DNA from: a virus
Reading direction: 5' to 3' (one strand)
DNA: 64,000 nucleotides
Virus record (IMG/VR): IMGVR_UViG_3300017766_003354
Location: 82,906 to 146,905 of that record
Shown here: piece by piece, positions 1-64,000 of the stretch
How positions within the stretch are numbered: the stretch's first letter is position 1
How the letters are laid out: each line of letters opens with the position of its first letter
Position numbers and translations under genes: made by a program
Notes under the pieces: generated by a model
What the model saw: the letters and a program-made list of their open reading frames with translations, nothing else
The model's database searches: none
What the model was told of the DNA's origin: nothing

Positions 1-578
1 AGTTGATTGATCCGAGGATGCGGACCCATAAGACCAAAATTTTCAATAGGATTATTCCCACGTTCTTCAATCATAGGCTCCATAATCTCAAAAAGATTAA
101 CTGGCCCTTTTTCGCTCATCTCAAAATCTCGAATCGTCTTATTGTAAAGCTGGTCAGCCTTTTCTACGATTTCAGAGTATTTTAAATTGGGGTCTGTCTT
201 TTTAACAAATTGAGCAACTTCTTTGCATGATTCGTAAATTTGCCGTCTGGCAGAGAATTTCTTTAACTCCTTAACAGAAGAAAGAAATACTTCTTCGCTG
301 ATCTTAAAAAATGCCAAACTAAAGACATACTCCGAAACGTCAATACAATCGGGGAAGGTTACTTTCAGTTGTTGAATTCTTTGAATAAGAATTGTTTCGT
401 CAATTGACTCCGCATTATCGAGGGCGTGACGCAGCAACTTAAAAATCGAAATATTGATTTTCGAATCTTCAGAATAGAAGTCAGACTCTTTGATAAATGC
501 CGCAATTTCCTCCCACTTGTGTTGATGTTGGAGGATTCCGCAGAGGACCTGTTTTTCGATTTCGTATGAAAATATCAT
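1..578 (-). CDS. dnaB: Replicative DNA helicase, DnaB family (N-terminal part, runs off window)
   Basis: Not in ORF track. Manual translation from ATG 578 (ATGA overlap with upstream stop): MIFSYEIEKQVLCGILQ...IKESDFY...RRQIY...EERGNNPIENFGLMGPHPRINQ, matching DnaB N-domain pattern and linker before the ATPase; lies downstream of recA. Confidence 0.75.
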   Translation of the reverse strand, partial: MIFSYEIEKQVLCGILQHQHKWEEIAAFIKESDFYSEDSKINISIFKLLRHALDNAESIDETILIQRIQQLKVTFPDCIDVSEYVFSLAFFKISEEVFLSSVKELKKFSARRQIYESCKEVAQFVKKTDPNLKYSEIVEKADQLYNKTIRDFEMSEKGPVNLFEIMEPMIEERGNNPIENFGLMGPHPRINQ

Positions 579-787
579 TGATTGATTGCGTTTTCTTCAG
601 CGTCTAGGAATAACTCCATCGCCCTTCTAAGGGCAAAATGGACACAGGAATTTTCTACCCGAGAAAGAATGGTCGGATCTCCTTTGTCGTTTACGGCGAG
701 AAGGATAAAACCCTTATTCGCTCCAGAAGAAGAACCAGTTGCGTCATAAAGTTTAGACAGCAGAGATTCGGGGATTGTGTTTTTCAT
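575..787 (-). CDS. Hypothetical protein (70 aa)
   Basis: ATGA overlaps with both neighbours. Confidence 0.7.
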   Translation of the reverse strand: MKNTIPESLLSKLYDATGSSSGANKGFILLAVNDKGDPTILSRVENSCVHFALRRAMELFLDAEENAINQ

Positions 788-1194
788 ATAATTTTTAGTG
801 ATTTCAGCAGTTTTATATTAATATCTTCCGATTCCAGCACTCTAATAAGAGTAATTCCATTTCTCTCACAGAAATCCTCTTTCATTTGGTCCCTATGGAG
901 TTGCCCAAGGAACTTCTGGCGATTCCCGCCATGGAAGAATGGGTTGTATTGGTAATGTTGATTGCCATCGACTTCAAGAGCAATCTGCCTGTTAGAATTG
1001 AAAAAGTCAAGCGTTAATCTTGTCCCAAGCACAGGAAATTCCTCGAAAACTATATCCGCAAACCAATAGGGATACAACAACTGCTTAACGCGGGACTGAA
1101 TCTTAGAGCGGCATTTCCCGTTCCACTTGATTAGATATTTGGTCGCGTGTTTTAATTTTGCTGGCTTGCCTGATTTTGCGGAGATAAAAATCAT
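784..1194 (-). CDS. DUF559/Vsr-like PD-(D/E)xK endonuclease
   Basis: EEFPV..RLTLDFF..IALEVDGNQHY..RDQMKEDFCERNGITLIRV motif pattern. Confidence 0.75.
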   Translation of the reverse strand: MIFISAKSGKPAKLKHATKYLIKWNGKCRSKIQSRVKQLLYPYWFADIVFEEFPVLGTRLTLDFFNSNRQIALEVDGNQHYQYNPFFHGGNRQKFLGQLHRDQMKEDFCERNGITLIRVLESEDINIKLLKSLKII

Positions 1195-1589
1195 AAGTTC
1201 AGCTTCTCCTTTATTTTCAATTCATTCTTCAAATCATCGTCATCAATCTCTATATATTCAAACCCATTCAAAACCACCCAATCCATTTTCTTGAAATCGC
1301 GTTTTGCGCTGGCAAGGAAGTTTGGCCGATTCTTGTGGAAGAATTGATTAAATTGGTGACTACCCTTGGGAGAAATCTCTACTACAATTCCGAGAGTAAA
1401 GTTGATCAAATCAATCCTCATTTTCGAAGAAGGAATATAAAACTCCTCACAAACAGAATGGCCCGCCCAATATGGGCGCAAAATATCTTTTACAACCTTC
1501 TGAGGATTGCTGACTTTTTTATCCCAATCTATGGAATACTTTGAGGTATTGATTGAGACTTCTCGGCCATATAGATTTTTAATTTTCAA
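1191..1589 (-). CDS. DUF559/Vsr-like endonuclease paralog
   Basis: EEFYIP..MRIDLI..IVVEISPKGSH..RDFKKMDW..NGFEYIEI; collinear with 784..1194. Confidence 0.65.
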   Translation of the reverse strand: MKIKNLYGREVSINTSKYSIDWDKKVSNPQKVVKDILRPYWAGHSVCEEFYIPSSKMRIDLINFTLGIVVEISPKGSHQFNQFFHKNRPNFLASAKRDFKKMDWVVLNGFEYIEIDDDDLKNELKIKEKLNL

Positions 1590-2688
1590 GGAAAAGTTTT
1601 AGGAATTTTTGGTATAGATAGTTCGTAATTTCTGGATTAGACTCCAGCCAATCTTTTAATTTAGCCAAACCTTGCAATTGAAAATCATCATCGCCGAGGT
1701 CAAACTTCGCCGCTTTGAGTTCTGATATAAAATCAGAATCAAATTTAAGCCAAGAACCTCTTTTCTCGATATATCCCCAAGTGACAAGAAGATCGGCAAT
1801 TTCATATTCTTTCCAGACAGATTTACCCTTCTTTTCTCCATGTTTAACTGGATATTTAACGATGATGTCGATTCTTTCTTTTACCCCTTTAGACAAACCT
1901 ACCTCGCAATAATGTCCAACAACTTTGCCCCCTTCTTCAATATTTTTATCTTTTGTTCGACCCTTGAAGTTCCACACTTGGTTTACTCCGTGAGTAAGGG
2001 CATTCGAGCCGCCTCCACCAACGGTTTTATTTTGGTTTTTGGGAGTATATTGACCCTCGACAGATGCTCTCATTTGACTCAAAACAAAGAGACAGTGACC
2101 TAGTTTATTGAGGATTGCTCCAGCCTTCTTAAAGAGAAGAGACATCAACAGTCCGCCAGCGGCGACCTTTTCTCCCTCTGCGGTAACTTTGTCGTCGTCG
2201 TCTCTGCGAATTAGAGCGTCCGCAGAATCAATACCAATCAAATATCTGAATTTGTTTTCGTTGTTCTTTACGAGATCGTTAATCATGTCAATGATTAACT
2301 CATAAATATGACTCTCAACAACAAAAATTGTTCCGACCTCCCAATCTTCAGGGGTATAAACAAATGTAGCGTCAATACGATCTACCGCTTCTAAATGTCG
2401 CCCTTCAGCATCAAACCACACTCCTTTTGAATTTTCGATTGTCTTGAGTCCATTAGCGATACAAGTTAGAACGCAATGAGTTTTTCCGCCAAAGCTTGCC
2501 CCATTGACTTTAATCCCGCCAGCCTTAAATCCTCCACCGAGTTCTGCATCAAATTGCAAAGATCCTGTAGAAGCCTTCCATTTTACTGTTTCTTGGAAAT
2601 TAAGGTGATCGCCTTTGAATTTTTGCATCAAAAGCTCCATTTGTTTTTTGGAGGTATCGCCTAAATCTTCTTTTTTCTTTGCTGCCAT
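1579..2688 (-). CDS. recA: RecA/UvsX-like recombinase
   Basis: STGSLQFDAELGGG, Walker A GASFGGKT, FDAEG catalytic Glu, Walker B IGIDS, SQMR, GGGSNALTH, IEKRGSW. Confidence 0.9.
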   Translation of the reverse strand: MAAKKKEDLGDTSKKQMELLMQKFKGDHLNFQETVKWKASTGSLQFDAELGGGFKAGGIKVNGASFGGKTHCVLTCIANGLKTIENSKGVWFDAEGRHLEAVDRIDATFVYTPEDWEVGTIFVVESHIYELIIDMINDLVKNNENKFRYLIGIDSADALIRRDDDDKVTAEGEKVAAGGLLMSLLFKKAGAILNKLGHCLFVLSQMRASVEGQYTPKNQNKTVGGGGSNALTHGVNQVWNFKGRTKDKNIEEGGKVVGHYCEVGLSKGVKERIDIIVKYPVKHGEKKGKSVWKEYEIADLLVTWGYIEKRGSWLKFDSDFISELKAAKFDLGDDDFQLQGLAKLKDWLESNPEITNYLYQKFLKLFLEN

Positions 2689-2692
2689 ATTG

Positions 2693-3061
2693 TTAGTCTA
2701 AAAATTTCCTAATGCTGAGAACCTTAATGTTCGACTTATCATCGCCAGATTTAACTCCCGTGTCCACGGGTTTTTCATATTCTTCGATCTTATAGTGGAA
2801 TTCTCGAAGTTTTTTGGCCAAATATTTTTTGCCGTCTTCAGTCTTAAACCACAAAATGTTGTTCAATTTAAATGGTGGTGGGCCGACCTTCGCCATAAAA
2901 TCAATCTCTTCTGGATACCAAGAGAAGATTTCGTGGACTGTAATTATGTCCACTTTATTGGCCTTGAATTCGTTGCCAACCCGCAACATGCGCCTCAAGA
3001 ATGCTCGCTTACTGAGCATCGAGTGTTTCGGTGGCTTGATTTTTTTAGCGCGTGTCGCCAT
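2693..3061 (-). CDS. Hypothetical protein (122 aa)
   Basis: In-strand ORF preceded by consensus sigma70 promoter. Confidence 0.75.
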   Translation of the reverse strand: MATRAKKIKPPKHSMLSKRAFLRRMLRVGNEFKANKVDIITVHEIFSWYPEEIDFMAKVGPPPFKLNNILWFKTEDGKKYLAKKLREFHYKIEEYEKPVDTGVKSGDDKSNIKVLSIRKFLD

Positions 3062-3068
3062 GTAAGCG

Positions 3069-3097
3069 ACTCTATTTCAATGGGTTGAAAATGTCAA
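3069..3097 (-). promoter_or_regulatory. Sigma70-type promoter, leaderless
   Basis: TTGACA-17 nt-TAGAGT, 7 nt before ATG 3061. Confidence 0.7.
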
Positions 3098-4152
3098 GGA
3101 GTTTTTTTAAGCCCTTGAATATCCCATGCGACCATCTGACGAACCAATTCTTTAAAATTGACTTTTGGTTGCCAATTTAATTCTTTTTTAATCAAGCTAT
3201 TATCTCCAAGCAGGGGGCTAGACTTCGATCTAACCAAAGAAGAATCTACTGTAACTAGCTTCTGACTGGCGAATTCAGCAAAGTCCGCCAAATAATTAGG
3301 AAGAATATAATATTCATTGAGTTTTTCTCCAACCCAAGTTCCTTCGATTCCCGCTGCTTGAAACGCTTGTTCAACAAATTCTTTTACTGTATGGCTCTCT
3401 CCTGAAGAAATGATATAGTCTTTGGGAACGGCGGCCTGCGTCATCAAAAATGCCGCCTCAACACCATCACCAGCAAAAGACCAATCCTTCTCAGTATTTA
3501 AATCCCCCAATTGAATTGGCTCAAAAGCTTCTCCTTTTTCCAAAGCTTTTTTAATTCTGGCTACTCCTCTAGTGATTTTTCGAGTAACATAAACAGGAGA
3601 TCTTTCAGTTGATTCTTGATTATAAAATATTCCGCTCACAGCAAAAAGATTATATTTTTGTCGATAAGTGTCTATAATTTCCCTAGCAGAATTCTTAGAG
3701 ACTCCGTAAATTGAATTGGGGTGTTTTGAAGTATTTTCGGTCTGCGGGTATTCGCCGCAATTACCAAAAATTTCAGAAGAACAAGCATTAAAAAAACGAC
3801 ATTCTGGACACAAACGCAAAATAGCATCAAGCATATTAAGAACCGATATGGTATTAATAGACATTGTAGCGACAGGCCAATTCCAACAATCAGGAACAAA
3901 CGCACTGCCAGCAAAATTAAAAAAGTAATCTGGTCGCTCTTTTTCTATTAGGCTAAAAATACTTGCCTGATCGGTGACATCTAAATGGACTGATTTAAAA
4001 TTAGGATTCTTATTTAGATAATGACTTGCAGAGGACCCTTTCTCCACAAATTCTGCCCCGACCACTTCAAACCCATAAGAAAGAAGAAGCTCGGCCATAT
4101 AACTTCCGAGATTCCCAGAAGTTCCTGTTACAATACATTTTAAAGGATTCAT
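3094..4152 (-). CDS. gmd: GDP-mannose 4,6-dehydratase
   Basis: TGTSGNLGSY NAD(P) motif, SSEIFG, YGVSK catalytic YxxxK, VTRKIT, LGDLNTEKDW. Confidence 0.9.
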   Translation of the reverse strand: MNPLKCIVTGTSGNLGSYMAELLLSYGFEVVGAEFVEKGSSASHYLNKNPNFKSVHLDVTDQASIFSLIEKERPDYFFNFAGSAFVPDCWNWPVATMSINTISVLNMLDAILRLCPECRFFNACSSEIFGNCGEYPQTENTSKHPNSIYGVSKNSAREIIDTYRQKYNLFAVSGIFYNQESTERSPVYVTRKITRGVARIKKALEKGEAFEPIQLGDLNTEKDWSFAGDGVEAAFLMTQAAVPKDYIISSGESHTVKEFVEQAFQAAGIEGTWVGEKLNEYYILPNYLADFAEFASQKLVTVDSSLVRSKSSPLLGDNSLIKKELNWQPKVNFKELVRQMVAWDIQGLKKTP

Positions 4153-4676
4153 ATTTTAATAAAGAAAGAGTTGAGGCCATCATCTGTGGTTGTCTGCAAC
4201 TGCAAATTATGCTCCAAGCAAAACTCATCTACAGCATCACAAACCTCAAAAAACTGCTCTCTATTATAGTCATGACCAGCTATAATTCCACCGCTCTTTA
4301 TTACCCTAAGTGATTCGGCCAATTCTTTCTTTGTGTGTTCGTATTGGTGGCTTGAATCTATGTAAATGAAGTCAAAATAGCCCTCTGGAAAACTTTTTAA
4401 AAATTCGACAGAATCACTCTTTTTTATAAAAACATTTTCGGTATTAGAAAATTTACCCTCAACCATTCTAAGAAGCTTGCCTCCATGATAAATTTCAATA
4501 TTATTTCCATTAACATCGCCGCTCTGAACGATCCCGTCAAAAAGATCAACAAGATATAGCTCTTTTGGTTGGCAGAGATTATATATCTCCTGAGAGAACT
4601 CTCCTTTAAAGACTCCCAACTCTGCAATAATAAGATCCTTATTTAAGGACTTCAGTAATTCTATTCTTGTTTTCAT
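4149..4676 (-). CDS. Class I SAM-dependent methyltransferase (Methyltransf_24-like)
   Basis: ELGVFKG, FDFIYIDSSHQY, IKSGGIIAGHDY. Confidence 0.85.
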   Translation of the reverse strand: MKTRIELLKSLNKDLIIAELGVFKGEFSQEIYNLCQPKELYLVDLFDGIVQSGDVNGNNIEIYHGGKLLRMVEGKFSNTENVFIKKSDSVEFLKSFPEGYFDFIYIDSSHQYEHTKKELAESLRVIKSGGIIAGHDYNREQFFEVCDAVDEFCLEHNLQLQTTTDDGLNSFFIKI

Positions 4677-5370
4677 TTAGAAATTTTTCCATTTTCTGTT
4701 TTTTGCCGAACATTGCGTTTTCAAATCCGCAAAAGTGATAAAGCTTTCGAAAGGCCGTAAAACAATTTTTGTGAGCATCGAAAACAGTTAAATAAGTAAA
4801 ATTCAAAGCTTTATTGAGATCGAATCTAGTCTCCTGAAGAACGGCGTAATTAAAGCTAGACTGCTCAAGAATAGCATTCTCCATAACGCTTTGGCTCTTA
4901 CAATTCTCAAATAGCTTTCTGACTCTGGCTAAAAACTCAATATTCTTAAAGGCAAACGACCCAGCATTGATTCCAAAAAAATGAGAGATCTTATCTGAGT
5001 ATCCTTGCGTAATGTCAAACGGATATTTAAACCAGTATCTTCCTTGCTCGCATGGAGCATTCATTAGCTTAGATTCTTGAGTTATAGATAATGGGCGATC
5101 ATCGAAAAGAAGTCCCAAATCTCCAAAAAACAAAATATCAGAATCTAAATAAATATACTGATCGTAGCCTTCTGGAATTTGATCTGAGTATTTCAGGAAA
5201 CCAATATAATTACCGCAAGAATCATCAACATATACTTTATGTCCACAATCACAATCCTTATCAGAAATAATGGCAAAATCGAACTCTCCATCAATATGAG
5301 ATAACATCATATCAATACATTCAATAGAACCATCCTTGAAATCAGAAACGGTATAAAGAAGAGTTTTCAT
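4639..5370 (-). CDS. Glycosyltransferase, GT-A fold (GT8-like)
   Basis: IYLDSDIL DxD, INAGSF, EQSSFN, LYHFCG. Confidence 0.75.
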   Translation of the reverse strand: MKTLLYTVSDFKDGSIECIDMMLSHIDGEFDFAIISDKDCDCGHKVYVDDSCGNYIGFLKYSDQIPEGYDQYIYLDSDILFFGDLGLLFDDRPLSITQESKLMNAPCEQGRYWFKYPFDITQGYSDKISHFFGINAGSFAFKNIEFLARVRKLFENCKSQSVMENAILEQSSFNYAVLQETRFDLNKALNFTYLTVFDAHKNCFTAFRKLYHFCGFENAMFGKKQKMEKFLNENKNRITEVLK

Positions 5371-5987
5371 CGAAGAAGTGATGAGATTTCATTTTGAGCC
5401 GTTCTTTGATAAACGGCCAGAATAGACCAATAGACCTTTAAATCGAGATCTTGAATTGCATAATTAAGCTGCCAGTCAAAGGGTGCGACTGGAGTTAAAG
5501 TATGATCAAAGATTTTCTGAGCAGATTTCGGATTCACCATATAGCAATGAGCATATCGGCTCGTCATCCATGGTGCTGTTTGAATAATAGTTGACCCCTG
5601 AATGTCTGCTTCTGGATAAGAACCAATAAATAACAAATCTCCATCGCCATCCAAAAAGTCTTCTGCGGCCAAATTGCAGAACTCTTTAAAATTGAAAAAA
5701 GGCTCCTTAATATCATCTTCTAGAATAACCCCTATGTTTTTTCGGGCACAAATTCTTTTTATAGCCTCTTGTTGTTTGAGATAGAGGGATATTTCAGCTT
5801 CATTTAAATATGAGCCATTTGCAGAATGCGGGCAAAAGGTTCTTTGGAAATTTTTTACTTCGGGGCTTTCTGGTAAAAATGATTCGATCCAATCAGCCTT
5901 GATTCTTTCTCGACTAAAGAAAGCCTCCATATATTCTGCTCTCTCTACAGCGGGCAGATGGTGCAAACAATAAAAGTCAATATCCAT
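5367..5987 (-). CDS. Glycosyltransferase family 25-like
   Basis: ERAEYM, EISLYLKQ, VILEDD, AHCYMVNPKSAQKI, PFDW. Confidence 0.8.
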   Translation of the reverse strand: MDIDFYCLHHLPAVERAEYMEAFFSRERIKADWIESFLPESPEVKNFQRTFCPHSANGSYLNEAEISLYLKQQEAIKRICARKNIGVILEDDIKEPFFNFKEFCNLAAEDFLDGDGDLLFIGSYPEADIQGSTIIQTAPWMTSRYAHCYMVNPKSAQKIFDHTLTPVAPFDWQLNYAIQDLDLKVYWSILAVYQRTAQNEISSLLR

Positions 5988-6757
5988 TAGATTGCAAGAT
6001 TATGTTTAATAGCTAAGGCGTCAAAATCCTCCAAAGAACGATGAACCTTATGTGGCGGCGGAACACCGCCCGACTCCAAGAGCCAATGCTTGGCCCAGAA
6101 GTTTTCATTTCTCAAAAGTCTCGCGTCTAAATTAACGTATCCTTCATGAACGACAAACGGAAAATTGCCGCTCTGCAAGTCTTCTAGCTTTTTTGAAAAT
6201 TGAGTAGATCTTGCTATATACCCGTTCGCATCGATCAGTTCACAAGAATCACTAACTTGAGTATTTATTGTTCCGTCTGGCTTTCTTGCATAATTCACAG
6301 GCCCACGAAACAAACCATCTTTGTGAATATACCATTTAGGAGTAATTGAGAAATAATGGTCTTTGTCTTTATATAAATTAATAGACGGAACCATATAGCA
6401 GTCAAAAAAATATTCCCCCAAAAGACCATAAGCCATCGTTGTCCACATGGGTTTTTGCCATTGTGGAATGTATTCGTCCATATCTAAACCAACCTTTATC
6501 TCGGATGTCGTAGATTGGAGGGCATTATTTTTGATTTTACCGTCAAGCCATGGATCTTTATAAGAATAATGAGATTCGACAATAACCAAATTTGAGAATT
6601 CTTCTTTTAGTTTTTTTAATTCCTCAAGAGTCCCATCTTCGCTAGTGTTTACGCAAATTACAACCTCGTCAGCGAAAGCGCAGAACCTATTTATCGACTT
6701 TTTATAGTCGAATCCGTTTTTGATCAAATTAAATGCGCTGGAATAAATAGAAATCAT
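5987..6757 (-). CDS. Glycosyltransferase family 2-like
   Basis: Start reassigned to ATG 6757 (ATGA overlap); FADEVVICVNTSEDGT, KNNAL, LDMDE. Confidence 0.8.
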   Translation of the reverse strand: MISIYSSAFNLIKNGFDYKKSINRFCAFADEVVICVNTSEDGTLEELKKLKEEFSNLVIVESHYSYKDPWLDGKIKNNALQSTTSEIKVGLDMDEYIPQWQKPMWTTMAYGLLGEYFFDCYMVPSINLYKDKDHYFSITPKWYIHKDGLFRGPVNYARKPDGTINTQVSDSCELIDANGYIARSTQFSKKLEDLQSGNFPFVVHEGYVNLDARLLRNENFWAKHWLLESGGVPPPHKVHRSLEDFDALAIKHNLAI

Positions 6758-7566
6758 TGCCATATAAAATCGTAATAAGCTTTCTGTCTTGCACCAATTT
6801 CTCGGCAAGAATCCATATTCAAACGACTCAAATCAAGATCAACTCTGACAACTGAATTCGGAATGATGTAAATTTGGCCTTTTCTGGAAATTTGATAACA
6901 CATATTACAGTGGTCACAATTAACATCTGCGCTCCATCTTACGGCATTGAAAACATTACTCTTAATAAGAGCAAACCCGCCGAACGCCGAAAGAACCTTA
7001 ATTGGCTTGCCGCTCTTCCAATCTTCTTGGTCTTGTTTTAAAAATGATGGACAGTCTGTGAAATAGATTCCTTTATTGCCAAAATTATCCCTATATGCGT
7101 AAACATCATAATAAGAATCAGGCCCGCCAAATGTTAAATCCTCAATTGGTTGGCGCACATTTGGAGTCACCATTACGGCGTCTTCAAGTGTGTCAAGCGA
7201 TAAAAGCTGAATCATGAAGTTCAACTTATTGAAACGAATATCAGAATCAATCAAAAGAGAGTAATCAGATTTATTTTCTCCAGCCAAATCTTTACATTTA
7301 TTGCGGCACTCGCAGAGGAATCTCATTCTTTCTGGATCGGTCACAGAGCCGAATTTCTTTGCGCCGAGATCTTCATATAAAAATTCACCTTTTCGAGAAG
7401 AAAGCCAATTTTTAATTAGTTCTCTGGTATTATCTTTCGAATCATTCTCATAAAAGAAATAAGAAAACTCAATTCTATGACTATCTTCAATACTTTCCAA
7501 CTGAGAAAAAAGCCTTGGAAGACTTTCTTCAGAATCTCGAAAGATGCAAAAAACAGAGACTTTCAT
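6754..7566 (-). CDS. GT-A glycosyltransferase, CAP59/Anp1-like
   Basis: FYENDSKDNT, RMRFLCECRN, LIDSDI, YYDVYAY, VLSAFGGFALIK, CDH. Confidence 0.7.
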   Translation of the reverse strand: MKVSVFCIFRDSEESLPRLFSQLESIEDSHRIEFSYFFYENDSKDNTRELIKNWLSSRKGEFLYEDLGAKKFGSVTDPERMRFLCECRNKCKDLAGENKSDYSLLIDSDIRFNKLNFMIQLLSLDTLEDAVMVTPNVRQPIEDLTFGGPDSYYDVYAYRDNFGNKGIYFTDCPSFLKQDQEDWKSGKPIKVLSAFGGFALIKSNVFNAVRWSADVNCDHCNMCYQISRKGQIYIIPNSVVRVDLDLSRLNMDSCREIGARQKAYYDFIWQ

Positions 7567-7751
7567 TAGAAAGGTTGTTCCCAGATTGGACCATGATTTG
7601 CCGCCTCTAGGATAGCGATTGCTTGTCTAAAGTCAGCGGCGTTGCTCGCCTCTAAGTCTGCTTGAGATTCGTCCCCTCGGGCGCGATTGATGGGTTCATT
7701 AGTTTCACATACTTCGAGTGCTATTTTTAGTTGGTCGATTGACGCTTTCAT
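7566..7751 (-). CDS. Hypothetical protein (61 aa)
   Basis: Preceded by sigma70 promoter; stop overlaps next start. Confidence 0.7.
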   Translation of the reverse strand: MKASIDQLKIALEVCETNEPINRARGDESQADLEASNAADFRQAIAILEAANHGPIWEQPF

Positions 7752-7757
7752 GTTGTT

Positions 7758-7785
7758 ATTATAGATTCGCCATCTAAATTTTCAA
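7758..7785 (-). promoter_or_regulatory. Sigma70-type promoter for glycosylation operon, leaderless
   Basis: TTGAAA-16 nt-TATAAT, 6 nt before ATG 7751. Confidence 0.7.
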
Positions 7786-7968
7786 GAAATTCTCAAACTC
7801 TGTTTCTCCTGTCTCAATCATTTTCAAAACATAAGGAACGCAATACTGACATTTTGAACAGCAGAGGTTCTTTTCTTTTAGTTCTTCTAGGGACTCTTTT
7901 TGGAGAAGAATTTGGATTTCCGAGAATGAAATATTATGGCAGATACACTTCTTTATCTGAGAGGGCAT
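7774..7968 (-). CDS. BFD-like [2Fe-2S] protein
   Basis: CICHNIS...CCSKCQYCVP (CxC...CxxC) spacing. Confidence 0.65.
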   Translation of the reverse strand: MPSQIKKCICHNISFSEIQILLQKESLEELKEKNLCCSKCQYCVPYVLKMIETGETEFENFLKI

Positions 7969-9956
7969 GCGCCATTTTCACACTCCAGTCCATCAATCAA
8001 TTCCGAACCAACATCAAACATAGAATCAATAGGCTTGACTCTTTTGATTTGTCGGTTGTATTCCTCTTCCGAGATTTCTTCCAAAGGAGCTTGGACGAAC
8101 CCGTGCTTGGAGTGCATTAGGAAGCTGAGAGTCTTCATATTTTTATCATAATTCTCGCTCATCCATGTCTTAATCGCGCCAAGCTCTTCTGGCTTATAAT
8201 AAACCGTTACCGAAACAGAATTATCTGCCCAAATTTTCTGAAGCTTTTTGGTAAGTTCGAGTTGATCTACTGCCCCCATTTGATCAGCCGTAATTGTGGA
8301 AGGTTCAAATTCGCACGGGAATTCAATAACAGTCATTCCATAATCTTCACTGCTGTCAAAGCGCCGAACGTATTCGGTCTTGTAGCCAGCGTCACGACAA
8401 AGTTTAACCAAAGGATCAGAACTGGCCATTCTCACCCTACGAATGAGATAACGAGAATAGGCGGGATGAACCCCAGAAGTCGCCCCTCCAAGAAGGGATA
8501 GTGTGCCAGAAGGTTTCACTGTCGTCAATTTGATGCTTTCGGGGATCGCTAATTGCATGCTCCAAGACTTATCGAACATTTTAAGCTCTCTGTAGCACTC
8601 GTCCAACCACTCCAACTTATCCAAAGCCTGACAAACACCAGTAACTCCTAGGCCAATGCGGCGATTCTTTTTGACAATTTTATCTGTCTTTTCGTAAAGC
8701 GCGGGCAAATTCCATACGGCTTTTTGAGTCTTATAGAGAAGTTTGGCGCAATCAATTAACTGTTCTTTTGACTCGATATTATTGAGATACAATTCTGAAA
8801 GATTGCAGGCTTCTCCGTCTGCCAAAGTAATTTCAGCGCATGGATTTACGCCCTCACAGTTGTCCTTTTTCTCTTCTCCAATTCTGCCAAATTTTTGGCA
8901 AAGTTTCATATTGATGAATCCGTAAGGTTCTCCCTTAGCCATTCCAGTTTTTGGATCAATAGTATATCCATTCTCCCAAACCTCATTGCTGATATGCGCG
9001 TAAGAATCAGCCTCAATGCTATTGTTTGATTTGCCTCTCCAATTTGGGATATCTCCATCGCTCCACTTTTTGGCCCTTAAATAAAGGTAGTCGTCAGGAT
9101 CGCCAATTGCTATCTCTGCGCTACGTCTGACATTTCCCGCGACAACAATATCTCCAATGATATTATTAATATCCAAGACATCAACAGATCTTAGCTTCTT
9201 GCCTTCGCGATTGGTCAAAACTCCAGCAATAGATTCAAGACCCTCTACTAGAATTTGTGGACCGCTGGCCGTTCCTCCAAATCCTTGAATTGGTTCTCCA
9301 GCGCCTCTAACCAAAATAGTAGAATACGAAAACGACTTGCCTGTAACAAAGAACGACTGAATAACCTTTCTAAGCAATTCCACCCATCCTTGTCGAGAGT
9401 CTGGGACAATAAAATCTGCGTCTTTTTCTTTATTATGGGTAATGTGAACGCCGCGTTTTACTCTCGGAAGTTCGTGGATGTCTTCGCGGCGAACGGAAAA
9501 GCCAACTCCTCCACCAAGCATTAAATGTTCAAATACAAAACAAAAATCCTCGATCTCTCTCATCGAGACATACCAGCAATTAAGAAGGGACGCAAGGCCA
9601 AACCTATCCACCGTAGAGGTCCCCAACTGCCACAGCATTCGGCCAGCAAAATTACACTTGAGATTAAAGACCAAATCAAAGAGTCTTTGAGCTTCTTCTG
9701 GAGAATATTTTGCGCCAATCTTTTGTGCTCCATTAATACAACGGGCAACTGTCTGCCACCATTCTTCGCTTACTCCATCACAAATCTTTCTCGCATAAGT
9801 CCTCTTATAAACAATATAGCCTAGTCCATTGAATCCCCATTTAGGGTTTGTTCCTTCATAAGGAGCAAGAAATTCCCTTGGCAGGATCTCTGAATAACAA
9901 TGCTTGTCCTTATATGCCCGCTCCTCTTGTAAAACCTCGTCCTTGATCATAGTCAT
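7953..9956 (-). CDS. nrdJ: Class II (B12-dependent) ribonucleotide reductase, monomeric RTPR type
   Basis: GRMLW, LLNCW, GGGVGF, GNVRRSA, NPCAE, CNL, TTVKPSGT, C-terminal CENGACPLR. Confidence 0.93.
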   Translation of the reverse strand: MTMIKDEVLQEERAYKDKHCYSEILPREFLAPYEGTNPKWGFNGLGYIVYKRTYARKICDGVSEEWWQTVARCINGAQKIGAKYSPEEAQRLFDLVFNLKCNFAGRMLWQLGTSTVDRFGLASLLNCWYVSMREIEDFCFVFEHLMLGGGVGFSVRREDIHELPRVKRGVHITHNKEKDADFIVPDSRQGWVELLRKVIQSFFVTGKSFSYSTILVRGAGEPIQGFGGTASGPQILVEGLESIAGVLTNREGKKLRSVDVLDINNIIGDIVVAGNVRRSAEIAIGDPDDYLYLRAKKWSDGDIPNWRGKSNNSIEADSYAHISNEVWENGYTIDPKTGMAKGEPYGFINMKLCQKFGRIGEEKKDNCEGVNPCAEITLADGEACNLSELYLNNIESKEQLIDCAKLLYKTQKAVWNLPALYEKTDKIVKKNRRIGLGVTGVCQALDKLEWLDECYRELKMFDKSWSMQLAIPESIKLTTVKPSGTLSLLGGATSGVHPAYSRYLIRRVRMASSDPLVKLCRDAGYKTEYVRRFDSSEDYGMTVIEFPCEFEPSTITADQMGAVDQLELTKKLQKIWADNSVSVTVYYKPEELGAIKTWMSENYDKNMKTLSFLMHSKHGFVQAPLEEISEEEYNRQIKRVKPIDSMFDVGSELIDGLECENGACPLR

Positions 9957-9961
9957 GTCTT

Positions 9962-9967
9962 TTACAC
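9962..9967 (-). promoter_or_regulatory. GTGTAA motif (putative phage-specific promoter)
   Basis: 5 nt upstream of nrdJ ATG; recurs before many genes. Confidence 0.6.
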
Positions 9968-10039
9968 ATTCTAAGGCAAGAAAAAGATTTTAGCAAGAAC
10001 TTTCTCAAAGAAAATTCTCGTCTGCGCCAGCCTACTATA

Positions 10040-10320
10040 TGAAATCGAGCATCGCGAGATTTCACACATTGTAAACGCGCAACTGCATCGTATTTACAGA
10101 GTCAATTGTTGTAGAATTTAATAAAGAATAGCTGAGTCTAATTATTCTGGAATGGAGAAATCAAACGAAACTTTTGCGAATCCTGATTTCGCAATGCAAG
10201 GATAATTAGCGAAGCTTGCGTAGAACAAACGAAACTTTGGTTTACTGCTGTTCAAGCAAATTGGAAAGGCGAAACGGTAATTTAAATCGGGACAGGCGAA
10301 ACTTTTGCGCATCCGTCCCG
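10040..10320. repeat. Array of about 7 hairpins, four with CGAAAC in the loop; candidate ncRNA/leader or origin
   Basis: Stems GAAATCA/TGATTTC (10157-10190) and CGGGAC/GTCCCG (10288-10320) both enclose CGAAACTTTTGCGnATCC. Confidence 0.6.
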
Positions 10321-10331
10321 CTTCTGTTTCA

Positions 10332-10359
10332 ATTATACAGACAATTTATTTCGTGTCAA
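10332..10359 (-). promoter_or_regulatory. Consensus sigma70 promoter reading into hairpin array and nrdJ
   Basis: TTGACA-16 nt-TATAAT. Confidence 0.75.
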
Positions 10360-10487
10360 GCTTTTTTTTTCAAAAATCTTCCATTATTTTCATTTCGCCG
10401 TCTTCCTTCTTAAATCTTCCACAAAATAAAGATTATACTGGGCGACCCAACGACTGTTTGAATCGCTTGTTATAGTGTAAAAAAGAC

Positions 10488-10516
10488 TTGACTTTTCATA
10501 ACTCGTTGACTATTAT
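10488..10516 (+). promoter_or_regulatory. Sigma70-type promoter for dut operon, leaderless
   Basis: TTGACT-17 nt-TATTAT, 6 nt before ATG 10523. Confidence 0.7.
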
Positions 10517-10522
10517 AGCACA

Positions 10523-10957
10523 ATGTTGACGGCAACCGTTTCAAACCTTGATGGAATTCGACCTCCCGCGCACGCGGGCGATGTTGGATTTGACCTTATC
10601 GCAGCTTCGGAACCTCGATTCGTTGGCAATCCTCCGTCTATTCAATATGTTGAATATGATACAGAAGTAAGAATTAAGCCTCCAAAGGGCCACTTCTCTC
10701 TAATTTTCCCACGATCATCTATTTCTAATTATACTTTAGCTCTAGCTAATAGCGTCGGAGTTATTGATGAAGGCTATCGTGGAAACATAATAATTAGATT
10801 TCGCGTAGTCTATCAAACTGGAGAATTGAAATTTTATAAAAAGGGAGACAAAATTGCCCAACTGGTGTTTATGCCATCAGTTATCCCTACTCTTGTTGAG
10901 GGGGACGTAGATGAAACAGAACGAGGAACTGGTGCTTTTGGAAGCACGGGAAACTAA
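10523..10957 (+). CDS. dut: Trimeric dUTPase
   Basis: GFDL, PRSS, GVIDEGYRG, KIAQL, RGTGAFGSTG. Confidence 0.95.
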   Translation: MLTATVSNLDGIRPPAHAGDVGFDLIAASEPRFVGNPPSIQYVEYDTEVRIKPPKGHFSLIFPRSSISNYTLALANSVGVIDEGYRGNIIIRFRVVYQTGELKFYKKGDKIAQLVFMPSVIPTLVEGDVDETERGTGAFGSTGN

Positions 10958-10969
10958 TATTACAGTAAT

Positions 10970-11170
10970 ATGATTGGAAATCTAATAAGCAAAACAATTA
11001 AAATAGTAACCCTACCTCTCGACGCAGCGAATGTCGGTCTAGACATCGCAACTGGAGGGAGCGGCTCAAAACGCAGCCGAACAAACTATAACGACTGTAG
11101 CCCACTAGGAGATCTCGAACGCTTGCGTGACAAAATTGCAGAAGCGGCCAAAGAAATTGACGACAACTGA
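10970..11170 (+). CDS. Hypothetical protein (66 aa)
   Basis: In-operon ORF. Confidence 0.65.
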   Translation: MIGNLISKTIKIVTLPLDAANVGLDIATGGSGSKRSRTNYNDCSPLGDLERLRDKIAEAAKEIDDN

Positions 11171-11173
11171 ATT

Positions 11174-11776
11174 ATGGAAATTATCGCTGTATCAGGAATC
11201 GCCCGTTCTGGCAAAGACACATTCGCAGATTGCCTTGCGAAAGAAGTTTCCGACATGTTCCCCAACCTTAAAGTCCGAAGGGAGAGTCTAGCTTCCTTTC
11301 TCAAAGATGAAATGGCTGGGTTCTTGATGGAGAAATTCAATAAAGACATTTACTCGCTAGAAGGAGAAGAGAAGGAAAAGTTTCGACCTTTGCTTGTGGC
11401 GTATGGATTCGCAAAACGGTTGGATACAAAAGGAACCTACTTTACTTCTCTTCTCCAAAAAAAGATGGAGACGGAGAACGCTGACATATATATCATTTCT
11501 GATCTTCGATATGCAGAATCAGAATCAGATGAACTTTCGTGGTTAAAGAATCAAGGAGGCAAGCTTATCCATATTCGTCGCTACAATATAAAAAACGGCC
11601 AAAAACAATACATCAAACCCCCAAATTCTGACGAAAAGAAGAACGATCCTCTTCTCGAAAAGAATGCCGACTTCCATATTGATTGGGAATCTGCTTCTTC
11701 TCCACAAGAACTAAATAAAGAGGCTTCTAGATATTGCCAAAACTTCATCCATCAGAACATCAAGCTTTTCCTATGA
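11174..11776 (+). CDS. Deoxynucleoside monophosphate kinase (T4 gp1-like)
   Basis: IIAVSGIARSGKDT P-loop, RPLL, IISDLRY..E, GGKLIHIRR. Confidence 0.8.
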   Translation: MEIIAVSGIARSGKDTFADCLAKEVSDMFPNLKVRRESLASFLKDEMAGFLMEKFNKDIYSLEGEEKEKFRPLLVAYGFAKRLDTKGTYFTSLLQKKMETENADIYIISDLRYAESESDELSWLKNQGGKLIHIRRYNIKNGQKQYIKPPNSDEKKNDPLLEKNADFHIDWESASSPQELNKEASRYCQNFIHQNIKLFL

Positions 11777-12366
11777 GCGAATCAACCGATACAGAACTAG
11801 CTTTCAAAGTTCAAAAGGTAAACGACGAAGAGGCCCTTGGGGAGTTGATTTCTAGGCATTCTGGTATATACGTTGATATGATTCGAAAGTTTGGTGGGAA
11901 GTCTCTTACTGAGAATCAGGTTGCAGATTTAATGGGAGAAAAGGATTTTAATATCTATAAAGCCGCGATTGAGTATAACCCAGATAAAAGCAAATTCTCT
12001 ACTTTCCTTGCCATCAAGACGAAGTATCTTTGCCTTACTAGCAAGACCGTAAATAAAAAAACTAACCACTTCGTTGACTTTGACGAAGAAAGCTTCCGAT
12101 TAGCCTCGAACTCGGTTCCTCCAGACGAAGCCTCTGCTGATAATGAAATTATCGCAAAACTTTATTCAATAATTGACCGCCATCCAGATAAGCTCGTTAG
12201 GCAAATTTTCGAAGAGAGATACTTTTCAGGAAAGAACAACAAACTAAAATCTTGGAAAGAGATTTCCAAATCAGTGGGGCTTTCTATCCAAGGGGTAATT
12301 AACATTCACAACAGAACTCTTCCAGAATTTCAAAAACAACTACAACATGCAGAAATTACATTTTGA
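11773..12366 (+). CDS. Sigma-70 family RNA polymerase sigma factor
   Basis: Start at ATG 11773; DEEALGELI, YKAAIEYNPDKSKFSTF (region 2), SWKEISKSVGLSIQGV (region 4 HTH). Confidence 0.8.
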   Translation: MSESTDTELAFKVQKVNDEEALGELISRHSGIYVDMIRKFGGKSLTENQVADLMGEKDFNIYKAAIEYNPDKSKFSTFLAIKTKYLCLTSKTVNKKTNHFVDFDEESFRLASNSVPPDEASADNEIIAKLYSIIDRHPDKLVRQIFEERYFSGKNNKLKSWKEISKSVGLSIQGVINIHNRTLPEFQKQLQHAEITF

Positions 12367-13435
12367 TGGGCCGATCAATCCTCTGAGCTTGGGGAATGTA
12401 TCGTTTAATCTTCTCCGTGAAATGCGGAGAAAGAATATGGATATCGTTCTTTTCCCCACTGGAAATACGGCAAATTTTGAAGCCTTTGATAAGGCCGACC
12501 CAAAGTTGATTGACTGGATCAAGCAGAGCGGCTTTTCTCGCCTCAAGAGAATCGATAAGGACGCTCCGACTCTCAAGAACTGGCACATTAATGGTTCAGA
12601 GTCTAGGGTCGCTCCTAGACAGTTTCTATACACCTACTACGAAACAGACTCTCCCACCGAAGAAGAAGTTGCTCTAGTAAAAGCCCAAAACCACGTATTC
12701 TTTTCTTCTTCTTTTGCGGCGGATTGTTTTGAAAAAGCTGGTTGTGAGAATGTAAGTTTTGTTCCTCTCGGATTTGACGAGGACTTTCACATTACAGGAA
12801 AGAAATTTCCAGATGAAGTTATTCATTTCGGGCTAATTGGCAAATTCGAACGGCGAAAAAATACTCGTCAAATCATTCAAACTTGGCTTAAAAAATACGG
12901 CAACAATAACAAGTATCTTCTTACTTGCCTAGTCAATAATCCCTTCTTCAAACAAGAAGACTACCAAAAAATCATTTCTGATACTTTGGGCGGAAAGACT
13001 TGGAGTAATATTAACTTTCTCCCGACATTAGCTAAAAACTCAGAAGTAAATGAAGTTTTGAATGCTATTGATATTGATTTATCTGGATATAGCAATGGCG
13101 AGGGCTGGGCGCTTCCAGCATTTAATGCTACGGCTTTGGGCAAGTGGTCAATCGTCTCGAATTATTCCGCGCACAAAGATTGGGCGACTGACAAAAATGC
13201 CATTCTAGTCGAGCCAATTGGAATTCAGCCTTGCTATGATAATTACTTCTTTCGGCCAAATCAACCATTCTCGCAAGGAAACTATTGCCAACTCAGTGAA
13301 GAGTCTCTAGTGGCCGCAATGGAAGAAGCAGAACGCCGAGCCAAAACAATTAACTCTCAAGGACTTCTTCTTCAAGAAAAGTTCACTTATAAGAAATCAA
13401 TCGAACAAATACTCCAAAAAATCAATGAAATCTAA
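12347..13435 (+). CDS. Glycosyltransferase, GT-B (GT4-like)
   Basis: YYETD, VPLGFD, GKFERRKN, GEGWALPAFNATALGK. Confidence 0.8.
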   Translation: MQKLHFDGPINPLSLGNVSFNLLREMRRKNMDIVLFPTGNTANFEAFDKADPKLIDWIKQSGFSRLKRIDKDAPTLKNWHINGSESRVAPRQFLYTYYETDSPTEEEVALVKAQNHVFFSSSFAADCFEKAGCENVSFVPLGFDEDFHITGKKFPDEVIHFGLIGKFERRKNTRQIIQTWLKKYGNNNKYLLTCLVNNPFFKQEDYQKIISDTLGGKTWSNINFLPTLAKNSEVNEVLNAIDIDLSGYSNGEGWALPAFNATALGKWSIVSNYSAHKDWATDKNAILVEPIGIQPCYDNYFFRPNQPFSQGNYCQLSEESLVAAMEEAERRAKTINSQGLLLQEKFTYKKSIEQILQKINEI

Positions 13436-13853
13436 AATGCCAGACTGGTTTGTAAGAGAACACGATAAAGCCGTCGAAAATATAAAAATTGCCAATGATG
13501 CTGAAAAATGCGGATTTACAAGAGATCAATTTATAGAATGCTCAAGTAAAATTTCTCAAATAACTGGCCGATCTGTATCGGAATGTGCAGATTCTCTTGT
13601 CTCTGTCTGTCGAGCATTTGATCGGGCGAGTTATAAGACTCAACACGCCTCCGAATCATTTGAGGAAATGAGAAAAACGATGCTTGCTCGCGCCCCTTTC
13701 TTATGTCGCTGGTGGCTCAGAACTCGCCCATGCAAAAAGGCTGTTCAATTGAATAACTATATTCCTGCTTGCGTAGAATTTTATGTTCCTTGGTGGGCTT
13801 GGCCGCTTGAGTTGACTCATAGACTAATTTTCGGAACCACTAAAATTCAATAA
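13425..13853 (+). CDS. Hypothetical protein (142 aa)
   Basis: Overlaps upstream stop. Confidence 0.65.
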   Translation: MKSKMPDWFVREHDKAVENIKIANDAEKCGFTRDQFIECSSKISQITGRSVSECADSLVSVCRAFDRASYKTQHASESFEEMRKTMLARAPFLCRWWLRTRPCKKAVQLNNYIPACVEFYVPWWAWPLELTHRLIFGTTKIQ

Positions 13854-13854
13854 T

Positions 13855-14229
13855 ATGCCTCCGCTCTATACATATCTCAATGAAGAAACAGGGGAAGCAA
13901 AAGATGTTCTCCAGTCAATGAGTGAAAAACACGAATTTTTCGAAGATGGGGTTCAGTGGAAAAGAATCTTTTATGCGCCACAAATGTCAATCGACACAAA
14001 AGTTGACCCATATTCAGCAAAAGACTTCTCTAAAGCCACAAACAAAAAAGGAACAATTGGAGACATGATGGATCTATCCGCCGAACTCTCTGACAAAAGA
14101 GCGAATAAAGACGGAACCGATCCCGTAAAACAGAAACATTTCCAAGACTACGAGAAGAAAAATAAGAAAAAACATTTGTTAGATAAGCCGAAGGTTATTG
14201 AGAGTTCTTTTGCTAAGATTGAATTTTAA
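13855..14229 (+). CDS. Hypothetical protein, degenerate FmdB-like N-terminus
   Basis: MPPLYTYLNEETGE...QSMSE...WKRIF resembles FmdB family but lacks the Cys ligands. Confidence 0.55.
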   Translation: MPPLYTYLNEETGEAKDVLQSMSEKHEFFEDGVQWKRIFYAPQMSIDTKVDPYSAKDFSKATNKKGTIGDMMDLSAELSDKRANKDGTDPVKQKHFQDYEKKNKKKHLLDKPKVIESSFAKIEF

Positions 14230-16478
14230 CATGGTCCGAGAGTTGTCGCAACAACAGTATCTCCAACAAGTCCATAATATTGAGTATAACGGTTGAGGGT
14301 AGAAGGCAAAACACTGGCGCAATTTTCTACTGAAACAAATTCTGCGCTCGCGTCAAAAATCCCATAACTACCAGCTTCTCTCACTCCAGACAAAATATTA
14401 CCGACATAACCCGAACAGCTTATTTCTTGATTGAATATTTTGTTAGGCTTTGAGGTATCTGATTCATAGCGAGGCGTTCTGATTTTAAATTGATATTCAT
14501 CATCCCCGCCTAAGAAGGTTTGATCTACAAACGAAACAATATAGTCTTCATTCTCCAAAACTTGAAATTGGTTAATCGGTGATATTCCATTGAAAGAAAT
14601 CAAGTCTCCAGTTTGAAATTTATGAGGAGAAAATACAAACTCGCTACCACTTTCAAATCGGCAAAAATAACCAGTTTTTTCTTTCGTTAAGACTCTTGCT
14701 ACTCCATTGATAATATCAATTGGAGAAAAAGACCAAGCACAAGAAATTGGATCACAAGATTTTGTCTCTTTGACAGCTATTTGAGTTGGTGTTCTATCAT
14801 ATATGTAAGTGTAGTGAGGAGCCGTGCCATTCAATGGCCCCAGTCTGCCATAATCAAATTCACAAATATGATGAATTTGGTTGCCAATCATTAGTCCGCT
14901 AGTTGGATCAGTGATTCCCAAATATTTTCCGCTCACGATTCCTGTTATTGGATATGTTGCGTAGTAATGTTTTTTTCTTTTTTTGGCTGTGATTGAGTTC
15001 ACTGTTATTGAAACAGGCGCAAATTCACAAGTCCTGTCCCATTCGTCCCCATCGACATTGGCATCTTCTTGGATGATTCTGCCAAAGCCACCATAATTAA
15101 AGAAATGGGCGCGATATAGACTTTGAGTTTCTTGGCAATAAAGATTGCCGAGAATTGGTCCGACAGTTCTAAAAGAAGATGTCGTCCAAGTAGGAGAGTC
15201 ATTTGAATAATTGCCAAGAGGAGGTGCATAAGACGGCCCAACAACTGGACCAGCAGGGCCGCCGTGGTCAATTGTTGCCGATCTATCCCCCCCTAATTCT
15301 GGCGCGGGTTCAATGATATAGCCTTGTTGTGGGGCTTCGAAGAAGCCTGTTGCAGACGCCCAATTAGAACTTTTGGCACGATTATACCACGGGTGGAGAT
15401 GAAAAGCGGTAGGTGTTGTATATCTTCCCTTCCAGAAATATTGACTAAACTCATCTTTCCATTGGGAGTTTATTTCAGAACCTGTAGGAGTGATCTTGTC
15501 GTAAAGAGAGAAAGGCAAATAGTCTTCTCCTCTTGAATTAAAATCCATGTTTAAAACAGAAACTTGCACAAGCCCCGCTCCTTCTCGACAATTAACATTT
15601 CGAAGAGTCACGTTATATTTTGTCGAAGAACAGTCTCCGCTCTCATCGCCATAATAGCCACTACAATAACCAGTGACTTCATTAATTATTTTTGGGCTGT
15701 AAAGTTCTAAATCGCTATCCCTAGTTGACATTTCCCAAGTAGAAATATCTTGTTTATTGACGCACGCGCCCAAAGTAAAATCCCAAGAAATAAGAGGATG
15801 CTCATTTATGATCTCAAACTCAATATCAATTTCGTCACAATCGTTTCCAACGAGAAAACCAAATTGGTAAAATTGGCCAGCTTTTTGTTCTTCTGTCAGA
15901 TCATTATAATCATCAGATCTTGAGTTATACCTAAAGCAACCCTCTTTCAAGTGTGGAGAAAAGCGAAGGCTAGAGTGTAGAGTATCCCCCCAGCCAAAAG
16001 AATATGGGGTGCTAGTAGAACATCCCACAGCATTGCCTGTCGGATCATAAGCAGGAATAATAAGAGACAAAGATGATAAATCACAAATGCCATCATTATA
16101 GACGGCCAAAAATTCAGGATCTAAATCAACGGCATCTAAAACAACATCATTAATAACAAACCACCTTGAACTATCATAGGCAGGAAAGTTGGGAGAATAT
16201 TGGCCAACAAAAAATTGATATTGCATTCCAGTAGCATAGTTACCAACGTAAGCGTTGCTTTGACACTGATCTATAACGTCAAACCAAGAAGAAGAACCAT
16301 AATCTTGCGTTTCTTCGTCACAACTGGCTCGTTTTAAATATGGCAACAAACTATTTACGGGTATTGCTTCGAACCTATTGGAAGAAGAATCTCCAGAAAA
16401 TCTTATACCTCCGAAATGGACTGGAGGCAAAGTATAATCTGGAACGTCATTCAGATGTCTGACGGTATAATCTATCAT
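14226..16478 (-). CDS. Large Cys/Tyr/Ser-rich putative virion (tail fibre/appendage) protein
   Basis: 750 aa, coupled by ATGA to fibre-like gene; acidic beta-rich composition. Confidence 0.55.
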   Translation of the reverse strand: MIDYTVRHLNDVPDYTLPPVHFGGIRFSGDSSSNRFEAIPVNSLLPYLKRASCDEETQDYGSSSWFDVIDQCQSNAYVGNYATGMQYQFFVGQYSPNFPAYDSSRWFVINDVVLDAVDLDPEFLAVYNDGICDLSSLSLIIPAYDPTGNAVGCSTSTPYSFGWGDTLHSSLRFSPHLKEGCFRYNSRSDDYNDLTEEQKAGQFYQFGFLVGNDCDEIDIEFEIINEHPLISWDFTLGACVNKQDISTWEMSTRDSDLELYSPKIINEVTGYCSGYYGDESGDCSSTKYNVTLRNVNCREGAGLVQVSVLNMDFNSRGEDYLPFSLYDKITPTGSEINSQWKDEFSQYFWKGRYTTPTAFHLHPWYNRAKSSNWASATGFFEAPQQGYIIEPAPELGGDRSATIDHGGPAGPVVGPSYAPPLGNYSNDSPTWTTSSFRTVGPILGNLYCQETQSLYRAHFFNYGGFGRIIQEDANVDGDEWDRTCEFAPVSITVNSITAKKRKKHYYATYPITGIVSGKYLGITDPTSGLMIGNQIHHICEFDYGRLGPLNGTAPHYTYIYDRTPTQIAVKETKSCDPISCAWSFSPIDIINGVARVLTKEKTGYFCRFESGSEFVFSPHKFQTGDLISFNGISPINQFQVLENEDYIVSFVDQTFLGGDDEYQFKIRTPRYESDTSKPNKIFNQEISCSGYVGNILSGVREAGSYGIFDASAEFVSVENCASVLPSTLNRYTQYYGLVGDTVVATTLGPC

Positions 16479-18190
16479 GTAGAGCGCACCAAAAATGTTC
16501 TAGTTCTCAAAAAGCCATCGACATCAGTAAAATTCATCGTCATTTCTTCCCATCCGCTTGGAGGGAAAATATAATCGCCAGAATTAATTGGAAGAGTAAT
16601 TGGTTCTGGAATATTGATTGTCTTAGTGCCAGTAGAAGTAATTTGTCCGTCTGTCCAAGAAATGGATGAATCTCCAGTTGTAGTAACGAAGTTAAGTGTT
16701 CCGTTTTTGCCATTTGGCTCCAAAAATTGCCAATCGGCGTCTTGATCAAGCGTCATCAAGCCGTTCGACCAAGAGGCAAACACTTCTGAATTGATATTAA
16801 TATACCCTTCAACACCATTACCCGTGAAGCCACCTCCTCCACCTCCTCCAGTTCCAGTAGAAAAGATATCAATTCTGCCGTTATTTTGAATTTTGCCGTC
16901 AATCCAAGAAATATTAGTATTCGTCCCATCTAACCAAAGTTGGCCAGTTTTTTCTACCCAATCAGACGCCTTGAACTTGCTCCAAGTATTGTCTTGTTTG
17001 ATGTAAAGATAATTGCCTGTTTTTGTAATGAGTCCATTTGGCCCAAATAAATCGCCGCTACTCGAAGGCTGATAGGCGTTTAGTCCCTCTGCAATCAAAG
17101 TCCCTGCAATTTTAGTATTGCCAAAACTATCCACAACTATTTGCTTGGAACTCGCATCTGCAAATTCATTTTCAGTTCCAACAATGAAACAAGTATCCAA
17201 ATCAGAGTCCCCATTGACAAGATTTGAAAACTGAGTTGATTCAGCGAAGGCATCGAAGAGAATGGCTATAGAATTTTTGGAGACGACCTTGAAAAGATTG
17301 CCTTCTGGAACTGCGTTGTTTTCAGATAGCTGAACGTAATTTGCCGAGACGCCAGTTGTCGAAATAATTGAAGCTGAATTCAAGAAGAGATCATCGGCAA
17401 AAGTCTTGTCTCCAGAAATAACTTGCGCTCCTGTTTTTTGGACAGAATTCGAAACTTGTGGCGTCAAGTTTCCACTTAAAGTATTGATTTTTGAATTCAA
17501 TGTTGAACCTGTCGCGGCAATACTGGCAGCCAAAATCCCACTAGCCCCAGTCAAATCAGAAGAAGAAGTAAGAATTGATCCTTTGTAATAAATATCGCCG
17601 CCCACACTAATACTGCCCGAAAAAATACCAGAACTACTAGGACTCAAATAAAGACTATTCAAGGCCCCGAGATAAAGATTGTCTTGCATATAGACCTTGG
17701 ACGCAACATAAGATCCTCCAGTAAATGAGATATACAGGGCGTTATTTTTATTGGCGTTTACGACTACGCTCGATTGGTCTTGTAGAATAGTCGTGCCAGT
17801 AGTAGCAATAAAACTACAAAAACTTCCTCCAAGGATTGTATTTTTGTGAGAATTCTCATCAATTGAACAATTGAAGCCATTTACAATCACGTTATCATTT
17901 CCGAGAATTGTCGAATCATCCCCGTTTACAAGAACATTCCCTGTTCCACCAATATTATTCCCCGTGCCACCAATAACATCGTTATATTCAGAACTGTAAA
18001 AATTCGAAGAATCTGGGACAGAAACATCTGATCCATTAATACTGAGATTCCCGACAATATTAAAATCGCCAGAAATTGTGGGCGAAAGATTGCCATACAC
18101 GTAATTCGCCCCCTGCGAAAAATTCACATGTCCGCTCGGACTTGAAAAAGTGTGCAGATTTATCTGTTGTGGTTGAATTTTGGAATACAT
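16475..18190 (-). CDS. Putative tail fibre / beta-helical virion protein
   Basis: G/N-rich beta-helix-like repeats (IGGTGNNIGGTGNVLV), coiled segment, KTGAQVISGDKTF motif, YLYIKQDNTWSK, poly-Gly hinge. Confidence 0.65.
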   Translation of the reverse strand: MYSKIQPQQINLHTFSSPSGHVNFSQGANYVYGNLSPTISGDFNIVGNLSINGSDVSVPDSSNFYSSEYNDVIGGTGNNIGGTGNVLVNGDDSTILGNDNVIVNGFNCSIDENSHKNTILGGSFCSFIATTGTTILQDQSSVVVNANKNNALYISFTGGSYVASKVYMQDNLYLGALNSLYLSPSSSGIFSGSISVGGDIYYKGSILTSSSDLTGASGILAASIAATGSTLNSKINTLSGNLTPQVSNSVQKTGAQVISGDKTFADDLFLNSASIISTTGVSANYVQLSENNAVPEGNLFKVVSKNSIAILFDAFAESTQFSNLVNGDSDLDTCFIVGTENEFADASSKQIVVDSFGNTKIAGTLIAEGLNAYQPSSSGDLFGPNGLITKTGNYLYIKQDNTWSKFKASDWVEKTGQLWLDGTNTNISWIDGKIQNNGRIDIFSTGTGGGGGGGFTGNGVEGYININSEVFASWSNGLMTLDQDADWQFLEPNGKNGTLNFVTTTGDSSISWTDGQITSTGTKTINIPEPITLPINSGDYIFPPSGWEEMTMNFTDVDGFLRTRTFLVRST

Positions 18191-18224
18191 GCGTTACAAT
18201 ACCTCAGAAACAATTACACGAAAA

Positions 18225-18833
18225 ATGAGATACCAACTTTACAAACCAAATTCCAAGAATACTGGCTGCGCTGCTTCTTTCAATGTCGGGCGCAACAGGG
18301 ACGGAAGTCCATGCCTTTTTATTAATACTGTCCAGCAAAGCGGCTGGAATGATCAAACCAAGACAGGCTCTTTCAAGGAGAACGCCAAAAATCCTCAAAA
18401 ATCAGCCACTGTAAAAATGAATGCAAACGAGGCTGGAGAAATGATTTCTTCGATTCAGTCTCGAACCCCAGTCGTGTTTTTCCACAAAAATAATGAGGAT
18501 ACGACAATCATTACCTTTTCTCCTTGGGATAAGGACCGCAAGGTAAAGCTTCAGGGAGGAGAATCGACATTCAAGAGTCTCGCTTGGGGACTTTCCATCT
18601 CTAAAAATTCTTCGACTCATTATAAGGTCGCTTTTGAAGCTGGAGAAAGTGAAGTATTTAAGGTTTTGCTTGTGGATTTTATCCAGCAATGCCTTTTCCA
18701 CGAAGCTAATAAGTATCAAGGTAATGAAGATTCGTCCGCATCGGGCGGTAATGAACTTTTGGGAGGAAATTCCAGCAGCCAGACCCCAGAGAATGAGCCT
18801 GCGGAAGAAGACGAGGATTCAGTCCCGTTTTAA
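18225..18833 (+). CDS. Putative single-stranded DNA-binding protein (Whirly-like fold, acidic SSB-type tail)
   Basis: Start at ATG 18225; C-terminus EEDEDSVPF; LYK..AA, EAGEMI, FFH pattern. Confidence 0.6.
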   Translation: MRYQLYKPNSKNTGCAASFNVGRNRDGSPCLFINTVQQSGWNDQTKTGSFKENAKNPQKSATVKMNANEAGEMISSIQSRTPVVFFHKNNEDTTIITFSPWDKDRKVKLQGGESTFKSLAWGLSISKNSSTHYKVAFEAGESEVFKVLLVDFIQQCLFHEANKYQGNEDSSASGGNELLGGNSSSQTPENEPAEEDEDSVPF

Positions 18834-18836
18834 AAT

Positions 18837-19310
18837 ATGGAAGAGAAGGTGTGTTTTAAATGTGGCCAAATTCTGCCTCTGAGTGATTTTTATCGTCATT
18901 CTCAGATGGCAGATGGCCATGTCAACAAATGCAAGGAATGTAATAAAAAAGACGTTCAAGAGGATTACAAGAGAAAAATTGTCGATCCAGAATGGAGGCT
19001 TAAAGAAAGAGAACGAAGCAGGGAGAAAATGCGAACTGCTAGAGGCAATGGGAAATATCTTTCTATTCCTCCAGACAAGAAGAGAGGATCCCTTAAAAGA
19101 TATACGGATAAGTATCCAGAAAAAAAGATTGCAAGAAACAAATCTCAACGCCTAAATCCCGAGCCTTGTGTAGTTTGTGGTTCAACCGAAAACCTTGAAG
19201 GCCATCACGAAGACTATTCGAAACCAGAAGATATAACTTGGCTTTGTCGCAAGCATCATTACGAAAGGCATGTCGAAATTAGAAAACAACAATTACTAGA
19301 TGGCAGATAG
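18837..19310 (+). CDS. HNH-type endonuclease with N-terminal zinc finger
   Basis: CFKC..FY..GHVNKCKEC; PCVVCG..EGHHEDYSKPEDITWLCRKHH. Confidence 0.8.
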   Translation: MEEKVCFKCGQILPLSDFYRHSQMADGHVNKCKECNKKDVQEDYKRKIVDPEWRLKERERSREKMRTARGNGKYLSIPPDKKRGSLKRYTDKYPEKKIARNKSQRLNPEPCVVCGSTENLEGHHEDYSKPEDITWLCRKHHYERHVEIRKQQLLDGR

Positions 19311-21033
19311 AATCAAAGTATTGCTCCATAGCAACTATTCTAGGATGATTACTGGGTTTGGAAAGAATATGCGTAATATTCTCCTAGCCCTATATCAAGA
19401 TCCAGAATTCGAAATAATTGAAGCTGCGAATGGCGTCTCCTATGGTCGGGACGCCAAAACGCCTTGGAAATCATTCGGCACTGGTCCGTCTAGCCAAGAG
19501 CTAATTAATTCTCTCGGCCAAGACCAAGCTAAACAGCGGGCCGCCGCTTATGGGTTCTATGAGATTGATAAAATCGTAGCAGAAGTAAAGCCTGATGTTT
19601 ATTTAGGCATCGAAGATATTTGGGCGTTCAATGGATTTGTTGACACAAAACCTTGGTGGAATGAGACTAAAAAGATAATCTGGACGACCCTAGATAGCCT
19701 CCCTATTCTCCCAGAGGCTTACACAATGGCCAATTCTTGTGATAAGTTTTTAGTTTGGGCGGGTTTCTCTGAAGAGGAGATGAAAAAAACGGGATGCAAA
19801 AATGTCGAAACTCTTCATGGCGCGGTGGATTATTCTAATTTCAAACCTCTCGCCAATCGAGAAGAATTGAGAAAAAGACATGGTTTACAGGATAGTTTTG
19901 TAATTGGATTTGTCTTTAAAAACCAGCTTCGGAAATCTGTTCCAAATCTTTTGGATGGGTTCAGGCTTTTCAAGGCAAAAGTCCCTAATGCAAAACTAAT
20001 TCTTCATACAGATTGGGCCGACAAAGAACACGGCTGGGACATAATGAGATACCTCAAGGAAAAGGGTTTGAGCGCCGATGACGTTTTGTGCTCTTATTCC
20101 TGCGAAGCTTGCGGAGAGTATTCTTTGGGAGCTTATTCTGGACCAGAGTTAGATTGTCCTCATTGCGGGGCGGCAAAAAAATTCAAAACAAAAAGTTCTG
20201 GACACGGCTTGTCAGAACTCCAATTAAATGAGATTTACAACCTGATGGATGTTTACTGTCACCCGTTTACCAGCGGTGGGCAAGAACTCCCAATCCAAGA
20301 AGCAAAAGCCGCAGGACTCATTACACTGGTCACAGAATACTCTTGTGGGACTGATTCGTGCTATCCAGAACAAGGCGGGCTTCCTCTTGCGTGGAACGAA
20401 TATAGAGAACCTCATTCTCAATTTATTAAAGCTTCTACTTGTCCAGAGAGCATTTGTTCTCGACTTGATCAAGTTTATAGCATGTCTCCAGAGGAGAAAG
20501 TTTCTCTGATCCAAAATGGAAAAGAATGGGTTAAAAAGGAATTCTCTGTCCAATCTGTCGTCTCCCGCCTAAAACAAATAATCAAAGAAGTCCACGCCGC
20601 CCCACTTGTTAAAGCAGAGCAAAAAAATCTCCCACAAGAAAACAAAAGAACCGAATTCGATACCCTCTTAGATAAAGAGAGAAAAGATAGAATCCTATTC
20701 GTCCTACCGCAAAGCGAAGAAGACGTATTCGTGGCAACCTCTCTTTTGCCGAATATCAAAGAAACCTACCCCGACAAAGACATCTATTTTGCCACGAAGC
20801 CAGAAAACAAAGAGTTTCTTTTAGGTAATCCTTTTGTTTATAAAATTCTGGACTTTCACCCTCAGATGGAAAACCTTTTAATGATGGAAGGACAAGGAGA
20901 AAATCATGAAGGGTATTTTGAAATTTGTTTTCTGCCTCACGTTGGAACTCAAAAAGTCCTCGATTACATTCATCACGGCAAAGATAAGATTGCCTTAAAT
21001 ATTTATTCTCCCAATTACAATGTCACCCATTGA
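19300..21033 (+). CDS. GT4-like glycosyltransferase with Zn-ribbon insert, fused to GT9 N-terminal domain
   Basis: TGFG, KNQLRKS, CEAC..CPHC, LNEIYNLMD, GGQELPIQEAKAAG; C-terminal RILFVLPQSEEDVFVATSLLPNIKETYP. Confidence 0.8.
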   Translation: MADRIKVLLHSNYSRMITGFGKNMRNILLALYQDPEFEIIEAANGVSYGRDAKTPWKSFGTGPSSQELINSLGQDQAKQRAAAYGFYEIDKIVAEVKPDVYLGIEDIWAFNGFVDTKPWWNETKKIIWTTLDSLPILPEAYTMANSCDKFLVWAGFSEEEMKKTGCKNVETLHGAVDYSNFKPLANREELRKRHGLQDSFVIGFVFKNQLRKSVPNLLDGFRLFKAKVPNAKLILHTDWADKEHGWDIMRYLKEKGLSADDVLCSYSCEACGEYSLGAYSGPELDCPHCGAAKKFKTKSSGHGLSELQLNEIYNLMDVYCHPFTSGGQELPIQEAKAAGLITLVTEYSCGTDSCYPEQGGLPLAWNEYREPHSQFIKASTCPESICSRLDQVYSMSPEEKVSLIQNGKEWVKKEFSVQSVVSRLKQIIKEVHAAPLVKAEQKNLPQENKRTEFDTLLDKERKDRILFVLPQSEEDVFVATSLLPNIKETYPDKDIYFATKPENKEFLLGNPFVYKILDFHPQMENLLMMEGQGENHEGYFEICFLPHVGTQKVLDYIHHGKDKIALNIYSPNYNVTH

Positions 21034-22141
21034 ACGTTACGCGCTTTCTACTGGAGTCAAAATAGAAAATCCCCAAATTCTTGAGCACTTTTATCCTGTT
21101 TCGGCGGATAAATATGTTTGCTTTGGGCCGTCTAAAAAGGATAACTTAAGAGACTATGATTTTTGGAATCTAGTAATTGAGCTTATTTCTCCCGTCTTAA
21201 AAGGAATGGGTTATACAACAGTTCAAATTGGCACCCAAAAAGATGACCCCATTGGGTGCGATATTGATTTGCGCGGAAAACTTAATATCAGACAGGCTGC
21301 GGGCGTCTTAAAGAATTGCGAGTTTTTTGTTGGAGTTGATACTTTTTTAACTCATATCGCCGCATTTCAAGGCAAGCCTATCGTGGCGATTTATGCTGCT
21401 TCTTTTTTGGAGTGCTGCAAGCCTCATTGGGGCGACTTTTCAAAGCACCACCTTATTCAAACGCCGAGAGGAGAAAAAGAAAATCCGTCTTTTATCCTGA
21501 ACGAAAATCCAAAATCAATCAACCGAATTAAGCCAGAAGAAATAGTCTCTAAGATAGTCAAAATTCTTGGAGTGAATTTCGATCCAAGATTTAGAACTCT
21601 TTATGTCGGGCCGCGCTTTAAAGATGAGTGTGTTGACGTTATTCCTTTTAGCTTCTCCAAGGTGGTGAGCGACAAGATTAACATTCGAATGGACATCTTT
21701 CATGGAGAAAAAGAGCTTCAGCAAATTCTCCAAAACAATCGCGCCGAAGTTACAATTAGAACTTCTTTCGAATTAAATTTCCAGAATGTGCGTAATATTA
21801 AGTCGGTTAATTATGTTTCGGATTCTTTTGATACTCAGTTTATTGAACGTCTCAAAAAGCTAGGAATTAAAATAACCCTACTCTGCACATCAGAGGATGC
21901 CCTCTCCCGCGAAAGGTTTAAGCTTTTCGATTATACCATCAATCTTTTTCAGCCCGATAAACTCATAGAAGAAAACAAAAAGAAACTTACAAAAGACCCC
22001 TTTCTTGTTTCCACCATTAGCTCTAAAAAAGTAATCTGCGGAGACAAAGCTTTTAATTCTCTTTTCGAATATTCGAAGAAAGTTGATGACTTTTTTGTTG
22101 ACTTGGATTGGCTTTATGTTTACGATAGAGGGCATGAATGA
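21020..22141 (+). CDS. GT9 (heptosyltransferase-like) C-terminal domain protein
   Basis: VQIG, DLRGKLNIRQAAGVLKNCEFFVGVDTFLTHIAA..GKPIVAIY. Confidence 0.75.
   Translation: MSPIERYALSTGVKIENPQILEHFYPVSADKYVCFGPSKKDNLRDYDFWNLVIELISPVLKGMGYTTVQIGTQKDDPIGCDIDLRGKLNIRQAAGVLKNCEFFVGVDTFLTHIAAFQGKPIVAIYAASFLECCKPHWGDFSKHHLIQTPRGEKENPSFILNENPKSINRIKPEEIVSKIVKILGVNFDPRFRTLYVGPRFKDECVDVIPFSFSKVVSDKINIRMDIFHGEKELQQILQNNRAEVTIRTSFELNFQNVRNIKSVNYVSDSFDTQFIERLKKLGIKITLLCTSEDALSRERFKLFDYTINLFQPDKLIEENKKKLTKDPFLVSTISSKKVICGDKAFNSLFEYSKKVDDFFVDLDWLYVYDRGHE
22098..22126 (+). promoter_or_regulatory. Sigma70-type promoter, leaderless
   Basis: TTGACT-17 nt-TACGAT, 7 nt before ATG 22134. Confidence 0.65.
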
Positions 22142-22901
22142 AGAAGCTCTAGCTAATATTGCTAAATATCAAAGAGGAGAACACGGCCTTCTAGAAAACG
22201 TCAATTATGTCTTCAATGAAGACGGATCGGTTAATTGGCGGGCGATGATTAAGCCTGAGTTCCTATACGTGAATAAAGGATGGTTTGAACAAAGAAACAA
22301 AGAAGTCCCAACTTCAATCGAAGGCTTACAAGATAAGCAATTGTTAATTATGTTGGGCGGAATTAAAGAGTTGGCGAAATTGAGGGGCTATCGTGGGGTT
22401 CAATATGGGTTGACTCGCGATGAAGGCAACGATTATATTTCTTCCTCTTGTCGAATTGACTGGATGCCAAATTATGAAACTAATGGAGAAGAAGTCTCGT
22501 ATGAAGATTGCGCCAACGCTTCATTTGACAACACAGATTCTTTTTGTCACAAGTTCTTGGAAACGATGGCTTGTAATCGGGCGTTTGTCCGCTGTGTCCG
22601 TAATTTTCTAAATATTCACATCGTTGGAGCAGATGAAATTGATAAATCTGATCCAAATTTCTCCAGAGATTCTCCAGAATCTTCAAGTGCTAGCGAGCTA
22701 TCTATTCTTCAGCCTCACAGCCTTCTCGAAAGAACGGCCAACGAAAAAGGAATTGAATCTTTTGATGGTTTCGTGGAATGGCTGAGAGAATGCCATAAGA
22801 ACAAAACCTACGTAAATCCAGATCAAGTAAAACTTTGGAAAGGCTATAAGGACATCCCCGCAAAGGAATGCCGCGCCCTTTCGAAGCTTCTGAAGAGTTA
22901 G
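22134..22901 (+). CDS. Rad52/Sak-like single-strand annealing protein
   Basis: Start at ATG 22134; GGIKELAK, SYEDCANAS, ETMACNRAFVRCVRNFLNI..VGADEI. Confidence 0.55.
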   Translation: MNEEALANIAKYQRGEHGLLENVNYVFNEDGSVNWRAMIKPEFLYVNKGWFEQRNKEVPTSIEGLQDKQLLIMLGGIKELAKLRGYRGVQYGLTRDEGNDYISSSCRIDWMPNYETNGEEVSYEDCANASFDNTDSFCHKFLETMACNRAFVRCVRNFLNIHIVGADEIDKSDPNFSRDSPESSSASELSILQPHSLLERTANEKGIESFDGFVEWLRECHKNKTYVNPDQVKLWKGYKDIPAKECRALSKLLKS

Positions 22902-25342
22902 TGGATCTTGAAGAAGTTCTTCGCTCCAGCAGAGAAGCCTTGTCGATAATTAAACGTCGATGAGGCTTTCGCCTTGTTGATGACAAGGTTCTGGTCGAGA
23001 GGAATAAGGTTTTTATTACTCTTAGACACCGTAGTAGTAATTCCTGATTCAGAGAAGGAAAGAGAAATAGAGTCTAGCGTAATATCGATGGTATCAGGAA
23101 TTTGCAGACCCGCATAGGAAATAGTGGAAGACAACAGATCATTCTGAACAACCCCCAATTCTTCATCTTCAGCATTGGCTAAAATTTGAATATCTTGGAT
23201 AGACCCGCTGAAATTTTTTAGCTCGGTTTTGCAGAATTTCTGGCGTCCAAAAGATTTTACTTTTTGATAAACGAATTCAATAGGAAAGTTTTCTTTCTCG
23301 CCCTCTCCGCTGGTTCCGTCTTGGCCGACCTCAATTCTTGAGAAGGTGATTCTATAAGAGTCTTTTAGTCGTTTCACTGCTTGCTGAAATTGCAGGGCAG
23401 ATCCCTTAAATGCGTTCTTAATATTTTCTTTCAACCTTTCATTAATGGCAATTTTATTTGTCGAGCCAGTCGAATTTGCTACGTTAAAATCCAAAATACA
23501 TTCCTCATATAAATTTTCTTCCGCCACGACTTTTTTAACTGGCTTCAACGGCGCTCTGGCAAAGTAGAAATATTTTTCCGAAGGCTCTCCGATACCAACA
23601 GCAATATCGGCATGGTTGGCAATGCCAAGAATTGTAATAGCGTCTGCCCCAGCAGGATCGAAGACTCTCGCCAGATCATAAAACGCACTTAACTCTTCTG
23701 TGTCTTTTAGCTTTTGTGTGGCTGGAAACGGCCCAATGACACTAATTTGACCTCCTGTAGAATCATGCCTGTCTTTAAAAGTTCCAGATACTCCATTAGA
23801 AATATATAAAGTTCCGAACAAAGAATAGTAATCTTCCAATGCTTTATAAATAGGGGTATCACTAGGGAAAGGCATGGCCTTACTTTCAGTGGATTGAAAG
23901 CTATAGTATAAAGTATTGCGCAAATCAATATAAGGCTTGAATGTTTCGTTCAACTTCGCGTTTAAAGATGAGGAATTAACAAGCTCTTCATATCTTTTTA
24001 CTTGTCCCCTTTCGGCTAAAGTCGCAGGGTATAAAGAACCTAAAGATGGAAAAATAGTTTCATCTGATAGGTGCATCGCCATCAGAAAATATTTATCGAA
24101 ACTTTGATCGGAAAGAGTAGCTCCAGAACAAAAAAATGGATAAAATAGTTGGGCGACTTTAATAAAGTCGGCGGCCTGTCCTTCTGATGGGAAAAACTTA
24201 TGCATATCAACTCGCGAAAAGGCTAATTGACGAATTCTTGATGTTGCATCATGGCTCCAACCTTCTGTATATGGAGCCGTTGTTCCCATATAAGAGGCAA
24301 CAGTAAACGGAGATCTGCCCCCTTCTGTAAAAGAGCAGGAAGTTATATTCTCATCAGTTAGTTTTAATGGGTCAGTTATTTCCAATTCTGAGGCTTCTTT
24401 CGAAGAGATGAATTTAATAACCCCACCATCAGAACCCAAATTCACATACCAATAAAACCCATAATAAGAGGCAATATCAGAAAGACAATCTCTCAAGTTG
24501 CCCGAAGTTTCAAAAAGGTTATCTCCTTTATCGGTAAGTGGATTTTCTTCAAACTCTACTCCTACCGCCTCCAAAGCAAAGAAGAACTCTTTTGCCGTAT
24601 AACCATAACGCAACGTCGCTTTAGTCGCGTCGATTTGTTGGGATTGGGTTGGGTCAATTGACGCCGTTCTCCCAAGAGGGGTTTTTACTGGAACCCGTTT
24701 AGTAAACTCAGAGTCCAAAGACAAGACATCAATCTTCTGATTACTTCTACCGTTGTAAACCTGAAAAGATTTTTGGTTGCGAATATCTTGACTTACCACG
24801 CTATAAGACGCGCCAATAATGAGCAAATTGCGGGATTCATCTTTATAGACATTATTTTCCATGTAGCGACCATCTGTTTCCAGCATGGACGTTGGAACGT
24901 ATTCCTCTCTTGGTCCAAACGCTCTTTGTGGAAGCTCGGAACACGCATAAACTGGGCCAGAAAACTTTAATTTTCCATTAGGATCTGCGCTCTCATTTAG
25001 AAAAGAATCTTGTCCAGAAAATTGACGGGTAATAGCTGGAGCGGTGATGCCTCTGACCAAAACGACATATCTTTCTAAAAGCTCTGAAACCCTATCAATG
25101 TATTTATATTCGACTTTTGTGGTTCGCGGGTCTTTGGAAGTCGTCTTAGATTCGAGAAGGAAGTTTTTCAATAATTCATTGATCTCAGAATTATTAACTT
25201 GGCTGGCTTTCCCAATTTTTGAAGAAGAAATCATCTCTACCGATTTATCGCCGCAAGAAACCCCGCCGACGATCTCTGTGATCGTGGCGCTATGAGAACT
25301 GCCATTGGCGGCAAAATTGATTTCGATGTTGGTAATACTCAC
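22898..25342 (-). CDS. Putative tail hub/baseplate-type structural protein
   Basis: 814 aa in tail module; GNLRDCLSDIASYYGFYWY and terminal LDSISLSFSESGITTTV resemble hub proteins. Confidence 0.55.
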   Translation of the reverse strand: MSITNIEINFAANGSSHSATITEIVGGVSCGDKSVEMISSSKIGKASQVNNSEINELLKNFLLESKTTSKDPRTTKVEYKYIDRVSELLERYVVLVRGITAPAITRQFSGQDSFLNESADPNGKLKFSGPVYACSELPQRAFGPREEYVPTSMLETDGRYMENNVYKDESRNLLIIGASYSVVSQDIRNQKSFQVYNGRSNQKIDVLSLDSEFTKRVPVKTPLGRTASIDPTQSQQIDATKATLRYGYTAKEFFFALEAVGVEFEENPLTDKGDNLFETSGNLRDCLSDIASYYGFYWYVNLGSDGGVIKFISSKEASELEITDPLKLTDENITSCSFTEGGRSPFTVASYMGTTAPYTEGWSHDATSRIRQLAFSRVDMHKFFPSEGQAADFIKVAQLFYPFFCSGATLSDQSFDKYFLMAMHLSDETIFPSLGSLYPATLAERGQVKRYEELVNSSSLNAKLNETFKPYIDLRNTLYYSFQSTESKAMPFPSDTPIYKALEDYYSLFGTLYISNGVSGTFKDRHDSTGGQISVIGPFPATQKLKDTEELSAFYDLARVFDPAGADAITILGIANHADIAVGIGEPSEKYFYFARAPLKPVKKVVAEENLYEECILDFNVANSTGSTNKIAINERLKENIKNAFKGSALQFQQAVKRLKDSYRITFSRIEVGQDGTSGEGEKENFPIEFVYQKVKSFGRQKFCKTELKNFSGSIQDIQILANAEDEELGVVQNDLLSSTISYAGLQIPDTIDITLDSISLSFSESGITTTVSKSNKNLIPLDQNLVINKAKASSTFNYRQGFSAGAKNFFKIH

Positions 25343-26106
25343 AGGTAAATTTCTATAAATTCTGAATCATCAATTTCTACAGCGGCAGAAATTCCAGTCT
25401 TCACCATAATTACACCTGTATGGAATTCTATCCAAGAATCGGGGTGTTGTTCGAGGCCATTCAGGTAGAAATTGTTGTTACTTTCAATGAAACCAGAACC
25501 GTAAACATCTCCGATTGTTCCCGTGATTTCGCGAGTTCCAGTAGGCTTCGGAATGCAAAACATTTTGCCTGTAACTGTTTCTAAATACTGGAATCCATTA
25601 TTTGAGCCAGTAATAAAATAAGAATCTCCAGAACGGAGTTTTTGGCCATTAATAAAGAAATCTAAAGTATTCAAACTCCCAGTGCGCGTAGGCATGAGGG
25701 AAGATATTGCCGATTGAATTCCCGTATTGAAAAACGAAACTCCAGTAGATTCAAAGATGGCCGATTTTTCTGAATTCCTTAAATCAAAAATCAGCCTTTT
25801 CTCTTGCATTCCAGAAACCGAGAAGTCGTTAGAATATAACCCCTTTAAATAAGAGTTCCCTGAATTGACATAATAATCACCACTCGTTTCATTAATGGTG
25901 ACGAACGGCAAAGTATTTGAGAAAAAGTCACCCTCTACAATTGTTTGAGAATTTAATGATACTATCGAAGAATGAACTCCAGTTACAGCAGAACTCATAA
26001 AAAAAGATCCCTCGCTAGAAGAAACCAAAAAATTAGTCTTCTGAGAAACCCCGCGACATCCACTGATAGAAGATTCGCCTGTCTTTAAATATAGGTCAAA
26101 ATTCAT
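25339..26106 (-). CDS. Virion structural protein, [S/T]G-rich
   Basis: Tail module; FFINGQKL..DSY and FYLNGLEQ repeats. Confidence 0.6.
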   Translation of the reverse strand: MNFDLYLKTGESSISGCRGVSQKTNFLVSSSEGSFFMSSAVTGVHSSIVSLNSQTIVEGDFFSNTLPFVTINETSGDYYVNSGNSYLKGLYSNDFSVSGMQEKRLIFDLRNSEKSAIFESTGVSFFNTGIQSAISSLMPTRTGSLNTLDFFINGQKLRSGDSYFITGSNNGFQYLETVTGKMFCIPKPTGTREITGTIGDVYGSGFIESNNNFYLNGLEQHPDSWIEFHTGVIMVKTGISAAVEIDDSEFIEIYL

Positions 26107-27464
26107 CGCGGCCCAAGATAGTAAAGATAATCCTTTTTATATAGTCCAGCATCTTCCGAGAAGAGCAGGCCAGAGGTTGGTTGTCCTGTGATGTATTGAG
26201 TTTCAGTTAGAGGGGTGCGGGAGTAACCAGAAATTCCGCTCATTGTCCCCGTTAAGCCTGAAGAAAAATACATTGGCATTGAAATATACTGCTGAACATA
26301 ATCGACAGAAACTTCATACAAAGAAGTAGAAATAGAGCCAGCTTGCAATCCAAGCGTTGCATGCGCCGAATCTCCAGTCGGTTCGTAGGTTCCAAATAGG
26401 GCTGGATTTAAATACCCCTGCTGTTCCAAGAAAAACGCCCCTGACGCCGTTCCAGTGATCCAATAGGGACTTCCTTCATTTGTTGTCGTGGAGCCTGTTA
26501 TCCCCGTTGTAGTTGTGTAAACAGGGACGCCTGATGGGATTAGCTCGTAGCCAGTGATAATATTCGAATATCCCGTGATTCCTGTCCAGTATTTATAAAT
26601 CGGAACGTCCAAATAACCAGTGGTGACATTGAATCCAGAAACGCTGCCGCTATTGAAATAATAATCTCCGATCAGCCCTTCTCCAATGTCATACAAAACT
26701 TCGCTCGACTTCTTGCCAGAGAATAGCAAAAAGTCATCCATAAAGCCGCTGAAATTCGTAATTCCTGATGCTGTCCGATAATAGGTCGGAGACGCGCCTA
26801 AATAAATAGAATCAGAATTCAAAACTAAAGAAGTCTTGATTGGAAAACTTTGGGATTGAATTTCTTGATTTAAGTAATCATATCGAGCGATCTCAACTTC
26901 TCCTCCTCCAACGGAAAATGAAACGATGTTCTTTTTAGCGAGTTCTATTTCAGTAGCTACTTGAATCGAATCTCCCTTATCAGAAAAAGTATGAAAGAAC
27001 AGATGACCCCTTGAAGTAATTCCAAAGTTAAAACCTTCTGAGCTATCATAAGAAACCCCATTATAAACATCAGTATTCTTTTTCAAAGAGCCAAATAGAA
27101 CCCCATCATAAAGAGATCCAGTATAAGCAAACGAAAAAATAGCCGAACAACTATTCGCAGGACAACGCGAATCTCCATTTATTTTTACTGAACTTTTAGA
27201 AAAATTCCCAGAGCCATTAGTTTCTAAAAACCTATTAGATCCAGTTGTAGCAGTAATCGCTAGCCCAGAATTAATTCCTACAGCATTCCCTATTATACCA
27301 TCTCCTTCTCCGCTAGAATTTGGTGCTCTATTTTGGAGGCTCCCAAGCCTGAGAAGGCCATCTTCTATTACCGTCAAATGATCATGAGAAAAATCATAAT
27401 GAACCTTTAGACTTTCTTGTGAAAAGGTTTCGTTAAGCGCAAATTGTAATCCAGAAAAACTCAT
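26103..27464 (-). CDS. Virion protein with LamG/concanavalin-like domain, [S/T]G-rich
   Basis: LKVHYDF...IYLGA...FSGFMDDFLLF LamG-like pattern. Confidence 0.6.
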   Translation of the reverse strand: MSFSGLQFALNETFSQESLKVHYDFSHDHLTVIEDGLLRLGSLQNRAPNSSGEGDGIIGNAVGINSGLAITATTGSNRFLETNGSGNFSKSSVKINGDSRCPANSCSAIFSFAYTGSLYDGVLFGSLKKNTDVYNGVSYDSSEGFNFGITSRGHLFFHTFSDKGDSIQVATEIELAKKNIVSFSVGGGEVEIARYDYLNQEIQSQSFPIKTSLVLNSDSIYLGASPTYYRTASGITNFSGFMDDFLLFSGKKSSEVLYDIGEGLIGDYYFNSGSVSGFNVTTGYLDVPIYKYWTGITGYSNIITGYELIPSGVPVYTTTTGITGSTTTNEGSPYWITGTASGAFFLEQQGYLNPALFGTYEPTGDSAHATLGLQAGSISTSLYEVSVDYVQQYISMPMYFSSGLTGTMSGISGYSRTPLTETQYITGQPTSGLLFSEDAGLYKKDYLYYLGPR

Positions 27465-29032
27465 CGAGAATAAACGGCGTTAATTGTTGAACTGATATTA
27501 GAATCTCCTTGAGAGGTCGAAGTCCCAATAATTTCGCAGGTTTTGGATTTAATAATTTCCTTCAAGACGGTTTTCAATGTCGGCAATTCTGACTCCACAT
27601 CATTGCTTGATCCTTGGATGGAAATTGAACCAAGTTTTTTGTTCATGGCCGTTTGTTGGGCGAAACCATTTACTGATTCTTGGAGAGTAATAATTTCTAT
27701 GGGAAGTTCATCAGTAATGGAAACTGTCAAATTATTGAGTTGGCCGTTAGACAAGTCTTCATTGTTGGAGAACTTGTAAGAGTAATCTATTGTTGTCGCC
27801 AATGGGTCTTTGTTGATATTTTCAGCTTCGTTAATCGGATTTAAATACGGAGAATCCTCATAAAGATCTATCTCTGCGCAAAAATCCGCAAATCCTTCTA
27901 GAGCCATTGCATAAAAATCCAAAGACTGAAAAAAGTCATTTACTACTCCGTATCTGTAGTCTAGGTCAAAATTATTGGTGTCGAGAAGGTCAAAAGCAGA
28001 TCTATAAGAAATGCTTCCATTTACGTCGACCGTAATTAAATTTGAGTCTTTCGAAGCGGAAACCGTGACTTTGGATTTGTGGAGAATATTCGTGGCTTCT
28101 TCATCTGTCGGGTCTTTAAATTCAAAAGAGAAAGAGATGGTATTTGCTACTTCGTTTACATCATAATTCAAAGAGGTCGGGCCGTTTAAAACTGGCCCAT
28201 AGACTTGTTCTTCGAAATTCGATTTAGATCTTTGGACGGCATTTCGAACTAGCTCGGTGGCAATTTCTGTTGTTATGTCTTCGATTTCGACTGACGGCGA
28301 TCCCAGCATACTTCCGACAATAGTTCCCGCTACGCTCGCTTGGAGGCTTCCTTCTTTAGAATATGAAAGCTGAACGGTTGCCGTTACGACCCCATTATCA
28401 GAAATTGGATTAGAACTGGTTGAAAAGGTATATTCTTCTGTTATTCCGTATGAATTTTTAGCGTTGTCAATTTCTTCTGTTTTAGAAGTTAAGAACGCCG
28501 ACGAGCCTTCATTAAAGATTCCAATATTTTCAAACTGACTAGACATGCGAGAAGAAACGAAACTCCTTGCTTGAGTAAGTCCGTCATCCGCGCCAACTTT
28601 AACACCGACTGCCGAAACAGAGTGTGTAGCTTTAACTATTCTCCCTTGTTGCTGCGCGTAAGTCCAAGTATCAACTGGATCTTTAATTCCAAAAAACTCG
28701 GAGAAATCAGAGTCGGAATAAACTTCAAACTCTACGGAATACGGCAAAAGTGTAGTCAAATTAGAGTCATCAAAAGACACTCCGATTGGTTTAGCATACG
28801 GATAAGAGTTTGATTCTATAATCAATTCTTCAAAAGAATTGGTGAGGGCAAGGGTCATTTCTCGTTTAGCCGTAGCTAAAGCAAGAAGACTCGACCCTGT
28901 AATATTGCCTACGAGAGTGATCTTTTGAAGAAAATGGTCCATTTCTCCAGCAACATAAATAGGAGAATCGTCAATTGCCACGAATGGCAAAGGCTCGGGG
29001 AATTCATACACTCCATAAGAAATTAGACTCAT
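27461..29032 (-). CDS. Tail structural protein
   Basis: Downstream of tape measure; repeated beta-rich segments. Confidence 0.6.
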   Translation of the reverse strand: MSLISYGVYEFPEPLPFVAIDDSPIYVAGEMDHFLQKITLVGNITGSSLLALATAKREMTLALTNSFEELIIESNSYPYAKPIGVSFDDSNLTTLLPYSVEFEVYSDSDFSEFFGIKDPVDTWTYAQQQGRIVKATHSVSAVGVKVGADDGLTQARSFVSSRMSSQFENIGIFNEGSSAFLTSKTEEIDNAKNSYGITEEYTFSTSSNPISDNGVVTATVQLSYSKEGSLQASVAGTIVGSMLGSPSVEIEDITTEIATELVRNAVQRSKSNFEEQVYGPVLNGPTSLNYDVNEVANTISFSFEFKDPTDEEATNILHKSKVTVSASKDSNLITVDVNGSISYRSAFDLLDTNNFDLDYRYGVVNDFFQSLDFYAMALEGFADFCAEIDLYEDSPYLNPINEAENINKDPLATTIDYSYKFSNNEDLSNGQLNNLTVSITDELPIEIITLQESVNGFAQQTAMNKKLGSISIQGSSNDVESELPTLKTVLKEIIKSKTCEIIGTSTSQGDSNISSTINAVYSR

Positions 29033-30537
29033 CGGTAGCTGTAACTAATTACACGATTAGTCGCTCCGTTTGCAGAATCTATTGAAATTACGTCGTTACT
29101 AGCATACTCGCCAGCGTCTAATGGATCTAAGGTTTCCAGATATTCCTGCCCGAAAAACAGCCCCCTAGACCTAAAAGGAACAACCTCAATAGTCAAAGTT
29201 CCCTCTCCAATTGTTAATTTTGCGTCGGCAATCAACTTTTCGCGCAGATCTTTGAGATCGAGAAACTTAGTTGTTCGTTTGACCTGTTCGTTAATTCCGA
29301 GGGTTTCTTTCTTTTTGATAATTCCAGCAGGAAGACTTGAAGAATCATACGCGGGATCATCTGTAAATTCTGTCGATTCGGAGATTTTGGCATCTTCTTT
29401 TTCGAAGGTTGTGGCGCGGGATTTTTCAAAAATTGAAGTTGCTTCAGGGAATAAGGCTTGAAGTTTTGCCTCGCACTCTCCAATAAATGTAGTCCAAATA
29501 GCCTTAGACGCCAGCCTTTTTTCGGCTTTGGTTTTTCCGTCTCCAGCAAACGAAGATGATACATTGTAGTCAAAATAGATTCCCCTCTTTGTTTTTGAAG
29601 CTGTGTAGAGGGTCTCTTGGTTTTGGCGTTTGGGATCGTTGGTGAAAGTTAGGTTAATAGTTATCAATCCGCCGTCTTTATTGATCCCTTTTTCTAGAGA
29701 AATAGGTTTTTTAAATTCGGCATCATTGGCTGTAACGATTTCGTCAATGATAGATTTCGCCGCCTCAAAAGCGATATGTTCCAAGGGTTCTTTTAGAGCC
29801 TTGATTTCAAGATTGTATTTTTTGTCTTTGAAGCCCTCTTCTGTGATTGAGATGTTATAGCTTTGCTTCTTAGAGTAGTTATCTATGATTGTAGAAGACT
29901 CAAAATTCTCAGCAAGCGAAACCGACAACCCAATCAGGTCATAAGTTTCAGTAATTAAAGGCTTGAACCCTGCGTTGATTCGGCCATCTTCAGAAATCCC
30001 GTCTGTTTGATAACCAAAATTTGGCCTAAAGCCATAATAAAAGTTTCTCAAAAAGGCGTGAGCTTTGGCTAAAAATTGATTGCCAGCGTCTTGTTTATAT
30101 TGAATTGAAACGTTGCGCGTATAAGAATATGAGTCTTCCGAGCGAGAGAAACTATAATTCTCTTGGAATGAAGACAACCAATGAGCACTAGGGATATATT
30201 GAGAATAGCCCTCATTAATTAAGGTTTTAGATTCTTCAATCGTCACCCTCACTTCAACTTTTCCAGCTTGAGAAGCAGACGGCAAAGACATGTTGGTAAC
30301 TCTGCCGTTGATAAACTCATCAGTGCCAATACGAGCAGTTAAACTCGGGACCAAATAGACCGCCCTCAATGCATCGTATCCTTCAATCAGAACGCCTTCA
30401 TTATTTGTAAATGAAACATCAGATACGTCAATAGTATAGTCGGCGACTACATCGTAACCAAAAAGGTTTTCTGTTTCAAGATAGTTATAGTTTATCTTGA
30501 TTGTTGATGCTGTGACGGTATTGGCTAGGAGGGACAT
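29029..30537 (-). CDS. Tail structural protein (distal tail-like)
   Basis: Immediately follows tape measure, coupled start. Confidence 0.6.
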   Translation of the reverse strand: MSLLANTVTASTIKINYNYLETENLFGYDVVADYTIDVSDVSFTNNEGVLIEGYDALRAVYLVPSLTARIGTDEFINGRVTNMSLPSASQAGKVEVRVTIEESKTLINEGYSQYIPSAHWLSSFQENYSFSRSEDSYSYTRNVSIQYKQDAGNQFLAKAHAFLRNFYYGFRPNFGYQTDGISEDGRINAGFKPLITETYDLIGLSVSLAENFESSTIIDNYSKKQSYNISITEEGFKDKKYNLEIKALKEPLEHIAFEAAKSIIDEIVTANDAEFKKPISLEKGINKDGGLITINLTFTNDPKRQNQETLYTASKTKRGIYFDYNVSSSFAGDGKTKAEKRLASKAIWTTFIGECEAKLQALFPEATSIFEKSRATTFEKEDAKISESTEFTDDPAYDSSSLPAGIIKKKETLGINEQVKRTTKFLDLKDLREKLIADAKLTIGEGTLTIEVVPFRSRGLFFGQEYLETLDPLDAGEYASNDVISIDSANGATNRVISYSYR

Positions 30538-33500
30538 TATTTTCCTACTTGTTCGAGAGCTTGAACTCTACCAATAAGAGCCTTGATAGACCCGTCAACA
30601 GTCGTTGCTAGAGTTCCCATGTTGCTTGCCAATTCTTGGAAAGCCTTTCCATCGGTTGCGGCGTTTTTAAGCGAATTATCAAGATCTTGAATCGTTGATT
30701 TAAGATTCGGCAAATCTTTGAATTGTTCTGAAAAGGTGGTCATCGCCGTATTGACGCCTTGGAAGCGTTCGCGCAAAGATTCGAGTTCCTTGCGAACTTT
30801 AACAGATTCTTCGGTAATTTGCTTGTTGGCATTTTCTTGAGCCTCTTTAGAGCCAGTAGGATCGACCTTTTTCAAAGCTTCAAGATCTTTGATTTTTGCT
30901 GCGATTTCTTTGTCGAATTTTCCGCCGCGAGAACCTTTCAGACTTTGAAGGTCTTTAATAACCGTCGAAGCGTCTTGTTCAGAGGACAAGCCCTTATCGC
31001 GGATTCTCGCCATATCTTGCGGCAAGAATTTCTTGCCAACGATTCTTTCTCTAAGGTCGAAAGCGCCAGTATTAGCTTGCGACAACGCTTGAGAAACTCC
31101 AACTTTATTGGAAAATCCAGTGCTGATACCAGCATTAGACTTCCATGCATTAACAACTTTATCTCCGTAAACGCTAATAGCGTTAGCTTCGAGTTCTGCG
31201 ATTTTTAGCCATTGGTCGGCGGCTTTTTGGGCAGAGTCCCCGCCGCCAGTTTTTTCTAATTTGCCAATACTCTGATAAGCAGCGGTTAATGAAGTAATAT
31301 CAATAGCGCCGACATCTTTAATAGCTTTTAGTTTTCCTCCTAAGCCTGAAACTAATCCCTCTAAAGTTTTAACTAATTCATCTTGGATGCCTTTTTTGAA
31401 TTTAGAGAAATCTTGTTTAAGAGTGTCTCGTTCTGCGATAATAGAGGATTTCGCGTTCAACAAAGATTGGAACGAGCTAGACGCTGAAGAAGCAAATTCG
31501 TCTGCGCTTTTTACGACATTATCGAAAAACTCTTTACCACTTCCTTTAACATCTACTCCAACAGCAGAAAGTTTGTCTTCTAGTCCTTTGGCCCCCTTGG
31601 AGAAATAAGTATCCACCAAAGATTGAGAAAACCCCTTTTGCTCGACATCGAAAGAAGCTTTTGTTGCTTCTCGGCCTGTTATATCGGATCTTAAAGATTT
31701 AGCAAAGTCTTCGCCTGTGAAAAGTTGCGATAAAGCATTTTCAGATGAAAGGGCTTGAGTTTGGGAAGATTTGAGCGACAATAGTTCTTTTACGCCCGAA
31801 GCGTTTTTGGCGGCGGGGTCAATAAAGACGTTTTCGGCCAGTTTGTCAGTAAAACTTGCAGAGGTCAGTTTATTAGCTGTTTCCGCAACGGCTTGTGAAA
31901 ATTGGTTTAAAGACTTTAAGAAATCTGACAATAGATTTTCCCTAGTTGCCGCTTTCCTGAAACTATCAATATTTGCCTTAGCTTCCAATACCGCCGCTTG
32001 CAGAGCGTCGTTGGCTGCGGCTACTTTCGTATAGTCGATCTCTCCTTGTTCGTTTGGCTGGTAGGCTTCTTTTAAGACTTTAGATAAATCTTCTATTTGT
32101 TTTTTTGCTTCTTCGCCTTGCTTAGTTGAGCTTAAATCTTTGACGAATGATTCGTAGCTCTTTTCTTTTTCTTTTTTATTCTTCCCCTCAAATAATCCAG
32201 CAGTTGATCTAAAGCGCGTAGTCATTTGCGCTCTTTGTTGTGTGAGGCCAATAATGCTGTTACCTTGATTTTCGGCAAGTTTTTCAGAATATTTTGTGGA
32301 GCCTAATTTCGAGTAAATTCCCGTTGATTGTTCTAGTTTATTTGCTCCAAATCCTCCTAATTTAAAGCCTCCATAAGCCGCGCCTGCCGCCGCAGCAGCG
32401 GGACCAGCTACAGATAAACCGCGAGCGACTAATCCGCGAGCGCCAACGCTTCGTGCCGCAGAAAGTCCCCCCGCCCGAATGTTGCGAAAGAAGCCTCCCT
32501 TGCCTTGGGTTCTCAATAAGTCCTTTTTAGCAGTGTTACTTAAAATTCCTGAATCAATATTTTTAGCTTGAGAGGCTATTCCTTTATATTTAGAAGCTCC
32601 AGAACCAAGAAAACCTCCTTTTTTAGCTATTGATTTAAATACAGTTGGGAAACCCTTTGACAAAATGGTTTTGCCCATTTTAGCGAAATCGCCAAAACTT
32701 TTACCAGTTACAGAAGAGATTGTCGCCATGATAAGCAACGCTTGAGTAGCCGTTGTGACGGCGCTATCTAAATTAATAAAACTTTTGTCCAATCCTTCTG
32801 TAGATTGTCCCAAAGATTCCGCCTTTGATACTGCGTCTCTTTGTTCTTGGCTTAAAGAGGTCGTTGCTTGTTGAAGAGCACCAAACAAAGATTGCAAAAC
32901 AAAAATTTCCCCAAATCCTGTTGGTTTGCTAATTCTTGATTTCGCAGGAGGCGCATATCTCGACCCATCATCAAATCCAGCGGTGTTGCCAGACGGCGTT
33001 GCGGCTGGTCCGCGACGAGCAGACGGACGACGAGGATTGCTAGAAGGAGATTTGGTAGGCCCTGATCTTCCTCCTCCGCCTCCGTTTGTCCCCCCAGAAG
33101 AAGCAGCCGCTTGAGCAGAAGCGAATCCCGCTGTCGCTTTGGTTGCCTCCCCTAGTCCCATTTTAAACTGTTGCAGTTGAGCCACAACAATGCCGAAGGC
33201 TTGGTTCGAAGGTTGTGGTTTTGCGGTATTGGGCGATGATGAAGAAGTAGCCGTTCCTCCAGAAGCTTTCGCTTGTGCGGAAGCTTTTTTCTTTTCGGCA
33301 GCGTCCAATAGACGCTTGGCAACTTTCGCTTCGGCAATTAGTCGAGGATCAGAACCAGAATATGCAGCACGAATTCTTAAAGAATTTATTGCATTATCTG
33401 ATACAAAATTTGGCACAAAGCCTCCCGCAGCACCATAACTTTTTGGACTTTTCCCTTCGCGTTTGGCGCGGTTTATTCCTTGACGTGAACCATTAGGTTC

Positions 33501-36500
33501 GTCTCTAGTATTGAAGACGCCGAAACCGTTAGGGTTCCGAGATGAGCGGAGGGCTGGATTCTGGTCAACGTAGATTTGAGAATCAGAAAGGCCGAAAGAC
33601 TTTTCGCGAGCGATAGCGTCTTGAACTGCGGAAAAATTTGGAACAAATCCACCGCCAGCAGTTTTAGGTTTTGGCGGTTGTGCTAGTTTTCTATTAGGAG
33701 AGGATAGTCTTTGAGAGAGAATCTGAGATAAGGCCCTTTGAGAATATTCTGGGTCGTTGAATGTTTTTGTTACTAATCCATTGACCTGACCAACGATTTG
33801 CTTTTCTCCCAATCTTTTAGCTTCTCCTCTTTGGACATTGACTCCAAAAATATCATTCATCGCCTTTGAATTGGCGAAATCGAAAGGTCGATTAGTATCT
33901 TTTGGCTCAAAGATAGATTCCATTTCCTTCATTGAAGAGAGCGCAATTTTGCTCGCAGATTCAAAGATAGCTCCTTCCGCAGATGCAGAAAGAATCCCCC
34001 CTTTACTAGTCGATTTAAACTTTCCAAGCTTTCCTGCAAATTCAGAATAATTTCCAATATTGAAAAGCTTGCCATACATCGAATTGGCCAAATTTACTAA
34101 TGCTGGCGCGAAAATTTCATTAATATTCCCAGAAACGCCCTTGACATCTTGACCCTTTGGAATGCCGCTGGTATCAATGTTTCGGAGATTGATCAGCTCT
34201 TTTCCTGCCCCAGCTTCTTTAGTCTTATCGAATAATTTGTTGCCACCAGAGTCTTGAGAACCATATAATCCCTTGACAGCATACGCTGGCATTCTGGCCG
34301 TGGTCTTTCCTTTCCCGCCGAATCTCGGGCTAACCAAAAGAATGCCGCCAAGCTTTTGTGCATCTACGTTATACTCATCAATAAAACTTTCTTTGCGAAC
34401 TTTCGCATCTTGAATAGAACGAGCTAAAGAAGGCTGAACATTTCGGCCTAAGATTCTTTTCGCATTGGAAGCCGCAATGATTTTGCCACCAATGTTATAA
34501 GTCTCTGATCCAGCCACTTTATACCTTTCAATATCAGCGAGACTCTTAGCTCCTGTGCTACGGATTGCAAAAGTGTCGCCTTCGGCGCGATCTTGAATTT
34601 TTGTGAAATCTTTAGCAGCAGACGAAAGAGGAGAAGAAGATTTGATGTTATTATCGACTTCTCTAATGAATGGAACTTGTTTATATCCAGCTTCAGTTCT
34701 CTTCTTCAGAATGAAGTTGGCCGCTGCAATATCGGTTTCGGATTTTGCGAATTGAAGAGGGTTGGGGCGTTTAACCAAATTTCTAACAGCAGACCAAAAG
34801 CTGAACCCGCTGTCGGCAAAATTCGGAGTAAATCCGCCAGCAGAAAAACCTTGAGCATATTCTGTTCCTTTGCCGAACCCATTTGGTGGTCTAATAATCG
34901 TAGCCTTCTTTCCAGCAGCATTCGTGAAGTTTGTAATAGTTTCGCGGCTATTAACAAAAGAATTAAACGACTTCCCATTACCATCATGAATACGAGCCTG
35001 CTTGACGGAACCAGCAGTATAGCCGTGTTCTTTGGCTTTCTGTCTTTCCATTTGCTTCCCAAAGGAAGGCATAAAACCAGAAGCAAAATTTGGGACAAAC
35101 CCTTGCGCGTAAGGCTTTCCGCCCTTTCCAACATATCCTTGTTCATTGAATCCACGAACACCTTTAGCATAAGCCGCAGTAGCCATGCCTCTGAGAATTT
35201 GTTGTTGCTCTTTTAGGTGTTGGTTTTCAAGAGCAATAGCCTTGACAATCAAATCATGACGTTGCGCCGTAGTAAGGGTCTGATCTCGCAGTGATTTTTG
35301 AAGATCGACATTGTGTTTGAGCGTTTGGGAAATTCCGACCTCAATAGCTTTAATTCTTTCCGCCTGTGTTCCAATCGCAAGAACTGTCTTAAAACCCTCC
35401 TTCGCAAAGCCTGCAACCAGCTTGAAAATTTTGGCGAAAGCAACCGAAAAGAGAATAATAGCGGGTCCGCTCAAAAATGACCCAATAGTTTTAAAAAGTC
35501 CTTGAACTAAAACGTTCCCCTTTTCTGGATCTAAAGCCTTAGTTAAAAAGTCCGTCGCAGCGTTGCTAACAGAAAGCAATCCTTTTAGGACGGGCGCAAA
35601 AGTCAATTGACCGACTTTTTCGGCCAAATTTGTCATGCCCACAACAAGAGAATTAATTTGTGCGGCGATAGACTTGTTCATCTCTTCGCTTTTCGCATAG
35701 GCTTCATTAGTTGCTTGGGCGGCAGTTAAAGAAGCAGAAGCAGCAATTGAATTATTGCTTCCCAAATCTTTCAACGCAGCAGAAACCAAGTTGATCTGAT
35801 AGACACCACCAGCGAGTTCTTTAATAGCTGCGGCTTGAGTTGGGTCGGTAATTCCACTCAAAGCTTGAGACAAAGCATTAAGTTTTTGAGTTCCAGATTG
35901 AGAAGCGTCGATAGCGACACCTAATGCTTGCAAGTCCTCAATTGTAGATCCTCGGCTTAGACGAGTGAAAATAGACTTCAAGGCATTACCAATAACGGCA
36001 CCACCACGAGAAGTAGTTTGTTGAACGGCAGTTACCAAACCCAACAATTCATCAAAGCTTACTCCAGCATCTTCCGCAGACGAACCAGTTCGTTGGAAAG
36101 CGTCGGCCAAATCTTTTGCAGAAACGGCGAATTTAGTATCAACGGCAACAAGTTTATTAGTGATTTGTTCTGCGGTGAGTCCTGCGCTTTGGAAACCGTT
36201 GATCGCGGCAGTTAGAGCATTAACAGACTTAACAGAATCCAAACCAGAAACCCGAGTCAAAATAAGGGCCGCCTCAAGACGTTTCGCTGTTTCTACAGCC
36301 CCTAAACCTTGACGGGCGAGTTCTCCAGCAGCATCTGCTACGATAGTAAAAGATTGGCCAGTGGATTGAGCAACGCTAAATACTGTATCTCTAAACGCCG
36401 CAAAATCAGAAGCACTAGCTCCTAAAATAGAATTCAACTCAATCAACTTCTTCTCAACGGAAATCGTTGTAGAGACAATTTGTTTGAAAGCTTGCGTCAC

Positions 36501-36692
36501 ACCCGCAAGCACTGTTGTAGTAGCTCCGAACGCAAAAACACGAGCAGTAGAAGCGTCCAGAGACTTCTGGAATTCAGAAGCCTGACCTGTGATTCTTCCA
36601 AGCGCACGTTGGATCTGCTTCGCTGAATTATTCAGACTGGCAGGATCAAGCGTAGCTTGAAGAGAAACTGGGAACGCTGCTTGTTTAGGCAT
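30537..36692 (-). CDS. Tail tape measure protein (2051 aa)
   Basis: TP901-type TMP core (ELARQGLG, KLVAVD..FAVSAKDLA, GAVIGNALKSIFTRL), hydrophobic segments, coiled C-terminus. Confidence 0.9.
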   Translation of the reverse strand: MPKQAAFPVSLQATLDPASLNNSAKQIQRALGRITGQASEFQKSLDASTARVFAFGATTTVLAGVTQAFKQIVSTTISVEKKLIELNSILGASASDFAAFRDTVFSVAQSTGQSFTIVADAAGELARQGLGAVETAKRLEAALILTRVSGLDSVKSVNALTAAINGFQSAGLTAEQITNKLVAVDTKFAVSAKDLADAFQRTGSSAEDAGVSFDELLGLVTAVQQTTSRGGAVIGNALKSIFTRLSRGSTIEDLQALGVAIDASQSGTQKLNALSQALSGITDPTQAAAIKELAGGVYQINLVSAALKDLGSNNSIAASASLTAAQATNEAYAKSEEMNKSIAAQINSLVVGMTNLAEKVGQLTFAPVLKGLLSVSNAATDFLTKALDPEKGNVLVQGLFKTIGSFLSGPAIILFSVAFAKIFKLVAGFAKEGFKTVLAIGTQAERIKAIEVGISQTLKHNVDLQKSLRDQTLTTAQRHDLIVKAIALENQHLKEQQQILRGMATAAYAKGVRGFNEQGYVGKGGKPYAQGFVPNFASGFMPSFGKQMERQKAKEHGYTAGSVKQARIHDGNGKSFNSFVNSRETITNFTNAAGKKATIIRPPNGFGKGTEYAQGFSAGGFTPNFADSGFSFWSAVRNLVKRPNPLQFAKSETDIAAANFILKKRTEAGYKQVPFIREVDNNIKSSSPLSSAAKDFTKIQDRAEGDTFAIRSTGAKSLADIERYKVAGSETYNIGGKIIAASNAKRILGRNVQPSLARSIQDAKVRKESFIDEYNVDAQKLGGILLVSPRFGGKGKTTARMPAYAVKGLYGSQDSGGNKLFDKTKEAGAGKELINLRNIDTSGIPKGQDVKGVSGNINEIFAPALVNLANSMYGKLFNIGNYSEFAGKLGKFKSTSKGGILSASAEGAIFESASKIALSSMKEMESIFEPKDTNRPFDFANSKAMNDIFGVNVQRGEAKRLGEKQIVGQVNGLVTKTFNDPEYSQRALSQILSQRLSSPNRKLAQPPKPKTAGGGFVPNFSAVQDAIAREKSFGLSDSQIYVDQNPALRSSRNPNGFGVFNTRDEPNGSRQGINRAKREGKSPKSYGAAGGFVPNFVSDNAINSLRIRAAYSGSDPRLIAEAKVAKRLLDAAEKKKASAQAKASGGTATSSSSPNTAKPQPSNQAFGIVVAQLQQFKMGLGEATKATAGFASAQAAASSGGTNGGGGGRSGPTKSPSSNPRRPSARRGPAATPSGNTAGFDDGSRYAPPAKSRISKPTGFGEIFVLQSLFGALQQATTSLSQEQRDAVSKAESLGQSTEGLDKSFINLDSAVTTATQALLIMATISSVTGKSFGDFAKMGKTILSKGFPTVFKSIAKKGGFLGSGASKYKGIASQAKNIDSGILSNTAKKDLLRTQGKGGFFRNIRAGGLSAARSVGARGLVARGLSVAGPAAAAAGAAYGGFKLGGFGANKLEQSTGIYSKLGSTKYSEKLAENQGNSIIGLTQQRAQMTTRFRSTAGLFEGKNKKEKEKSYESFVKDLSSTKQGEEAKKQIEDLSKVLKEAYQPNEQGEIDYTKVAAANDALQAAVLEAKANIDSFRKAATRENLLSDFLKSLNQFSQAVAETANKLTSASFTDKLAENVFIDPAAKNASGVKELLSLKSSQTQALSSENALSQLFTGEDFAKSLRSDITGREATKASFDVEQKGFSQSLVDTYFSKGAKGLEDKLSAVGVDVKGSGKEFFDNVVKSADEFASSASSSFQSLLNAKSSIIAERDTLKQDFSKFKKGIQDELVKTLEGLVSGLGGKLKAIKDVGAIDITSLTAAYQSIGKLEKTGGGDSAQKAADQWLKIAELEANAISVYGDKVVNAWKSNAGISTGFSNKVGVSQALSQANTGAFDLRERIVGKKFLPQDMARIRDKGLSSEQDASTVIKDLQSLKGSRGGKFDKEIAAKIKDLEALKKVDPTGSKEAQENANKQITEESVKVRKELESLRERFQGVNTAMTTFSEQFKDLPNLKSTIQDLDNSLKNAATDGKAFQELASNMGTLATTVDGSIKALIGRVQALEQVGK

Positions 36693-36712
36693 TTCCCTTA
36701 ATTACACGAAAA

Positions 36713-37591
36713 TTAAGTCAAAAAATCCTCTGGCTTCAAAACTCCCCCGCGAGACTTCATCTTTTCCTTTAGATCGTCCACGCCTTGGGAGGTTTTGCCA
36801 GTTTTCCCGTCTTTTTCATCATATTCAAGGATTTTTACGGGGTCTTTGGCGATGTTGTCTGGAATCGAAACGTTCTTGAATTTATTAAGAAGGGAATTAG
36901 CATAGACCAACAGGTTCTTCTGGAAGACGGTTAAGCCTAGTCCTGCGTTCTTAAAAAGGACTTCTGGCTGCCTATAACTCAAAACAAAAAGCTCAAAGAA
37001 GGCCGTATTATAGGCAACATTAAGAATAAAGTTTTTGTCATTAAACTCTCCTATCTTCGAGAAACAAGCAATCGAATGTTCAAAAAATAAATCCTCATCA
37101 ACTGGCTCCGAAAAACCTCTATCCTTAAAACATGTGGATTCAACAAGATATTTAATTCGACGGCTTTCGGAAAGATTTTCGGCGCTATAAGAGGTTATCT
37201 TTTTACGTTGTTCTTGAATGTCTTTGATGGCGTTTCTTTTAGCATCAATAGAAGCAAGAGCAGACTTCTTCATGTGCGCGTCCGACATCTTCTTTTCGGC
37301 CAAAATCATTTTATCAATTGTCCATTCGAGAGACTTGATCTCTTCTTCTTTCTGAATAGACCAAGATTTACGTTTGATGGCTTGTTCAATTAGCTCTTTT
37401 TCGCTTTTAATGCCTGATCGTTGGGCGTGGGCCAAAGCCTTATCATACTCTTCATCCATCTGAAGAGCGTCCAAAAGAGTAAAATGCCTAAAATAAAAAT
37501 CGCGACCACTAGCGTTCAACACACTGTAGCCGCGATTAATATCAAGAAGTGCGGAGTTAGCTCTCTTTAGCAGTTTCTCCTGATCCTTCAT
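36713..37591 (-). CDS. Putative tail assembly chaperone / hypothetical
   Basis: Helical ORF just upstream of TMP. Confidence 0.55.
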   Translation of the reverse strand: MKDQEKLLKRANSALLDINRGYSVLNASGRDFYFRHFTLLDALQMDEEYDKALAHAQRSGIKSEKELIEQAIKRKSWSIQKEEEIKSLEWTIDKMILAEKKMSDAHMKKSALASIDAKRNAIKDIQEQRKKITSYSAENLSESRRIKYLVESTCFKDRGFSEPVDEDLFFEHSIACFSKIGEFNDKNFILNVAYNTAFFELFVLSYRQPEVLFKNAGLGLTVFQKNLLVYANSLLNKFKNVSIPDNIAKDPVKILEYDEKDGKTGKTSQGVDDLKEKMKSRGGVLKPEDFLT

Positions 37592-38459
37592 TTGCTACTT
37601 CTTGGGAGTCTTCTACTGTCTCGGGTTCGTCTTTTGTTTGCTTTTTGTTTACAGTCGTTTGCTTTTCTTCAACAATTTCTTCCTCGCCGAACATTTCCTT
37701 GAGAGAGGCATCAATAGTTTCTTGCTTTTCAGCAATCTTATTATACCAAATGCTGGCGACTCGAACCAAAGTAGTAAACGCCGAATCAAACAAAGCCTTA
37801 GTCTTCAAAAGAGACGGATCTTCAATATCCTCAATAGATTCGCAGAGCGCCAAATAAACGCTTCTTTTTTCATCAAAAGTGTCGCCTGCAAAAATAGGAA
37901 AGAGTTGTTTCTTTTCGCCAACTTCTTCTTCGTAAAAGGATTGATTAAAGACCAACCACTCAATTAACTTTTGCTCGGCCTTGGAATCAGCCGTTTGTGA
38001 GAACTGAGAGCGCATGATTTGCTCGTATTCCACGACTTGGCTCTTGGTATCCGCGAAAGTAAGTCGGGCTTCTTCTAGGGCGTTTTTCTGTTCTTCCGTC
38101 AAATCGGTTGCCTCGCCATAGAATTCGATTCTACGAGCAGCCTCGATATTGTCCACAATTGCTTTTTGCAGCCCTTCCAGAGACATCTTCGAAGATAAAC
38201 CACCCAAGTCGCCCATCTTTTTAGAGAGCATCGCTTTTGTCAAGAATCCCGCATTAATATATTCGTTGAACTTTTGACCATAGAAGAATTCCGCCTCTTC
38301 GATAACGGCCATTGATGGCTTTGCGAAACACACGCGAGTTTTTACGGTATCAACAATTGTTTTGGTTGATTCGATAGAAGAGCCGTCTTTGCCCTTCTTG
38401 AGAACGGGGACCTGTTTTTCGACTTTCTTTGAAACTGAGAAGCTGTAGATTTCTTTCAT
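37557..38459 (-). CDS. Putative tail assembly chaperone
   Basis: Between tube and TMP; acidic tail; promoter TTGAAT-16-GATAAT at 38471-38498. Confidence 0.55.
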   Translation of the reverse strand: MKEIYSFSVSKKVEKQVPVLKKGKDGSSIESTKTIVDTVKTRVCFAKPSMAVIEEAEFFYGQKFNEYINAGFLTKAMLSKKMGDLGGLSSKMSLEGLQKAIVDNIEAARRIEFYGEATDLTEEQKNALEEARLTFADTKSQVVEYEQIMRSQFSQTADSKAEQKLIEWLVFNQSFYEEEVGEKKQLFPIFAGDTFDEKRSVYLALCESIEDIEDPSLLKTKALFDSAFTTLVRVASIWYNKIAEKQETIDASLKEMFGEEEIVEEKQTTVNKKQTKDEPETVEDSQEVANEGSGETAKES

Positions 38460-38499
38460 ATATCCGAGTAATTATCTGTTGAAATTTTTTAAATTCAAG

Positions 38500-38967
38500 T
38501 TATTCGTTAGGAATCAAGTAAAATCCATCAAAAGAGACAAGATATTCGAGATTTGAATCTTGAAGTCCGCTGGCAGTGTTAATAGTTGGAGGCTCTACAT
38601 ACTGAGATTTAATCCTCATTCCCATAGTAGAACTTCCGTATTTCTCAAATTCTATGCAATTAATTGGGCATATTATTTCAATATGGTTGGACATCAAAAC
38701 TCCATCATAAAAATAACTAGCTCTCTCAAAATCAAAAGAATGAACTTGAACATTAAAAAGCTCGCCGCTTCTATAACCTCCAAAAAAGTTTCCACTTTGG
38801 TCGAAAAGGTAGCCCCCAGATCCTCTAAAAGATAGGCCAGTAGTAAAATCCCCTGCACCAGTTCCGCTACCGAAGGCGAACGAAAAACCAGAAGCAGGTT
38901 CATTCACCCGAAATTCCAGATCGGCCACGAAGTTAGAATTAACGTGTGTTCCTGTATAGAATTTCAT
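38500..38967 (-). CDS. Virion structural protein, [S/T]G-rich
   Basis: Coupled to tube paralog; beta-rich. Confidence 0.55.
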   Translation of the reverse strand: MKFYTGTHVNSNFVADLEFRVNEPASGFSFAFGSGTGAGDFTTGLSFRGSGGYLFDQSGNFFGGYRSGELFNVQVHSFDFERASYFYDGVLMSNHIEIICPINCIEFEKYGSSTMGMRIKSQYVEPPTINTASGLQDSNLEYLVSFDGFYLIPNE

Positions 38968-39797
38968 AGGCGGTCAAAAATAGAAAATTTATAAGAAAAA
39001 TCAACTTTAGCATTACCCTCTAGATCCAACGATTCTGAGATACCGACTAAAGAAGAATTTTCAACTGAAAATATTTTAGCGTCTGAGCTATCGCAATTAG
39101 AAAGAAAAATTTCAGTTATTCCTTTAGATAGCACGGGGACTTCAGACATTCCAGTGAGAACAGTTTTAAGAACTGAAAAATTCAAATCTCCGACAATTGG
39201 AAACTCTGGATACCTAAACTTGGGAATCTTTTTGCCTAAAACTGCGGTAGATTTGCGACTTATAGGAAGAGTTAGTGTGAAGGACTGAATTGAAAAGTCT
39301 GTTTGATTCGTGATTCCTTCTCCGTAGTTGGCTATTTGGATTTTACTTGGGATAAATGGGGCAACCGAATCGCTGGTCTGAGAAGAATAAGTAAGTGCTC
39401 CAGTAGAACTCCATCTTTGTGAATTCGCTTCATAAGAAACAGATCCATTCACTAATTCTCCCACACCCGCCGAAATCTCATAAGAAGTAAGATAAGCTCC
39501 ACTAATGGTTTCTGTCCCAAGCAAATCTTTCGCTTCGATATTAAATTTCTCAATAGAAACGACGCTGCCAGTCTTTATGTCAAAAAAGGGATCAGTCGTG
39601 CCGATTCCCATGGTCCAATTAATTGTGGCTTCGATTTTTGGCGCGTCTTTTGTGATACGATCATTCACATACAAAGTCCCCAGCCTAATAATATCATCCG
39701 CTTGTGGATCTTTTGAAAAATCAAATTGGGATGCGCCAGTTAGACGTATCCCGTTGATTGAGATCTGAGTGTCGCTTGAATGAATACGAGGAATCAC
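38964..39797 (-). CDS. Tail tube protein paralog
   Basis: FSIQSFTLTLPISRKSTAVLGKKIPKFRYPEFPI aligns with tube IHIQSASVEVPLSRQAIERLGSELPYAKPLEFPI. Confidence 0.65.
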   Translation of the reverse strand: MIPRIHSSDTQISINGIRLTGASQFDFSKDPQADDIIRLGTLYVNDRITKDAPKIEATINWTMGIGTTDPFFDIKTGSVVSIEKFNIEAKDLLGTETISGAYLTSYEISAGVGELVNGSVSYEANSQRWSSTGALTYSSQTSDSVAPFIPSKIQIANYGEGITNQTDFSIQSFTLTLPISRKSTAVLGKKIPKFRYPEFPIVGDLNFSVLKTVLTGMSEVPVLSKGITEIFLSNCDSSDAKIFSVENSSLVGISESLDLEGNAKVDFSYKFSIFDRL

Positions 39798-39845
39798 AAC
39801 AAGGTTTACACCTTTTACCCTCGATTGATTCGCCCCTTCCGAAGA

Positions 39846-39874
39846 AAGAGGCGGGGTGGGTTTCCTCGCCTCTT
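39846..39874 (-). terminator. Intrinsic terminator after tail tube gene
   Basis: AAGAGGCG/CGCCTCTT stem followed by TCTT on minus strand. Confidence 0.65.
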
Positions 39875-39946
39875 AGATCAGGATTGGCTCACCATTAAAG
39901 AGAATCGAATCTCCGTTGTATAGCAAGCCCTCTTCTTCTTCAGGGG

Positions 39947-41059
39947 TTAGGAGAAAGAACCTGTTGACGAACCAGACATAAAGAGGCCCGCGCTTGTGGT
40001 GTTCGCACCAGCGATCTGAGCAGAGAATGTAAGGTCAACAGTTTCATTATCATCCAAGCCGATGCTGAAGTTTTGACTGTCAAGAACAGCGTTCTTTAGA
40101 AGATAATGAACTTTATTAGCAGTTCCACCGCAACGGTCAGTTACCTGAATTGCGATATCGACACCCGCGCTGGCTGTGCAACCAGTCAGAACGGTTTGAA
40201 GTGTTCCTTCTTTGAAGTCGTCAACAATACCGTTGATAGAGCAGGTAACGTTAATTGGGAACTCAAGAGGCTTCGCGTATGGAAGCTCAGAACCGAGTCT
40301 TTCGATAGCTTGACGAGAGAGCGGAACTTCGACGCTTGCGCTTTGAATGTGGATACCAGAAAAGTTCGCTCCGCCCATGTCGATATTAGAACTAAAGCTA
40401 ACGGCAACGTCACCAGCTTTGAGAACATCAACAGAGCTATCTCCAGTGCTAGGCTGAGGAAGAGTGAATGTCCCTGCAAGAGATTCGGCGGTCTGACGAT
40501 TTACAGCGGGGTTTTTACCAGTAGAACCAGTATAGAAAATGATGTTGCCGCATTCAAGTTCAACGTCGGCGCGAGGAATTTCTCCAACAGCAAAGTTGGC
40601 GGTATAGTTCGAAAGAGTCGCATTACCGAATCCGATGGTGGAGTGATTGGCGCGTTGGCTTGCGAAGTTAGCATCGAATGCATCAATACCTTCGGCAGTC
40701 GTTACAACATAGATATTCTTTTCTTTCTTATTTACGTCTTCAGACAGAACACCAGAAATGAACTGACTCACACCTCCGAAAGGAGTCGAAGCGATACCCT
40801 TAATATTAAACCCAAGATGTCCTTCATTTTCGCCGTCTGTCAGGTAATAACCAAAAGAAAGAGTAGGAGTAAGCTCGGACGCACGCACGGTAGCAATACG
40901 AGCAAGCTGACCAAATTCACGAACGTCTTGTCGAGCGCCAGCGAGGTCGATATCGAAAGAAAGGGTGTCGATTCTGTGAAGTTGTGCGGGAGTAGTTACA
41001 CTGCCTGTAGGAGAAGCATAAACGGCTTTGGACTGGGAAATGATGCGGGTTCTAGGCAT
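39947..41059 (-). CDS. Major tail (tube) protein
   Basis: Position after neck genes, own promoter motif and terminator, highly biased codons, RQDVREFGQLA tube-like motif. Confidence 0.75.
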   Translation of the reverse strand: MPRTRIISQSKAVYASPTGSVTTPAQLHRIDTLSFDIDLAGARQDVREFGQLARIATVRASELTPTLSFGYYLTDGENEGHLGFNIKGIASTPFGGVSQFISGVLSEDVNKKEKNIYVVTTAEGIDAFDANFASQRANHSTIGFGNATLSNYTANFAVGEIPRADVELECGNIIFYTGSTGKNPAVNRQTAESLAGTFTLPQPSTGDSSVDVLKAGDVAVSFSSNIDMGGANFSGIHIQSASVEVPLSRQAIERLGSELPYAKPLEFPINVTCSINGIVDDFKEGTLQTVLTGCTASAGVDIAIQVTDRCGGTANKVHYLLKNAVLDSQNFSIGLDDNETVDLTFSAQIAGANTTSAGLFMSGSSTGSFS

Positions 41060-41091
41060 AAGTTTAAGTTATTTTCTGTCTTTACACAATT

Positions 41092-41964
41092 TTAAAGTCT
41101 TGGGAAGCGGTGGGTGGACAAATCAAAGTCTAGAAACCCAATTGAAAAGTTTTTACCCAAGTTTTTGCGCATATCTGGATTTACGATTTTAGAGTCGATG
41201 ACTTTTTCGATATATGATTTATTGCTATGTTCTTGTGGCTGGGAGGCTTTTAAGACCGCGTAATTATACGGGAAGCTCTTTATAGAATTAAACTTCCCAT
41301 AAGGGAAATCCTCATAAGGGATATGAGTAACGCATTTTCTGGCCGAGTCTCTGAAATAAGAAAGAACAGCATCCAGAAGATAATTATCCTTCGTCAAGAC
41401 GGCCACTCTTATTCTTGTTTTCGTATCTTCTTCGCCGCCAAAGCAAAATTCTTTATTTTCTCCATTGGCTAAAGAAATGAAACAAGCAGGCAAAAAGTAA
41501 GTCTTTTCGTCAAGTTTGTCGTCTTTGCCATACCAATAAGGTTTGGCCTGTCCTACTTCACGAAAGTCGCCGTGGACAATTAACTGTTCATCGTCATCGT
41601 TCGAAATGTAGGTATTAATTTCTTTAACGGTGGAATTTGCTGTGATGGTCAAGCTCGCGCCAGAAGCTTTAGGCAAAATGATTCGTCCATTTGTATAGTC
41701 CACAAACACTCCAGACGCGGAACCAGTCACAAATGACCCCCCTACAAAAATACCAGAATTCGGAACATCAACGCTTTGCTCTGCAACTAATTGCCTATAC
41801 GCCCCTTGATAAGCATAATAATTAGAAGGAATATCGGGCGCGGAGACTCTTTTGAACTCGTTAGATAAGCCAGTAATATAAGCTTTTGAGCGAGAACTCA
41901 ATAACTCATTCTCAAACCAAAGATAAAAGCTCGAAAGTAAAATATGATCAAACTGCGATTTCAT
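41092..41964 (-). CDS. Putative tail terminator/completion protein
   Basis: Position before tube; LPACFI..GG..TRIRVAV pattern. Confidence 0.5.
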   Translation of the reverse strand: MKSQFDHILLSSFYLWFENELLSSRSKAYITGLSNEFKRVSAPDIPSNYYAYQGAYRQLVAEQSVDVPNSGIFVGGSFVTGSASGVFVDYTNGRIILPKASGASLTITANSTVKEINTYISNDDDEQLIVHGDFREVGQAKPYWYGKDDKLDEKTYFLPACFISLANGENKEFCFGGEEDTKTRIRVAVLTKDNYLLDAVLSYFRDSARKCVTHIPYEDFPYGKFNSIKSFPYNYAVLKASQPQEHSNKSYIEKVIDSKIVNPDMRKNLGKNFSIGFLDFDLSTHRFPRL

Positions 41965-42590
41965 CTACGAATCCTTTCTCTAAAGTCGTTTAGCATTTGT
42001 GAAATATATGAAACGTTTTGGAATTTGCTGCTGACGATTTTGGCTTTAGATTGGATACCTGTTGTAGAACGCAAATTTGAGCCTTTAAATCCCTCTTCGG
42101 AATACATATATTGACCCAAACCAGAAACGCCCTTTTCCACGCCGTCAACCCAGCTTCTGCCAGCAAGCCAGTCAAAATGAGTTACATTGAAAATTTCTTC
42201 TTTGGATGGGGCATTCTGCAAGTAAATTTCAAATCTCCCTTGAACACCCTTACGAACGGCTGAAACATCGATTTGTCTTTGGAGGATATCATAGATTGGA
42301 CCCGTAGGATCGCTGCTATATTCAAACCCAAAAAATGAAAACAAATTACCATATCCCCCCAAAAGCCCAGAACTATTCGAAGCCAGCGGCCCCGAATTAA
42401 TTTCTTTAGTGACTGGATGTTGAGTGAAGTCTTTGATTAGTTGTTTCTGCGCTCTAATTATTTTCGGAGTGACGAATTCAGTAACCCTTTGTGTCATGCT
42501 CGGGCGTTTACTCAATACAATTTCCTTCATAAGTTGCCTGCTGTTCACAGACACCTTAACAGGCTTGACTTTCAAAAACTTAGTTTTCAC
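41961..42590 (-). CDS. Putative neck protein
   Basis: Probable GTG start 42590 overlapping upstream stop; head-tail region. Confidence 0.5.
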   Translation of the reverse strand: MKTKFLKVKPVKVSVNSRQLMKEIVLSKRPSMTQRVTEFVTPKIIRAQKQLIKDFTQHPVTKEINSGPLASNSSGLLGGYGNLFSFFGFEYSSDPTGPIYDILQRQIDVSAVRKGVQGRFEIYLQNAPSKEEIFNVTHFDWLAGRSWVDGVEKGVSGLGQYMYSEEGFKGSNLRSTTGIQSKAKIVSSKFQNVSYISQMLNDFRERIRR

Positions 42591-43023
42591 GGCGTAAAAA
42601 GATTGAGTAATACTGAGTGCCGAACGGACCAACTACTTTGGCGTCCCCATCTACAGAATAAAGGACATCATCGACTTCAATTTTGGCCGCAGTCAATAGA
42701 GATTCATAAGTAGCGTCATCCACCTTCAATCGGATTGTTCCTTGAGAAAATGGAATATTGGCTTGTGATCTAAATTGATCGCCTTCTTGTTTGGGATTTT
42801 CGGGATAGTAAACGCGAGCTTGTCCAGTTGTTTTAACTAAAGTGGTGTTATATGGACTTTCAGAGCCGTCCAAATCTCGGCCATATAGAGAATTATAATC
42901 AGAGTCTTCGGCGTCTTCTTTTTGCTCGGTGTAAATGTAAATATCTCTCGCGAAAGTATCGTGCAATCGCGAAAAGGCTTCATTTACGGTGGCTTTTTGG
43001 GCCGCTGATAGAAGAGAAGACAT
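42580..43023 (-). CDS. Putative head closure/stopper protein
   Basis: Size, position, KIEVDDVLYSV..YYSIFLRR beta pattern. Confidence 0.55.
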   Translation of the reverse strand: MSSLLSAAQKATVNEAFSRLHDTFARDIYIYTEQKEDAEDSDYNSLYGRDLDGSESPYNTTLVKTTGQARVYYPENPKQEGDQFRSQANIPFSQGTIRLKVDDATYESLLTAAKIEVDDVLYSVDGDAKVVGPFGTQYYSIFLRREN

Positions 43024-43517
43024 TAAGAAGGAACTTCAGTATAATAATAATTGCCGTCGTCGCCAGCGACTTGAACAGGAGAAGCTTTGTTCATATTGTA
43101 TTGATAGACCAACTGATCCAATTCTTCCTTTTCAGAATTAGCTAGGTCACTAAGGCTTTTGGAAATTGAATTTTTACTGACCCTTTGGATCGAGGAATCT
43201 CCCTCTTTAATAGAAGTCCAGTCGTCCACAGCGGAAGAACTGTCGCTCCAAACAACTCCTTTAAGAACTTCTCGGGCGGCTTTTTTATAATAGTGAATTG
43301 TATAAAGCTTCGAAAAGATAGATTCTTCGGATGGACTCAGACCTGTAGGAGCAATATTCCCATCGTCAGCAATATAAAAACACTCATGGGTGATAGAATT
43401 CAATTCTCCTAAATTCGTTTCGAGCCAGCCCGAAACATAGGAAATAGGAAAACGAGCAACGTCTTCCTTGAAGTTATATTTTACTATGGAATAAGCTAAA
43501 TTACCGAAATCGTTCAT
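43023..43517 (-). CDS. Putative head-tail adaptor
   Basis: Helical with TSIKEGDSSI hairpin typical of adaptors. Confidence 0.55.
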   Translation of the reverse strand: MNDFGNLAYSIVKYNFKEDVARFPISYVSGWLETNLGELNSITHECFYIADDGNIAPTGLSPSEESIFSKLYTIHYYKKAAREVLKGVVWSDSSSAVDDWTSIKEGDSSIQRVSKNSISKSLSDLANSEKEELDQLVYQYNMNKASPVQVAGDDGNYYYTEVPS

Positions 43518-43571
43518 AAGAAAAGAAGTTTCTTCTTCTCTTAACTACACCTTTTTCGACAAAACCAGAAC

Positions 43572-44003
43572 TTAACTCTGGAAGAGCTTCTTCGCAGCTT
43601 CGTAATTAGGAGAAGACTCGTCAATTACTGGACGATGAGCGGAGGCAATACCATAATCATGCTTCTTGACAAACGTATCAAAAGAGTTCTTTAAAAGCCT
43701 CTTTAATTCATGGCCATTACGAGAAGGAGGAACGCCGACTCTCATCGCTAGATTTTGCAAGTCCGTAGTCGTCATTTCACCGATTCGCTCTGCGAAAATT
43801 TGGCGGTTCATGGTTCCATAAGGATTGGCCTCTTTGATGCCAAACAAAGCTTCGAGGGCCTTCAACTCTTTAATTGTTTTGGAGTCGCGGTCTTTGCCGT
43901 CTGCAAATTCGAATTCTTCCAGAGTAGAGGTATCGAGTTCTTTTGAGGCGTCGGATTCTTTAAGTTCTTTTTCTTTGGCGAGATATAAAGCGGGGTCAAT
44001 CAT
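43572..44003 (-). CDS. Hypothetical protein (143 aa)
   Basis: Own promoter TTGATT-16-GATAAT (44009-44036), 5 nt before ATG. Confidence 0.7.
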   Translation of the reverse strand: MIDPALYLAKEKELKESDASKELDTSTLEEFEFADGKDRDSKTIKELKALEALFGIKEANPYGTMNRQIFAERIGEMTTTDLQNLAMRVGVPPSRNGHELKRLLKNSFDTFVKKHDYGIASAHRPVIDESSPNYEAAKKLFQS

Positions 44004-44037
44004 AATTAATTATCTGATCTTTTTAGAAAAAATCAAC

Positions 44038-44069
44038 AAAAAGGGGCCGACCCCTTTCGGAGCGGCCCC
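44038..44069 (-). terminator. Intrinsic terminator after major capsid gene
   Basis: GGGGCCG...CGGCCCC stem followed by T-run on minus strand. Confidence 0.85.
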
Positions 44070-44087
44070 AATTCGAGGGGTTAGAGA

Positions 44088-45224
44088 TTACACAAACAAG
44101 CCGACCAGAGCGCGGTCATCGATGATCATGCGGCCTTCGTCAAGCTTGCCGTAGTATCCAATCTTACTTTGGCGACCAACGAATTGGTCATCCACCATGA
44201 GGCTGAATTCTGAGGGGCTATCTTCGCCTTGCATAACAGGGCGGATAAGGGCATCGCGTGAGCGATCAACACCGATCAAAATTTCGTCGTCAGCAACAGC
44301 CCAACCAGAGAGCGACACGCTGTTTGCAGCGCGAACGGCTTCGAAAATAAGGTTGAAACGTTGGCCGATACCGAGTTCGAGCACTTCCACAATATTGATG
44401 CCGTAGAAGGCTGGAAGGCCAGCGGCATTGTAGAGGGACATGCGGAGAGCTTCTGGTGCCGCAATCGAATCTTTCGTAGCGGAACCGTAAGGAGCCTCTG
44501 CGGTGTTGATTGGATTGTAGGCCATAGCGCGAAGCTCTTGAACCATTTCGGGGGACACCATCAGGTCAGTAATACCAACTTTCGAGCCACCAACAGGAGT
44601 GCCGTTGGAGAACGAAGCGTTGATACGCTTACTGAGAGTGATTAGGCGGTTAAAGTCATGAAGAACGAAACGTCCAGCGGTAGTCGCGGGGATGATGTGG
44701 TTGCCCTTTGCTTTAGATCCACCAGCGGCAGAAATAGTTTGGGCGTTCACAAGAGCCGAAGCGATAACGTTGAAGGAAGTCTTCTCTTGCTTCATCAGGA
44801 TTTCCTGAGCCATACGAGTGAAGGTCTTGCCAACCACATCGAGACGAGAACGGCGAGCATACTTCTTGTCGAAGGCAAGCGCGGAGTCAAGGTTGTAGGT
44901 TGTGAACTTCAGTTCGTTGTGAGCAGGGAAGACTTGGCTATAAGGAAGACCACCAGCGACTTGCTGAGAGTAAACCGTAATAAAGTCTTCATCCGTGATG
45001 TCATGGAACAAGTCCAAAGGAAGGGAAGGATTGTCATCCTCATTGAATGTCATCGATGAGAAGATGTTGCTAACGGTTGGGGCGTTATTAACAACTTCGT
45101 TGATGACTGGTCCCATGAGAGTCGCTACAGCAGCTTGCGCTTCGTAGGCTTCATCCCGATTGTTGCTTCCCATGGCTTTCACCAAGGCAACTTGCTCGTC
45201 TGTCTTTTTAAGGGTAATTTTCAT
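44088..45224 (-). CDS. Major capsid protein (HK97 fold inferred)
   Basis: 378 aa after scaffold/decoration, strong codon bias, terminator; C-terminal KIGYYGKLDEGRMIIDDRALV. Confidence 0.85.
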   Translation of the reverse strand: MKITLKKTDEQVALVKAMGSNNRDEAYEAQAAVATLMGPVINEVVNNAPTVSNIFSSMTFNEDDNPSLPLDLFHDITDEDFITVYSQQVAGGLPYSQVFPAHNELKFTTYNLDSALAFDKKYARRSRLDVVGKTFTRMAQEILMKQEKTSFNVIASALVNAQTISAAGGSKAKGNHIIPATTAGRFVLHDFNRLITLSKRINASFSNGTPVGGSKVGITDLMVSPEMVQELRAMAYNPINTAEAPYGSATKDSIAAPEALRMSLYNAAGLPAFYGINIVEVLELGIGQRFNLIFEAVRAANSVSLSGWAVADDEILIGVDRSRDALIRPVMQGEDSPSEFSLMVDDQFVGRQSKIGYYGKLDEGRMIIDDRALVGLFV

Positions 45225-45235
45225 CAGTTAGAATA

Positions 45236-45835
45236 TTAGAGTTCGAGTTTCAGAAGAGCGTAGGCACCTTCAAAAGCGTCCGTATCGGATACCGAAGCGC
45301 GGCTTCCAGTAGCGATCCATTTACCGACCGAATACTCTTTCTGAGTAGCGGAAGGAGAAGCAACACCAGTGAGCATGCCGTCTGCGACAGGGATAGCGTA
45401 AGAGTTAATTGCAGGGGCAACACCACCAGCAAGACCATTCACGTTAAACATGAACAGGCCGCGAGTTACAACAGGCACAGCCTCACCAGAGACAACACAC
45501 TGAAGTTCGTCCTTTTTCTGAGGATAGAAAAGCAGATTTTCTCCGTTTTCGTCAACTGTGCGAATGTCGCGCAGCATGATTCCAAGCGGGCGCTGGCCAG
45601 TGGTCGTAACCTTGGTAAGCTTGAGAGGAATTTGTGGGTAATACGAGGAAGCGTGACCCATTTGATTGGTGAAACCGTAACTCGTATATTCAACTGTTTC
45701 CTTGTTCAAGTCAGCTTCGCTAACTCGGACGAGTGAACCAGCCTGACCAGTAGCAGCATCGAGAGCATACATGTTGATAACATCTTGCTCTGAATACTGG
45801 CGAAATGGAAGCAGTCGTGTGATTGTGTTTGCCAT
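45236..45835 (-). CDS. Capsid decoration/cement protein
   Basis: Between scaffold and MCP; PLGIML, SGEAVPVVTRG. Confidence 0.7.
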   Translation of the reverse strand: MANTITRLLPFRQYSEQDVINMYALDAATGQAGSLVRVSEADLNKETVEYTSYGFTNQMGHASSYYPQIPLKLTKVTTTGQRPLGIMLRDIRTVDENGENLLFYPQKKDELQCVVSGEAVPVVTRGLFMFNVNGLAGGVAPAINSYAIPVADGMLTGVASPSATQKEYSVGKWIATGSRASVSDTDAFEGAYALLKLEL

Positions 45836-45856
45836 AGTGTTGTATTATTGAGATTA

Positions 45857-47401
45857 TTAGTTGGTTACTTCGACCGAGAAATTCTTGCGGAGTTTATCGA
45901 GCAAAGATTCTTTTTTGCTGGTGTCTTCGCCGCCGTTAGGAATGGATTCCTTACCTTCGGCTTCGAGGTCCAGTTCGTCTTCGCCTTTTTCATCTTCCTT
46001 AGCCGAAGCGTTTGATTGAAGGCGCTTGGCGACTTCTTCTTCGATCTTCAGTTTGACGGCTTCTTCTTGAGAGGCGATGGCGGTTTTAAGTTTGTGGGAG
46101 AAAAGAACAGAGAGTTTCGATTTGAATGCGTCAAAGGCAGAATCAGTTGCTTCGACAGTCTTCAGATCATTAACAACAAGAGCGAGTTCGGCTTCAGCAA
46201 AATCATATTCGCTTTGAATGAAGTTCATTCGGGCGTTGAAAAGAGCGGCAGCGGCTTGAATCTCAGACTCCTGCTTGAGAGCGTCCAGTTCGGACTTGAC
46301 AGTATCGAAAGAAGTTTGAAGGGTTTTAAGGCTTTCCTTGGAGGCGATGGCTTCTTGCTTTTCAGCTTCAACCTTGGCTTCCCAAACTTTGCTATACTCT
46401 TGGAGAGTGTCTTTCATTACCAAGCCAATAGATTTGGCGGTCGATTCTTCAGATGTAAACGAGGCAACACTCGTTTCGAGCTTGCTAAGAAATTGATTGA
46501 ATTGTTTTTCGTCCATGGATAAGATTTCTCTAAACTTTCCAATCCTTACAATGTTTTTAGCAATTAGGGAATTTTTTTGTAAAAGTTTTTTATTTTTTTC
46601 TTCAGAAGACTCGATCTCTTCTACTTCTGAATCTTCTGATAGTTTATCTTCAACGACAAAAACTCCCTCAACTTTAGCGGCGGGCGCATAAGTCAAGCCA
46701 GCGCCGAGAGGAAGAATCTCACCGACAATAATTCGACCTACTGGTTTGCCGTTCTTATCAACGCCTTTTCCTTTATATGCTTTTAGACACTTCTTCGCGG
46801 CCAAAGCTTCTTTTTCTTCTGTGATAACAGAGGCTTCAGATACAAGAGAATCTGATTTTGGAATATTGGCCATCTTGAATTTCTTAAAGCCGACCTCCCA
46901 AGAGGTAGATATACTCTTGTAATCATCACTTTCTTCATTGCTCGCATTTACAATCGCCCCAGCAAGCTTCGGGAAAATATGACGATAAATTACTCCAGCA
47001 GCAGTGATATAAAAAGGCTTTGTCTCTCCAATAAAAGACTCAATATCATTATCTTGGAATTCTCCTTCGTTATAAGAAAATGAAGCATTAAGAATATGAC
47101 CTACGATTTGGTCTTTCTTATGCTCGACGTTAATCGGCTTATTCGTAAAAAACTTTACAGCGGCGGCTGCCGTCTCAGCGTCAATTCCATCGCCGTTTTT
47201 GTTAAACTGGTTGACAACAGCAAGGTTAAAAACTACAGGAAGAAGGTCTATATTCTTTCCTTTATCGAAATCTTCTGGAAATAAAGACTGAATGTTTTCT
47301 TCAATAGAGGCTTGAGAAGTCCCATATTGAGCCAAAACGTCATTACTGGCCGCGACCACATAACCATCAAAGCTGGCAGTCAGTATATCTAATTCATCCA
47401 T
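45857..47401 (-). CDS. Prohead protease fused to scaffold
   Basis: NKNGDGI, KPINVEH..IVGH, STSWEV, PAAKV protease motifs; coiled-coil acidic C-terminal half. Confidence 0.85.
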   Translation of the reverse strand: MDELDILTASFDGYVVAASNDVLAQYGTSQASIEENIQSLFPEDFDKGKNIDLLPVVFNLAVVNQFNKNGDGIDAETAAAAVKFFTNKPINVEHKKDQIVGHILNASFSYNEGEFQDNDIESFIGETKPFYITAAGVIYRHIFPKLAGAIVNASNEESDDYKSISTSWEVGFKKFKMANIPKSDSLVSEASVITEEKEALAAKKCLKAYKGKGVDKNGKPVGRIIVGEILPLGAGLTYAPAAKVEGVFVVEDKLSEDSEVEEIESSEEKNKKLLQKNSLIAKNIVRIGKFREILSMDEKQFNQFLSKLETSVASFTSEESTAKSIGLVMKDTLQEYSKVWEAKVEAEKQEAIASKESLKTLQTSFDTVKSELDALKQESEIQAAAALFNARMNFIQSEYDFAEAELALVVNDLKTVEATDSAFDAFKSKLSVLFSHKLKTAIASQEEAVKLKIEEEVAKRLQSNASAKEDEKGEDELDLEAEGKESIPNGGEDTSKKESLLDKLRKNFSVEVTN

Positions 47402-47412
47402 TCTGGATTTTG

Positions 47413-49491
47413 TTACACTGAAATTTGATTTGAGTGATATAAAATTGCAGCGGCCAAATCATCAAGCTGGTGGCGTTCTCCAATTTCCAGAACCTCGGCA
47501 GACGGAAGTTTGTCGGCTAGAGAAGTAAAATCTTCTACAGCCAATTTCAATTCAGAGTCCCAGTTCTCCATTTTAGAAGAAGCTATAATCGTCTCACAGA
47601 CTTTGGACACGACTTCTTTCTTAGATTCTGTCAATTCTTCCAATCCATATTTAACGCCGAATTCTCTAAAAGCTCTCAATTCGAACTCATTAATAGCCTT
47701 GACGGCCAAGCTAATCTTTTTGGCCGAATATTGTTCGGCATTGGAAGTTCCCATGGGACGCCCGCCCGAAGGACCAGAAGAAGTTGCCCCCTTCTTTTTT
47801 GTCGCCTGTGGTTTTTTTGCACCAGCTTTAGGGGTTCCAGCAGTTGGCTTGTTTTCTGCGGCTTTCTTGGCGATCTTTTGGTTTTCAAGAGCAAGATCGT
47901 TATCGAATTCTTGTTGATCTTCGTCGGCTTCTTGTGTTTGAATTTGGATGCTATTAACAAGAGGGGTATAATAACCTTCTTCGCGCTCTTCTCTAAACTT
48001 CTCTTGAGCAGCAAGTAAATCTTCTCCTTGCGGGAATAGCCCAGTGTTGATAACTTTGAGTCCTTGTTCAGGAGTGAGAATGCCAAGCTCCATCATACGA
48101 ATAACGAGCTTCTGCAAGTCTGAGTCATCCAGAGTGTCTGTTTTTACAAACTTGGCTTGTGGAACGTTCTTCATTCCCAAAGATAGGCAAATTCTTTTAA
48201 TTTCTGGTTGAAGGAAGTCGCTTAAAAACAATTCTCGGGCCTCTTCAAGCCGTTGCATGAAGATTTTGAGTTTTAGCTGCGTGTCTGAATACTTCGACTC
48301 TCCAAGAAGAACATTTTGCAGGCCCTCATTGATGTCTTTATTGAGAATTTCATACTTCTCCTTGCCCATTACTTTTTTCAAGTCTGGGATAATGAACTCT
48401 GCTGTAGTTGTATAATCAGCGACAAGAACTCGTCCCACACTTTGATTCTTGAAGATGTTTTGCATGGCCGTCATGTTGGCGGCATTGATACCCCCTTTAT
48501 CTGGCTCCGCGCCCATAGTGACAAGAAGAACTACGTTTTCGATAGTTCTAGCAATTGCTTGGTCGATCTTTTTAAGCTCTAGCTTTTTATTAACATCGTC
48601 CAATACAGGAAAAATCATTGGGACAGCAAAAGGTTCGTAGTCTTGCTTTTTATAGAAGACAGCATGAAGTTTATCTTGCTTGAGAGGGAAATGAACTGTC
48701 GTCCCAATGCCGACGCCTTTACTGATCTTTGTTTTCAGTTCTTCAGGAAGAGACTCAAACATTTCCCTCTCTTGGTCGTTTGACGGCTTTCTAAGTCGGG
48801 CGATCTCATAAGAAGTCAACACCTTAACATATTCATTCTCAAAAAACGACATTGTTGACTTAGAAGCAATGTCTGTTGGATTCAGAAGAAGATATTTAAT
48901 TGGGATGCCCGCTTTGGTCGTGGCTCCATAAGTTTCAATCATCTTTTTAGAAGAACCAGACTTAAGCTTTCCATCAAAGCGATAGAAAAAGACGTTGCCA
49001 GAGCGGTAATATTCACGAAAATGCTGTTTTTTCAAATTGTGAAGACTAATTCTTTTAAACCATGCATTAATTAGCTTCTTGGATGCCGCAGATCCTCCTT
49101 CGAGATAAATTTCTGAATCAGCAAATTCCGACATCAAATCGACAGTAGAGCGACAAACTGGAACGTTGAAACAAGCCTTTTGACAGAGTTCAATCGTGTC
49201 TTTTACGTCAACAGAATCGGCGGAATAATGAAACGGCAAAAGTCCGTCAGAGATATTTTTATATCTATCTTTGGCAGGGCTTTTGTGAATTTTGTTGCTG
49301 CGAGATGCTGTCTGAGAGGAAGAAGTTGAAGCGACAGATTCATAAAAGCTCTCGCCAATGAACTCTGGGGCACTAGAATTTGAAGCATTGATCGACTTGT
49401 AAAAATCCTCAACGGAAGCAGGCTCATTCTTTTTTGAAATGCTTTTCCAATAGTCTGACCTTTTTTGGTAACTTCTTTTGCCGTCGCTCAT
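47413..49491 (-). CDS. Portal protein
   Basis: Follows terminase; FREYYRSGNVFFYR, LLNP, KKQDYEPFAVP. Confidence 0.85.
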   Translation of the reverse strand: MSDGKRSYQKRSDYWKSISKKNEPASVEDFYKSINASNSSAPEFIGESFYESVASTSSSQTASRSNKIHKSPAKDRYKNISDGLLPFHYSADSVDVKDTIELCQKACFNVPVCRSTVDLMSEFADSEIYLEGGSAASKKLINAWFKRISLHNLKKQHFREYYRSGNVFFYRFDGKLKSGSSKKMIETYGATTKAGIPIKYLLLNPTDIASKSTMSFFENEYVKVLTSYEIARLRKPSNDQEREMFESLPEELKTKISKGVGIGTTVHFPLKQDKLHAVFYKKQDYEPFAVPMIFPVLDDVNKKLELKKIDQAIARTIENVVLLVTMGAEPDKGGINAANMTAMQNIFKNQSVGRVLVADYTTTAEFIIPDLKKVMGKEKYEILNKDINEGLQNVLLGESKYSDTQLKLKIFMQRLEEARELFLSDFLQPEIKRICLSLGMKNVPQAKFVKTDTLDDSDLQKLVIRMMELGILTPEQGLKVINTGLFPQGEDLLAAQEKFREEREEGYYTPLVNSIQIQTQEADEDQQEFDNDLALENQKIAKKAAENKPTAGTPKAGAKKPQATKKKGATSSGPSGGRPMGTSNAEQYSAKKISLAVKAINEFELRAFREFGVKYGLEELTESKKEVVSKVCETIIASSKMENWDSELKLAVEDFTSLADKLPSAEVLEIGERHQLDDLAAAILYHSNQISV

Positions 49492-49533
49492 ATCCTTCTC
49501 TTACACACAAAGTCTCAAAAGTTACTTTCAAAG

Positions 49534-51444
49534 TTAGATTGTAAAAGGGGTAAATGTCGCGCTAGGAGGTTTGGCCGCTTCCACTTTACCCATATCAAAG
49601 AGAATCTTGTTAAACCAATTACCCAAAACCAACGCCGAATAACTATCCTTGCGGGCGCGATTGGGGCCTGTTTGGCGTTTTAGATTTTGAGGAAGTTGGA
49701 AAGACTGACTTCCTTGAGGGTTGGAAACTACTTCAATGTTGGCGCATTCTGATTTCGTCAGTTCAATAATTGTCTTTTGGTGGTCAATGAAATCAATTTT
49801 CATAGACTCTGGACTTTGTTTCTGAAGACCAAGATCATATTTAAGTTGTTCGATTGGTATGTGCTTTTTGCGTTGTTCAAGGAAGTCATCGTCAACAGCG
49901 CGTGCTGCAAAAAGAATTCTTCTGTGGTCAATTGCTGCTTGAAGCTGTTCGTTCCCAATTCGAATCCAATTTGAAGACGGTTTACGCAAGAAGCAATACT
50001 TTCGAGCCGTAATATCATATTTTTCCTTCATCAGGAGAAGTTCATCGTGATATTCTTCTGGGTTATCAAATCCGACTTCTTCAATACAGTGGATGTGGAT
50101 TCCAGCCTTCTTGAACATTTCACTTTCGTTACAAGAGGCTATAAATTGAACGCCTCCGTTATAGTCTCCGCAGATTCCGACGATATTAAAAGACTGGAGA
50201 AGATATAGGAAATATCTCATGTGTTCTTTTAAGTCAACGCCTGCGATTGCATAACTATGGAGAAGGACTGATTTTTGCTCCTCGCGCATTAGCTTAAAGA
50301 CATGCATTGCGAAATGGTCAGCGGAGCTATTCCCTGCCCAGTTGGGGTCGAATGCTATGGTATATTCGTCGGCGGGGTTCCCCGCGATTTCAACAGTTGG
50401 TTTTTCACCATCTGGGATCGTGCAAGCCGCCATTTTTGAAAGTCTGTAATAGCCATCCGACTCATCAACGAATTGTGCGCCGAATTCTCGGGCAAATTGC
50501 ATTTCTGACATCGTGGCCTTGGCTTGTTTGAGGAGGGGGGCGTCATAAAGTGTCTTGGGTGCGCAGTCATAGGACAACTGCATAATCAGTCTGTAAGCGT
50601 TATCTGGCAGATCAGCGTCTCCGTCCTCGTCGTCATCCTGCGAAGCGTCCTCACCGAAAATAAGAGCTTCATACTTCTTATACAGCTTATACATGTATTC
50701 GAATTTGAAGCTTGGAGAAGAAAGAATGATTAGCTTGTTGTTGGGCCAGATATATCTGTCCTCTGGCTTCATTAAGCCTTTGTTAATAAGCTCGTCTTCC
50801 AGTTTGTAGAGTTCTTCGCGTTCGGTTGGGTTTTCAATAACACCAAGGAATGGCAAAATAACTTCAGTAAAGATTTTTTCAGGAATTGTAATGAACTCGT
50901 CTAGAACAATTCGATTAAATCGAAATCCACGAAGACGTTCGCCGTTGGCTAGAGGGAGAGCAATGGCTTGACTATTACCAAGTTTCAAAGTCCACATGTC
51001 TGTTCCTTTTTGGAGCGTAAAGCCACAGTCTTTTGCTAGTTTAGCATCTGGTTTCGAAAGAATGTCTTCGATCTTTAAAAAGATCATCTTAGATTGCCGA
51101 AACGATCCCGCAATAACCCCGATATTGGCTTTAGGACTTAACAAGCACTCTAATAGAATATAAATGGCCGTGCTGAAGGTTTTAGACAATCCCCGCGAGA
51201 ATACAAACATACTATAATCGCTGATCATCATGCCTTTGATCGCCATCGCTTGGAAGGGGAAGAGTTTAACCCCCAAAAACAAATCTGAAGAATAAGAAAC
51301 ATTATTGCGGAGGAATTTATAAAGCCAATACTTAGCCTCTTCTTCCGTAAGATGCTTGCCGTCGAACTGCTTCAAATCTTCGTTCAATTGTCTTGACGAA
51401 TATTGAACTCTATCTGGCTGTTTATCTCCCTTGTTCCAACTCAT
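49534..51444 (-). CDS. terL: Terminase large subunit
   Basis: LFPFQ, SRGLSKT Walker A, LRGFRFNRIVLDE Walker B, FAREFGAQF, IAFDP and KDSYSA nuclease motifs. Confidence 0.93.
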   Translation of the reverse strand: MSWNKGDKQPDRVQYSSRQLNEDLKQFDGKHLTEEEAKYWLYKFLRNNVSYSSDLFLGVKLFPFQAMAIKGMMISDYSMFVFSRGLSKTFSTAIYILLECLLSPKANIGVIAGSFRQSKMIFLKIEDILSKPDAKLAKDCGFTLQKGTDMWTLKLGNSQAIALPLANGERLRGFRFNRIVLDEFITIPEKIFTEVILPFLGVIENPTEREELYKLEDELINKGLMKPEDRYIWPNNKLIILSSPSFKFEYMYKLYKKYEALIFGEDASQDDDEDGDADLPDNAYRLIMQLSYDCAPKTLYDAPLLKQAKATMSEMQFAREFGAQFVDESDGYYRLSKMAACTIPDGEKPTVEIAGNPADEYTIAFDPNWAGNSSADHFAMHVFKLMREEQKSVLLHSYAIAGVDLKEHMRYFLYLLQSFNIVGICGDYNGGVQFIASCNESEMFKKAGIHIHCIEEVGFDNPEEYHDELLLMKEKYDITARKYCFLRKPSSNWIRIGNEQLQAAIDHRRILFAARAVDDDFLEQRKKHIPIEQLKYDLGLQKQSPESMKIDFIDHQKTIIELTKSECANIEVVSNPQGSQSFQLPQNLKRQTGPNRARKDSYSALVLGNWFNKILFDMGKVEAAKPPSATFTPFTI

Positions 51445-52351
51445 TAATACGTTTTTCTAAAAAATAATTCAAATCCACATTCCAAAGTTCTTTACCGTAA
51501 TAGAGAATCTTTGGAATAATCTTTTTCATCCCCGCTCGATTATAAGCAAAGATAAATTGCAAATTTTGAGGGTATTCGGTCATTAACGCCCGAACATTGT
51601 GCCACGCAAATTCCAAGTTACTTTTGAACTTGGATCTCCTGTTGTCTTCTTCGATTTTGGCAGGGCTAGACTCAACCACAACGAACATATAAGAGCCAAA
51701 AGCTTTGCAACGTTCCATTTCGCGGCGGAAACGATCCACCCCCATACCAAAAGTGCCTCGAAAATCATCTTGCGATTTGCGGTCGATAAAAGTTTTAGAA
51801 TAGTATTTTTCATTGGTTGTATAGTCTCCGAAGTCTAGTTTTTGGCTAATGGAGTTCTTGAATATAATAGGGTTTTGTTCGCGTGTATCAATAAGAATCG
51901 GAATATCAGGTTCAAATTCCCAAAAATCTTTTGGCAAGTTCTTCGAGAAGAAATTGTTTAATCCTACCTCAGATAAGAACTCATAATATGAACCAAATAG
52001 GGCCTTTATGTCTGATATATCGGCCATTCTTGACGACGTATAAAAAAGATTTGGCGGGCTTTCTGTTATCCCCTTTTCATTGAATCTTTCTTTTGCTTTA
52101 GACAATACGTAAGATTTTGCCGTCTCACGCGAGGTTGTTCTAAGCCAAGATTTATAGTTGTCATAAGACAAGAAATCCGATTCTTGATATTTCGCGTAAT
52201 TTATGAATGGAAGAGTCTCTCCAGAAAACAAATCTTTCTTTCCATAATGGCGAATATAATAATCGCCTACGCAAGTTTCGTGCGCCTTAATATGAGCGTG
52301 GAGACTCTTTAAGGTATCGAAAGATTGGCCGCATTCCTTGCATACGTTCAT
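51422..52351 (-). CDS. C2H2 zinc finger + ERCC4/XPF-family nuclease
   Basis: CKECGQSFDTLKSLHAHIKAH; ILIDTREQ, KLDFGDY, IDRKSQDD, VVVE. Confidence 0.8.
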   Translation of the reverse strand: MNVCKECGQSFDTLKSLHAHIKAHETCVGDYYIRHYGKKDLFSGETLPFINYAKYQESDFLSYDNYKSWLRTTSRETAKSYVLSKAKERFNEKGITESPPNLFYTSSRMADISDIKALFGSYYEFLSEVGLNNFFSKNLPKDFWEFEPDIPILIDTREQNPIIFKNSISQKLDFGDYTTNEKYYSKTFIDRKSQDDFRGTFGMGVDRFRREMERCKAFGSYMFVVVESSPAKIEEDNRRSKFKSNLEFAWHNVRALMTEYPQNLQFIFAYNRAGMKKIIPKILYYGKELWNVDLNYFLEKRINELEQGR

Positions 52352-53418
52352 AGAAGCTCCCTCTTTGAAATTCCCAGAATCCGAGCCTTGAAGTCGTCCA
52401 TAGATTCAAGCCTGTCAGCTTCTTCTTCGACCAGTCGGTTTTGCATTTCTGCCATCATAACCATACGGCCACGTTCTTCAGCATCTTGGAATGCTTGCAC
52501 TAGAGCCAAAATATTTGATGTTTGTTGCCCCTGTTCTTTCAAGCGGTTCGAACGAGAGCCATTCAAGTCCTTCGTCATTGTTTCAATACGCTTTTCGCAT
52601 TGATTCAATTCTTCGCTTGTCGCTTTGATGATTTCTGTTAAACGGAGCGTAATATCGCGTTCGTCATCAGAATCGTCGAGAAGAGCATTCAGCTTATCAA
52701 GGCGGGCTTGGATATGCTGTTGTCTAATGTAATTTGCGCATACCGTGACGTAGTTGTTCAACTCATCAATAGTTAAGTCTGGCTTGTCCCAAATGGCACG
52801 CACGAATTCTGCCTCGAATAATTCTCTATCTCCTACTTTGTTATAGTTATTGATAAATTGATTGAAGCGGGGAGACTGAAGATAAATCAAAAGCTTTTCG
52901 CAGTTTCTTTTTACTTTTGTTGGGCAGGTTACTTCGTCAAAGTTAGAGCCTGTAAAATCATTTACTTTTTTGATCGCCCGCGAGAGAGCTTTTGGGGGTG
53001 TCCAAGTGTCTGTTGCTAGAGCGGTCTTTGCATCGACAACATCTGGCCGATACCTTTTCAGGAAATCTTCTACCACCCTATGTTTCATGGTGAGTGGGCC
53101 GATTTCAAGATCTTTGAATACTAATCGAGCAACCTCCAAAGCATTCATCCCTGCTTCGATATTGTTGCCCATCATGAATTTCTTTTGTTCGGCAGTCAGT
53201 TCAATGTGTTCGACTTTATCGAATTGTGAAGTTTTAGGCTTCGCTCCTTGTTCGGCCAAGAATTTTCTAGTCGCTAAACCTTGGGCTGAACGGCCATCAA
53301 GTTTGTCATCCTCAAAGACAGCGCGAACAATTGCCATCAAATTGGGATTCTTCTTGAATTCCTCAATGATTCTGTTTTTATGCTCTAACGTAAGCTGGAA
53401 ATCAATTGTTTTTCTCAT
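52348..53418 (-). CDS. Hypothetical, candidate terminase small subunit
   Basis: Helical/coiled-coil protein upstream of terL. Confidence 0.5.
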   Translation of the reverse strand: MRKTIDFQLTLEHKNRIIEEFKKNPNLMAIVRAVFEDDKLDGRSAQGLATRKFLAEQGAKPKTSQFDKVEHIELTAEQKKFMMGNNIEAGMNALEVARLVFKDLEIGPLTMKHRVVEDFLKRYRPDVVDAKTALATDTWTPPKALSRAIKKVNDFTGSNFDEVTCPTKVKRNCEKLLIYLQSPRFNQFINNYNKVGDRELFEAEFVRAIWDKPDLTIDELNNYVTVCANYIRQQHIQARLDKLNALLDDSDDERDITLRLTEIIKATSEELNQCEKRIETMTKDLNGSRSNRLKEQGQQTSNILALVQAFQDAEERGRMVMMAEMQNRLVEEEADRLESMDDFKARILGISKRELL

Positions 53419-54092
53419 AGGATGTCGTTCTCATTGATTGCCAAAACAGCCATATCATAAAATCTTTTTTTCAAATTGGCGAGCTGTTTGTAGCGAGGCG
53501 TTTTACGCTTCGAAGAATCGGGTTTGAATTTGTAAAAATCGGCCACCTCTTGATCGGTCCAGCCCTGCATAAACAATTTTTGATAAATTTGCTTGTGGCG
53601 GCCAGTTAATTGGGATAGCATTATATCGTGCAATCTCTTAGAAGACTGGTCATAATTAAAGTTGTCGTTAATATGGGTTTCCCCTAAGAATACGCCGTCT
53701 TCCATTGGTAAAGGAAGCTTGAGGTTATAAGCCTTCTCTTTTTTCTTTTTCCACTTGGCGAAAATTGCGCATTCTTCATCCTGCACTCCGCTCTTAGTCA
53801 AAAGGCAACCATCGCCTCCCGCGTAATGTGGGCATTTAAGACAGGGTTTGGCAAAGTTGGTATAGTGGTTTCTTACCAAGTTCATCATTTGATGAGAAAT
53901 CAACATAGAGGCCCAAGGTTTGAACGCTCGGTTCTGATCCCAAAGATGCCACTTATTAACAACATGCAAGCGGATGATCTGACAAACATCATCATAATCC
54001 ATCCAAGCGATAGCGTTCAATTGCCACTTCGCCCGATAACGGCAGAGCAATTCATCAAGCTCGCCAATCTTATCTTCAAACTTGAATTCCAT
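53415..54092 (-). CDS. Sigma-factor-like protein with Cys4 insertion
   Basis: Start at ATG 54092; DYDDVCQ..KWHLWDQNRAFKPW region 2, CLKC..C..C insert, LTGRHKQIY..TDQEVA region 4. Confidence 0.7.
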   Translation of the reverse strand: MEFKFEDKIGELDELLCRYRAKWQLNAIAWMDYDDVCQIIRLHVVNKWHLWDQNRAFKPWASMLISHQMMNLVRNHYTNFAKPCLKCPHYAGGDGCLLTKSGVQDEECAIFAKWKKKKEKAYNLKLPLPMEDGVFLGETHINDNFNYDQSSKRLHDIMLSQLTGRHKQIYQKLFMQGWTDQEVADFYKFKPDSSKRKTPRYKQLANLKKRFYDMAVLAINENDIL

Positions 54093-54093
54093 A

Positions 54094-54471
54094 TTACTCG
54101 CCCACCTCCCGAGAATGGACAACAGGAGAGCACTCTTGTTTGATTTGCGTTAAAATACTTGCCGCATCTCCTCCAGAATACGCGGGCCTGCGTGTTCTCT
54201 CGGAAGGCGCGGGATTTGACCACAAATCATTTAAACTCACCTTACCTCCATAAGATTCAAAAGAGATTTGCTTGCGCATCGCTTCGATATCAATAGAGTC
54301 AACATCCAATTCCCGTTCTTCTTCTTCGGGTTCTTGATAAGGGGTTTTTTTGGCAGGTTTTGAGGAACCTAAAGACGTATTGAAAGGATTGCCACAACTC
54401 GGGCAAAACTTAGGCTTATTTATTTCGAAGCTGGCTTTGCCGCCACAGTTCATGCAGAATTCGTGATTCAT
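54094..54471 (-). CDS. Zinc-ribbon protein
   Basis: FCMNCG..PKFCPSCG. Confidence 0.75.
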   Translation of the reverse strand: MNHEFCMNCGGKASFEINKPKFCPSCGNPFNTSLGSSKPAKKTPYQEPEEEERELDVDSIDIEAMRKQISFESYGGKVSLNDLWSNPAPSERTRRPAYSGGDAASILTQIKQECSPVVHSREVGE

Positions 54472-54557
54472 GTTAGGAATTTTCGTGTAGCGGATTGTAG
54501 CTACACGTAATTCTATTACACGAATTAAAAAAATTCTACAATTTTAAAGATTTTAGG

Positions 54558-55304
54558 CTATTCTTCTCCCTTTACTTTTTTCATAATGAAGCGAAGAAGT
54601 TCCGACCTCATGACATCCATTTTATTTTGGAGTTCGAAGGTATAAACGTGGTTCTCTTTGGATTCGTCGTCACTGAAAAGATCAAAGATCTCCTTGAACC
54701 CTGAATCTTTCAGGTCTTTTTGAAAGTTGTCGCCAACTAGAAAAACATAGCTAAAATTGCCGACCCGAGAAAGGGCGAGCATGATATCTTCTTTGGTCAT
54801 GCAACTTGCTTCATCAATGATGATTCCATAACAGTTGTAAGAAGTTCCTCGAAGAAGAGCAATGGGCTGACTCTCGACAGTTCCATCTTTGATTAACTTA
54901 TCAACTTGTTCTTTAGGAAGAAGCTCATCTAGTTTTTGTTGAAATGGAAGCATATATGGACTAAGGCGAGTTTCGAGGTCGCCGCCGAGCCAGCCGAGCG
55001 TCCCTGTGCCACTTTGGACAATGTTTCTGATATAAAGAATATTTGAGATTTTCTTTTGCTTGAGAAGTTGAAGGCAGGTATTAATGGCAATAAGTGTTTT
55101 TCCTGAACCCCAGATGCCGTCCACCATTGTAAGTCTAGATTTCTTAACTAGAACAGAATCAATAATTTCTTTTTGCCGCTCGGTCCAAGGGAACTCTCGG
55201 ATATTCAAATCAAAGCTAATTTTTGGATTCTGGTGGACATGGAGGGAAGTGTCCTTTTTAAACGCCGACTTTTTTGCCTTTTTGGGGCGGGTTGGGGTGG
55301 TCAT
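54558..55304 (-). CDS. phoH: PhoH family ATPase
   Basis: TERQ, GIWGSGKT, LGWLGG, LRGTS, IIDEA, LSRVG, GDNFQKD, MRS. Confidence 0.88.
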   Translation of the reverse strand: MTTPTRPKKAKKSAFKKDTSLHVHQNPKISFDLNIREFPWTERQKEIIDSVLVKKSRLTMVDGIWGSGKTLIAINTCLQLLKQKKISNILYIRNIVQSGTGTLGWLGGDLETRLSPYMLPFQQKLDELLPKEQVDKLIKDGTVESQPIALLRGTSYNCYGIIIDEASCMTKEDIMLALSRVGNFSYVFLVGDNFQKDLKDSGFKEIFDLFSDDESKENHVYTFELQNKMDVMRSELLRFIMKKVKGEE

Positions 55305-55337
55305 CTGGTTTATTTTACACGATTCTGTAAAATTTTC

Positions 55338-55365
55338 TTGACTTCTGAAGAAGAATTCTTATTTT
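55338..55365 (+). promoter_or_regulatory. Sigma70-type promoter, leaderless
   Basis: TTGACT-16 nt-TATTTT, 6 nt before GTG 55372. Confidence 0.55.
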
Positions 55366-55371
55366 AAAGCC

Positions 55372-55755
55372 GTGAATAGAGTTATTAAATTCCGCTGTTG
55401 GGACAAAGAAGAAAAATTTATGAATGAAACTCTGGCGGGGATTGTGCTCGCAGCCATGCACGGCGATGGAGATCCACTGTCTGACGAAGAAAAGGAAAGA
55501 TTTGTTTTACAGCAATTTACTGGTCTTCTCGATAAAAATGGAAAAGAGATTTATGAAGGAGACATTCTGAAAGAACAAGATTCGGGATGCGGATGTTTTC
55601 TTGGTCCAGTCGTTTGGGATAATAATTTCGGAAGTTGGGCGTGGGATAAAAATGATTCTATTTTCGATTATGCCGACGAATCTTCTCAAGTTGAGATGGA
55701 AATTATTGGAAACGTCTTCCAAAACCCCGAACTCCTAGAAAAGTGTAAAAATTAA
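55372..55755 (+). CDS. YopX family protein
   Basis: IKFRCWD, QFTGLLDKNGKEIYEGDI, EIIGNVFQNPELL. Confidence 0.9.
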   Translation: MNRVIKFRCWDKEEKFMNETLAGIVLAAMHGDGDPLSDEEKERFVLQQFTGLLDKNGKEIYEGDILKEQDSGCGCFLGPVVWDNNFGSWAWDKNDSIFDYADESSQVEMEIIGNVFQNPELLEKCKN

Positions 55756-55756
55756 C

Positions 55757-55930
55757 ATGATCAAACCTCTCTCCGAAAATAAAGTATCCATCTGCTGCTC
55801 GGGCAACTGCCCTCAAGTCTCATACGAAGAAGGATTCATTAAAATCGTTGACGACTTCGGCGGGGAAATCAAAGTTTCTGTCGAGCAGGCCGAATTCTTG
55901 ACTGAAGCAGCGAAACAATGCCAGAGCTAA
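55757..55930 (+). CDS. Small hypothetical protein (57 aa, CCSGNCP)
   Basis: Below ORF-track cutoff: MIKPLSENKVSICCSGNCPQV..DDFGGEIKV; GTGTAA 8 nt upstream. Confidence 0.65.
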   Translation: MIKPLSENKVSICCSGNCPQVSYEEGFIKIVDDFGGEIKVSVEQAEFLTEAAKQCQS

Positions 55931-56202
55931 TTTTCACTCTTCTTTTCTTCGGCGGGGTTAATTTTGTGCTCCGCTATGGCTCCATTTTAAATGGGCCAAG
56001 AAATTTCCTGTCACGATTAGAATTCTTCAAAAAACTCTTTAACTGTTCTCTTTGTTTGAGGTGGCATGTGGGATTTTGGCTTTCGCTTCTTATGGGAGAA
56101 GGAATTTGGCCGTCTTTGCAGTGGGCTTTTGTTTCTTCGTTTTTTTGCTGGTGTGCTGATTTTTATATCATGAGCTTGAAAAAGTGGGTAGAAAAAGCTT
56201 GA
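55918..56202 (+). CDS. DUF1360-like small membrane protein
   Basis: Hydrophobic helices, SILNGPR, LFNCSLCL.WHVG. Confidence 0.65.
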   Translation: MPELIFTLLFFGGVNFVLRYGSILNGPRNFLSRLEFFKKLFNCSLCLRWHVGFWLSLLMGEGIWPSLQWAFVSSFFCWCADFYIMSLKKWVEKA

Positions 56203-56993
56203 TCGCAAACCATTTTCTTTCTTTCCAAGAAAACTGTCGCGTCCGCATAAAGATATTTATAAAGTTTATTCATCGTTTCTTTGCCAGAAACATGTATTTC
56301 GTGCGAAATTTCACTTCTCTTGTCTTTGAATACTTTTCCATTAGAAAATGCAAGCTCTTTTTGCAGAAAAGACAAAAGCTCTTCGCATAACTTCTTATTC
56401 CCTGAAAAAGAAAACCTTAAATGTTTTTTATCCACTAAAGAAAAACATCCGTCCGCGTCAATCAGCCCTCGTATTACGTGAGGCATAATTTCTTTTGGCA
56501 ATAAAGGCAAACTAGCATCGACCGTTTTATTACTGGTTAATCCTAATTTTTGCAAATCTTGACAAATCTTTTTAGAAAAAAAACGAAGGCTAGCCAAACT
56601 GTAAACTCCATTTTTCTTTTCTCTTTTTGGTTGAGAGTCTTGAACTAAAGAATTTAGCATAAGAAGATGGCCTTCGTCCTTGATAGATAAGGTAATTTTC
56701 ACATTGTGGTGTTTAATGTCCACATAACCGTCTCCCAAAATAAATCCAAAAAGATAAGCTTGTTTTTCGTCCCACGATTCGGCTTTCGCAAAAAAATCGT
56801 CATTTATTGAATAATCTCTCCTTTTCTTTGGCTCTCTTCTTACAATACCATTCTTTTTCAAATATTTTAAAACGCAACTTTTGCTACAATTTACTTGACA
56901 AGAGATCTCTTTTGCCGTATATTCTCCCGTCAGATACAAACTAATCATTTCACTAATTACTGACTCGTCTATTTTTTTATTATTGAATCCCAT
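56163..56993 (-). CDS. Double-motif LAGLIDADG homing endonuclease with N-terminal HTH
   Basis: AYLFGFILGDGYV and HVIRGLIDADGCF, LERK; ATG 56993. Confidence 0.88.
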   Translation of the reverse strand: MGFNNKKIDESVISEMISLYLTGEYTAKEISCQVNCSKSCVLKYLKKNGIVRREPKKRRDYSINDDFFAKAESWDEKQAYLFGFILGDGYVDIKHHNVKITLSIKDEGHLLMLNSLVQDSQPKREKKNGVYSLASLRFFSKKICQDLQKLGLTSNKTVDASLPLLPKEIMPHVIRGLIDADGCFSLVDKKHLRFSFSGNKKLCEELLSFLQKELAFSNGKVFKDKRSEISHEIHVSGKETMNKLYKYLYADATVFLERKKMVCDQAFSTHFFKLMI

Positions 56994-57013
56994 ACAACCA
57001 CTTACACGCAAAA

Positions 57014-57508
57014 ATGAATTTTTACGAAAAATATATTACGAGCCTAAATAAAAACGAAGTTTTCCAATTCGGCTCAAATATGCAGGGGTTCCACGGCGGC
57101 GGTTCCGCAGGATTTGCCTCATTTAATAAAGCTGGCAACCATTGGCGAGAAGAAAAATACGGCGAAAAGCCAAACGGTTGGCGAGGATGCTGGAATGTTA
57201 AAGGAGTCTCAGAGGGTTTCCAAGCAGGAACAATTGGCAAAAGTTATGCTATTCCTACCGTCTCCAATGCGGGAATGAAAAGAAGCCTGTCTCCCGAAAC
57301 TATTAGTAACTCAATTCGCAGTTTTTATGCGTTTTGTAGATCTCAGCCAACTCTTAAATTCTTTGTCGCTCAAGATGCGAAGATGGGTTTAAATGGATAC
57401 AGCGGAGAAGAAATGGCAAAAATGTATGCCACTGAAGAGCCTCCAAGTAATGTTTTCTTTTATAAGCCTTTTGGAGAATTAATCGAAAAACAAATAAAAA
57501 ACAAATGA
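57014..57508 (+). CDS. Conserved phage protein (A1S_2505-like)
   Basis: NEVFQFGSNMQGFHGGGSA, GKSYAIPT. Confidence 0.7.
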   Translation: MNFYEKYITSLNKNEVFQFGSNMQGFHGGGSAGFASFNKAGNHWREEKYGEKPNGWRGCWNVKGVSEGFQAGTIGKSYAIPTVSNAGMKRSLSPETISNSIRSFYAFCRSQPTLKFFVAQDAKMGLNGYSGEEMAKMYATEEPPSNVFFYKPFGELIEKQIKNK

Positions 57509-57753
57509 AAGCAATACTAGAATCAACATCAATTAACATAGGAATGGACATACACACCTTCCATCCATCGAGCTATTCTTGTGGATTTGTTTGTCCTGTC
57601 AGTAGTAAATGGAAGAATTCGTCAATTAGGGTATTTTTTGAAGATATGGATTGTCCTTTGTTCCCAGACATTCAATACGACGACGAATTTGAAATTGAAG
57701 TAACTATTAAAAGAGTCCCAAAAAACCAACCTGAAGTTAAAAATTTCAAATGA
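57505..57753 (+). CDS. Hypothetical protein
   Basis: ATGA-coupled chain. Confidence 0.65.
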   Translation: MKAILESTSINIGMDIHTFHPSSYSCGFVCPVSSKWKNSSIRVFFEDMDCPLFPDIQYDDEFEIEVTIKRVPKNQPEVKNFK

Positions 57754-57932
57754 AAGACCGCGAATTTCTAATTTGGCTTCATGAGAGACTGGAACATGTC
57801 CACGGCGAAAATCATCTTCTTGATTACATGCATAAATTTCGAGCCGTGATTTCAACCATTCCAGAAGAACAAGAAACAAATTCATATCTTGGTAAAAATT
57901 CTTTAGAAGAACTAATGAAAGAATTCGAATGA
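57750..57932 (+). CDS. Hypothetical protein
   Basis: ATGA-coupled chain. Confidence 0.65.
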   Translation: MKDREFLIWLHERLEHVHGENHLLDYMHKFRAVISTIPEEQETNSYLGKNSLEELMKEFE

Positions 57933-58444
57933 GCGTAGAAGACGAAAAAACTCACAAATGCTACAAATGCGGCCAAACATTAAAACTTGGACACTCTCAA
58001 TACCATGACAAGGACTATTGTAGAAAATATCCTTACGACGAATATACTAATCTAATGAACGATTGGCCAGCGAGCGAATATACGCCAGAAGAGAAGTTAA
58101 AGCTTGGATTGATTCAAGAAGAACCTTCTTGGCAAAAAACAAATTCGAAAGAATTTATGCAAGAATATATCTGTTTTCCTTCAGACGAAGGAATCGTTAC
58201 TCATCCAGTTTTTGGAAGCGCAACATATATTCCGACAAAGTTTCAAATTGACGAATCTTTAATTGATGATGCTCTGAGGGTATGTTTCTGTCTTTTGGAT
58301 TGTATCGAAGAAGAGATTGACAGAATCCCAGAAAACGGTTACACTTCAAAACTCCTGAGACAAACAATGCTACTAGAAAAAAAATTGGCCGAAGAAACTC
58401 AGAGAAAATTAAAGGAACTTTTGGGTGAGGAAATAAAATCATGA
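57929..58444 (+). CDS. Hypothetical protein with N-terminal CxxC
   Basis: ATGA-coupled chain. Confidence 0.65.
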   Translation: MSVEDEKTHKCYKCGQTLKLGHSQYHDKDYCRKYPYDEYTNLMNDWPASEYTPEEKLKLGLIQEEPSWQKTNSKEFMQEYICFPSDEGIVTHPVFGSATYIPTKFQIDESLIDDALRVCFCLLDCIEEEIDRIPENGYTSKLLRQTMLLEKKLAEETQRKLKELLGEEIKS

Positions 58445-58644
58445 ACTTTTTTATCCTATGGACTGCTTTTGGGCAGTATGAATGGGTCGAAAATTGGCCC
58501 GAAGAAGAAGGCTCGCAGGGATATGCTTGGGGGCATGAAAATTATGGGAAAAGCAATTACATAATCATCCATGCTTTTCAATATCCAAAAGAATACTCTC
58601 AAACCCCAGAAGACAAACTACTAGATTCTATTTTTGGAAAATGA
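58441..58644 (+). CDS. Hypothetical protein
   Basis: ATGA-coupled chain. Confidence 0.6.
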   Translation: MNFFILWTAFGQYEWVENWPEEEGSQGYAWGHENYGKSNYIIIHAFQYPKEYSQTPEDKLLDSIFGK

Positions 58645-59240
58645 AATATTATGCTGGGATAGGAAGTCGGGCCTGCCCTCCCGACATAATGGACTTTATG
58701 AAAAAGATCGCGGCTCTTCTTGAAGAGAGCGGCTGGACTCTTAGATCGGGCGCGGCAGATGGCGCGGATTCGGCTTTTGCTTCTGGAGTAAAAAAGAGGG
58801 CTGAAATTTGGATTCCTTGGAATAACTTCGGGGAGCCTCATAACCCTAATCATACTTACAGGGTAATCAGCAGCAACGACAAAAAGGCTTTCGAATCTGT
58901 CAATCAATTTCATCCCAACGGCCCAAACTTGTCACAAGCCGCAAGAAAACTGATGGCTCGTAATTACCGCCAAATCGTAAGCACGACTATCGAAGATGGC
59001 AATAATTCTAAATTTGTGATCTGTTGGACACCCAATGGAGAAAGAAAAGGCGGGACTCGGCAGGCTTGGGATATTGCTGATTATTATGGAATTCCTGTTT
59101 TTAACCTTGCAATTCCGAAAGACTACGATAGGATCTCTACATGGCTCAAATTACAGCAACGCCGCGAGCCAGAAGAAATGAGTGATTGGGAATACTTAGA
59201 AGAAGATCCAATGAATGAACAATTTTACGGACAAGGGTAA
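58641..59240 (+). CDS. SLOG/DprA-like protein
   Basis: YAGIGSR, LRSGAADGADSAF, ARN, GGT..A..IA. Confidence 0.8.
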   Translation: MKYYAGIGSRACPPDIMDFMKKIAALLEESGWTLRSGAADGADSAFASGVKKRAEIWIPWNNFGEPHNPNHTYRVISSNDKKAFESVNQFHPNGPNLSQAARKLMARNYRQIVSTTIEDGNNSKFVICWTPNGERKGGTRQAWDIADYYGIPVFNLAIPKDYDRISTWLKLQQRREPEEMSDWEYLEEDPMNEQFYGQG

Positions 59241-59242
59241 TT

Positions 59243-59587
59243 ATGCACTACGTAATTTTCAAAACAAAATCTGGCCCGCAATTGGGCTGGTATAATTATT
59301 ATCGGCCTAGTGATTTTTTTGTGGTTGGTTCGGGGACAACCCCGCATACGCAGAAACATTATTGTGATTTGAATTTTAAGGTCTTGGCGCGTCTTTCTTA
59401 TAAAATTGAGAAGCGGGCAGGAATTTGGAGTCCCGCCGAATATCCTGAAAACAATACCTTGACAATTGAACTCGAAGAAGATGTAAAGGCCGAAGATCTT
59501 CCTGATGTTTCGAAAATGAAAGGATTCAAGAAGTTTTTCGGAGAAAAAAATATTAAGAAAGTCGAAATACAATGCCACGAACAATAA
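59243..59587 (+). CDS. Hypothetical protein
   Basis: In-operon ORF. Confidence 0.6.
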   Translation: MHYVIFKTKSGPQLGWYNYYRPSDFFVVGSGTTPHTQKHYCDLNFKVLARLSYKIEKRAGIWSPAEYPENNTLTIELEEDVKAEDLPDVSKMKGFKKFFGEKNIKKVEIQCHEQ

Positions 59588-59916
59588 AATTCAGAATTTG
59601 GGATAAGGTAGATAAGGAATTCGCGCCCTTCATGGACGGAGATCTTGTTGCTTTTCAGTTTTATTGCCCGAACCCACCTTCAGAATATGTCGTCCAGCAA
59701 TTCACAGGAATGCTCGACAAGAACAAAAAAGAGATTTATGAGGGCGACATTTTGAAGGTCCGAGGATATAGGGGCGCTGTTGGACAGGTTGTTGTCAAGT
59801 GGGAAGAGACTCGGGCTTCTGATGATATGGGGTATGATGTAGTTGGATTTATTCAATGGGAAGACCCTGAAGTTATTGGAAACGTCTTTCAGAACCCCGA
59901 ATTACTAAAAAAATGA
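59572..59916 (+). CDS. YopX family protein (second copy)
   Basis: IKFRIWD, QFTGMLDKNKKEIYEGDI, VIGNVFQNPELL. Confidence 0.9.
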   Translation: MPRTIKFRIWDKVDKEFAPFMDGDLVAFQFYCPNPPSEYVVQQFTGMLDKNKKEIYEGDILKVRGYRGAVGQVVVKWEETRASDDMGYDVVGFIQWEDPEVIGNVFQNPELLKK

Positions 59917-60110
59917 AAAACCCCAAAATCAAATACCGCAACGGAGACAAAGGCTGGCTCCTTACAACAACGCGCCCGAACACTTCTTTTTGTTTCTTAA
60001 CTATGAAAGAAAATACAGGCTGTATTATTCACCATAATAAAGACGGCAAATATTTAGGATACAAGGATGAATGGCCGTTGGATGTTGTTTGGGTGGAGGG
60101 AGAAGTATGA
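59913..60110 (+). CDS. Hypothetical protein
   Basis: ATGA-coupled. Confidence 0.6.
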   Translation: MKNPKIKYRNGDKGWLLTTTRPNTSFCFLTMKENTGCIIHHNKDGKYLGYKDEWPLDVVWVEGEV

Positions 60111-60430
60111 AGAAAGTAACAATAGAACTCGCACGCACACAAAACCATATTCAAGGATATGGAAGAATTGTCCAGCCATACAAAGACTCGCCCGAAATTC
60201 TCAATAAAATTGTCGAATGGTCCCAAGACAAAAATATAAGCGTCTATAGTCACAGAGTCTATTCTGTTGAGGGAGAAGCGAGTGATAGGGTTTATGCTTA
60301 TTTTGCCGATGGGGAGAAAGTCAGTGAAGAAAAATACAATCTTTTAAAAGATGACAAACGCGGGCGTGCTTATTTTGTCTGTTATTGTGAGTTGGTGGAT
60401 TATTTGGATATTTATTATCAGGAGAAATGA
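60107..60430 (+). CDS. Hypothetical protein
   Basis: Start reassigned to ATG 60107 (ATGA overlap). Confidence 0.6.
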   Translation: MKKVTIELARTQNHIQGYGRIVQPYKDSPEILNKIVEWSQDKNISVYSHRVYSVEGEASDRVYAYFADGEKVSEEKYNLLKDDKRGRAYFVCYCELVDYLDIYYQEK

Positions 60431-60705
60431 AAGACACTCTATATTTTCGCACTCACTATACCCAATGGGAACACGAATACCTCGAAAATCTTTTGCGGGA
60501 AGAATTGGAGAAGCGTGGTTGTGAGTTGATCTATTATAGACAATTCAAGCGCGGGCATGTTCCAATGTGGAGAGAAGGCAAGACAGACGCTAGGAGGTCA
60601 ACCCTTTTGGATATTTGTGCAGAATTCAATATTGATATCGAATCAGGTGGATATGCTTACAAAAATGGAGTAATGGAGAGGGAGTTGTATGATTGGCCGA
60701 AATGA
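60427..60705 (+). CDS. Hypothetical protein
   Basis: ATGA-coupled. Confidence 0.6.
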   Translation: MKDTLYFRTHYTQWEHEYLENLLREELEKRGCELIYYRQFKRGHVPMWREGKTDARRSTLLDICAEFNIDIESGGYAYKNGVMERELYDWPK

Positions 60706-61237
60706 AGAGTGTTTCGAATGTGGCTCAGTAGAAAACCTACATAATCACCATGTAGTTCCTAGATCTTTGGGAGGAACTAAAACCATTCCTCTTTGCTGTT
60801 ATTGCCATGGTAAAGTTCATGGGATAGACTTTTCTAATCATAGCAATTTAATTAAAGAGGGGATAAGAAAGACGACGAAAGAACTTGGTCGGCCAAATTA
60901 TGGCAAATTCGAAGGAGAGACAGAACTTCTGGAGTTAATTCGGGGCATAAGAGACAAGGAGAATATGTCATATTTTAATATAGCCCAGAAATTAAACCAA
61001 GATGGAATTCCTACAAGGACGGGCAAACCTTGGCACGGAGAAGTCGTCCGTCGTTTATGTGGGGCGGAAAGAAAGCGCAAGGAGAGAAAAGTAGAGAAAC
61101 TTTCTGATCATCAGGATATTGTTGATCTTTTAAATCAAAAGGTTTCAATTCGAAAGACGGCAAAATTAACTGGAAAAGGATTTTCTACGGTTCAGAGGGT
61201 TAAGAAATTAATGGCGGAAATGAATTTGGGCGTCTGA
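60689..61237 (+). CDS. HNH endonuclease with recombinase-like DNA-binding segment and HTH
   Basis: CFEC..HNHHVVPRSLGG..LCCYCHGKVH; IAQKLNQDGIPTRTGKPW; SIRKTAKLTGKGFSTVQRVK. Confidence 0.75.
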   Translation: MIGRNEECFECGSVENLHNHHVVPRSLGGTKTIPLCCYCHGKVHGIDFSNHSNLIKEGIRKTTKELGRPNYGKFEGETELLELIRGIRDKENMSYFNIAQKLNQDGIPTRTGKPWHGEVVRRLCGAERKRKERKVEKLSDHQDIVDLLNQKVSIRKTAKLTGKGFSTVQRVKKLMAEMNLGV

Positions 61238-61309
61238 TTTTTTTGAGTTTTGTCTAGGGTTTGGGTTAATAGGGGAATGGCAAATTTTTAGGAAAGGGTA
61301 TAGTTCTTT

Positions 61310-61897
61310 TTATTCTGGAGTTGGGGCGTCTGGAGGGGTGAATTTACCGCCTTTTACAAGGTTATCTTTTGCCCACAGAGGTTGAAGATTAGAATAATGG
61401 AAACAGGCTTTTTGTTGTTCTGGGTCGGTTAAATCAAACGATACACAAGGTCGAATATGGTCGATGTGCCAACCATAGAATCCATAATTGTCCCAACTCA
61501 TACCCTCGGTAAATTGGGATTCTATATGTGAAGTCAATTCTTGAAAAGAACATCCCGTTAATTGGGAATTCGTATATTCTCTATTCAATAATCTGTAAAT
61601 TCTTTTAGACGCCTGTCTTTTAGCTTTAACTTGCGGGCGCTTTCTATATTCTCTTCTATAGATAGCTTTTTTCTCTTTGTTTTCTTTAGAGTATATTTTA
61701 GCGTATTCTCTTTTTCTTTCTTTGTTTTGTTCTCTATAAGCTGCGTCTTTAGCTTTTTTCTCAGGAGTTTTTCTTAGTTGTTTATAGTATAGAGAAAAGC
61801 AGATTTTACAGCGGCAATTTCTTTTATCCTTTGATGGTTCGTGATAATAGAAGTCGTCCATAGGTTTAATCTCGTTGCAGTCTTTACATTGTTTCAT
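61310..61897 (-). CDS. HNH-type homing endonuclease with N-terminal zinc finger
   Basis: ATG 61897; CKDC..FY..CKIC; GMSWDNYG..WHIDHIRP..HYSNLQPLWAKDN..KG. Confidence 0.85.
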   Translation of the reverse strand: MKQCKDCNEIKPMDDFYYHEPSKDKRNCRCKICFSLYYKQLRKTPEKKAKDAAYREQNKERKREYAKIYSKENKEKKAIYRREYRKRPQVKAKRQASKRIYRLLNREYTNSQLTGCSFQELTSHIESQFTEGMSWDNYGFYGWHIDHIRPCVSFDLTDPEQQKACFHYSNLQPLWAKDNLVKGGKFTPPDAPTPE

Positions 61898-62111
61898 ATA
61901 CAGATCATTACACCAAAAAGCGTCATTAACGCTATCAATAATCAATTGTTTCCGTCCCAACATATCGCGTTGGTGACCCCACGGCAATTCCGTCTTCTGT
62001 TAGGCTCTAGCAGAATTTAAAACAAAGGGTCAGTCGACTTTTCGACTAGTGTTCAAATGAATTTGCAAGTTTTTTCTCAAAAAAAATAATCGCATTAAAA
62101 CAAAGAAAGTC

Positions 62112-62140
62112 TTGATTCAACCTCCGCACAATCGTATTCT
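62112..62140 (+). promoter_or_regulatory. Sigma70-type (early) promoter with upstream A-tract
   Basis: TTGATT-17 nt-TATTCT. Confidence 0.6.
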
Positions 62141-62203
62141 TTCGCCAGCGGGAGGCGGGATGCTTCGCCCAGATAGTCAACCAAACCAAACCATTAGCAA
62201 GTC

Positions 62204-62356
62204 ATGAAAAAATACTTCTATTCTATCCGCATTCAATACGGCCCTTGCGCATCAAGCGAAAAGGCCCCTTTCTTCAACTATCGCGAAGCTTGCGCCTTTG
62301 CCAAGAAACAAGGCAAAGGCTGGAAAGTCATTAAACACGCCATGCCCGCCAAGTAA
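62204..62356 (+). CDS. Small hypothetical protein (50 aa)
   Basis: MKKYFYSIRIQYG..AFAKKQGKGWKVIK; A/C-rich leader; not in ORF track. Confidence 0.6.
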   Translation: MKKYFYSIRIQYGPCASSEKAPFFNYREACAFAKKQGKGWKVIKHAMPAK

Positions 62357-62381
62357 TCAATCAAACCAAACAATCAAGATC

Positions 62382-62711
62382 ATGAAAAAACCAAGCGAAA
62401 TAAATATCACTGGAAGTAAGACCCTGAAAGACTTGCTTATGTCTTTTGGAAAGATTGACAATTGGACGCCCGAAAGTGAGGGGCGGAAGTATCTCACAAT
62501 TAAACTCACGGTTGATTCAACTTGCGTCCCTACGGCCATAGGGGGCAATGCAAACTCTGAAGACTGTGCAAAGGCCCTTGAATTCATGCCGAACGGCTTT
62601 GCAGCTATGCTGGCCGACTATCAAGCTAAGGCTAAGGCCATACGTGACGAGCGCGTGAAAGGCCAGCTTGTGCCAAGTTGGAAGATTGCCATTCATGCGG
62701 AGAAAGTCTAA
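62382..62711 (+). CDS. Hypothetical protein (109 aa)
   Basis: ATG 62382 after A/C-rich leader. Confidence 0.65.
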   Translation: MKKPSEINITGSKTLKDLLMSFGKIDNWTPESEGRKYLTIKLTVDSTCVPTAIGGNANSEDCAKALEFMPNGFAAMLADYQAKAKAIRDERVKGQLVPSWKIAIHAEKV

Positions 62712-62719
62712 AGACACAA

Positions 62720-62744
62720 GGGGGCGGGGTCATTCCCGCCCCCC
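62720..62744 (+). terminator. GC-rich hairpin (terminator or processing stem)
   Basis: GGGGGCGGG/CCCGCCCCC stem; weak U-tract. Confidence 0.55.
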
Positions 62745-62771
62745 CTCTCAACAATCAACTCACCTAAAACA

Positions 62772-62891
62772 ATGACCTTCCCTGACAATCAAGCCGACTA
62801 TGAGGAGTATTGCGCCGTCATGAATGAGATGACCGATCATGTCGAAGCCACTATCCCTGACCCCTTACCCTCCCATATTTGCGTCCCTTAA
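62772..62891 (+). CDS. Small acidic hypothetical protein (39 aa)
   Basis: MTFPDNQADYEEYCAVMNEM..; A/C-rich leader. Confidence 0.5.
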   Translation: MTFPDNQADYEEYCAVMNEMTDHVEATIPDPLPSHICVP

Positions 62892-62931
62892 TAATAAACT
62901 TGAGCCTATTTGTCATTAACCTCAAAAAATC

Positions 62932-63126
62932 ATGAAAACAAACACTCACTTGCGGACAGGCGAGCAACTACGCATTGGCTTCCCCTTCCCTCCCCGCATG
63001 ATGGACAAAAGCGGCTTTGTGTATGCAATCAAACTGCACTCTCGGGATGGATTAGGGAGTGGATTGCCAAATGAATGTGTTGTGGTAGTAGGCCAGAAGC
63101 TAGGCCAAGGAAAAAAGTTTCTGTAA
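62932..63126 (+). CDS. Hypothetical protein (64 aa)
   Basis: A-rich leader, followed by terminator. Confidence 0.5.
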   Translation: MKTNTHLRTGEQLRIGFPFPPRMMDKSGFVYAIKLHSRDGLGSGLPNECVVVVGQKLGQGKKFL

Positions 63127-63150
63127 ATTGACTTTCTAGGTGGTTGACTA

Positions 63151-63184
63151 GCCCCGCAGGGTGGTTCCTGCGGGGCATTCTTTT
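63151..63184 (+). terminator. Intrinsic terminator
   Basis: GCCCCGCAGG/CCTGCGGGGC stem then ATTCTTTT. Confidence 0.8.
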
Positions 63185-63255
63185 GGTTAGATTCTAACCG
63201 TTAGTTATGCCATAACTACAGATATACTATAACTGTTCACCCGAACACAAAACAA

Positions 63256-63352
63256 AAAGCCACAACTCGTTGAAAATAAACGACTTACGTATGGGCGACC
63301 CCTACGGGGTCCGTTAAACGTAAGTCGTTGAAAATGAGGCACTTATGGCTTT
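63256..63352. repeat. Nested inverted repeat with 35-bp arms
   Basis: AACGACTTACGT (63279-63290)/ACGTAAGTCGTT (63318-63329), outer AAAGCCA/TGGCTTT, inner GACCCC/GGGGTC. Confidence 0.8.
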
Positions 63353-63497
63353 CTACGAATAGCTCGTTTGAACACTACTCGCCCGCGCACCCGCACGCGG
63401 CGGGCCGCCAGAATATTACGACTTGTCAAGAAAAACTTTTATTTTAATTCACGAAGAATTTTCTTGCGATAGCCTGAAAAAATAGTAACTTTCTCTC

Positions 63498-63680
63498 ATG
63501 AAGACCACCACGCGAGTTTACAAAATCCAAAGTCTTTTTTCCGTTCTCACTCTTTCTGTCGCAGGAAATTCTTGCGTTATCCTTAAAAATGGCCATACCT
63601 ACGACGGCACGCGGCAAGAGGCCGCAAATATCTTGCGCTATGCTAAAATGAAAAACGGACTCGTTTCCCTGATCAAATGA
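63498..63680 (+). CDS. Hypothetical protein (60 aa)
   Basis: After promoter-like AT-rich region; ATGA-coupled to next. Confidence 0.6.
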   Translation: MKTTTRVYKIQSLFSVLTLSVAGNSCVILKNGHTYDGTRQEAANILRYAKMKNGLVSLIK

Positions 63681-63874
63681 AAACCTCAAAAATTTATATC
63701 GTAGTCTTTCGGGACGTTGTTCACCAAACCGCTAAATACTTTTCAACCTATCCTATCCGAGTCCGCGCCTTTGATCTTGACGACGCGCAAGAAAAGGCAA
63801 TTGACACGATCACAAGCATCAGCGAAAGCTTTGGCTCGATCAAATCAATAACCCGTTCACTTTCCACACTATGA
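63677..63874 (+). CDS. Hypothetical protein (65 aa)
   Basis: ATGA-coupled; VRAFDLDDAQEKA pattern common in small phage proteins. Confidence 0.6.
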   Translation: MKTSKIYIVVFRDVVHQTAKYFSTYPIRVRAFDLDDAQEKAIDTITSISESFGSIKSITRSLSTL

Positions 63875-64000
63875 AACCCGCAATTCTTCTCTTGGCCTTT
63901 TCGATTGTTCACCTGATTGTTTTTTGTTTTTCGGGTGATGTTGGGGTTTTCTGGTTTGCTTTTCTCGTGACAATCGCCCTTTGCACAAACCTCGCATGGA
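63871..64000 (+). CDS. Small membrane protein, partial
   Basis: MKPAILLLAFSIVHLIVF.. two hydrophobic stretches; runs off window. Confidence 0.5.
   Translation, partial: MKPAILLLAFSIVHLIVFCFSGDVGVFWFAFLVTIALCTNLAW

Follow-up and report, generated by a model that had tools for sequence, protein, structure and literature searches.

What does a phage build with a set of glycosyltransferases, and onto which acceptor does it place the product? The question is raised by an uncultured 147-kb lake phage with hundreds of aquatic relatives, for which we analysed a window of 64,000 nucleotides (positions 82,906 to 146,905 of IMG/VR record IMGVR_UViG_3300017766_003354) and searched the complete genome (direct terminal repeats, 100% complete). 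The initial annotation had named at least seven glycosyltransferase ORFs, a dehydratase and a methyltransferase; all of these ORFs are present, and seven carry glycosyltransferase domains. The phage probably places a strain-specific glycan on its own particles, or on the surface of its host.

The sugar genes form a tightly packed operon on the minus strand (7751–3094), downstream of a candidate host-type promoter. This sigma-70-type site (TTGAAA-16-TATAAT; 7758–7785, minus strand) lies directly 5′ of the operon and agrees with the consensus, its only yardstick, at 11 of 12 positions. Behind a putative first small ORF of 61 aa (7566–7751; phrog_3376, 4.8e-10) come four GT-A enzymes, all DxD-bearing, whose proposed families held up. 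The CAP59/Cmt1 (GT69)-like ORF (6754–7566) scored just under the Pfam threshold (CAP59_mtransfer, 3.5e-6; 27.3 bits, cut-off 28.8) and has a DSD motif at residue 107 and no transmembrane (TM) segment. The GT2 (Glyco_tranf_2_4)-like ORF (5987–6808), with a weak Pfam match (0.0085) and a DMD motif, probably starts at an ATG at about 6757, giving 256 aa, the length of a metagenomic record with 100% identity; its metagenomic homologues number over 200, with JGI calling some of them glycosyltransferase, and homologues occur in 17 related loci. Neither the GT25-like ORF (5367–5987) nor the GT8-like/nucleotide-diphospho-sugar transferase ORF (4639–5370) has a Pfam, NCBIfam or PDB sequence match, and their motifs (ILEDD and YLDSD, respectively) are typical of their families. 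ESM Atlas placed the former with clusters that are 87–97% PF01755 (feature score 0.97, 211 shared features) and, by structure, with a LosA/GT25-family cluster (TM 0.85), and the GT-A fold of the latter with viral GT8/Nucleotid_trans clusters (TM 0.70–0.76), giant-virus Methyltransf_24-GT8 fusions among them.

The two remaining genes of the operon both agree with the initial annotation. A SAM-dependent methyltransferase (4149–4676; Methyltransf_24, 5.2e-14), whose domain is also the one fused to GT8 in giant-virus proteins, is probably a sugar O-methyltransferase. The last ORF (3094–4152; Pfam GDP_Man_Dehyd, 7e-83) is by its sequence a true GDP-mannose 4,6-dehydratase (Gmd): its best 11 PDB sequence matches are all enzymes of this kind (top 2z1m, 2e-67), and its catalytic S-x-E and Y-xxx-K residues align with theirs.

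Three GT-B genes lie on the plus strand at 12347, 19300 and 21020, and the GT4, GT4-GT9 N-lobe and GT9 C-lobe identities first proposed for them are borne out. GTa (12347–13435) is a GT4-like enzyme that matches phrog_2170 over its full length (1.1e-13) and Pfam Glycos_transf_1 under the cut-off (2.7e-4); its donor-lobe motif aligns with GTb. GTb (19300–21033; phrog_2170, 5.3e-18) has a GT4-like domain with a CxxC...CxxC (Cys4) insert at aa 268–289, invariant in a 29-sequence alignment, followed at about aa 464–577 by a putative GT9 N-lobe. GTc (21020–22141; Pfam GT9, 6.8e-11, 42.4 bits, cut-off 22) has the donor-binding GT9 C-lobe at aa 1–185 and a second alpha/beta domain behind it (about 190–373). 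Its AlphaFold model (pLDDT 91) matched, over residues 1–185, the GT9 C-lobes of 3tov (Z 17.5), RfaF (16.8), WaaC (16.6) and TibC (15.4), from residue about 130 to the end of each, and aa 44–139 align to WaaF 198–301 (E 1.2e-7). Sequence and model comparisons thus indicate one GT9 enzyme split over GTb and GTc, with the N-lobe assigned on weak scores: GTb 464–530 aligns to WaaF residues 2–68, catalytic-loop G-D included (hhalign E 3e-4), and 464–521 to 3tov residues 9–66 (E 0.26). Because the lobes are on separate chains, GTb and GTc would have to dock to form the active site, and we infer that they form a complex.

Comparison with related loci revealed a conserved core and a variable island, a pattern absent from the initial annotation. 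GTb, with at least 591 IMG/VR matches, and GTc stand between an SSB-like protein with an acidic C-terminal ...VPF tail by alignment consensus (18180–18833, plus strand) and a Rad52/Sak-like single-strand annealing protein (22083–22901, plus strand), and this four-gene block was intact in 80 of 80 related loci, including those with differing flanks. The Rad52/Sak assignment is probable, on middling scores for a model of pLDDT 79 (RAD52 top in Foldseek, prob 0.97, E 2e-3, and in VIA-align, Z 7.3, followed by Sak at 5.9 and Red-beta at 5.3). GTa, present in 49 loci (47–65% identity), is likewise a lineage core gene; across this marine and freshwater lineage, identity is 43–65% for GTa, GTb and GTc and 28–45% for Gmd. 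The Gmd-like gene occupies the same fixed site in all 38 related loci and is the conserved anchor of the island, whereas gene content on its upstream side is hypervariable, with 67 families among 162 island proteins of relatives. These families include PseB, PseC, NeuB and CMP-transferase sets (nonulosonic-acid pathways), GMER-like reductases, DegT aminotransferases, formyltransferases and GT2 enzymes. The two tiers are linked, since GT block and gmd island form one contiguous string in loci L188 and L190.

The same comparison changes how the GT-B genes' surroundings are read. They had been described as flanking fibre-like genes, but that adjacency is incidental, because their constant neighbours across the 80 loci are SSB-like, Rad52-like, sigma-factor and nucleotide-metabolism genes while fibre genes vary; the ORFs once called fibre-like (14226–18190) had no family matches. 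A phage sigma-70-family factor (11734–12366, plus strand), which has 92 homologues and shares the sigma-factor name that JGI gives to several of them, overlaps the start of GTa. All three GT loci sit amid early/middle DNA-metabolism genes (RNR, dUTPase, dNMP kinase, sigma factor, SSB-like, Rad52-like and RecA-like), outside the late virion operons, a placement that speaks against virion proteins as the acceptor.

Even so, our most likely reading, at a probability of roughly 0.4, is a two-tier, soluble cytoplasmic system that glycosylates the phage's own virion proteins, with donors, order of steps and acceptor as we infer them here. The first tier, the lineage core, would comprise Gmd, GTa and the physically coupled GTb/GTc pair; in that pair the GT9 acceptor lobe would be fused behind a zinc-ribbon GT4 domain and the donor lobe ahead of an extra domain, so that docking would unite three or four transferase activities in a single complex. 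The second tier would be the swappable island just upstream of gmd, here four GT-A transferases and the O-methyltransferase, which may be expressed from the host-type early promoter. Gmd would convert GDP-mannose from the host into GDP-4-keto-6-deoxymannose, from which a 6-deoxyhexose derives; as Gmd is the sole SDR in the complete genome, reduction would fall to Gmd itself or to a host enzyme. The transferases would then assemble a methylated oligosaccharide on virion proteins, its conserved inner part made by the core enzymes and its strain-specific outer part by the island. Chlorovirus capsid glycans and the capsid and tail glycans of mycobacteriophages follow the same principle, and these precedents, with the Methyltransf_24-GT8 fusions of giant viruses and a GT9-fold enzyme that acts on protein (TibC), speak for this reading. 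Four tail proteins show a 2–3-fold enrichment of [ST]G dipeptides that does not extend to the reverse dipeptide; this is weakly compatible with this acceptor but may simply reflect beta-turn structure.

Could the host envelope be the target instead? Here the same soluble enzymes would modify lipid-linked host acceptors on the cytoplasmic side of the inner membrane (lipid A-core/LOS, O-units or capsule carried by undecaprenyl, or teichoic acid), and host MsbA/Lpt or Wzx/Wzy would carry the altered glycan out. The surface would then change during infection, for example blocking superinfection or keeping progeny off debris, and the island would vary because host glycans vary. The initial annotation had argued against O-antigen conversion from the lack of a flippase, polymerase or membrane GT (no GtrABC-like set). 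Membrane glycan machinery is indeed absent from the complete genome and from the island proteins of relatives (0 of 162), no TM-like segment occurs in any sugar-operon or GT-B enzyme, and no protein in the complete genome has more than two TM-like segments. The tool-kit is soluble, multi-sugar and methylating, as proposed. The lack of a polytopic membrane protein excludes O-antigen conversion of the GtrABC type. Extended to the host surface at large, the argument fails: in LPS-core/LOS synthesis, enzymes of exactly these families (GT9, GT4, GT8, GT25) are soluble or peripheral and leave export to the host, so a missing flippase or polymerase says nothing against the host surface.

Several observations favour the envelope. 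GT9, two GT4-like, GT8-like, GT25-like and GT2-like enzymes represent families of LPS-core/LOS synthesis, whose members also lack TM helices, and GTc finds some of its best structural matches in RfaF and WaaC; GT9, GT4, GT8 and GT25 together are the classical LPS-core/LOS tool-kit, which also counts against virion proteins. The island lies under a candidate host-type early promoter, several homologues carry the JGI name 'glycosyltransferase involved in cell wall biosynthesis', and in the marine cyanomyoviruses P-SSM2, S-SCSM1 and S-SCSM2R up to 13 glycosyltransferases plus sugar epimerases have been read as cell-surface modification (PMC12801897). However, GTa, GTb, GTc and Gmd are kept across marine and fresh water, which is easier to reconcile with an acceptor of the phage's own than with host glycans, diverse as these are. 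Multi-GT proteins that are fused or split typify viral self-glycosylation rather than LPS-core pathways, and no heptose-precursor genes were seen among the listed island families of relatives. We regard host LPS-core or envelope glycans as a somewhat unlikely acceptor.

The DNA-metabolism context, lineage-wide, with GT-B genes between SSB-like and Rad52-like genes and near dUTPase, dNMP kinase and RNR, could instead suggest that the GT-B enzymes decorate phage DNA or another nucleic acid against restriction, the island diversifying the sugar. Phage precedents exist: complex glycans on 5hmC, with heptose, Kdo-type sugars and GT8-like secondary additions (bioRxiv 10.1101/2023.12.21.572611), and poly-arabinose on 5-hydroxycytosine (PMC13326640). 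Yet a search of the complete genome (PF00303, PF02511, PF12851, PF00145, PF13640; E <= 0.1) found no ThyA, ThyX, TET/JBP, C5-methylase or 2OG oxygenase, extending to the rest of the genome what had weakened this option in the window. To our knowledge, every known route to DNA glycosylation begins with a ThyA homologue, or with a C5-methylase and a TET/JBP dioxygenase. Avoidance of restriction sites is also extreme in this phage, and relatives show it too. In this DNA CCGG is missing altogether (0 copies), although about 238 would be expected per strand, GTAC occurs once, and eight palindromic 6-mers are absent; palindromic 6-mers as a class have a mean observed/expected of 0.46, against 1.00 for all 6-mers. 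Such avoidance is a signature of restriction-readable DNA, unlike hypermodified T-even DNA. The GT-B enzymes, moreover, resemble GT4 and GT9 and not T4 alpha- or beta-glucosyltransferase. DNA modification is probably absent and this acceptor very improbable.

Another cytoplasmic acceptor is only slightly less improbable: a host protein modified for take-over, as by EarP or toxin-type GTs, a phage non-structural protein, RNA, or a small glycoconjugate. The enzymes are soluble with predicted early/middle expression, and the GT4-type enzymes BshA and MshA use small molecules; among PDB sequences BshA comes out best for GTb, though weakly (E 0.037). Against this, seven or eight transferase activities, a methyltransferase and the nonulosonic-acid pathways of relatives point to an exposed, diversifying surface glycan and not to a single regulatory modification.

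How does the proposed virion glycosylation by this system compare with known ones? Alg13/Alg14 is a GT-B transferase whose two Rossmann lobes sit on separate, associating polypeptides, as proposed for GTb and GTc; that enzyme, however, is GT28-like and Alg14 membrane-anchored, whereas here the lobes are GT9 and both chains soluble with extra catalytic domains. As in WaaC, WaaF and TibC, the N-terminal half of GTc is a donor lobe and the tail of GTb aligns with the WaaF N-terminus, but here the enzyme occupies two ORFs, each half fused to another domain. TibC, of GT9 fold, acts on protein, heptosylating serines of beta-helical autotransporters, and shares a Cys4 finger insert (PMC4358343), although the insert here is in the GT4 part.

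Chlorovirus PBCV-1 (A064R, A111/114R, viral Gmd) glycosylates its capsid protein in the cytoplasm with its own multidomain GT and methyltransferase proteins (PMC7826918). The phage set resembles it in pairing soluble cytoplasmic GTs with a sugar O-methyltransferase and a GDP-mannose dehydratase, in combining several GT activities within one protein or complex, and in the proposed conserved core glycan with variable outer sugars; the GT8-like ORF also resembles giant-virus GT8 and Methyltransf_24-GT8 proteins in structure. The likeness is at fold level only; the virus here is a tailed bacteriophage, and its GT-B core (GT4 plus split GT9) has no chlorovirus counterpart. Mycobacteriophages Che8, Corndog and Myrna O-glycosylate capsid and tail tube, by the accounts that cite Freeman et al. 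2023 (PMC12619734, PMC12801897), from GT (plus methyltransferase) operons outside the virion module; these actinophage sets are small, cluster-specific and accessory, whereas the GTs predicted here are lineage-wide core genes, joined to a hypervariable sugar-nucleotide island. The cyanophages P-SSM2, S-SCSM1 and S-SCSM2R, aquatic too, carry many GT-A/GT-B enzymes and NDP-sugar epimerases/dehydratases in variable islands (PMC12801897), but these T4-like phages have accessory GTs and neither a split GT9 nor a conserved GT block. Our phage belongs to an unrelated lineage: when its capsid protein was compared with 50,697 phage records by tblastn, and with PHROG, nothing matched. Related Megavirinae likewise differ in their clusters of rare bacterial-type sugars, clade-specific and serving fibril glycosylation (PMC10117803); in contrast to these giant eukaryotic viruses, what anchors our island is a conserved gmd within the replication module of a phage.

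The window forms the right-hand end of a 146,905-bp record that carries direct terminal repeats, is rated 100% complete and comes from a freshwater metagenome. Neither the sugar operon (blastn) nor the capsid protein (44088-45224; tblastn) had a match among 50,697 phage records, and TerL shares only 24% identity with Bacillus siphoviruses. Among cultured phages, the 577-aa glycosyltransferase GTb (19300-21033, +) returned remote matches only, in Synechococcus phages S-CBS4 and S-EIVl and in mixed contexts; judged from these comparisons, the phage appears to have no cultured relative. The S-CBS4 homologue lies between portal and head genes, beside a methyltransferase, which places it in the virion module of a cultured cyanophage. 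In IMG/VR the lineage is very common, both marine and freshwater: the capsid protein as query returned 57 loci at 54-82% identity and GTb at least 591 matches. Searches of the structural proteins against PHROG and Pfam matched TerL alone, leaving the ‘fibre-like’ genes of the initial annotation without family support. As for the host, WhiB was looked for as a clue and not found, and another 20 ORFs of the window, scanned with Pfam partly in search of lysis genes, gave nothing informative. The sole match in genome collections was a 138,977-bp contig (CAZDRR010000001.1) filed as a ‘Candidatus Saccharibacteria’ MAG and encoding a capsid protein 90% identical to that of this phage. We rejected it as a host clue, as it is evidently the genome of a phage that ended up in a bacterial bin.

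Two of the three GT-B genes, GTb and GTc (21020-22141, +), sit in a fixed setting. Together with an SSB-like gene (y217; 18180-18833, +), whose product ends in an acidic ...VPF tail, and a Rad52/Sak-like gene (z272; 22083-22901, +), they form an unbroken block in 80 related loci, even with both flanks different, and these two genes bracket GTb and GTc in every relative. RAD52 was the top match to the z272 model by two aligners with middling scores, suggesting an annealing protein of Rad52/Sak type; PDB searches with y217 and z272 profiles gave no match. The third gene, GTa (12347-13435, +), always lies behind a phage sigma factor, near a dNMP kinase and a dUTPase. The presumed fibre genes between the glycosyltransferase blocks vary in number and size among relatives. 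Since these vary while the DNA-metabolism and sigma-factor neighbours stay constant, the fibre-like flanks to which the initial annotation drew attention are a chance product of where one module borders on another. In two relatives, L188 and L190, the glycosyltransferase block is continuous with the gmd island and the RecA-like gene, a link between the two loci. ORF 11734-12366, considered as a base-modifying enzyme, was rejected and is a sigma factor. Between the SSB-like gene and GTb lies a Cys/His-rich ORF (18837-19310, +), absent from the relatives examined and predicted to encode an HNH-type endonuclease. A LAGLIDADG homing endonuclease is encoded at 56163-57011 (-); its homologues adjoin GTa and GTb in another relative, L152, so endonucleases of this kind are mobile in the vicinity of the core genes.

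GTc and the end of GTb may together make up a single GT9 enzyme. GTc matched PF01075 (GT9) at 42.4 bits against a cut-off of 22, and residues 1-185 of its structure model (pLDDT 91) aligned to GT9 donor lobes with Z scores of 17.5 (3tov), 16.8 (RfaF), 16.6 (WaaC) and 15.4 (TibC), compared with at most 11 for other GT-B families. These alignments begin at about residue 130-185 of each GT9 target, and E. coli WaaF 198-301 aligned to GTc 44-139 (hhalign E 1.2e-7). By profile and model, then, GTc residues 1-185 are the C-terminal, nucleotide-sugar-binding Rossmann lobe of a GT9 enzyme. A six-frame Pfam search with PF01075 for the N-lobe found the C-lobe alone. The 114-residue tail of GTb may be the missing acceptor lobe: E. 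coli WaaF 2-68 aligned to GTb 464-530 (hhalign E 3.1e-4, probability 39%), with the catalytic-loop G-D inside the aligned stretch, 3tov 9-66 aligned weakly to GTb 464-521 (E 0.26), and D475 is nearly invariant across a 29-sequence alignment. The two ORFs overlap by 14 nt here and by 4 nt in relatives, and 79 of 80 related loci show the two-ORF arrangement, no GTc ORF having been called in the other one; a search for a fused GTb-GTc form, in itself weak evidence, found none. If the GTb tail is the acceptor lobe that belongs to the donor lobe in GTc, one GT9 would be shared between two translationally coupled ORFs, with a further domain fused to either half. On the GTb side that domain is GT4-like: GTa and the first ~430 residues of GTb matched PHROG 2170 ‘glycosyltransferase’ (1e-13 and 5e-18), and in Pfam, Glycos_transf_1 scored 21.0 and 21.1 bits for GTa and the GTb N-part, below the gathering score of 26.4. 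A GT4-type donor-lobe motif is common to both proteins; in GTb the motif and a CxxC...CxxC insert are each invariant across 29 homologues, and the PDB sequence search matched the GT4-like part weakly to BshA. The C-terminal domain of GTc (residues ~190-373) returned only a weak RgpF match (0.002).

The sugar operon (7751-3094, -) comprises seven ORFs with overlaps of 1-4 nt and one of 38 nt; an exact database record puts the GT2-like protein at 256 aa, giving its gene an ATGA-type overlap with the preceding one. A candidate sigma-70-like site precedes the operon (7785-7758, -; TTGAAA-16-TATAAT, 11/12 consensus), and a second such site lies directly past its end (3097-3069). A GTGTAAA ‘late promoter’ motif occurred in 8 copies against 6.2 expected and, not being enriched, was dropped as timing evidence. 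Upstream, 7774-7968 (-) encodes a small Cys-rich protein (CxC...CxxCxxC) reminiscent in sequence of Bfd-type 2Fe-2S domains; its gene lies immediately behind the RNR gene and has a conserved counterpart in the relative L065. The class II RNR of L065 (6347-10342) has 1331 aa and that of this phage 667 aa; the two are 86% identical over 295 aa, which suggests an intein or large insert. Most relatives have at this position a pair of 323-aa and 548-aa genes, possibly a two-subunit RNR.

The last gene of the operon, gmd, was annotated as a GDP-mannose 4,6-dehydratase, and the evidence shows it to be a genuine one. PF16363 matched over positions 1-332 of 332 (7.3e-83), the best 11 PDB matches were all GMD (2e-67 to 1e-47), and the motifs CSSEIFG, YGVSK, GTSGNLG and YNQESTERSPVYVTRKIT align to 2z1m, so that the Ser/Thr-x-Glu and Tyr-xxx-Lys catalytic residues, GxxGxxG and the NxES...VTRKIT GDP-binding segment are all present. 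Against the NCBIfam equivalog TIGR01472 it scored 242 bits, under the 415-bit trusted cut-off and with gmd still by far the best model; on sequence, we take it to be a divergent member of the family. It is also the only SDR in the genome, leaving the phage without an enzyme of its own to reduce, epimerise or transaminate the 4-keto product; in several relatives a GMER-like or DegT gene adjoins gmd. The gene before gmd encodes a Methyltransf_24 enzyme (Pfam, 5e-14), and of the four GT-A-type ORFs, the GT2-like and CAP59-like ones have Pfam matches near threshold plus DxD motifs. The GT8 and GT25 labels held up in part. Neither the GT8-like ORF (4639-5370) nor the GT25-like ORF (5367-5987) matched anything in Pfam, NCBIfam or PDB sequence searches, and a pattern scan of IMG/VR found no relatives of the former. 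Features and structures from the ESM Atlas do point to these folds, with TM 0.67-0.76 to GT8 or Nucleotid_trans clusters and a YLDSD motif for the first, and neighbours that are 87-100% PF01755 (TM 0.78-0.85) and an ILEDD motif for the second. G+C drops to 0.36 at 4001-6000, the GT-A part of the island, versus 0.38-0.43 around it, which fits recent acquisition.

Among relatives the gmd locus is fixed in place and variable in content. Every one of the 38 loci that extend far enough has a Gmd-like gene (28-45% identity) directly upstream of the pair formed by c122 and a RecA-like gene. Upstream of gmd, the genes are hypervariable: 162 proteins fall into 67 families, and none of the GT8-like, GT25-like and CAP59-like genes of this phage recurs in relatives' islands. 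A Pfam tally and two detailed scans found in those islands a complete pseudaminic-type set (PseB, PseC, NeuB, formyltransferases, PIG-L and a CMP-transferase), a set of cytidylyltransferase, DHQS-like enzyme and aminotransferase, as well as GMER-like reductases, DegT aminotransferases, GT2 enzymes and Methyltransf_24.

Glycosyltransferases of phages are as a rule assigned to DNA glucosylation or to lysogenic serotype conversion. For DNA to be the acceptor, the phage would need an enzyme that creates an acceptor hydroxyl, either a ThyA homologue or a C5-methylase with a TET/JBP dioxygenase, and the literature routes to DNA glycans all need one such entry enzyme (bioRxiv 10.1101/2023.12.21.572611; PMC13326640). 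The search of the rest of the genome for base-modifying enzymes, which had been called for, returned no match at E <= 0.1 for PF00303, PF02511, PF12851, PF00145 or PF13640, so every known entry enzyme is missing from the complete genome. Restriction sites are also avoided to an extreme degree: in 147 kb, CCGG is absent and GTAC occurs once, an avoidance common to relatives; 6-mer palindromes average an observed/expected ratio of 0.46 across the genome, and eight are absent altogether (CGGCCG, GGCGCC, CATATG, CCGCGG, GCGCGC, CGCGCG, AGCGCT and CTCGAG). Such avoidance implies, indirectly, that the DNA is open to restriction enzymes. On both counts, DNA is an unlikely acceptor.

A host-envelope target is harder to dismiss. 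Conversion of GtrABC or Wzy type, against which the initial annotation had argued, is excluded: an integral-membrane flippase, bactoprenol or serotype glycosyltransferase, polymerase or ligase is nowhere encoded, as the complete genome contains no ORF with more than two TM-like segments, the sugar-operon proteins have none, and none was found in any of the 162 island proteins of relatives. The further step, from a missing flippase and polymerase to no host target at all, fails. LPS-core and LOS enzymes of the very families found here are soluble and rely on host export. There are cyanophage precedents (PMC12801897) as well, and we regard host envelope glycans as a plausible acceptor of the phage transferases, somewhat less likely than virion proteins.

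Our preferred acceptor, on indirect evidence, is the virion proteins, at a probability of about 0.4, because the transferases are core genes throughout the lineage, have a variable outer tier added to them and are joined by fusion or coupling in a putative complex. A pattern of this kind would suit a conserved acceptor that belongs to the phage itself. GT9-fold enzymes are able to act on beta-helical proteins (PMC4358343). In four tail proteins, [ST]G dipeptides are enriched 2-3 times (25339-26106, 26103-27464, 38500-38967 and 16475-18190 (-); z 4.6, 4.1, 3.4 and 2.7), and the reverse dipeptide G[ST] is not enriched in the same proteins; the pattern may mark a sequon or simply reflect turns in the fold.

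Neither phage sugar islands nor virion glycosylation is new in itself; the latter has been shown, to our knowledge, only in a small number of actinophages and giant viruses. New here are transferases that are core genes of an abundant uncultured lineage, a gmd-anchored hypervariable island and, if the N-lobe alignments are read correctly, a candidate split GT9 fused to a zinc-ribbon GT4. A bolder and rather improbable reading is that the lineage universally encodes Gmd and an obligate two-chain machine (zinc-ribbon GT4, GT9 split between chains, extra domain), and that swapped sugar islands, with methylated 6-deoxyhexose glycans at one end of the range and pseudaminic-type nonulosonic acids at the other, give virions strain-specific ‘serotypes’. 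Were this so, glycan-coated virions would be common in lakes and oceans, and their strain-specific glycans would be the phage counterpart of bacterial O-antigen variation. In a lineage with at least 591 IMG/VR matches, the transferases are core and the attached island has diversified as fast as bacterial O-antigens. If the virion carries the glycan, this would influence how aquatic viruses adsorb, decay, are grazed and are recognised by antibodies or lectins. Independently of the acceptor, the lineage provides a natural collection of soluble rare-sugar enzymes, and the conserved, putatively split GT9 would offer a new architecture for studying GT-B lobe cooperation. In its core transferases with a variable outer tier, and in their fusion or coupling, the system resembles chlorovirus capsid glycosylation (PMC7826918).

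Follow-up and report, generated by a model that had tools for sequence, protein, structure and literature searches.

A candidate structured leader RNA with repeated GUUUCG loops ahead of reductase operons in a small family of uncultured phages

In the gap upstream of the ribonucleotide reductase gene nrdJ of an uncultured phage, we found an array of hairpins that carry the same word, GUUUCG, in their loops on stems of unrelated sequence, followed by a further hairpin (H_A) which, of all elements in the family, is the best conserved. With moderate confidence, we read this region as a structured leader RNA, not yet catalogued, that would control the reductase operon in cis; the transcript, its strand and a protein partner are what we infer from sequence comparison. 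An earlier note on the same DNA had proposed three functions for the hairpins, namely a protein-titrating sponge RNA, a regulatory nrdJ leader and a replication origin. The regulatory leader was the best fit of the three, with no canonical terminator before the gene in the window and its two nearest relatives and the same leader standing ahead of three reductase types. The leader family is small, and all of its members are uncultured phages. To our knowledge, little is understood of how phages other than T4 control their dNTP supply, and the gain offered here is a better-defined new RNA family, not a new principle.

Gene setting and promoters of the nrdJ/dut gap

The window analyzed here is the last 64 kb (64,000 nucleotides) of the IMG/VR virus record IMGVR_UViG_3300017766_003354, which is 146,905 bp long, has a G+C content of 40.5% and carries a 123-bp end repeat. 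The gene nrdJ, the first of a leftward operon, and the dUTPase gene dut are separated by 566 nt (9957-10522), and both point away from the gap (Table 1), which is best explained as a divergent control region. The best match of NrdJ in an isolated, named phage was found in Maribacter phage Panino, at 47% identity. A blastn search with the gap against isolated phages gave no match, a tRNA/tmRNA scan of the window detected none, and our literature search found no description of the element.

Table 1. Genes, predicted promoters and predicted RNA elements of the gap and its flanks, in window coordinates
Feature	Position	Strand	Sequence or remark	Basis
nrdJ	7953..9956	-	class II (B12-dependent) ribonucleotide reductase	Pfam RNR_Alpha, RNR-II_ins_dom, Ribonuc_red_lgC
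Proximal promoter (putative)	9968..9996	-	TTGCTA-17-TAGAAT, then conserved GUGUAAA box (9960-9972)	promoter scan
H_B	9996..10018	-	hairpin AGAAUUUUCU..AGAAAGUUCU, then U-rich tract; overlaps proximal -35
H_A	10037..10067	-	stem GAAAUC/GAUUUC enclosing a 2x2 internal loop (UC/UC), then a G-C and a C-G pair and a small apical loop; hairpin at 10041-10063 with loop UCGC..GCUC
Linker	~10085-10145		75-78% A+T
Hairpin UGUAAA..UUUACA	10070..10098	-	follows the A+T linker
Hairpin 4, outer arms	10138..10209	-	CUAAUUAU../..AUAAUUAG; 26-nt arms 10138-10163/10184-10209
Hairpin 4, inner stem	10157-10163/10184-10190	-	GAAAUCA/UGAUUUC, 20-nt loop GGAUUCGCAAAAGUUUCGUU
Hairpin 3	10223..10253	-	GAACA-..CCAAAGUUUCGUU-UGUUC; arms 10223-10227/10249-10253
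Second GUUUCG copy	10258..10283	-	weak AAUU/AAUU(U) stem; CGAAAC at 10270-10275 on +; AAATT/AATTT arms 10258-10262/10279-10283
Hairpin 1	10288..10320	-	CGGGAC-GGAUGCGCAAAAGUUUCGCCU-GUCCCG; arms 10288-10293/10315-10320; 5 nt past predicted start
Distal promoter (putative)	10359..10332	-	TTGACA-16-TATAAT, 12/12; strongest in gap, points to nrdJ	promoter scan
A/T-rich tract	10362..10383	-	GAAGATTTTTGAAAAA..AAGC, just 5' of the distal -35	invariant in window/L328/L331 alignment
dut promoter	10488-10516	+	TTGACT-17-TATTAT	promoter scan; same layout in relatives
dut	10523-10957	+	dUTPase, ATG at 10523, looks leaderless	gene calls, Pfam

The promoter scan re-found, on the minus strand, the perfect sigma-70-type consensus that the earlier note had described. 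It would start an RNA at about 10325, which corresponds to a leader of ~370 nt (369 nt in the counts given below). A promoter that matches the consensus at 12/12 positions with the same 16-nt spacer and is directed at the reductase gene was found at the same place in all seven full-length syntenic relatives, L328, L331, L276, L005, L274 and L278 among them. The A/T-rich tract immediately upstream of the -35 hexamer presumably resembles an UP element. The same scan also recovered the motif that had been reported closer to nrdJ. In the relatives L328 and L331, both hexamers and the 17-nt spacing of this proximal promoter were kept while the spacer sequence varied, and for this reason the promoter is probably real. 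Its hexamers were also recognizable in L005, L274, L273 and L276, with a 16-nt spacer called in L276. Being weaker than the distal promoter, it would yield a nearly leaderless nrdJ mRNA.

A long untranslated RNA would be out of the ordinary in this phage. A Shine-Dalgarno signal is absent genome-wide, being detected in 13% of 136 phage genes versus 12% at random positions, and the ATG lies only 6-7 nt after the dut promoter and after the other consensus promoters found in the phage genome. Given that spacing, a 370-nt untranslated RNA would be exceptional here. The leader stretch is non-coding: its sole sizeable ORF, of 56 aa (10142-10312), was considered as a small protein and rejected, having neither a Pfam domain nor a counterpart in any relative, and the motif copies within it are read in three different frames.

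Conservation and covariation of the hairpins

Seven related uncultured phages share the divergent dut/reductase gap. Scans of IMG/VR and of JGI metagenomes with NrdJ returned many reductase homologues, the divergent dut layout being found only in L005. L274 (=L275), L276 (=L277), L278 and the truncated L273 were obtained through NrdJ protein searches and contig look-ups, and the nearest two relatives, L328 (=L330) and L331, through the dNMP kinase, at 83% identity. Other dNMP-kinase homologues (P0122 and P0125-P0131) are 70-81% identical. IMG/VR searches with dut and dNMP-kinase queries yielded no further useful relatives. Between themselves, the L328 and L331 leaders share 80% identity, and with the leader of the window 58%. 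A further contig, L283, shares the gene order and has a different gap that contains 20-nt direct repeats.

The gene that follows the homologous leader differs among the three closest members. It is nrdJ in the window, an RNR alpha gene with 25% identity in L328, and class I nrdB-nrdA in L331; in L328, a remnant of the old start persists beside the swapped reductase gene. The presence of three reductase gene types behind the same leader indicates that the leader outlived two replacements of its downstream gene. Its retention through these swaps suggests that a common RNA element controls the reductase operon.

All four array hairpins described earlier, as well as the further stems at 10040-10064, 10070-10098 and 10125-10148, were present in the sequence. 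Each of the four stems encloses one CGAAAC on the plus strand, which is GTTTCG on the nrdJ-sense strand, within loops of 16-21 nt. The copies share only 6-18 nt, with spacings of 27, 40 and 64 nt; two of them extend to CGAAACTTTTGCGnATCC, with 17/18 positions identical according to the repeat finder. The 369-nt leader of the window thus holds four sense copies of GTTTCG against 0.12 expected, and L328 and L331 also hold four each (0.11-0.12 expected across the three), with no antisense copy in any of them. Counted from the predicted start, the copies lie at +24, +51, +91 and +155 in the window, at +21, +41, +80 and +91 in L328, and at +21, +42, +91 and +157 in L331. In the alignment of the three leaders, they appear as identical islands within variable loops. 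The array is of sufficient age to occur in leaders that have diverged to 58% nucleotide identity.

We estimated how often such stems arise by chance from random 6-nt windows of the genome, allowing loops of up to 26 nt. A perfect enclosing stem of at least 5, 6 and 7 bp occurred with a frequency of 0.218, 0.064 and 0.018, respectively, from which a joint probability of ~5e-5 follows for the observed stems of 7, 5, 5 and 6 bp, with parameters picked after the fact. Folding energies did not differ significantly from those of shuffled sequences on either strand or in the relatives (z of -1.26 for the whole minus-strand leader, and of -0.6 to -1.9 for leader parts and relatives).

Comparison with L328 and L331 revealed compensatory changes in several of these stems. 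Both relatives have CGAGAC/GUCUCG in hairpin 1, a compensatory exchange of G-C for A-U, with the loop GGA..GUUUCG kept and the helix 100% paired. For the second copy, the conservation concerns the word, which lies at +41 to +51 in the three leaders, and the stem is weak. Counterparts of hairpin 3, identified by eye, are AACAAAU/AUUUGUU in L328 and AACAAAAG/CUUUUGUU in L331; they enclose one or two GUUUCG and show one double-sided change. The extended arms of hairpin 4 are 81% complementary, and its inner stem reads GAAAACA/UGUUUUC in L328 and GAAAACAAA/UUUGUUUUC in L331. Over the whole of hairpin 4 (helices 3-5), pairing was 92-100%, and seven pairs were changed on both sides relative to L328 and L331. 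Three of the four GUUUCG hairpins are conserved.

When hairpin 1, the long hairpin 4 and H_A were counted together in the alignment of the window, L328 and L331, 93.8% of the cells at 38 pairs were paired and 11/38 pairs were double-sided, all eleven compensatory changes falling on one split, that between the window and L328 plus L331. None of 500 shuffles reached this score, and slid registers gave 0-1. The earlier note had taken the same loop on different stems as a sign of selection on structure, and had made this depend on a transcript, on covariation and on conservation of the loop motif in related phages. Covariation and conservation were found: promoter, loop word and hairpins are kept in relatives with compensatory stem changes, and the inference of selection on structure therefore survives.

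The 5' array could not be aligned with L005, L274 and L278, whose repeats differ, and the 5' regions of these three and of L276 are shorter than or different from that of the window. Variant words such as GGUUUACG and GGUUACG occur in 2-5 copies in relatives at a greater distance. L005 has four copies of TACGTG (p = 2e-9), and L278 and L274 have GAAACUU..AAGUUUC palindromes. In L276, six copies of AAAGTT accompany GUUUCG, GGUUACG, AGUUCG and AGUUCCG, and hairpin loops hold several of these words.

H_A, which corresponds to the stem reported at 10040-10064, was present in every relative. Among nine aligned copies (alignment A3), the outer stems measure 6-11 bp and are unrelated in sequence (GAAAUC, AAAGUC, AGAUAUUAU, AGAUAUUCU, AGAAAUUAU and UUUAAUUAC), and inward of the stem follow the UC/UC internal loop, a G-C or A-U pair, a C-G pair and an apex of 2-4 nt. 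In this alignment, 97% of the cells were paired and 9/11 pairs were double-sided, a score reached by 0/500 shuffles. A covariance model of H_A (R1) detected one locus per record in the records searched whole (G000 and the records of L005 and L276), and IMG/VR pattern scans for H_A returned the L005 contig alone. The gap of L276 contains two copies; the second, H_A-like, lies upstream of the distal promoter and would be transcribed solely from a weaker promoter further upstream. The distance from the end of the H_A loop to the proximal -35 was 53-56 nt in 8/8 sequences.

Downstream of H_A, a hairpin followed by a U-rich tract was seen by eye at the H_B position in every relative. The terminator scan was satisfied at this position by the L276 copy alone, and it found no canonical terminator between array and reductase gene in the window, L328 or L331. 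As another candidate element near the gene, we considered an anti-start-codon pairing between UUUACA (10071-10076) and the UGUAAA before the ATG, for which L328 offers a perfect 10-nt match. This candidate was dropped because RNAduplex energies compared with dinucleotide shuffles gave p = 0.07-0.85 in seven genomes.

Proposed action of the leader and competing explanations

Several features expected of a cis-acting leader were found together, namely an upstream promoter, no conserved ORF, a position always directly before a reductase gene, and a secondary structure backed by compensatory changes. In the mechanism we propose, the strong distal promoter, a perfect host sigma-70-type consensus, would drive synthesis of a non-coding leader of ~370 nt towards nrdJ. 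From 5' to 3', this RNA would present a terminal hairpin, the four GUUUCG loops, an A/U-rich linker, H_A, and the weak H_B with its U-tract, before a second, weaker promoter. An RNA-binding factor of the host or the phage would recognize the GUUUCG loops and H_A, and this factor may set the share of strong early transcription that ends up as translatable mRNA of the reductase operon, with read-through at H_B, processing or stability as the possible read-out. What the sequence comparisons lead us to infer is that the leader is transcribed, works on the nrdJ-sense strand, is bound by protein and has a read-out of this kind. No RNA-binding protein gene was recognized adjoining the element.

As to the strand, RNAalifold folded the antisense sequence equally well, and the G-U wobble counts did not discriminate between the strands. 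A function as single-stranded DNA or as a cruciform is therefore possible. When the CGAAAC sites across the phage genome were inspected as potential base-pairing targets, no pattern near gene starts was seen.

More speculatively, the GUUUCG array and H_A could form a multivalent RNA platform of a new kind, one that binds a host or phage protein or senses the state of the nucleotide pool. If so, reductase output would be tied to a signal whatever the reductase class, in a manner unrelated to control by NrdR, B12 or 2'-dG. The repeated loop word on unrelated stems offers an experimental handle in the form of loop versus stem mutants and as a pull-down bait.

A trans-acting sponge or decoy is an unlikely alternative to the cis-acting leader. 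According to this explanation, an abundant free RNA would titrate a host or phage RNA-binding protein or nuclease through its GUUUCG loops, and nrdJ would be affected indirectly, if at all. In favor of it, the word recurs in four loops of the same sense whose stems differ, the promoter is a perfect consensus with an A/T-rich upstream tract, and in L276 a good terminator-like hairpin, GGGAC..GUCCCCCUUUUUU, follows the first three hairpins and would release an RNA of ~110 nt. However, no terminator follows the array in the window, L328 or L331, the element is always directly ahead of a reductase gene, and there are only 4-5 sites. The earlier note had likened the sponge to Csr/Rsm RNAs, on the ground that the minus-strand loops start with GGAU. 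This holds for two of the four loops (10311-10314 and 10180-10183) and fails for the other two; of the two that carry it, the first alone is kept in L328 and L331, where it reads GGAAU. The likeness to Csr/Rsm was not borne out: GGA occurs in just two loops, one of them conserved, the repeated word is GUUUCG, and a cmscan of positions 9000-11500 at E<=10 gave 0 matches to 4227 Rfam families, including CsrB, CsrC and RsmX/Y/Z. The six relatives scanned in the same way at E<=1 likewise gave 0 matches.

We regard a replication origin as rather improbable. The repeats would in this case serve as iterons or as single-strand hairpin signals beside an A+T-rich unwinding stretch, with the promoter activating or priming initiation, as is known from the T7 and T4 origins and from ColE1 RNA II. 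The position of the element gives this proposal of the earlier note some support, as it sits at the strand switch of a nucleotide-metabolism/replication block, and a stretch of 75-78% A+T follows the hairpins. The relatives also carry differing repeat sets at the same place, such as the TACGTG copies of L005 and the direct repeats of L283. Near genome position 93 kb the cumulative GC skew changes slope, but this coincides with a change in gene orientation, and the skew minimum and maximum lie at 122 kb and 4 kb. The other expected signs were absent. DnaA boxes (TTATCCACA, <=1 mismatch) were absent from the gap of the window and from most relatives, no tandem iterons were reported by Tandem Repeats Finder (0 rows), and no initiator gene was recognized nearby. 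A conserved loop on unrelated, covarying stems is also unlike double-stranded DNA iterons.

An array of operators on double-stranded DNA has little probability in our assessment. On this view, a blocking or activating transcription factor would recognize both the direct GTTTCG repeats, downstream of the start site, and H_A, an inverted repeat located at about -90 relative to the proximal promoter. The repeats are indeed direct and in a single orientation, and the fixed distance between H_A and the proximal -35 would suit a DNA-level activator site. Further support comes from L009, which carries three TTTTGCGAATCC and a shared 18-mer, while the reversed control pattern had 0 matches in the same collection; however, L009 and this phage have no protein in common at BLAST E<=0.01, the L009 record being ~33% complete. 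Binding to double-stranded DNA leaves the compensatory stem changes around the repeats unexplained, and the copy spacings (20-66 nt) lack consistent phasing. In H_A, the half-sites differ completely between relatives and the enclosed loop is conserved, whereas a dimeric site on double-stranded DNA should show the reverse.

L009 is a fragment of an unrelated temperate phage, and the 18-mer it shares with the window is exact. A terminator and a promoter flank its three TTTTGCGAATCC, of which one sits in a hairpin with GGCCG/CGGCC arms. An integrase gene lies ~0.7 kb away, and relative to the genes around it the word occupies the opposite strand. A 15-mer scan of viral contigs gave single matches throughout, L009 excepted. 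Among 185,579 genomes, the 18-mer had at least 120 single matches; the top-ranked ones inspected look coding and show no motif cluster, which is consistent with chance. If the L009 link is real, recognition at the DNA level would be favored.

Structural punctuation, in which the hairpins are 5' stabilizers and RNase III/E processing sites of an early mRNA, as known from the early region of T7, without a dedicated partner or a sensing role, seems improbable too: a hairpin lies 5 nt from the predicted 5' end, the long irregular hairpin with its 26-nt arms and internal mismatches resembles RNase III substrates, and GGUUU in the leader presumably fits the loose preference of RNase E, but none of this accounts for one six-letter word in four loops across lineages or for the specific internal loop and apical sequence of H_A.

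Comparison with known systems

Elements conserved immediately 5' of reductase genes are known in several forms, and the cis-acting leader proposed here resembles 2'-dG riboswitches, AdoCbl riboswitches and NrdR boxes in that position and in being independent of reductase class. It differs from the AdoCbl and 2'-dG/purine riboswitches in that it has no Rfam match and in that its 5' half is a variable repeat array and not one aptamer fold. For NrdR boxes, a search of the window with the consensus in the form ACACWATATATWGTGT and <=3 mismatches gave 0 matches.

With lambda-type iterons, T7 phi1.1 and T4 oriF/oriG, the region shares four dyad repeats, an A+T-rich stretch, a strong promoter and a repeat sequence that varies between relatives. 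In contrast to lambda-type iterons, the repeats are not equivalent, as they share the loop and have unrelated stems, and there is neither an adjacent initiator gene nor a skew extremum. The type III antitoxin RNA ToxI is made of tandem, near-identical repeats of ~34-36 nt; such repeats were not found here, where the stems of the units are unrelated.

CsrB, RsmY and RsmZ offer a closer likeness in one respect, since they also repeat one short word in the hairpin loops of a strongly promoted non-coding RNA. The word is nevertheless GUUUCG and not A(N)GGA, there are four sites against the many of CsrB, and the array is fixed before a reductase gene with no terminator.

In the lambda nutL/nutR sites (boxA-boxB, recognized by the N protein) and the putL/putR sites of HK022, hairpin RNAs lie just past strong early promoters and head long operons, and the loops of lambdoid boxB are conserved while their stems vary. 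Compared with lambda nut, the array described here has 4-5 hairpins with GUUUCG loops of 16-21 nt in place of a GNRA-like pentaloop, and neither a boxA nor an N-like gene was recognized. What it would have in common with lambda nut and HK022 put is the placement of a hairpin RNA just after a strong promoter at the head of an operon and, with lambdoid boxB, a conserved loop on varying stems.

Reductase genes behind the leader

Downstream of the homologous leader, the non-coding stretch of about 370 nt that precedes nrdJ in the window, we found that the reductase gene has been swapped in L328 and L331, the nearest of the related uncultured phages. The L328 RNR alpha shares only 25% identity with the window NrdJ, and the old gene start persists there as a remnant (AAAAGACATGGCTATG); in L331 the leader is followed by a class I nrdB and then nrdA. 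One or two in-frame inteins were found in nrdJ of the relatives L005, L274, L278 and L283, with products of 1015-1331 aa and Pfam matches to LAGLIDADG and Intein_splicing. The window nrdJ (667 aa) is without an intein.

Coordinates of the genes, promoters, hairpins and repeats discussed in the text
Feature	Sequence	Position	Strand
nrdJ (reference for the swap)	window	7953-9956	minus
Swapped reductase gene	L328	1-1967	
Swapped reductase gene	L331	1-1209	
nrdJ with intein(s)	L005	2699-6694	
nrdJ with intein(s)	L274	3001-6048	
nrdJ with intein(s)	L278	3001-6093	
nrdJ with intein(s)	L283	3001-6048	
Promoter close to ATG	window	10488-10525	
Promoters close to ATG	genome	19187, 21900, 23963	minus
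Terminator-like hairpin	window	10437-10451	nrdJ-sense
Motif halves in dNMP-kinase gene	window	11377-11415	plus
Second H_A-like hairpin	L276	2616-2650	
Gap with direct repeats	L283	2748-3000	
Repeat cluster with shared 18-mer	L009 (record G001:C1:21052-21154)	5240-5440	minus
Hairpin-unit stretch	L009	6640-7950	minus

Predicted leaderless mRNAs

At several consensus promoters the ATG lies 6-7 nt past the promoter end, so that leaderless mRNAs are predicted. Shine-Dalgarno enrichment was absent, with 13% of the 136 longest genes carrying such a sequence against 12% at random positions. Together, these sequence features offer a clue that the host may not rely on Shine-Dalgarno pairing.

Repeats and motif copies outside the leader

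An 18-mer, CGAAACTTTTGCGAATCC, is common to the window phage and L009, an unrelated temperate-phage fragment. There, TTTTGCGAATCC occurs three times, one copy lying within a GGCCG/CGGCC hairpin, and two more units, TTTTGCGAAA, with an 11-nt period stand ahead of these copies. The cluster is flanked by a terminator and a TTGACA promoter, with an integrase gene about 0.7 kb away; a reversed control pattern gave no matches in IMG/VR. The fragment also holds about 1.3 kb without genes, in which there are repeated units made up of small hairpins that have GC stems and loops of the GAAG type (GAACGAAGTTC, GCCGAAGGC, GGCGAAGCC and GGGCGAAGCCC). Within the window dNMP-kinase gene, the two halves of the motif, AAAGTTTCG and GGATTCGCAAAA, occur in swapped order about 19 nt apart, probably by chance.

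Gap elements and the distal promoter

Despite the same gene order, the L283 gap is quite unlike that of the window: it contains 20-nt A/T-rich direct repeats (two copies of ATAATAACTATATAAGAACT and one partial copy), and the family-wide hairpin H_A is absent from it. Upstream of the distal promoter in the window, a small hairpin, TTGGGTCGCCCA(A/G), is followed by a T-rich run and looks like a terminator; the hairpin is nearly invariant in L328 and L331. The relative L276 has another H_A-like hairpin, with a 10-bp stem and the loop TCACTACGTTC, on the upstream side of its distal promoter. A weaker promoter, TTGAAT-18-TATATT, precedes this second hairpin, an arrangement suggesting that the promoter-leader unit may have been duplicated in tandem.

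Follow-up and report, generated by a model that had tools for sequence, protein, structure and literature searches.

The stretch analysed here (the window; 64,000 nucleotides) belongs to the complete 147-kb genome of an uncultured phage and carries a tail module anchored by a tape measure protein of 2051 aa (30537..36692, minus strand; Pfam PhageMin_Tail E 8.9e-24). Following the tape measure gene, all on the minus strand, are a 502-aa protein in the Dit position (29029..30537), a 523-aa tail-tip protein (27461..29032), a 453-aa protein with a predicted N-terminal lectin domain and a C-terminal extended beta region (26103..27464), a 255-aa tail-tip or baseplate protein (25339..26106) and an 814-aa distal tail protein (22898..25342). 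Further along the same strand lie a 571-aa tail fibre whose N-terminal half is conserved and whose C-terminal tip is unique (16475..18190) and, downstream of it, a 750-aa protein with 19 cysteines (14226..16478). The gene of a small, CBM-like beta-sandwich protein of 155 aa (38500..38967, minus strand) is flanked by the major tail genes on one side and the chaperone-position genes on the other. The transferase genes discussed below interrupt this series on the opposite strand.

The original prediction held, from hand counts, that Ser-Gly and Thr-Gly dipeptides ([ST]G) are strongly enriched in the outer virion proteins and could be O-glycosylation acceptors. Its counts for four proteins were exact on recount. 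Each protein was compared with 100,000 shuffles of its own sequence, giving a composition-corrected z and p, and the excess survives this correction in all four. The 255-aa protein is the strongest case, with 17 pairs against 5.9 expected (z 5.47, p ≤ 1e-5) that occupy 17 of its 26 glycines (65%). The 453-aa protein has 27 against 12.5 (z 4.97, p ≤ 1e-5), the 155-aa protein 9 against 3.1 (z 3.93, p = 0.0006) and the 571-aa fibre 25 against 14.7 (z 3.24, p = 0.0016). These four rank highest among the 171 ORFs of the complete genome, whose overall observed/expected ratio (O/E) is 1.13. The observation is confirmed and is stronger than first described. The 750-aa protein is marginal (16 versus 10.5, p = 0.044).

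Also as predicted, the enzymes, capsid and portal have no excess: the capsid candidate has 1 pair against 3.4 expected, the portal-position protein 5 against 4.9, and none is seen in the terminase or the enzymes. The tape measure protein has 32 against 31.6. For the 370-aa tube candidate the count of 9 was right, but it is not an enrichment (6.9 expected, not significant). Enrichment of the outer virion in general was likewise an overstatement, since it holds for the four proteins and not for all of their neighbours. The 502-aa protein (0 versus 5.2) and this copy of the 523-aa protein (1 versus 6.0) are the most depleted ORFs of the genome, and the 814-aa protein is neutral (10 versus 9.2; pooled O/E 0.89 in 54 orthologues). 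The 502-aa family as a whole is depleted (53 orthologues, pooled O/E 0.51, median 0.47; random viral ORFs have their 3rd percentile at about this level), although it is sometimes enriched in a sister phage family. For the 523-aa family, most relatives do show enrichment (3 to 28 sites; 55 orthologues, median O/E 2.14).

The bias acts at the amino-acid level and in one direction only. Because 24 different codon pairs are used at the sites, they are not a DNA motif. The reverse dipeptide, G[ST], occurs 6, 12, 15 and 5 times in the 255-, 453-, 571- and 155-aa proteins (5.9, 12.5, 14.7 and 3.1 expected), and this lack of excess rules out low-complexity composition. When 223 proteins of four families are pooled, O/E before Gly is 2.83 for Thr and 1.77 for Ser, compared with 0.93 for Asn, 0.64 for Asp, 0.76 for Ala and 0.01 for Pro; no residue other than Ser and Thr exceeds 1.02. 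In the random viral background, the values for Ser and Thr are 1.24 and 1.22.

The excess is confined to distal tail proteins and, as a trait, is inherited throughout a large family of phages: in more than a hundred relatives, several unrelated tail-tip and fibre proteins hold two to three times the expected number of pairs. Among the 180 ORFs of a second complete genome (G001), the orthologues (33-39% identity) again take the top four places by [ST]G excess, and in each protein family about 50 relatives retain it. Median O/E is 2.47 over 54 orthologues of the 255-aa protein, 2.23 over 53 of the 453-aa protein and 2.19 over 61 of the fibre, and orthologues of the 155-aa protein reach z 3.8, 4.8, 3.0 and 5.5; an orthologue of the 750-aa protein is absent in the 12 nearest relatives. 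At 22-30% identity, the sister family also has the excess, with z up to 9.3 (5.4-9.3 for homologues of the 453-aa protein). None of this is found in the structural regions of T4, lambda, Bak1, Lactococcus 949 and Tsamsa, where no ORF exceeds z 4 and proteins of tail-tip or fibre size peak at z 1.8. A random viral sample of 165 ORFs with at least 4 expected pairs has a median O/E of 1.15 and a 98th percentile of 1.94. Two unrelated random contigs have a milder excess (O/E 1.6-2.2), and homologues of the window's proteins, transferases included, were not found in their short flanks, which counts against the O-glycosylation reading.

The excess also behaves like a trait imposed from outside any single fold. 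The 453- and 255-aa families, both enriched, have no detectable homology (hhalign probability 0.1), and fibre tips without mutual BLAST homology, when pooled, hold 39 pairs against 19 expected. A 1084-aa neighbour of the glycosyltransferase module in relatives, unrelated to the window's tail proteins, has 67 against 29.3 (z 8.5), and further non-homologous neighbours of the module reach z 8.3, 8.1 and 7.6. The original description of the folds as unrelated is therefore right for the 453- and 255-aa families but not throughout, since two of the enriched proteins share a lectin-like beta-sandwich, the 453-aa protein in its N-terminal domain and the 155-aa protein. The domain of the 453-aa protein (residues 1-270) is modelled as a jelly-roll beta-sandwich of the ConA-like lectin/LamG type: Foldseek matches it to BoNT Hc domains (E 5e-6, probability 1.0) and AbnA domain 4 (5hon, TMt 0.67), and its Pfam match to LamG PF13385 (E 0.017) is below the cut-off, with one sister-family protein above it. 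For the 155-aa protein, the Atlas structure search gave the Sialidase-like CBM PF22585 (TM 0.67, residues 1-126).

We consider the pairs to be a candidate O-glycosylation tag at beta-turns, with a probability of about 0.4. They are a plausible site of sugar attachment because, in every case, the phages have a conserved sugar-transferase module close by. Close behind in our ranking is a purely structural signature, in which trimeric baseplate and fibre proteins built of 7-10-residue beta units would have unmodified Thr/Ser-Gly corners and the transferases would serve another purpose. The placement of the sites bears on both. In the AF2 model of the 255-aa protein, a beta-sandwich over residues 30-197 for which the PDB fold search gave no match, the pairs are at strand ends and turns, and 11 of the 12 sites in the confident part occupy loops, hairpin turns or a strand's last two residues, as a structural role would predict. 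T9G10, G16, G43, G76, T179G180 and G231 are invariant in this family. The 453-aa family has invariant T294G295, T297G298, T304G305 and T363G364 in the C-terminal region, in long extended beta hairpins of the kind typical of intertwined trimers, and positions 405 (Thr), 412 (Ser) and 431 (Ser) remain Ser or Thr (Ala once) before invariant G406, G413 and G432. Judging from the alignments, a third to half of the sites are invariant turn-type residues: of the 27 sites in the 453-aa protein about 10 are invariant or nearly so, and of the 17 in the 255-aa protein 4-6. Conservation of both residues at about 30% identity favours a structural role and counts against a tag.

Spacing argues in the same direction. 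The pairs had been called non-periodic, which is only partly correct: a spacing of 7 occurs more often than expected in the 453-aa family (39 versus 14) and the 255-aa family (11 versus 4), and the spacings of 7 and 10 that are seen speak against the tag. In distant fibres the pairs lie inside explicit short repeats, for example 'SE-TG-QFY..SNP-SG-YI-TG-VDL', and in the fibre of one distant relative (L103) the repeat 'TGNQTISGTKNF' is the Pfam domain BppL_N (5 copies, E 3e-21, 74.5 bits). This domain (PF18338) of lactococcal phage receptor-binding proteins has a motif known from phage TP901-1, TGxQTISGxKxF, that holds two of the pairs. Residues 250-267 of the window's fibre have one similar motif (QKTGAQVISGDKTF; a weak 14.4 bits against a cut-off of 25.8), but BppL_N covers only 2 of the fibre's 25 sites and none in the 453-, 255- and 155-aa proteins. 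The near absence of Pro-Gly points to a particular geometry at the glycine, and random viral fibre-like giants reach O/E 1.6-1.8.

Other results are harder to reconcile with an unmodified structural corner. Only Ser and Thr are enriched before Gly, and neither the turn formers Asn, Asp and Pro nor the strand formers Val, Ile, Tyr and Phe are. The tail-tip and fibre proteins of the five reference phages lack the excess, which recurs here in families and domains without detectable homology, and some neighbouring tail proteins that are rich in Ser, Thr and Gly are depleted (the 502-aa family, and a 703-aa protein with 4 versus 15.9). Site loads in the 523-aa family run from 1-3 up to 28 at 35-45% identity, and O/E in its superfamily from 0 to about 2.6 across 611 representatives; because such different loads are tolerated, the sites are not required by the fold. 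There is also turnover: half of the site columns in the family alignments are singletons, and with conserved columns removed the excess remains, at 1.31x and 1.68x.

The candidate writer of an O-glycosylation tag is a split GT4-GT9 module (19300-22901, plus strand). Its first member is a 577-aa glycosyltransferase (19300..21033) with a GT4-like body (weak Pfam match to Glycos_transf_1; phrog_2170 glycosyltransferase E 5e-18) that contains an invariant CxxC-x14-CxxC insert (C268, C271, C286, C289), and with a putative C-terminal GT9 N-lobe, where profile positions 469-528 weakly match residues 9-68 of the GT9 structure 3tov (E 0.13). Overlapping it by 14 nt is a 373-aa ORF (21020..22141; Pfam Glyco_transf_9 E 6.8e-11, RgpF E 0.002), which would supply the GT9 C-lobe, the nucleotide-sugar half, followed by an RgpF/Gtf3-like domain. 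It scores 42.4 bits against PF01075 (cut-off 22), only over profile positions 166-213, and its family profile matches WaaF 1psw residues 244-313 (E 3e-4) and Gtf3 3qkw/3rhz (E 0.14). The third member, a conserved 272-aa protein (22083..22901; 53-59% identity in relatives), had no match in Pfam, PHROG or PDB searches and also occurs at the margin of loci in the sister family. Beyond the fibre genes lies a 362-aa GT4-like paralogue of the 577-aa body (12347..13435, plus strand; Glycos_transf_1 E 2.7e-4, phrog_2170 E 1e-13; 57-66% identity in relatives). A sugar operon (3094..7566, minus strand) encodes GDP-mannose 4,6-dehydratase (GDP_Man_Dehyd E 7e-83), a SAM methyltransferase (Methyltransf_24 E 5e-14) and GT-A transferases, CAP59-like (CAP59_mtransfer E 3.5e-6) and GT2-like (weak Glyco_tranf_2_4).

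In all 12 nearest relatives the module lies between enriched tail genes, at 55-64% identity compared with 23-44% for the enriched genes. An ORF with z>4 occurs within 10 kb of 62 of 80 transferase loci and of 4 of 80 random loci, the random loci being shorter. The association may be simple co-inheritance, because tag and transferases occur together in every relative found; relatives without transferases were not found among those recovered. Whether phages that lack glycosyltransferases have an equal excess could thus be asked of unrelated phages only, and there it is absent.

In a further and rather unlikely alternative, the transferases would act elsewhere, on host envelope glycans or phage DNA, and would lie by the enriched genes through coincidental co-inheritance. 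This alternative concerns the writer and can be combined with either reading of the dipeptide. Transferases of the GT4, GT9 and GT2 types usually serve envelope-glycan synthesis, and such families typically build LPS cores (CAZy). None of the transferases here matches a known protein O-glycosyltransferase, which counts against the tag, and for the GT9 part the closest enzymes of solved structure, WaaF and WaaC, belong to LPS synthesis. The transferase genes are on the strand opposite to the tail genes, which also counts against the tag, in islands shared with a dUTPase, a dNMP kinase, a sigma-like factor and an endonuclease. In a distant subgroup (L101, L109) replication genes adjoin the module, and the 10 kb around it hold no enriched protein. 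Against activity elsewhere, the complete genome has no ORF with at least 3 membrane segments and no flippase, polymerase or other multi-pass protein, which weakens export-coupled glycan synthesis. ThyA and ThyX homologues, and thus a hydroxymethylase of that type, were not found in it either, which weakens the usual route of DNA glycosylation. Moreover, unlike a variable moron, the module is conserved as a core in over 130 related phages (the 577-aa enzyme has 133 IMG/VR relatives, 40-64% identical).

Improbable, in our estimate, is some other trans factor or direct binding: an assembly chaperone, phosphorylation or acylation, or hydroxyl-rich loops contacting host polysaccharide. A lineage-wide, fold-independent and hydroxyl-specific bias does call for a common cause, conserved proteins of 217 and 272 aa share one island with the transferases, and two enriched proteins have predicted folds of carbohydrate-binding type. 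However, Pfam and PHROG searches identified no kinase, acyltransferase or known fibre chaperone, the sites extend along entire proteins and are not gathered on one binding face, and, to our knowledge, no known system uses [ST]G in such a way. Chance or a compositional artefact is rejected: the proteins are rich in Ser, Thr and Gly and the general viral background has an O/E of about 1.2-1.3, but composition-corrected z values reach 5.5 here and 9.3 in relatives, the excess recurs in orthologues from more than 50 genomes, and the bias is directional and Ser/Thr-specific.

The O-glycosylation interpretation of the original prediction is therefore partly supported: the Ser/Thr-specific, distal-tail, family-inherited excess and the adjacent module speak for it, and none of the transferases is tied to a protein acceptor. 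The analysis shows the dipeptide excess with its specificity, its inheritance throughout the family, its turnover, its purging from some proteins and its co-occurrence with the module; that any sugar is attached, and by which enzyme and of which kind, is inferred. On this O-glycosylation model, the Thr-Gly and Ser-Gly pairs where strands end or turn tightly in beta-rich proteins of the tail tip, baseplate and fibres would be acceptors, modified in the cytoplasm by the phage's own soluble glycosyltransferases. The writer would most likely be the split GT4-GT9 module, the Gmd/methyltransferase/GT-A operon would supply or extend the sugars, and the outcome would be a heavily glycosylated host-recognition apparatus. 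We know of no demonstrated benefit of a glycan coat on receptor-binding parts, which counts against the tag. More tentatively, a large family of uncultured aquatic phages with long tails may hyperglycosylate its own host-recognition apparatus through a two-chain GT4-GT9 enzyme, one GT-B fold in two polypeptides, that reads a minimal Thr/Ser-Gly turn motif, with the glycan load tuned per protein by gain or purging of the dipeptide.

Several known systems offer comparisons. In eukaryotic proteoglycans Ser-Gly is an O-glycan (xylosylation) acceptor, which needs acidic flanks, a GT14 xylosyltransferase and the secretory pathway; here no such xylosyltransferase is present and Thr dominates. The major capsid protein of chlorovirus PBCV-1 is glycosylated by virus-encoded cytoplasmic enzymes, including GDP-mannose 4,6-dehydratase. 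The phage resembles it in having Gmd, a methyltransferase, several soluble transferases and no export machinery; PBCV-1 differs in being a eukaryotic virus with N-linked atypical sequons on its capsid, compared with a candidate O-linked tag on tails.

The proposed mode is likened to the hyperglycosylation of beta-helical autotransporters in the BAHT system (TibC/AAH on TibA and AIDA-I), in which many sugars are added in the cytoplasm to Ser in short inter-strand loops of a surface protein. TibC, a GT9-related enzyme, heptosylates Ser-313 of TibA in an N-S-G-G context, and structures of TibC and of the TibC-TibA complex have been solved (PMC4358343). In both systems a gene for a GT9-related soluble enzyme adjoins that of a repetitive beta-rich protein, the substrate in BAHT and the putative substrate here, where the module lies between enriched tail genes. 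TibC/AAH have a four-Cys iron finger in the catalytic domain, to which the invariant CxxC-x14-CxxC insert of the GT4-like part may correspond as a putative Cys4 metal finger. The phage transferases, however, have no detectable sequence relation to TibC, which is absent up to E 10 in searches of all PDB chains with single sequences and family profiles (matches are to WaaF 1psw, WaaC and 3tov). In addition, the GT9 here is split over two ORFs with the Cys4 insert outside its GT9 part, the putative substrates, judged from sequence, are phage tail proteins of several folds and not one beta-helix, and Thr is favoured over Ser, which counts against the tag since TibC modifies Ser only.

Mycobacteriophages (Che8, Corndog and Myrna; Freeman et al. 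2023, as cited in PMC12619734) provide a precedent for phage-encoded glycosyltransferases that modify the phage's own structural proteins. According to that citing paper, their glycans are at the C-termini of capsid and tail-tube subunits, and no dipeptide sequon is described in it. In the phage studied here, the capsid and tube candidates have no excess and the candidate sites are on tail-tip, baseplate and fibre proteins, not at C-termini. If the tag is real, [ST]G would be the first sequon to be defined for the glycosylation of phage tails.

The window forms the right-hand 64 kb of a complete virus record of 146,905 bp with terminal repeats. Pfam matches identify a 2051-aa tape measure protein (30537-36692), a T4-type large terminase (49534-51444) and, also in the window, PhoH, a class II ribonucleotide reductase, a RecA-like protein, a GDP-mannose 4,6-dehydratase, a methyltransferase and several glycosyltransferase-like genes. 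Because none of 10 tail-region proteins matched a PHROG family and the closest cultured relatives by terminase and tape measure, large Bacillus and Lactococcus siphophages, are only 24-33% identical, the source is a divergent, uncultured, long-tailed phage. The tail-chaperone position ahead of the tape measure gene (36713-38459) is occupied by two genes of unusual size (300 and 292 aa) with a 35-nt overlap. The window also encodes a LAGLIDADG homing-endonuclease-like protein with an HTH domain (56163-57011) and a C2H2 zinc finger protein with a weak ERCC4 nuclease match (51422-52351).

The original prediction was that Ser-Gly and Thr-Gly dipeptides ([ST]G pairs) are enriched in outer virion proteins as a candidate O-glycosylation tag. 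We translated 65 non-overlapping ORFs, compared the [ST]G count of each protein with the expectation from its own composition (O/E), and assessed significance by 100,000 shuffles per protein. The hand counts behind the prediction were exact on recount, and the excess survived correction for composition in four proteins, all encoded on the minus strand: a 255-aa protein (25339-26106; z 5.5) and a 453-aa protein (26103-27464; z 5.0), for which no shuffle reached the observed count, a 155-aa protein (38500-38967; z 3.9) and a 571-aa fibre (16475-18190; z 3.2). These are ranks 1-4 among the 171 ORFs of the whole genome, for which the overall O/E is 1.13, and TG is the most over-represented dipeptide of all in the 255-aa and 571-aa proteins. 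The genome's most depleted genes are those for the 502-aa and 523-aa proteins directly after the tape measure (0 pairs versus 5.2 expected and 1 versus 6.0). The excess is marginal in a 750-aa protein with 19 Cys (14226-16478), encoded downstream of the fibre gene. This protein matched nothing in Pfam or PHROGs, and the 12 nearest relatives lack an orthologue, their fibre gene being directly followed by a 124-aa gene. Three sources of the excess were ruled out. It is not a DNA-level motif, since 24 different codon pairs occur among the sites; it is not low-complexity GS-type composition, since the reverse dipeptide G[ST] is as frequent as expected; and it is not generic turn propensity, since Gly is not preceded by N, D or P more often than expected.

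The bias is shared by relatives. A profile of the 255-aa family retrieved 12 IMG/VR loci with identical gene order: tape measure, 502-, 523-, 453-, 255- and 814-aa proteins; on the other strand, a 272-aa protein, a GT9-like protein and a 577-aa transferase; then the fibre, the 124-aa protein and a 362-aa GT4-like protein (12347-13435 in the window). Orthologues of the 453-aa protein, the 255-aa protein and the fibre in these loci keep the excess at 27-44% identity. Orthologues of the 155-aa protein have z 3.0-5.5. In a complete relative of 147,748 bp, the four orthologues are the top 4 of 180 ORFs (z 7.6, 5.6, 5.5 and 4.8). A search with the 577-aa transferase found 133 relatives, from which 80 loci were taken; the median O/E was 2.23 for the 453-aa (n = 53), 2.14 for the 523-aa (n = 55), 2.19 for the fibre (n = 61) and 2.47 for the 255-aa family (n = 54). 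The 814-aa and 502-aa families had medians of 0.79 and 0.47, and the three proteins of the transferase module a pooled O/E of 0.76-1.10. A sister family, found via the superfamily of the 523-aa protein, shares the gene order at 22-30% identity, with z 5.4-9.3 in its 453-like protein and z 5-9 in its fibre-like proteins; homologues of the transferase module lie at the ends of 3 of its 6 loci. There was no match in locus searches with the 453-aa protein alone, in IMG/VR with the profile of a low-load cluster of the 523-aa superfamily, or by tblastn of a phage collection, for which the queries were the 453-aa protein and a distant fibre.

Several homologous loci have peculiarities of their own. 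In L004 (10001-12265, plus strand) the member of the 255-aa family forms the N-terminal portion of a fused or extended product of 754 aa. Two S/T/G-rich proteins encoded beside strongly enriched ones are [ST]G-depleted (L277:18138-20249, minus strand, 4 versus 15.9; L279:18412-19323, plus strand, 0 versus 4.2). Adjoining the transferase module in L095 (7245-9071, minus strand) is a 608-aa [ST]G-rich protein (z 8.3) whose first ~70 residues are rich in Pro and Thr, mostly as (Pro-Thr)n; this stretch looks like a classic O-glycosylation-type linker.

A generic fibre property was ruled out as the source of the bias, which is seldom seen in a random viral sample and not at all in T4, lambda, Bak1, 949 and Tsamsa. 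Among 186 control ORFs from the structural regions of T4, lambda, the Bacillus phages Bak1 and Tsamsa and the Lactococcus phage 949, none exceeded z 4, and the top proteins of tail-tip or fibre size reached z ≤1.8. A quasi-random viral sample of 492 ORFs (758 kb) gave a pooled O/E of 1.23; for the 165 of these in which 4 or more pairs were expected, the median was 1.15, the 95th percentile 1.81 and the 98th 1.94. The enriched families as wholes therefore exceed the 98th percentile, and the 502-aa family lies near the 3rd. Two random contigs had milder enrichment in giant fibre-like proteins (O/E 1.6-2.2), which argues that some structural contribution is general to S/T/G-rich fibres.

The pairs could be purely structural, without any modification, and the anatomy of the sites bears on this reading. 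In confident parts of the models they lie in loops, hairpin turns and the final residues of strands. The sites had been described as non-periodic, which holds only in part, since a spacing of 7 is over-represented. Fibres of distant relatives contain explicit short repeats that hold the pairs; one such repeat, TGNQTISGTKNF, is Pfam BppL_N, present in five copies in a distant relative (E 3e-21) and in one weak copy in the window's fibre. Alignments revealed ~10 invariant or near-invariant site columns in the 453-aa family and 4-6 in the 255-aa family (for example T294G295, T297G298, T304G305 and T363G364), and half of the site columns are seen in one sequence each (38 of 73 and 16 of 40, respectively). 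The Ser/Thr of a pair stays Ser/Thr in 60-66% of homologues versus 35-39% for other Ser/Thr. When conserved columns were stripped, a residual excess of 1.31x (453-aa) and 1.68x (255-aa) was left, concentrated in one clade in the 453-aa family. Fibre tips without mutual BLAST similarity each have an approximately twofold excess (39 versus 19 pooled). In the 523-aa family, the window's copy has 1 site versus up to 28 in relatives and carries polar pairs such as IE, EV and DL at the aligned positions; O/E ranges from 0 to ~2.6 across the 611 members of the superfamily, thus this fold does not need [ST]G pairs. In 223 pooled proteins, the residues over-represented ahead of Gly are T (2.83) and S (1.77) alone, with N, D, A and strand formers below 1. 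Pro-Gly avoidance is as striking as the Thr-Gly excess: across the four enriched families (L031-L110 pooled, the same 223 proteins) Pro-Gly is nearly unused, with an O/E of 0.01 versus 0.82 in random viral ORFs. The idea that a low load in one protein is balanced by a high load in another was rejected (Spearman rho 0.03).

The enriched proteins were said to have unrelated folds, and this stands for the 453-aa and 255-aa families: hidden homology was ruled out, as there is no profile similarity (hhalign probability 0.1). Residues 1-270 of the 453-aa protein are modelled as a ConA/LamG-type jelly roll (pLDDT 70-85), with Foldseek matches to botulinum-toxin Hc N-domains, an arabinanase CBM and a CBA120 tailspike domain; beyond it, long low-confidence beta hairpins bear invariant TG sites. 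The 255-aa model is a beta-sandwich for which Foldseek found no match in the PDB. The 155-aa protein is similar to sialidase-type carbohydrate-binding modules (TM 0.67), and the 571-aa fibre has a conserved N-half and a variable tip. A PDB search with the fibre of L103 gave no match.

The candidate writers lie on the strand opposite the tail genes, in islands shared with a dUTPase, a dNMP kinase and a sigma-like regulator, and conservation is higher in the module than in the tail genes. The 577-aa ORF (19300-21033) is GT4-like (phrog_2170) with an invariant CxxC-x14-CxxC insert, and its last ~110 residues align weakly with the GT9 N-lobe. The 373-aa ORF (21020-22141), which overlaps it by 14 nt, opens with the C-lobe of GT9 (Pfam E 6.8e-11; WaaF E 3e-4) and closes with a weakly RgpF/Gtf3-like domain. 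A single GT9 fold thus appears to be divided between two overlapping ORFs (19300-22141); every relative examined shares this division, which is therefore not a sequencing frameshift. The family profile of the 272-aa protein (22083-22901) had no match in the PDB. Export-coupled glycan synthesis was rejected because no ORF in the complete genome has three or more membrane segments, and the usual DNA-glycosylation route because the complete genome encodes no ThyA- or ThyX-type enzyme. Inside the transferase island of this genome only is a 157-aa endonuclease VII/HNH-like gene (18837-19310; phrog_2340, E 3e-24); as the 12 nearest relatives lack an orthologue, it is probably a mobile insertion.

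Taken together, the bias is lineage-wide, fold-independent, directional, hydroxyl-specific, both gainable and purgeable, and missing from comparable proteins in other phages. The simplest account of such a pattern is that some shared factor recognises the motif, a role for which the conserved transferase module is the obvious candidate; a different reader, or a different function of the pairs, is improbable. We put the probability that the pairs are a glycosylation tag at roughly 40%. Several points count against the tag: many sites are clearly structural; the writers are candidates by sequence, none tied to a protein acceptor; and tag and module are always co-inherited among the relatives found, none of those searched being without the module, so that nature offers no contrast. 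The purely structural reading, supported by the placement, spacing and repeats of the pairs, is only slightly less probable. Even then, a family-wide, hydroxyl-specific turn signature that is purged in some neighbours would be an unexplained regularity of fibre architecture.

If the pairs are sites of sugar attachment, a simple sequence rule would predict glycosylated phage proteins, and virion glycosylation would extend from the heads and tubes of mycobacteriophages to the parts with which abundant environmental phages bind their receptors. Glycan-coated fibres would have a bearing on host range, adsorption to non-host particles and protease resistance, and the compact, testable pair of enzyme and tag could perhaps be of use in glycoengineering. 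The literature searched contained no relevant work on an [ST]G sequon or on glycosylation of phage tail fibres. A working precedent is the BAHT heptosyltransferase TibC, which acts on an N-S-G-G loop of its autotransporter substrate TibA (PMC4358343). TibC never matched the module, and BAHT membership by sequence was ruled out. The serines that accept sugar in TibA are turn residues too, and the glycosylation and structural readings do not exclude one another.
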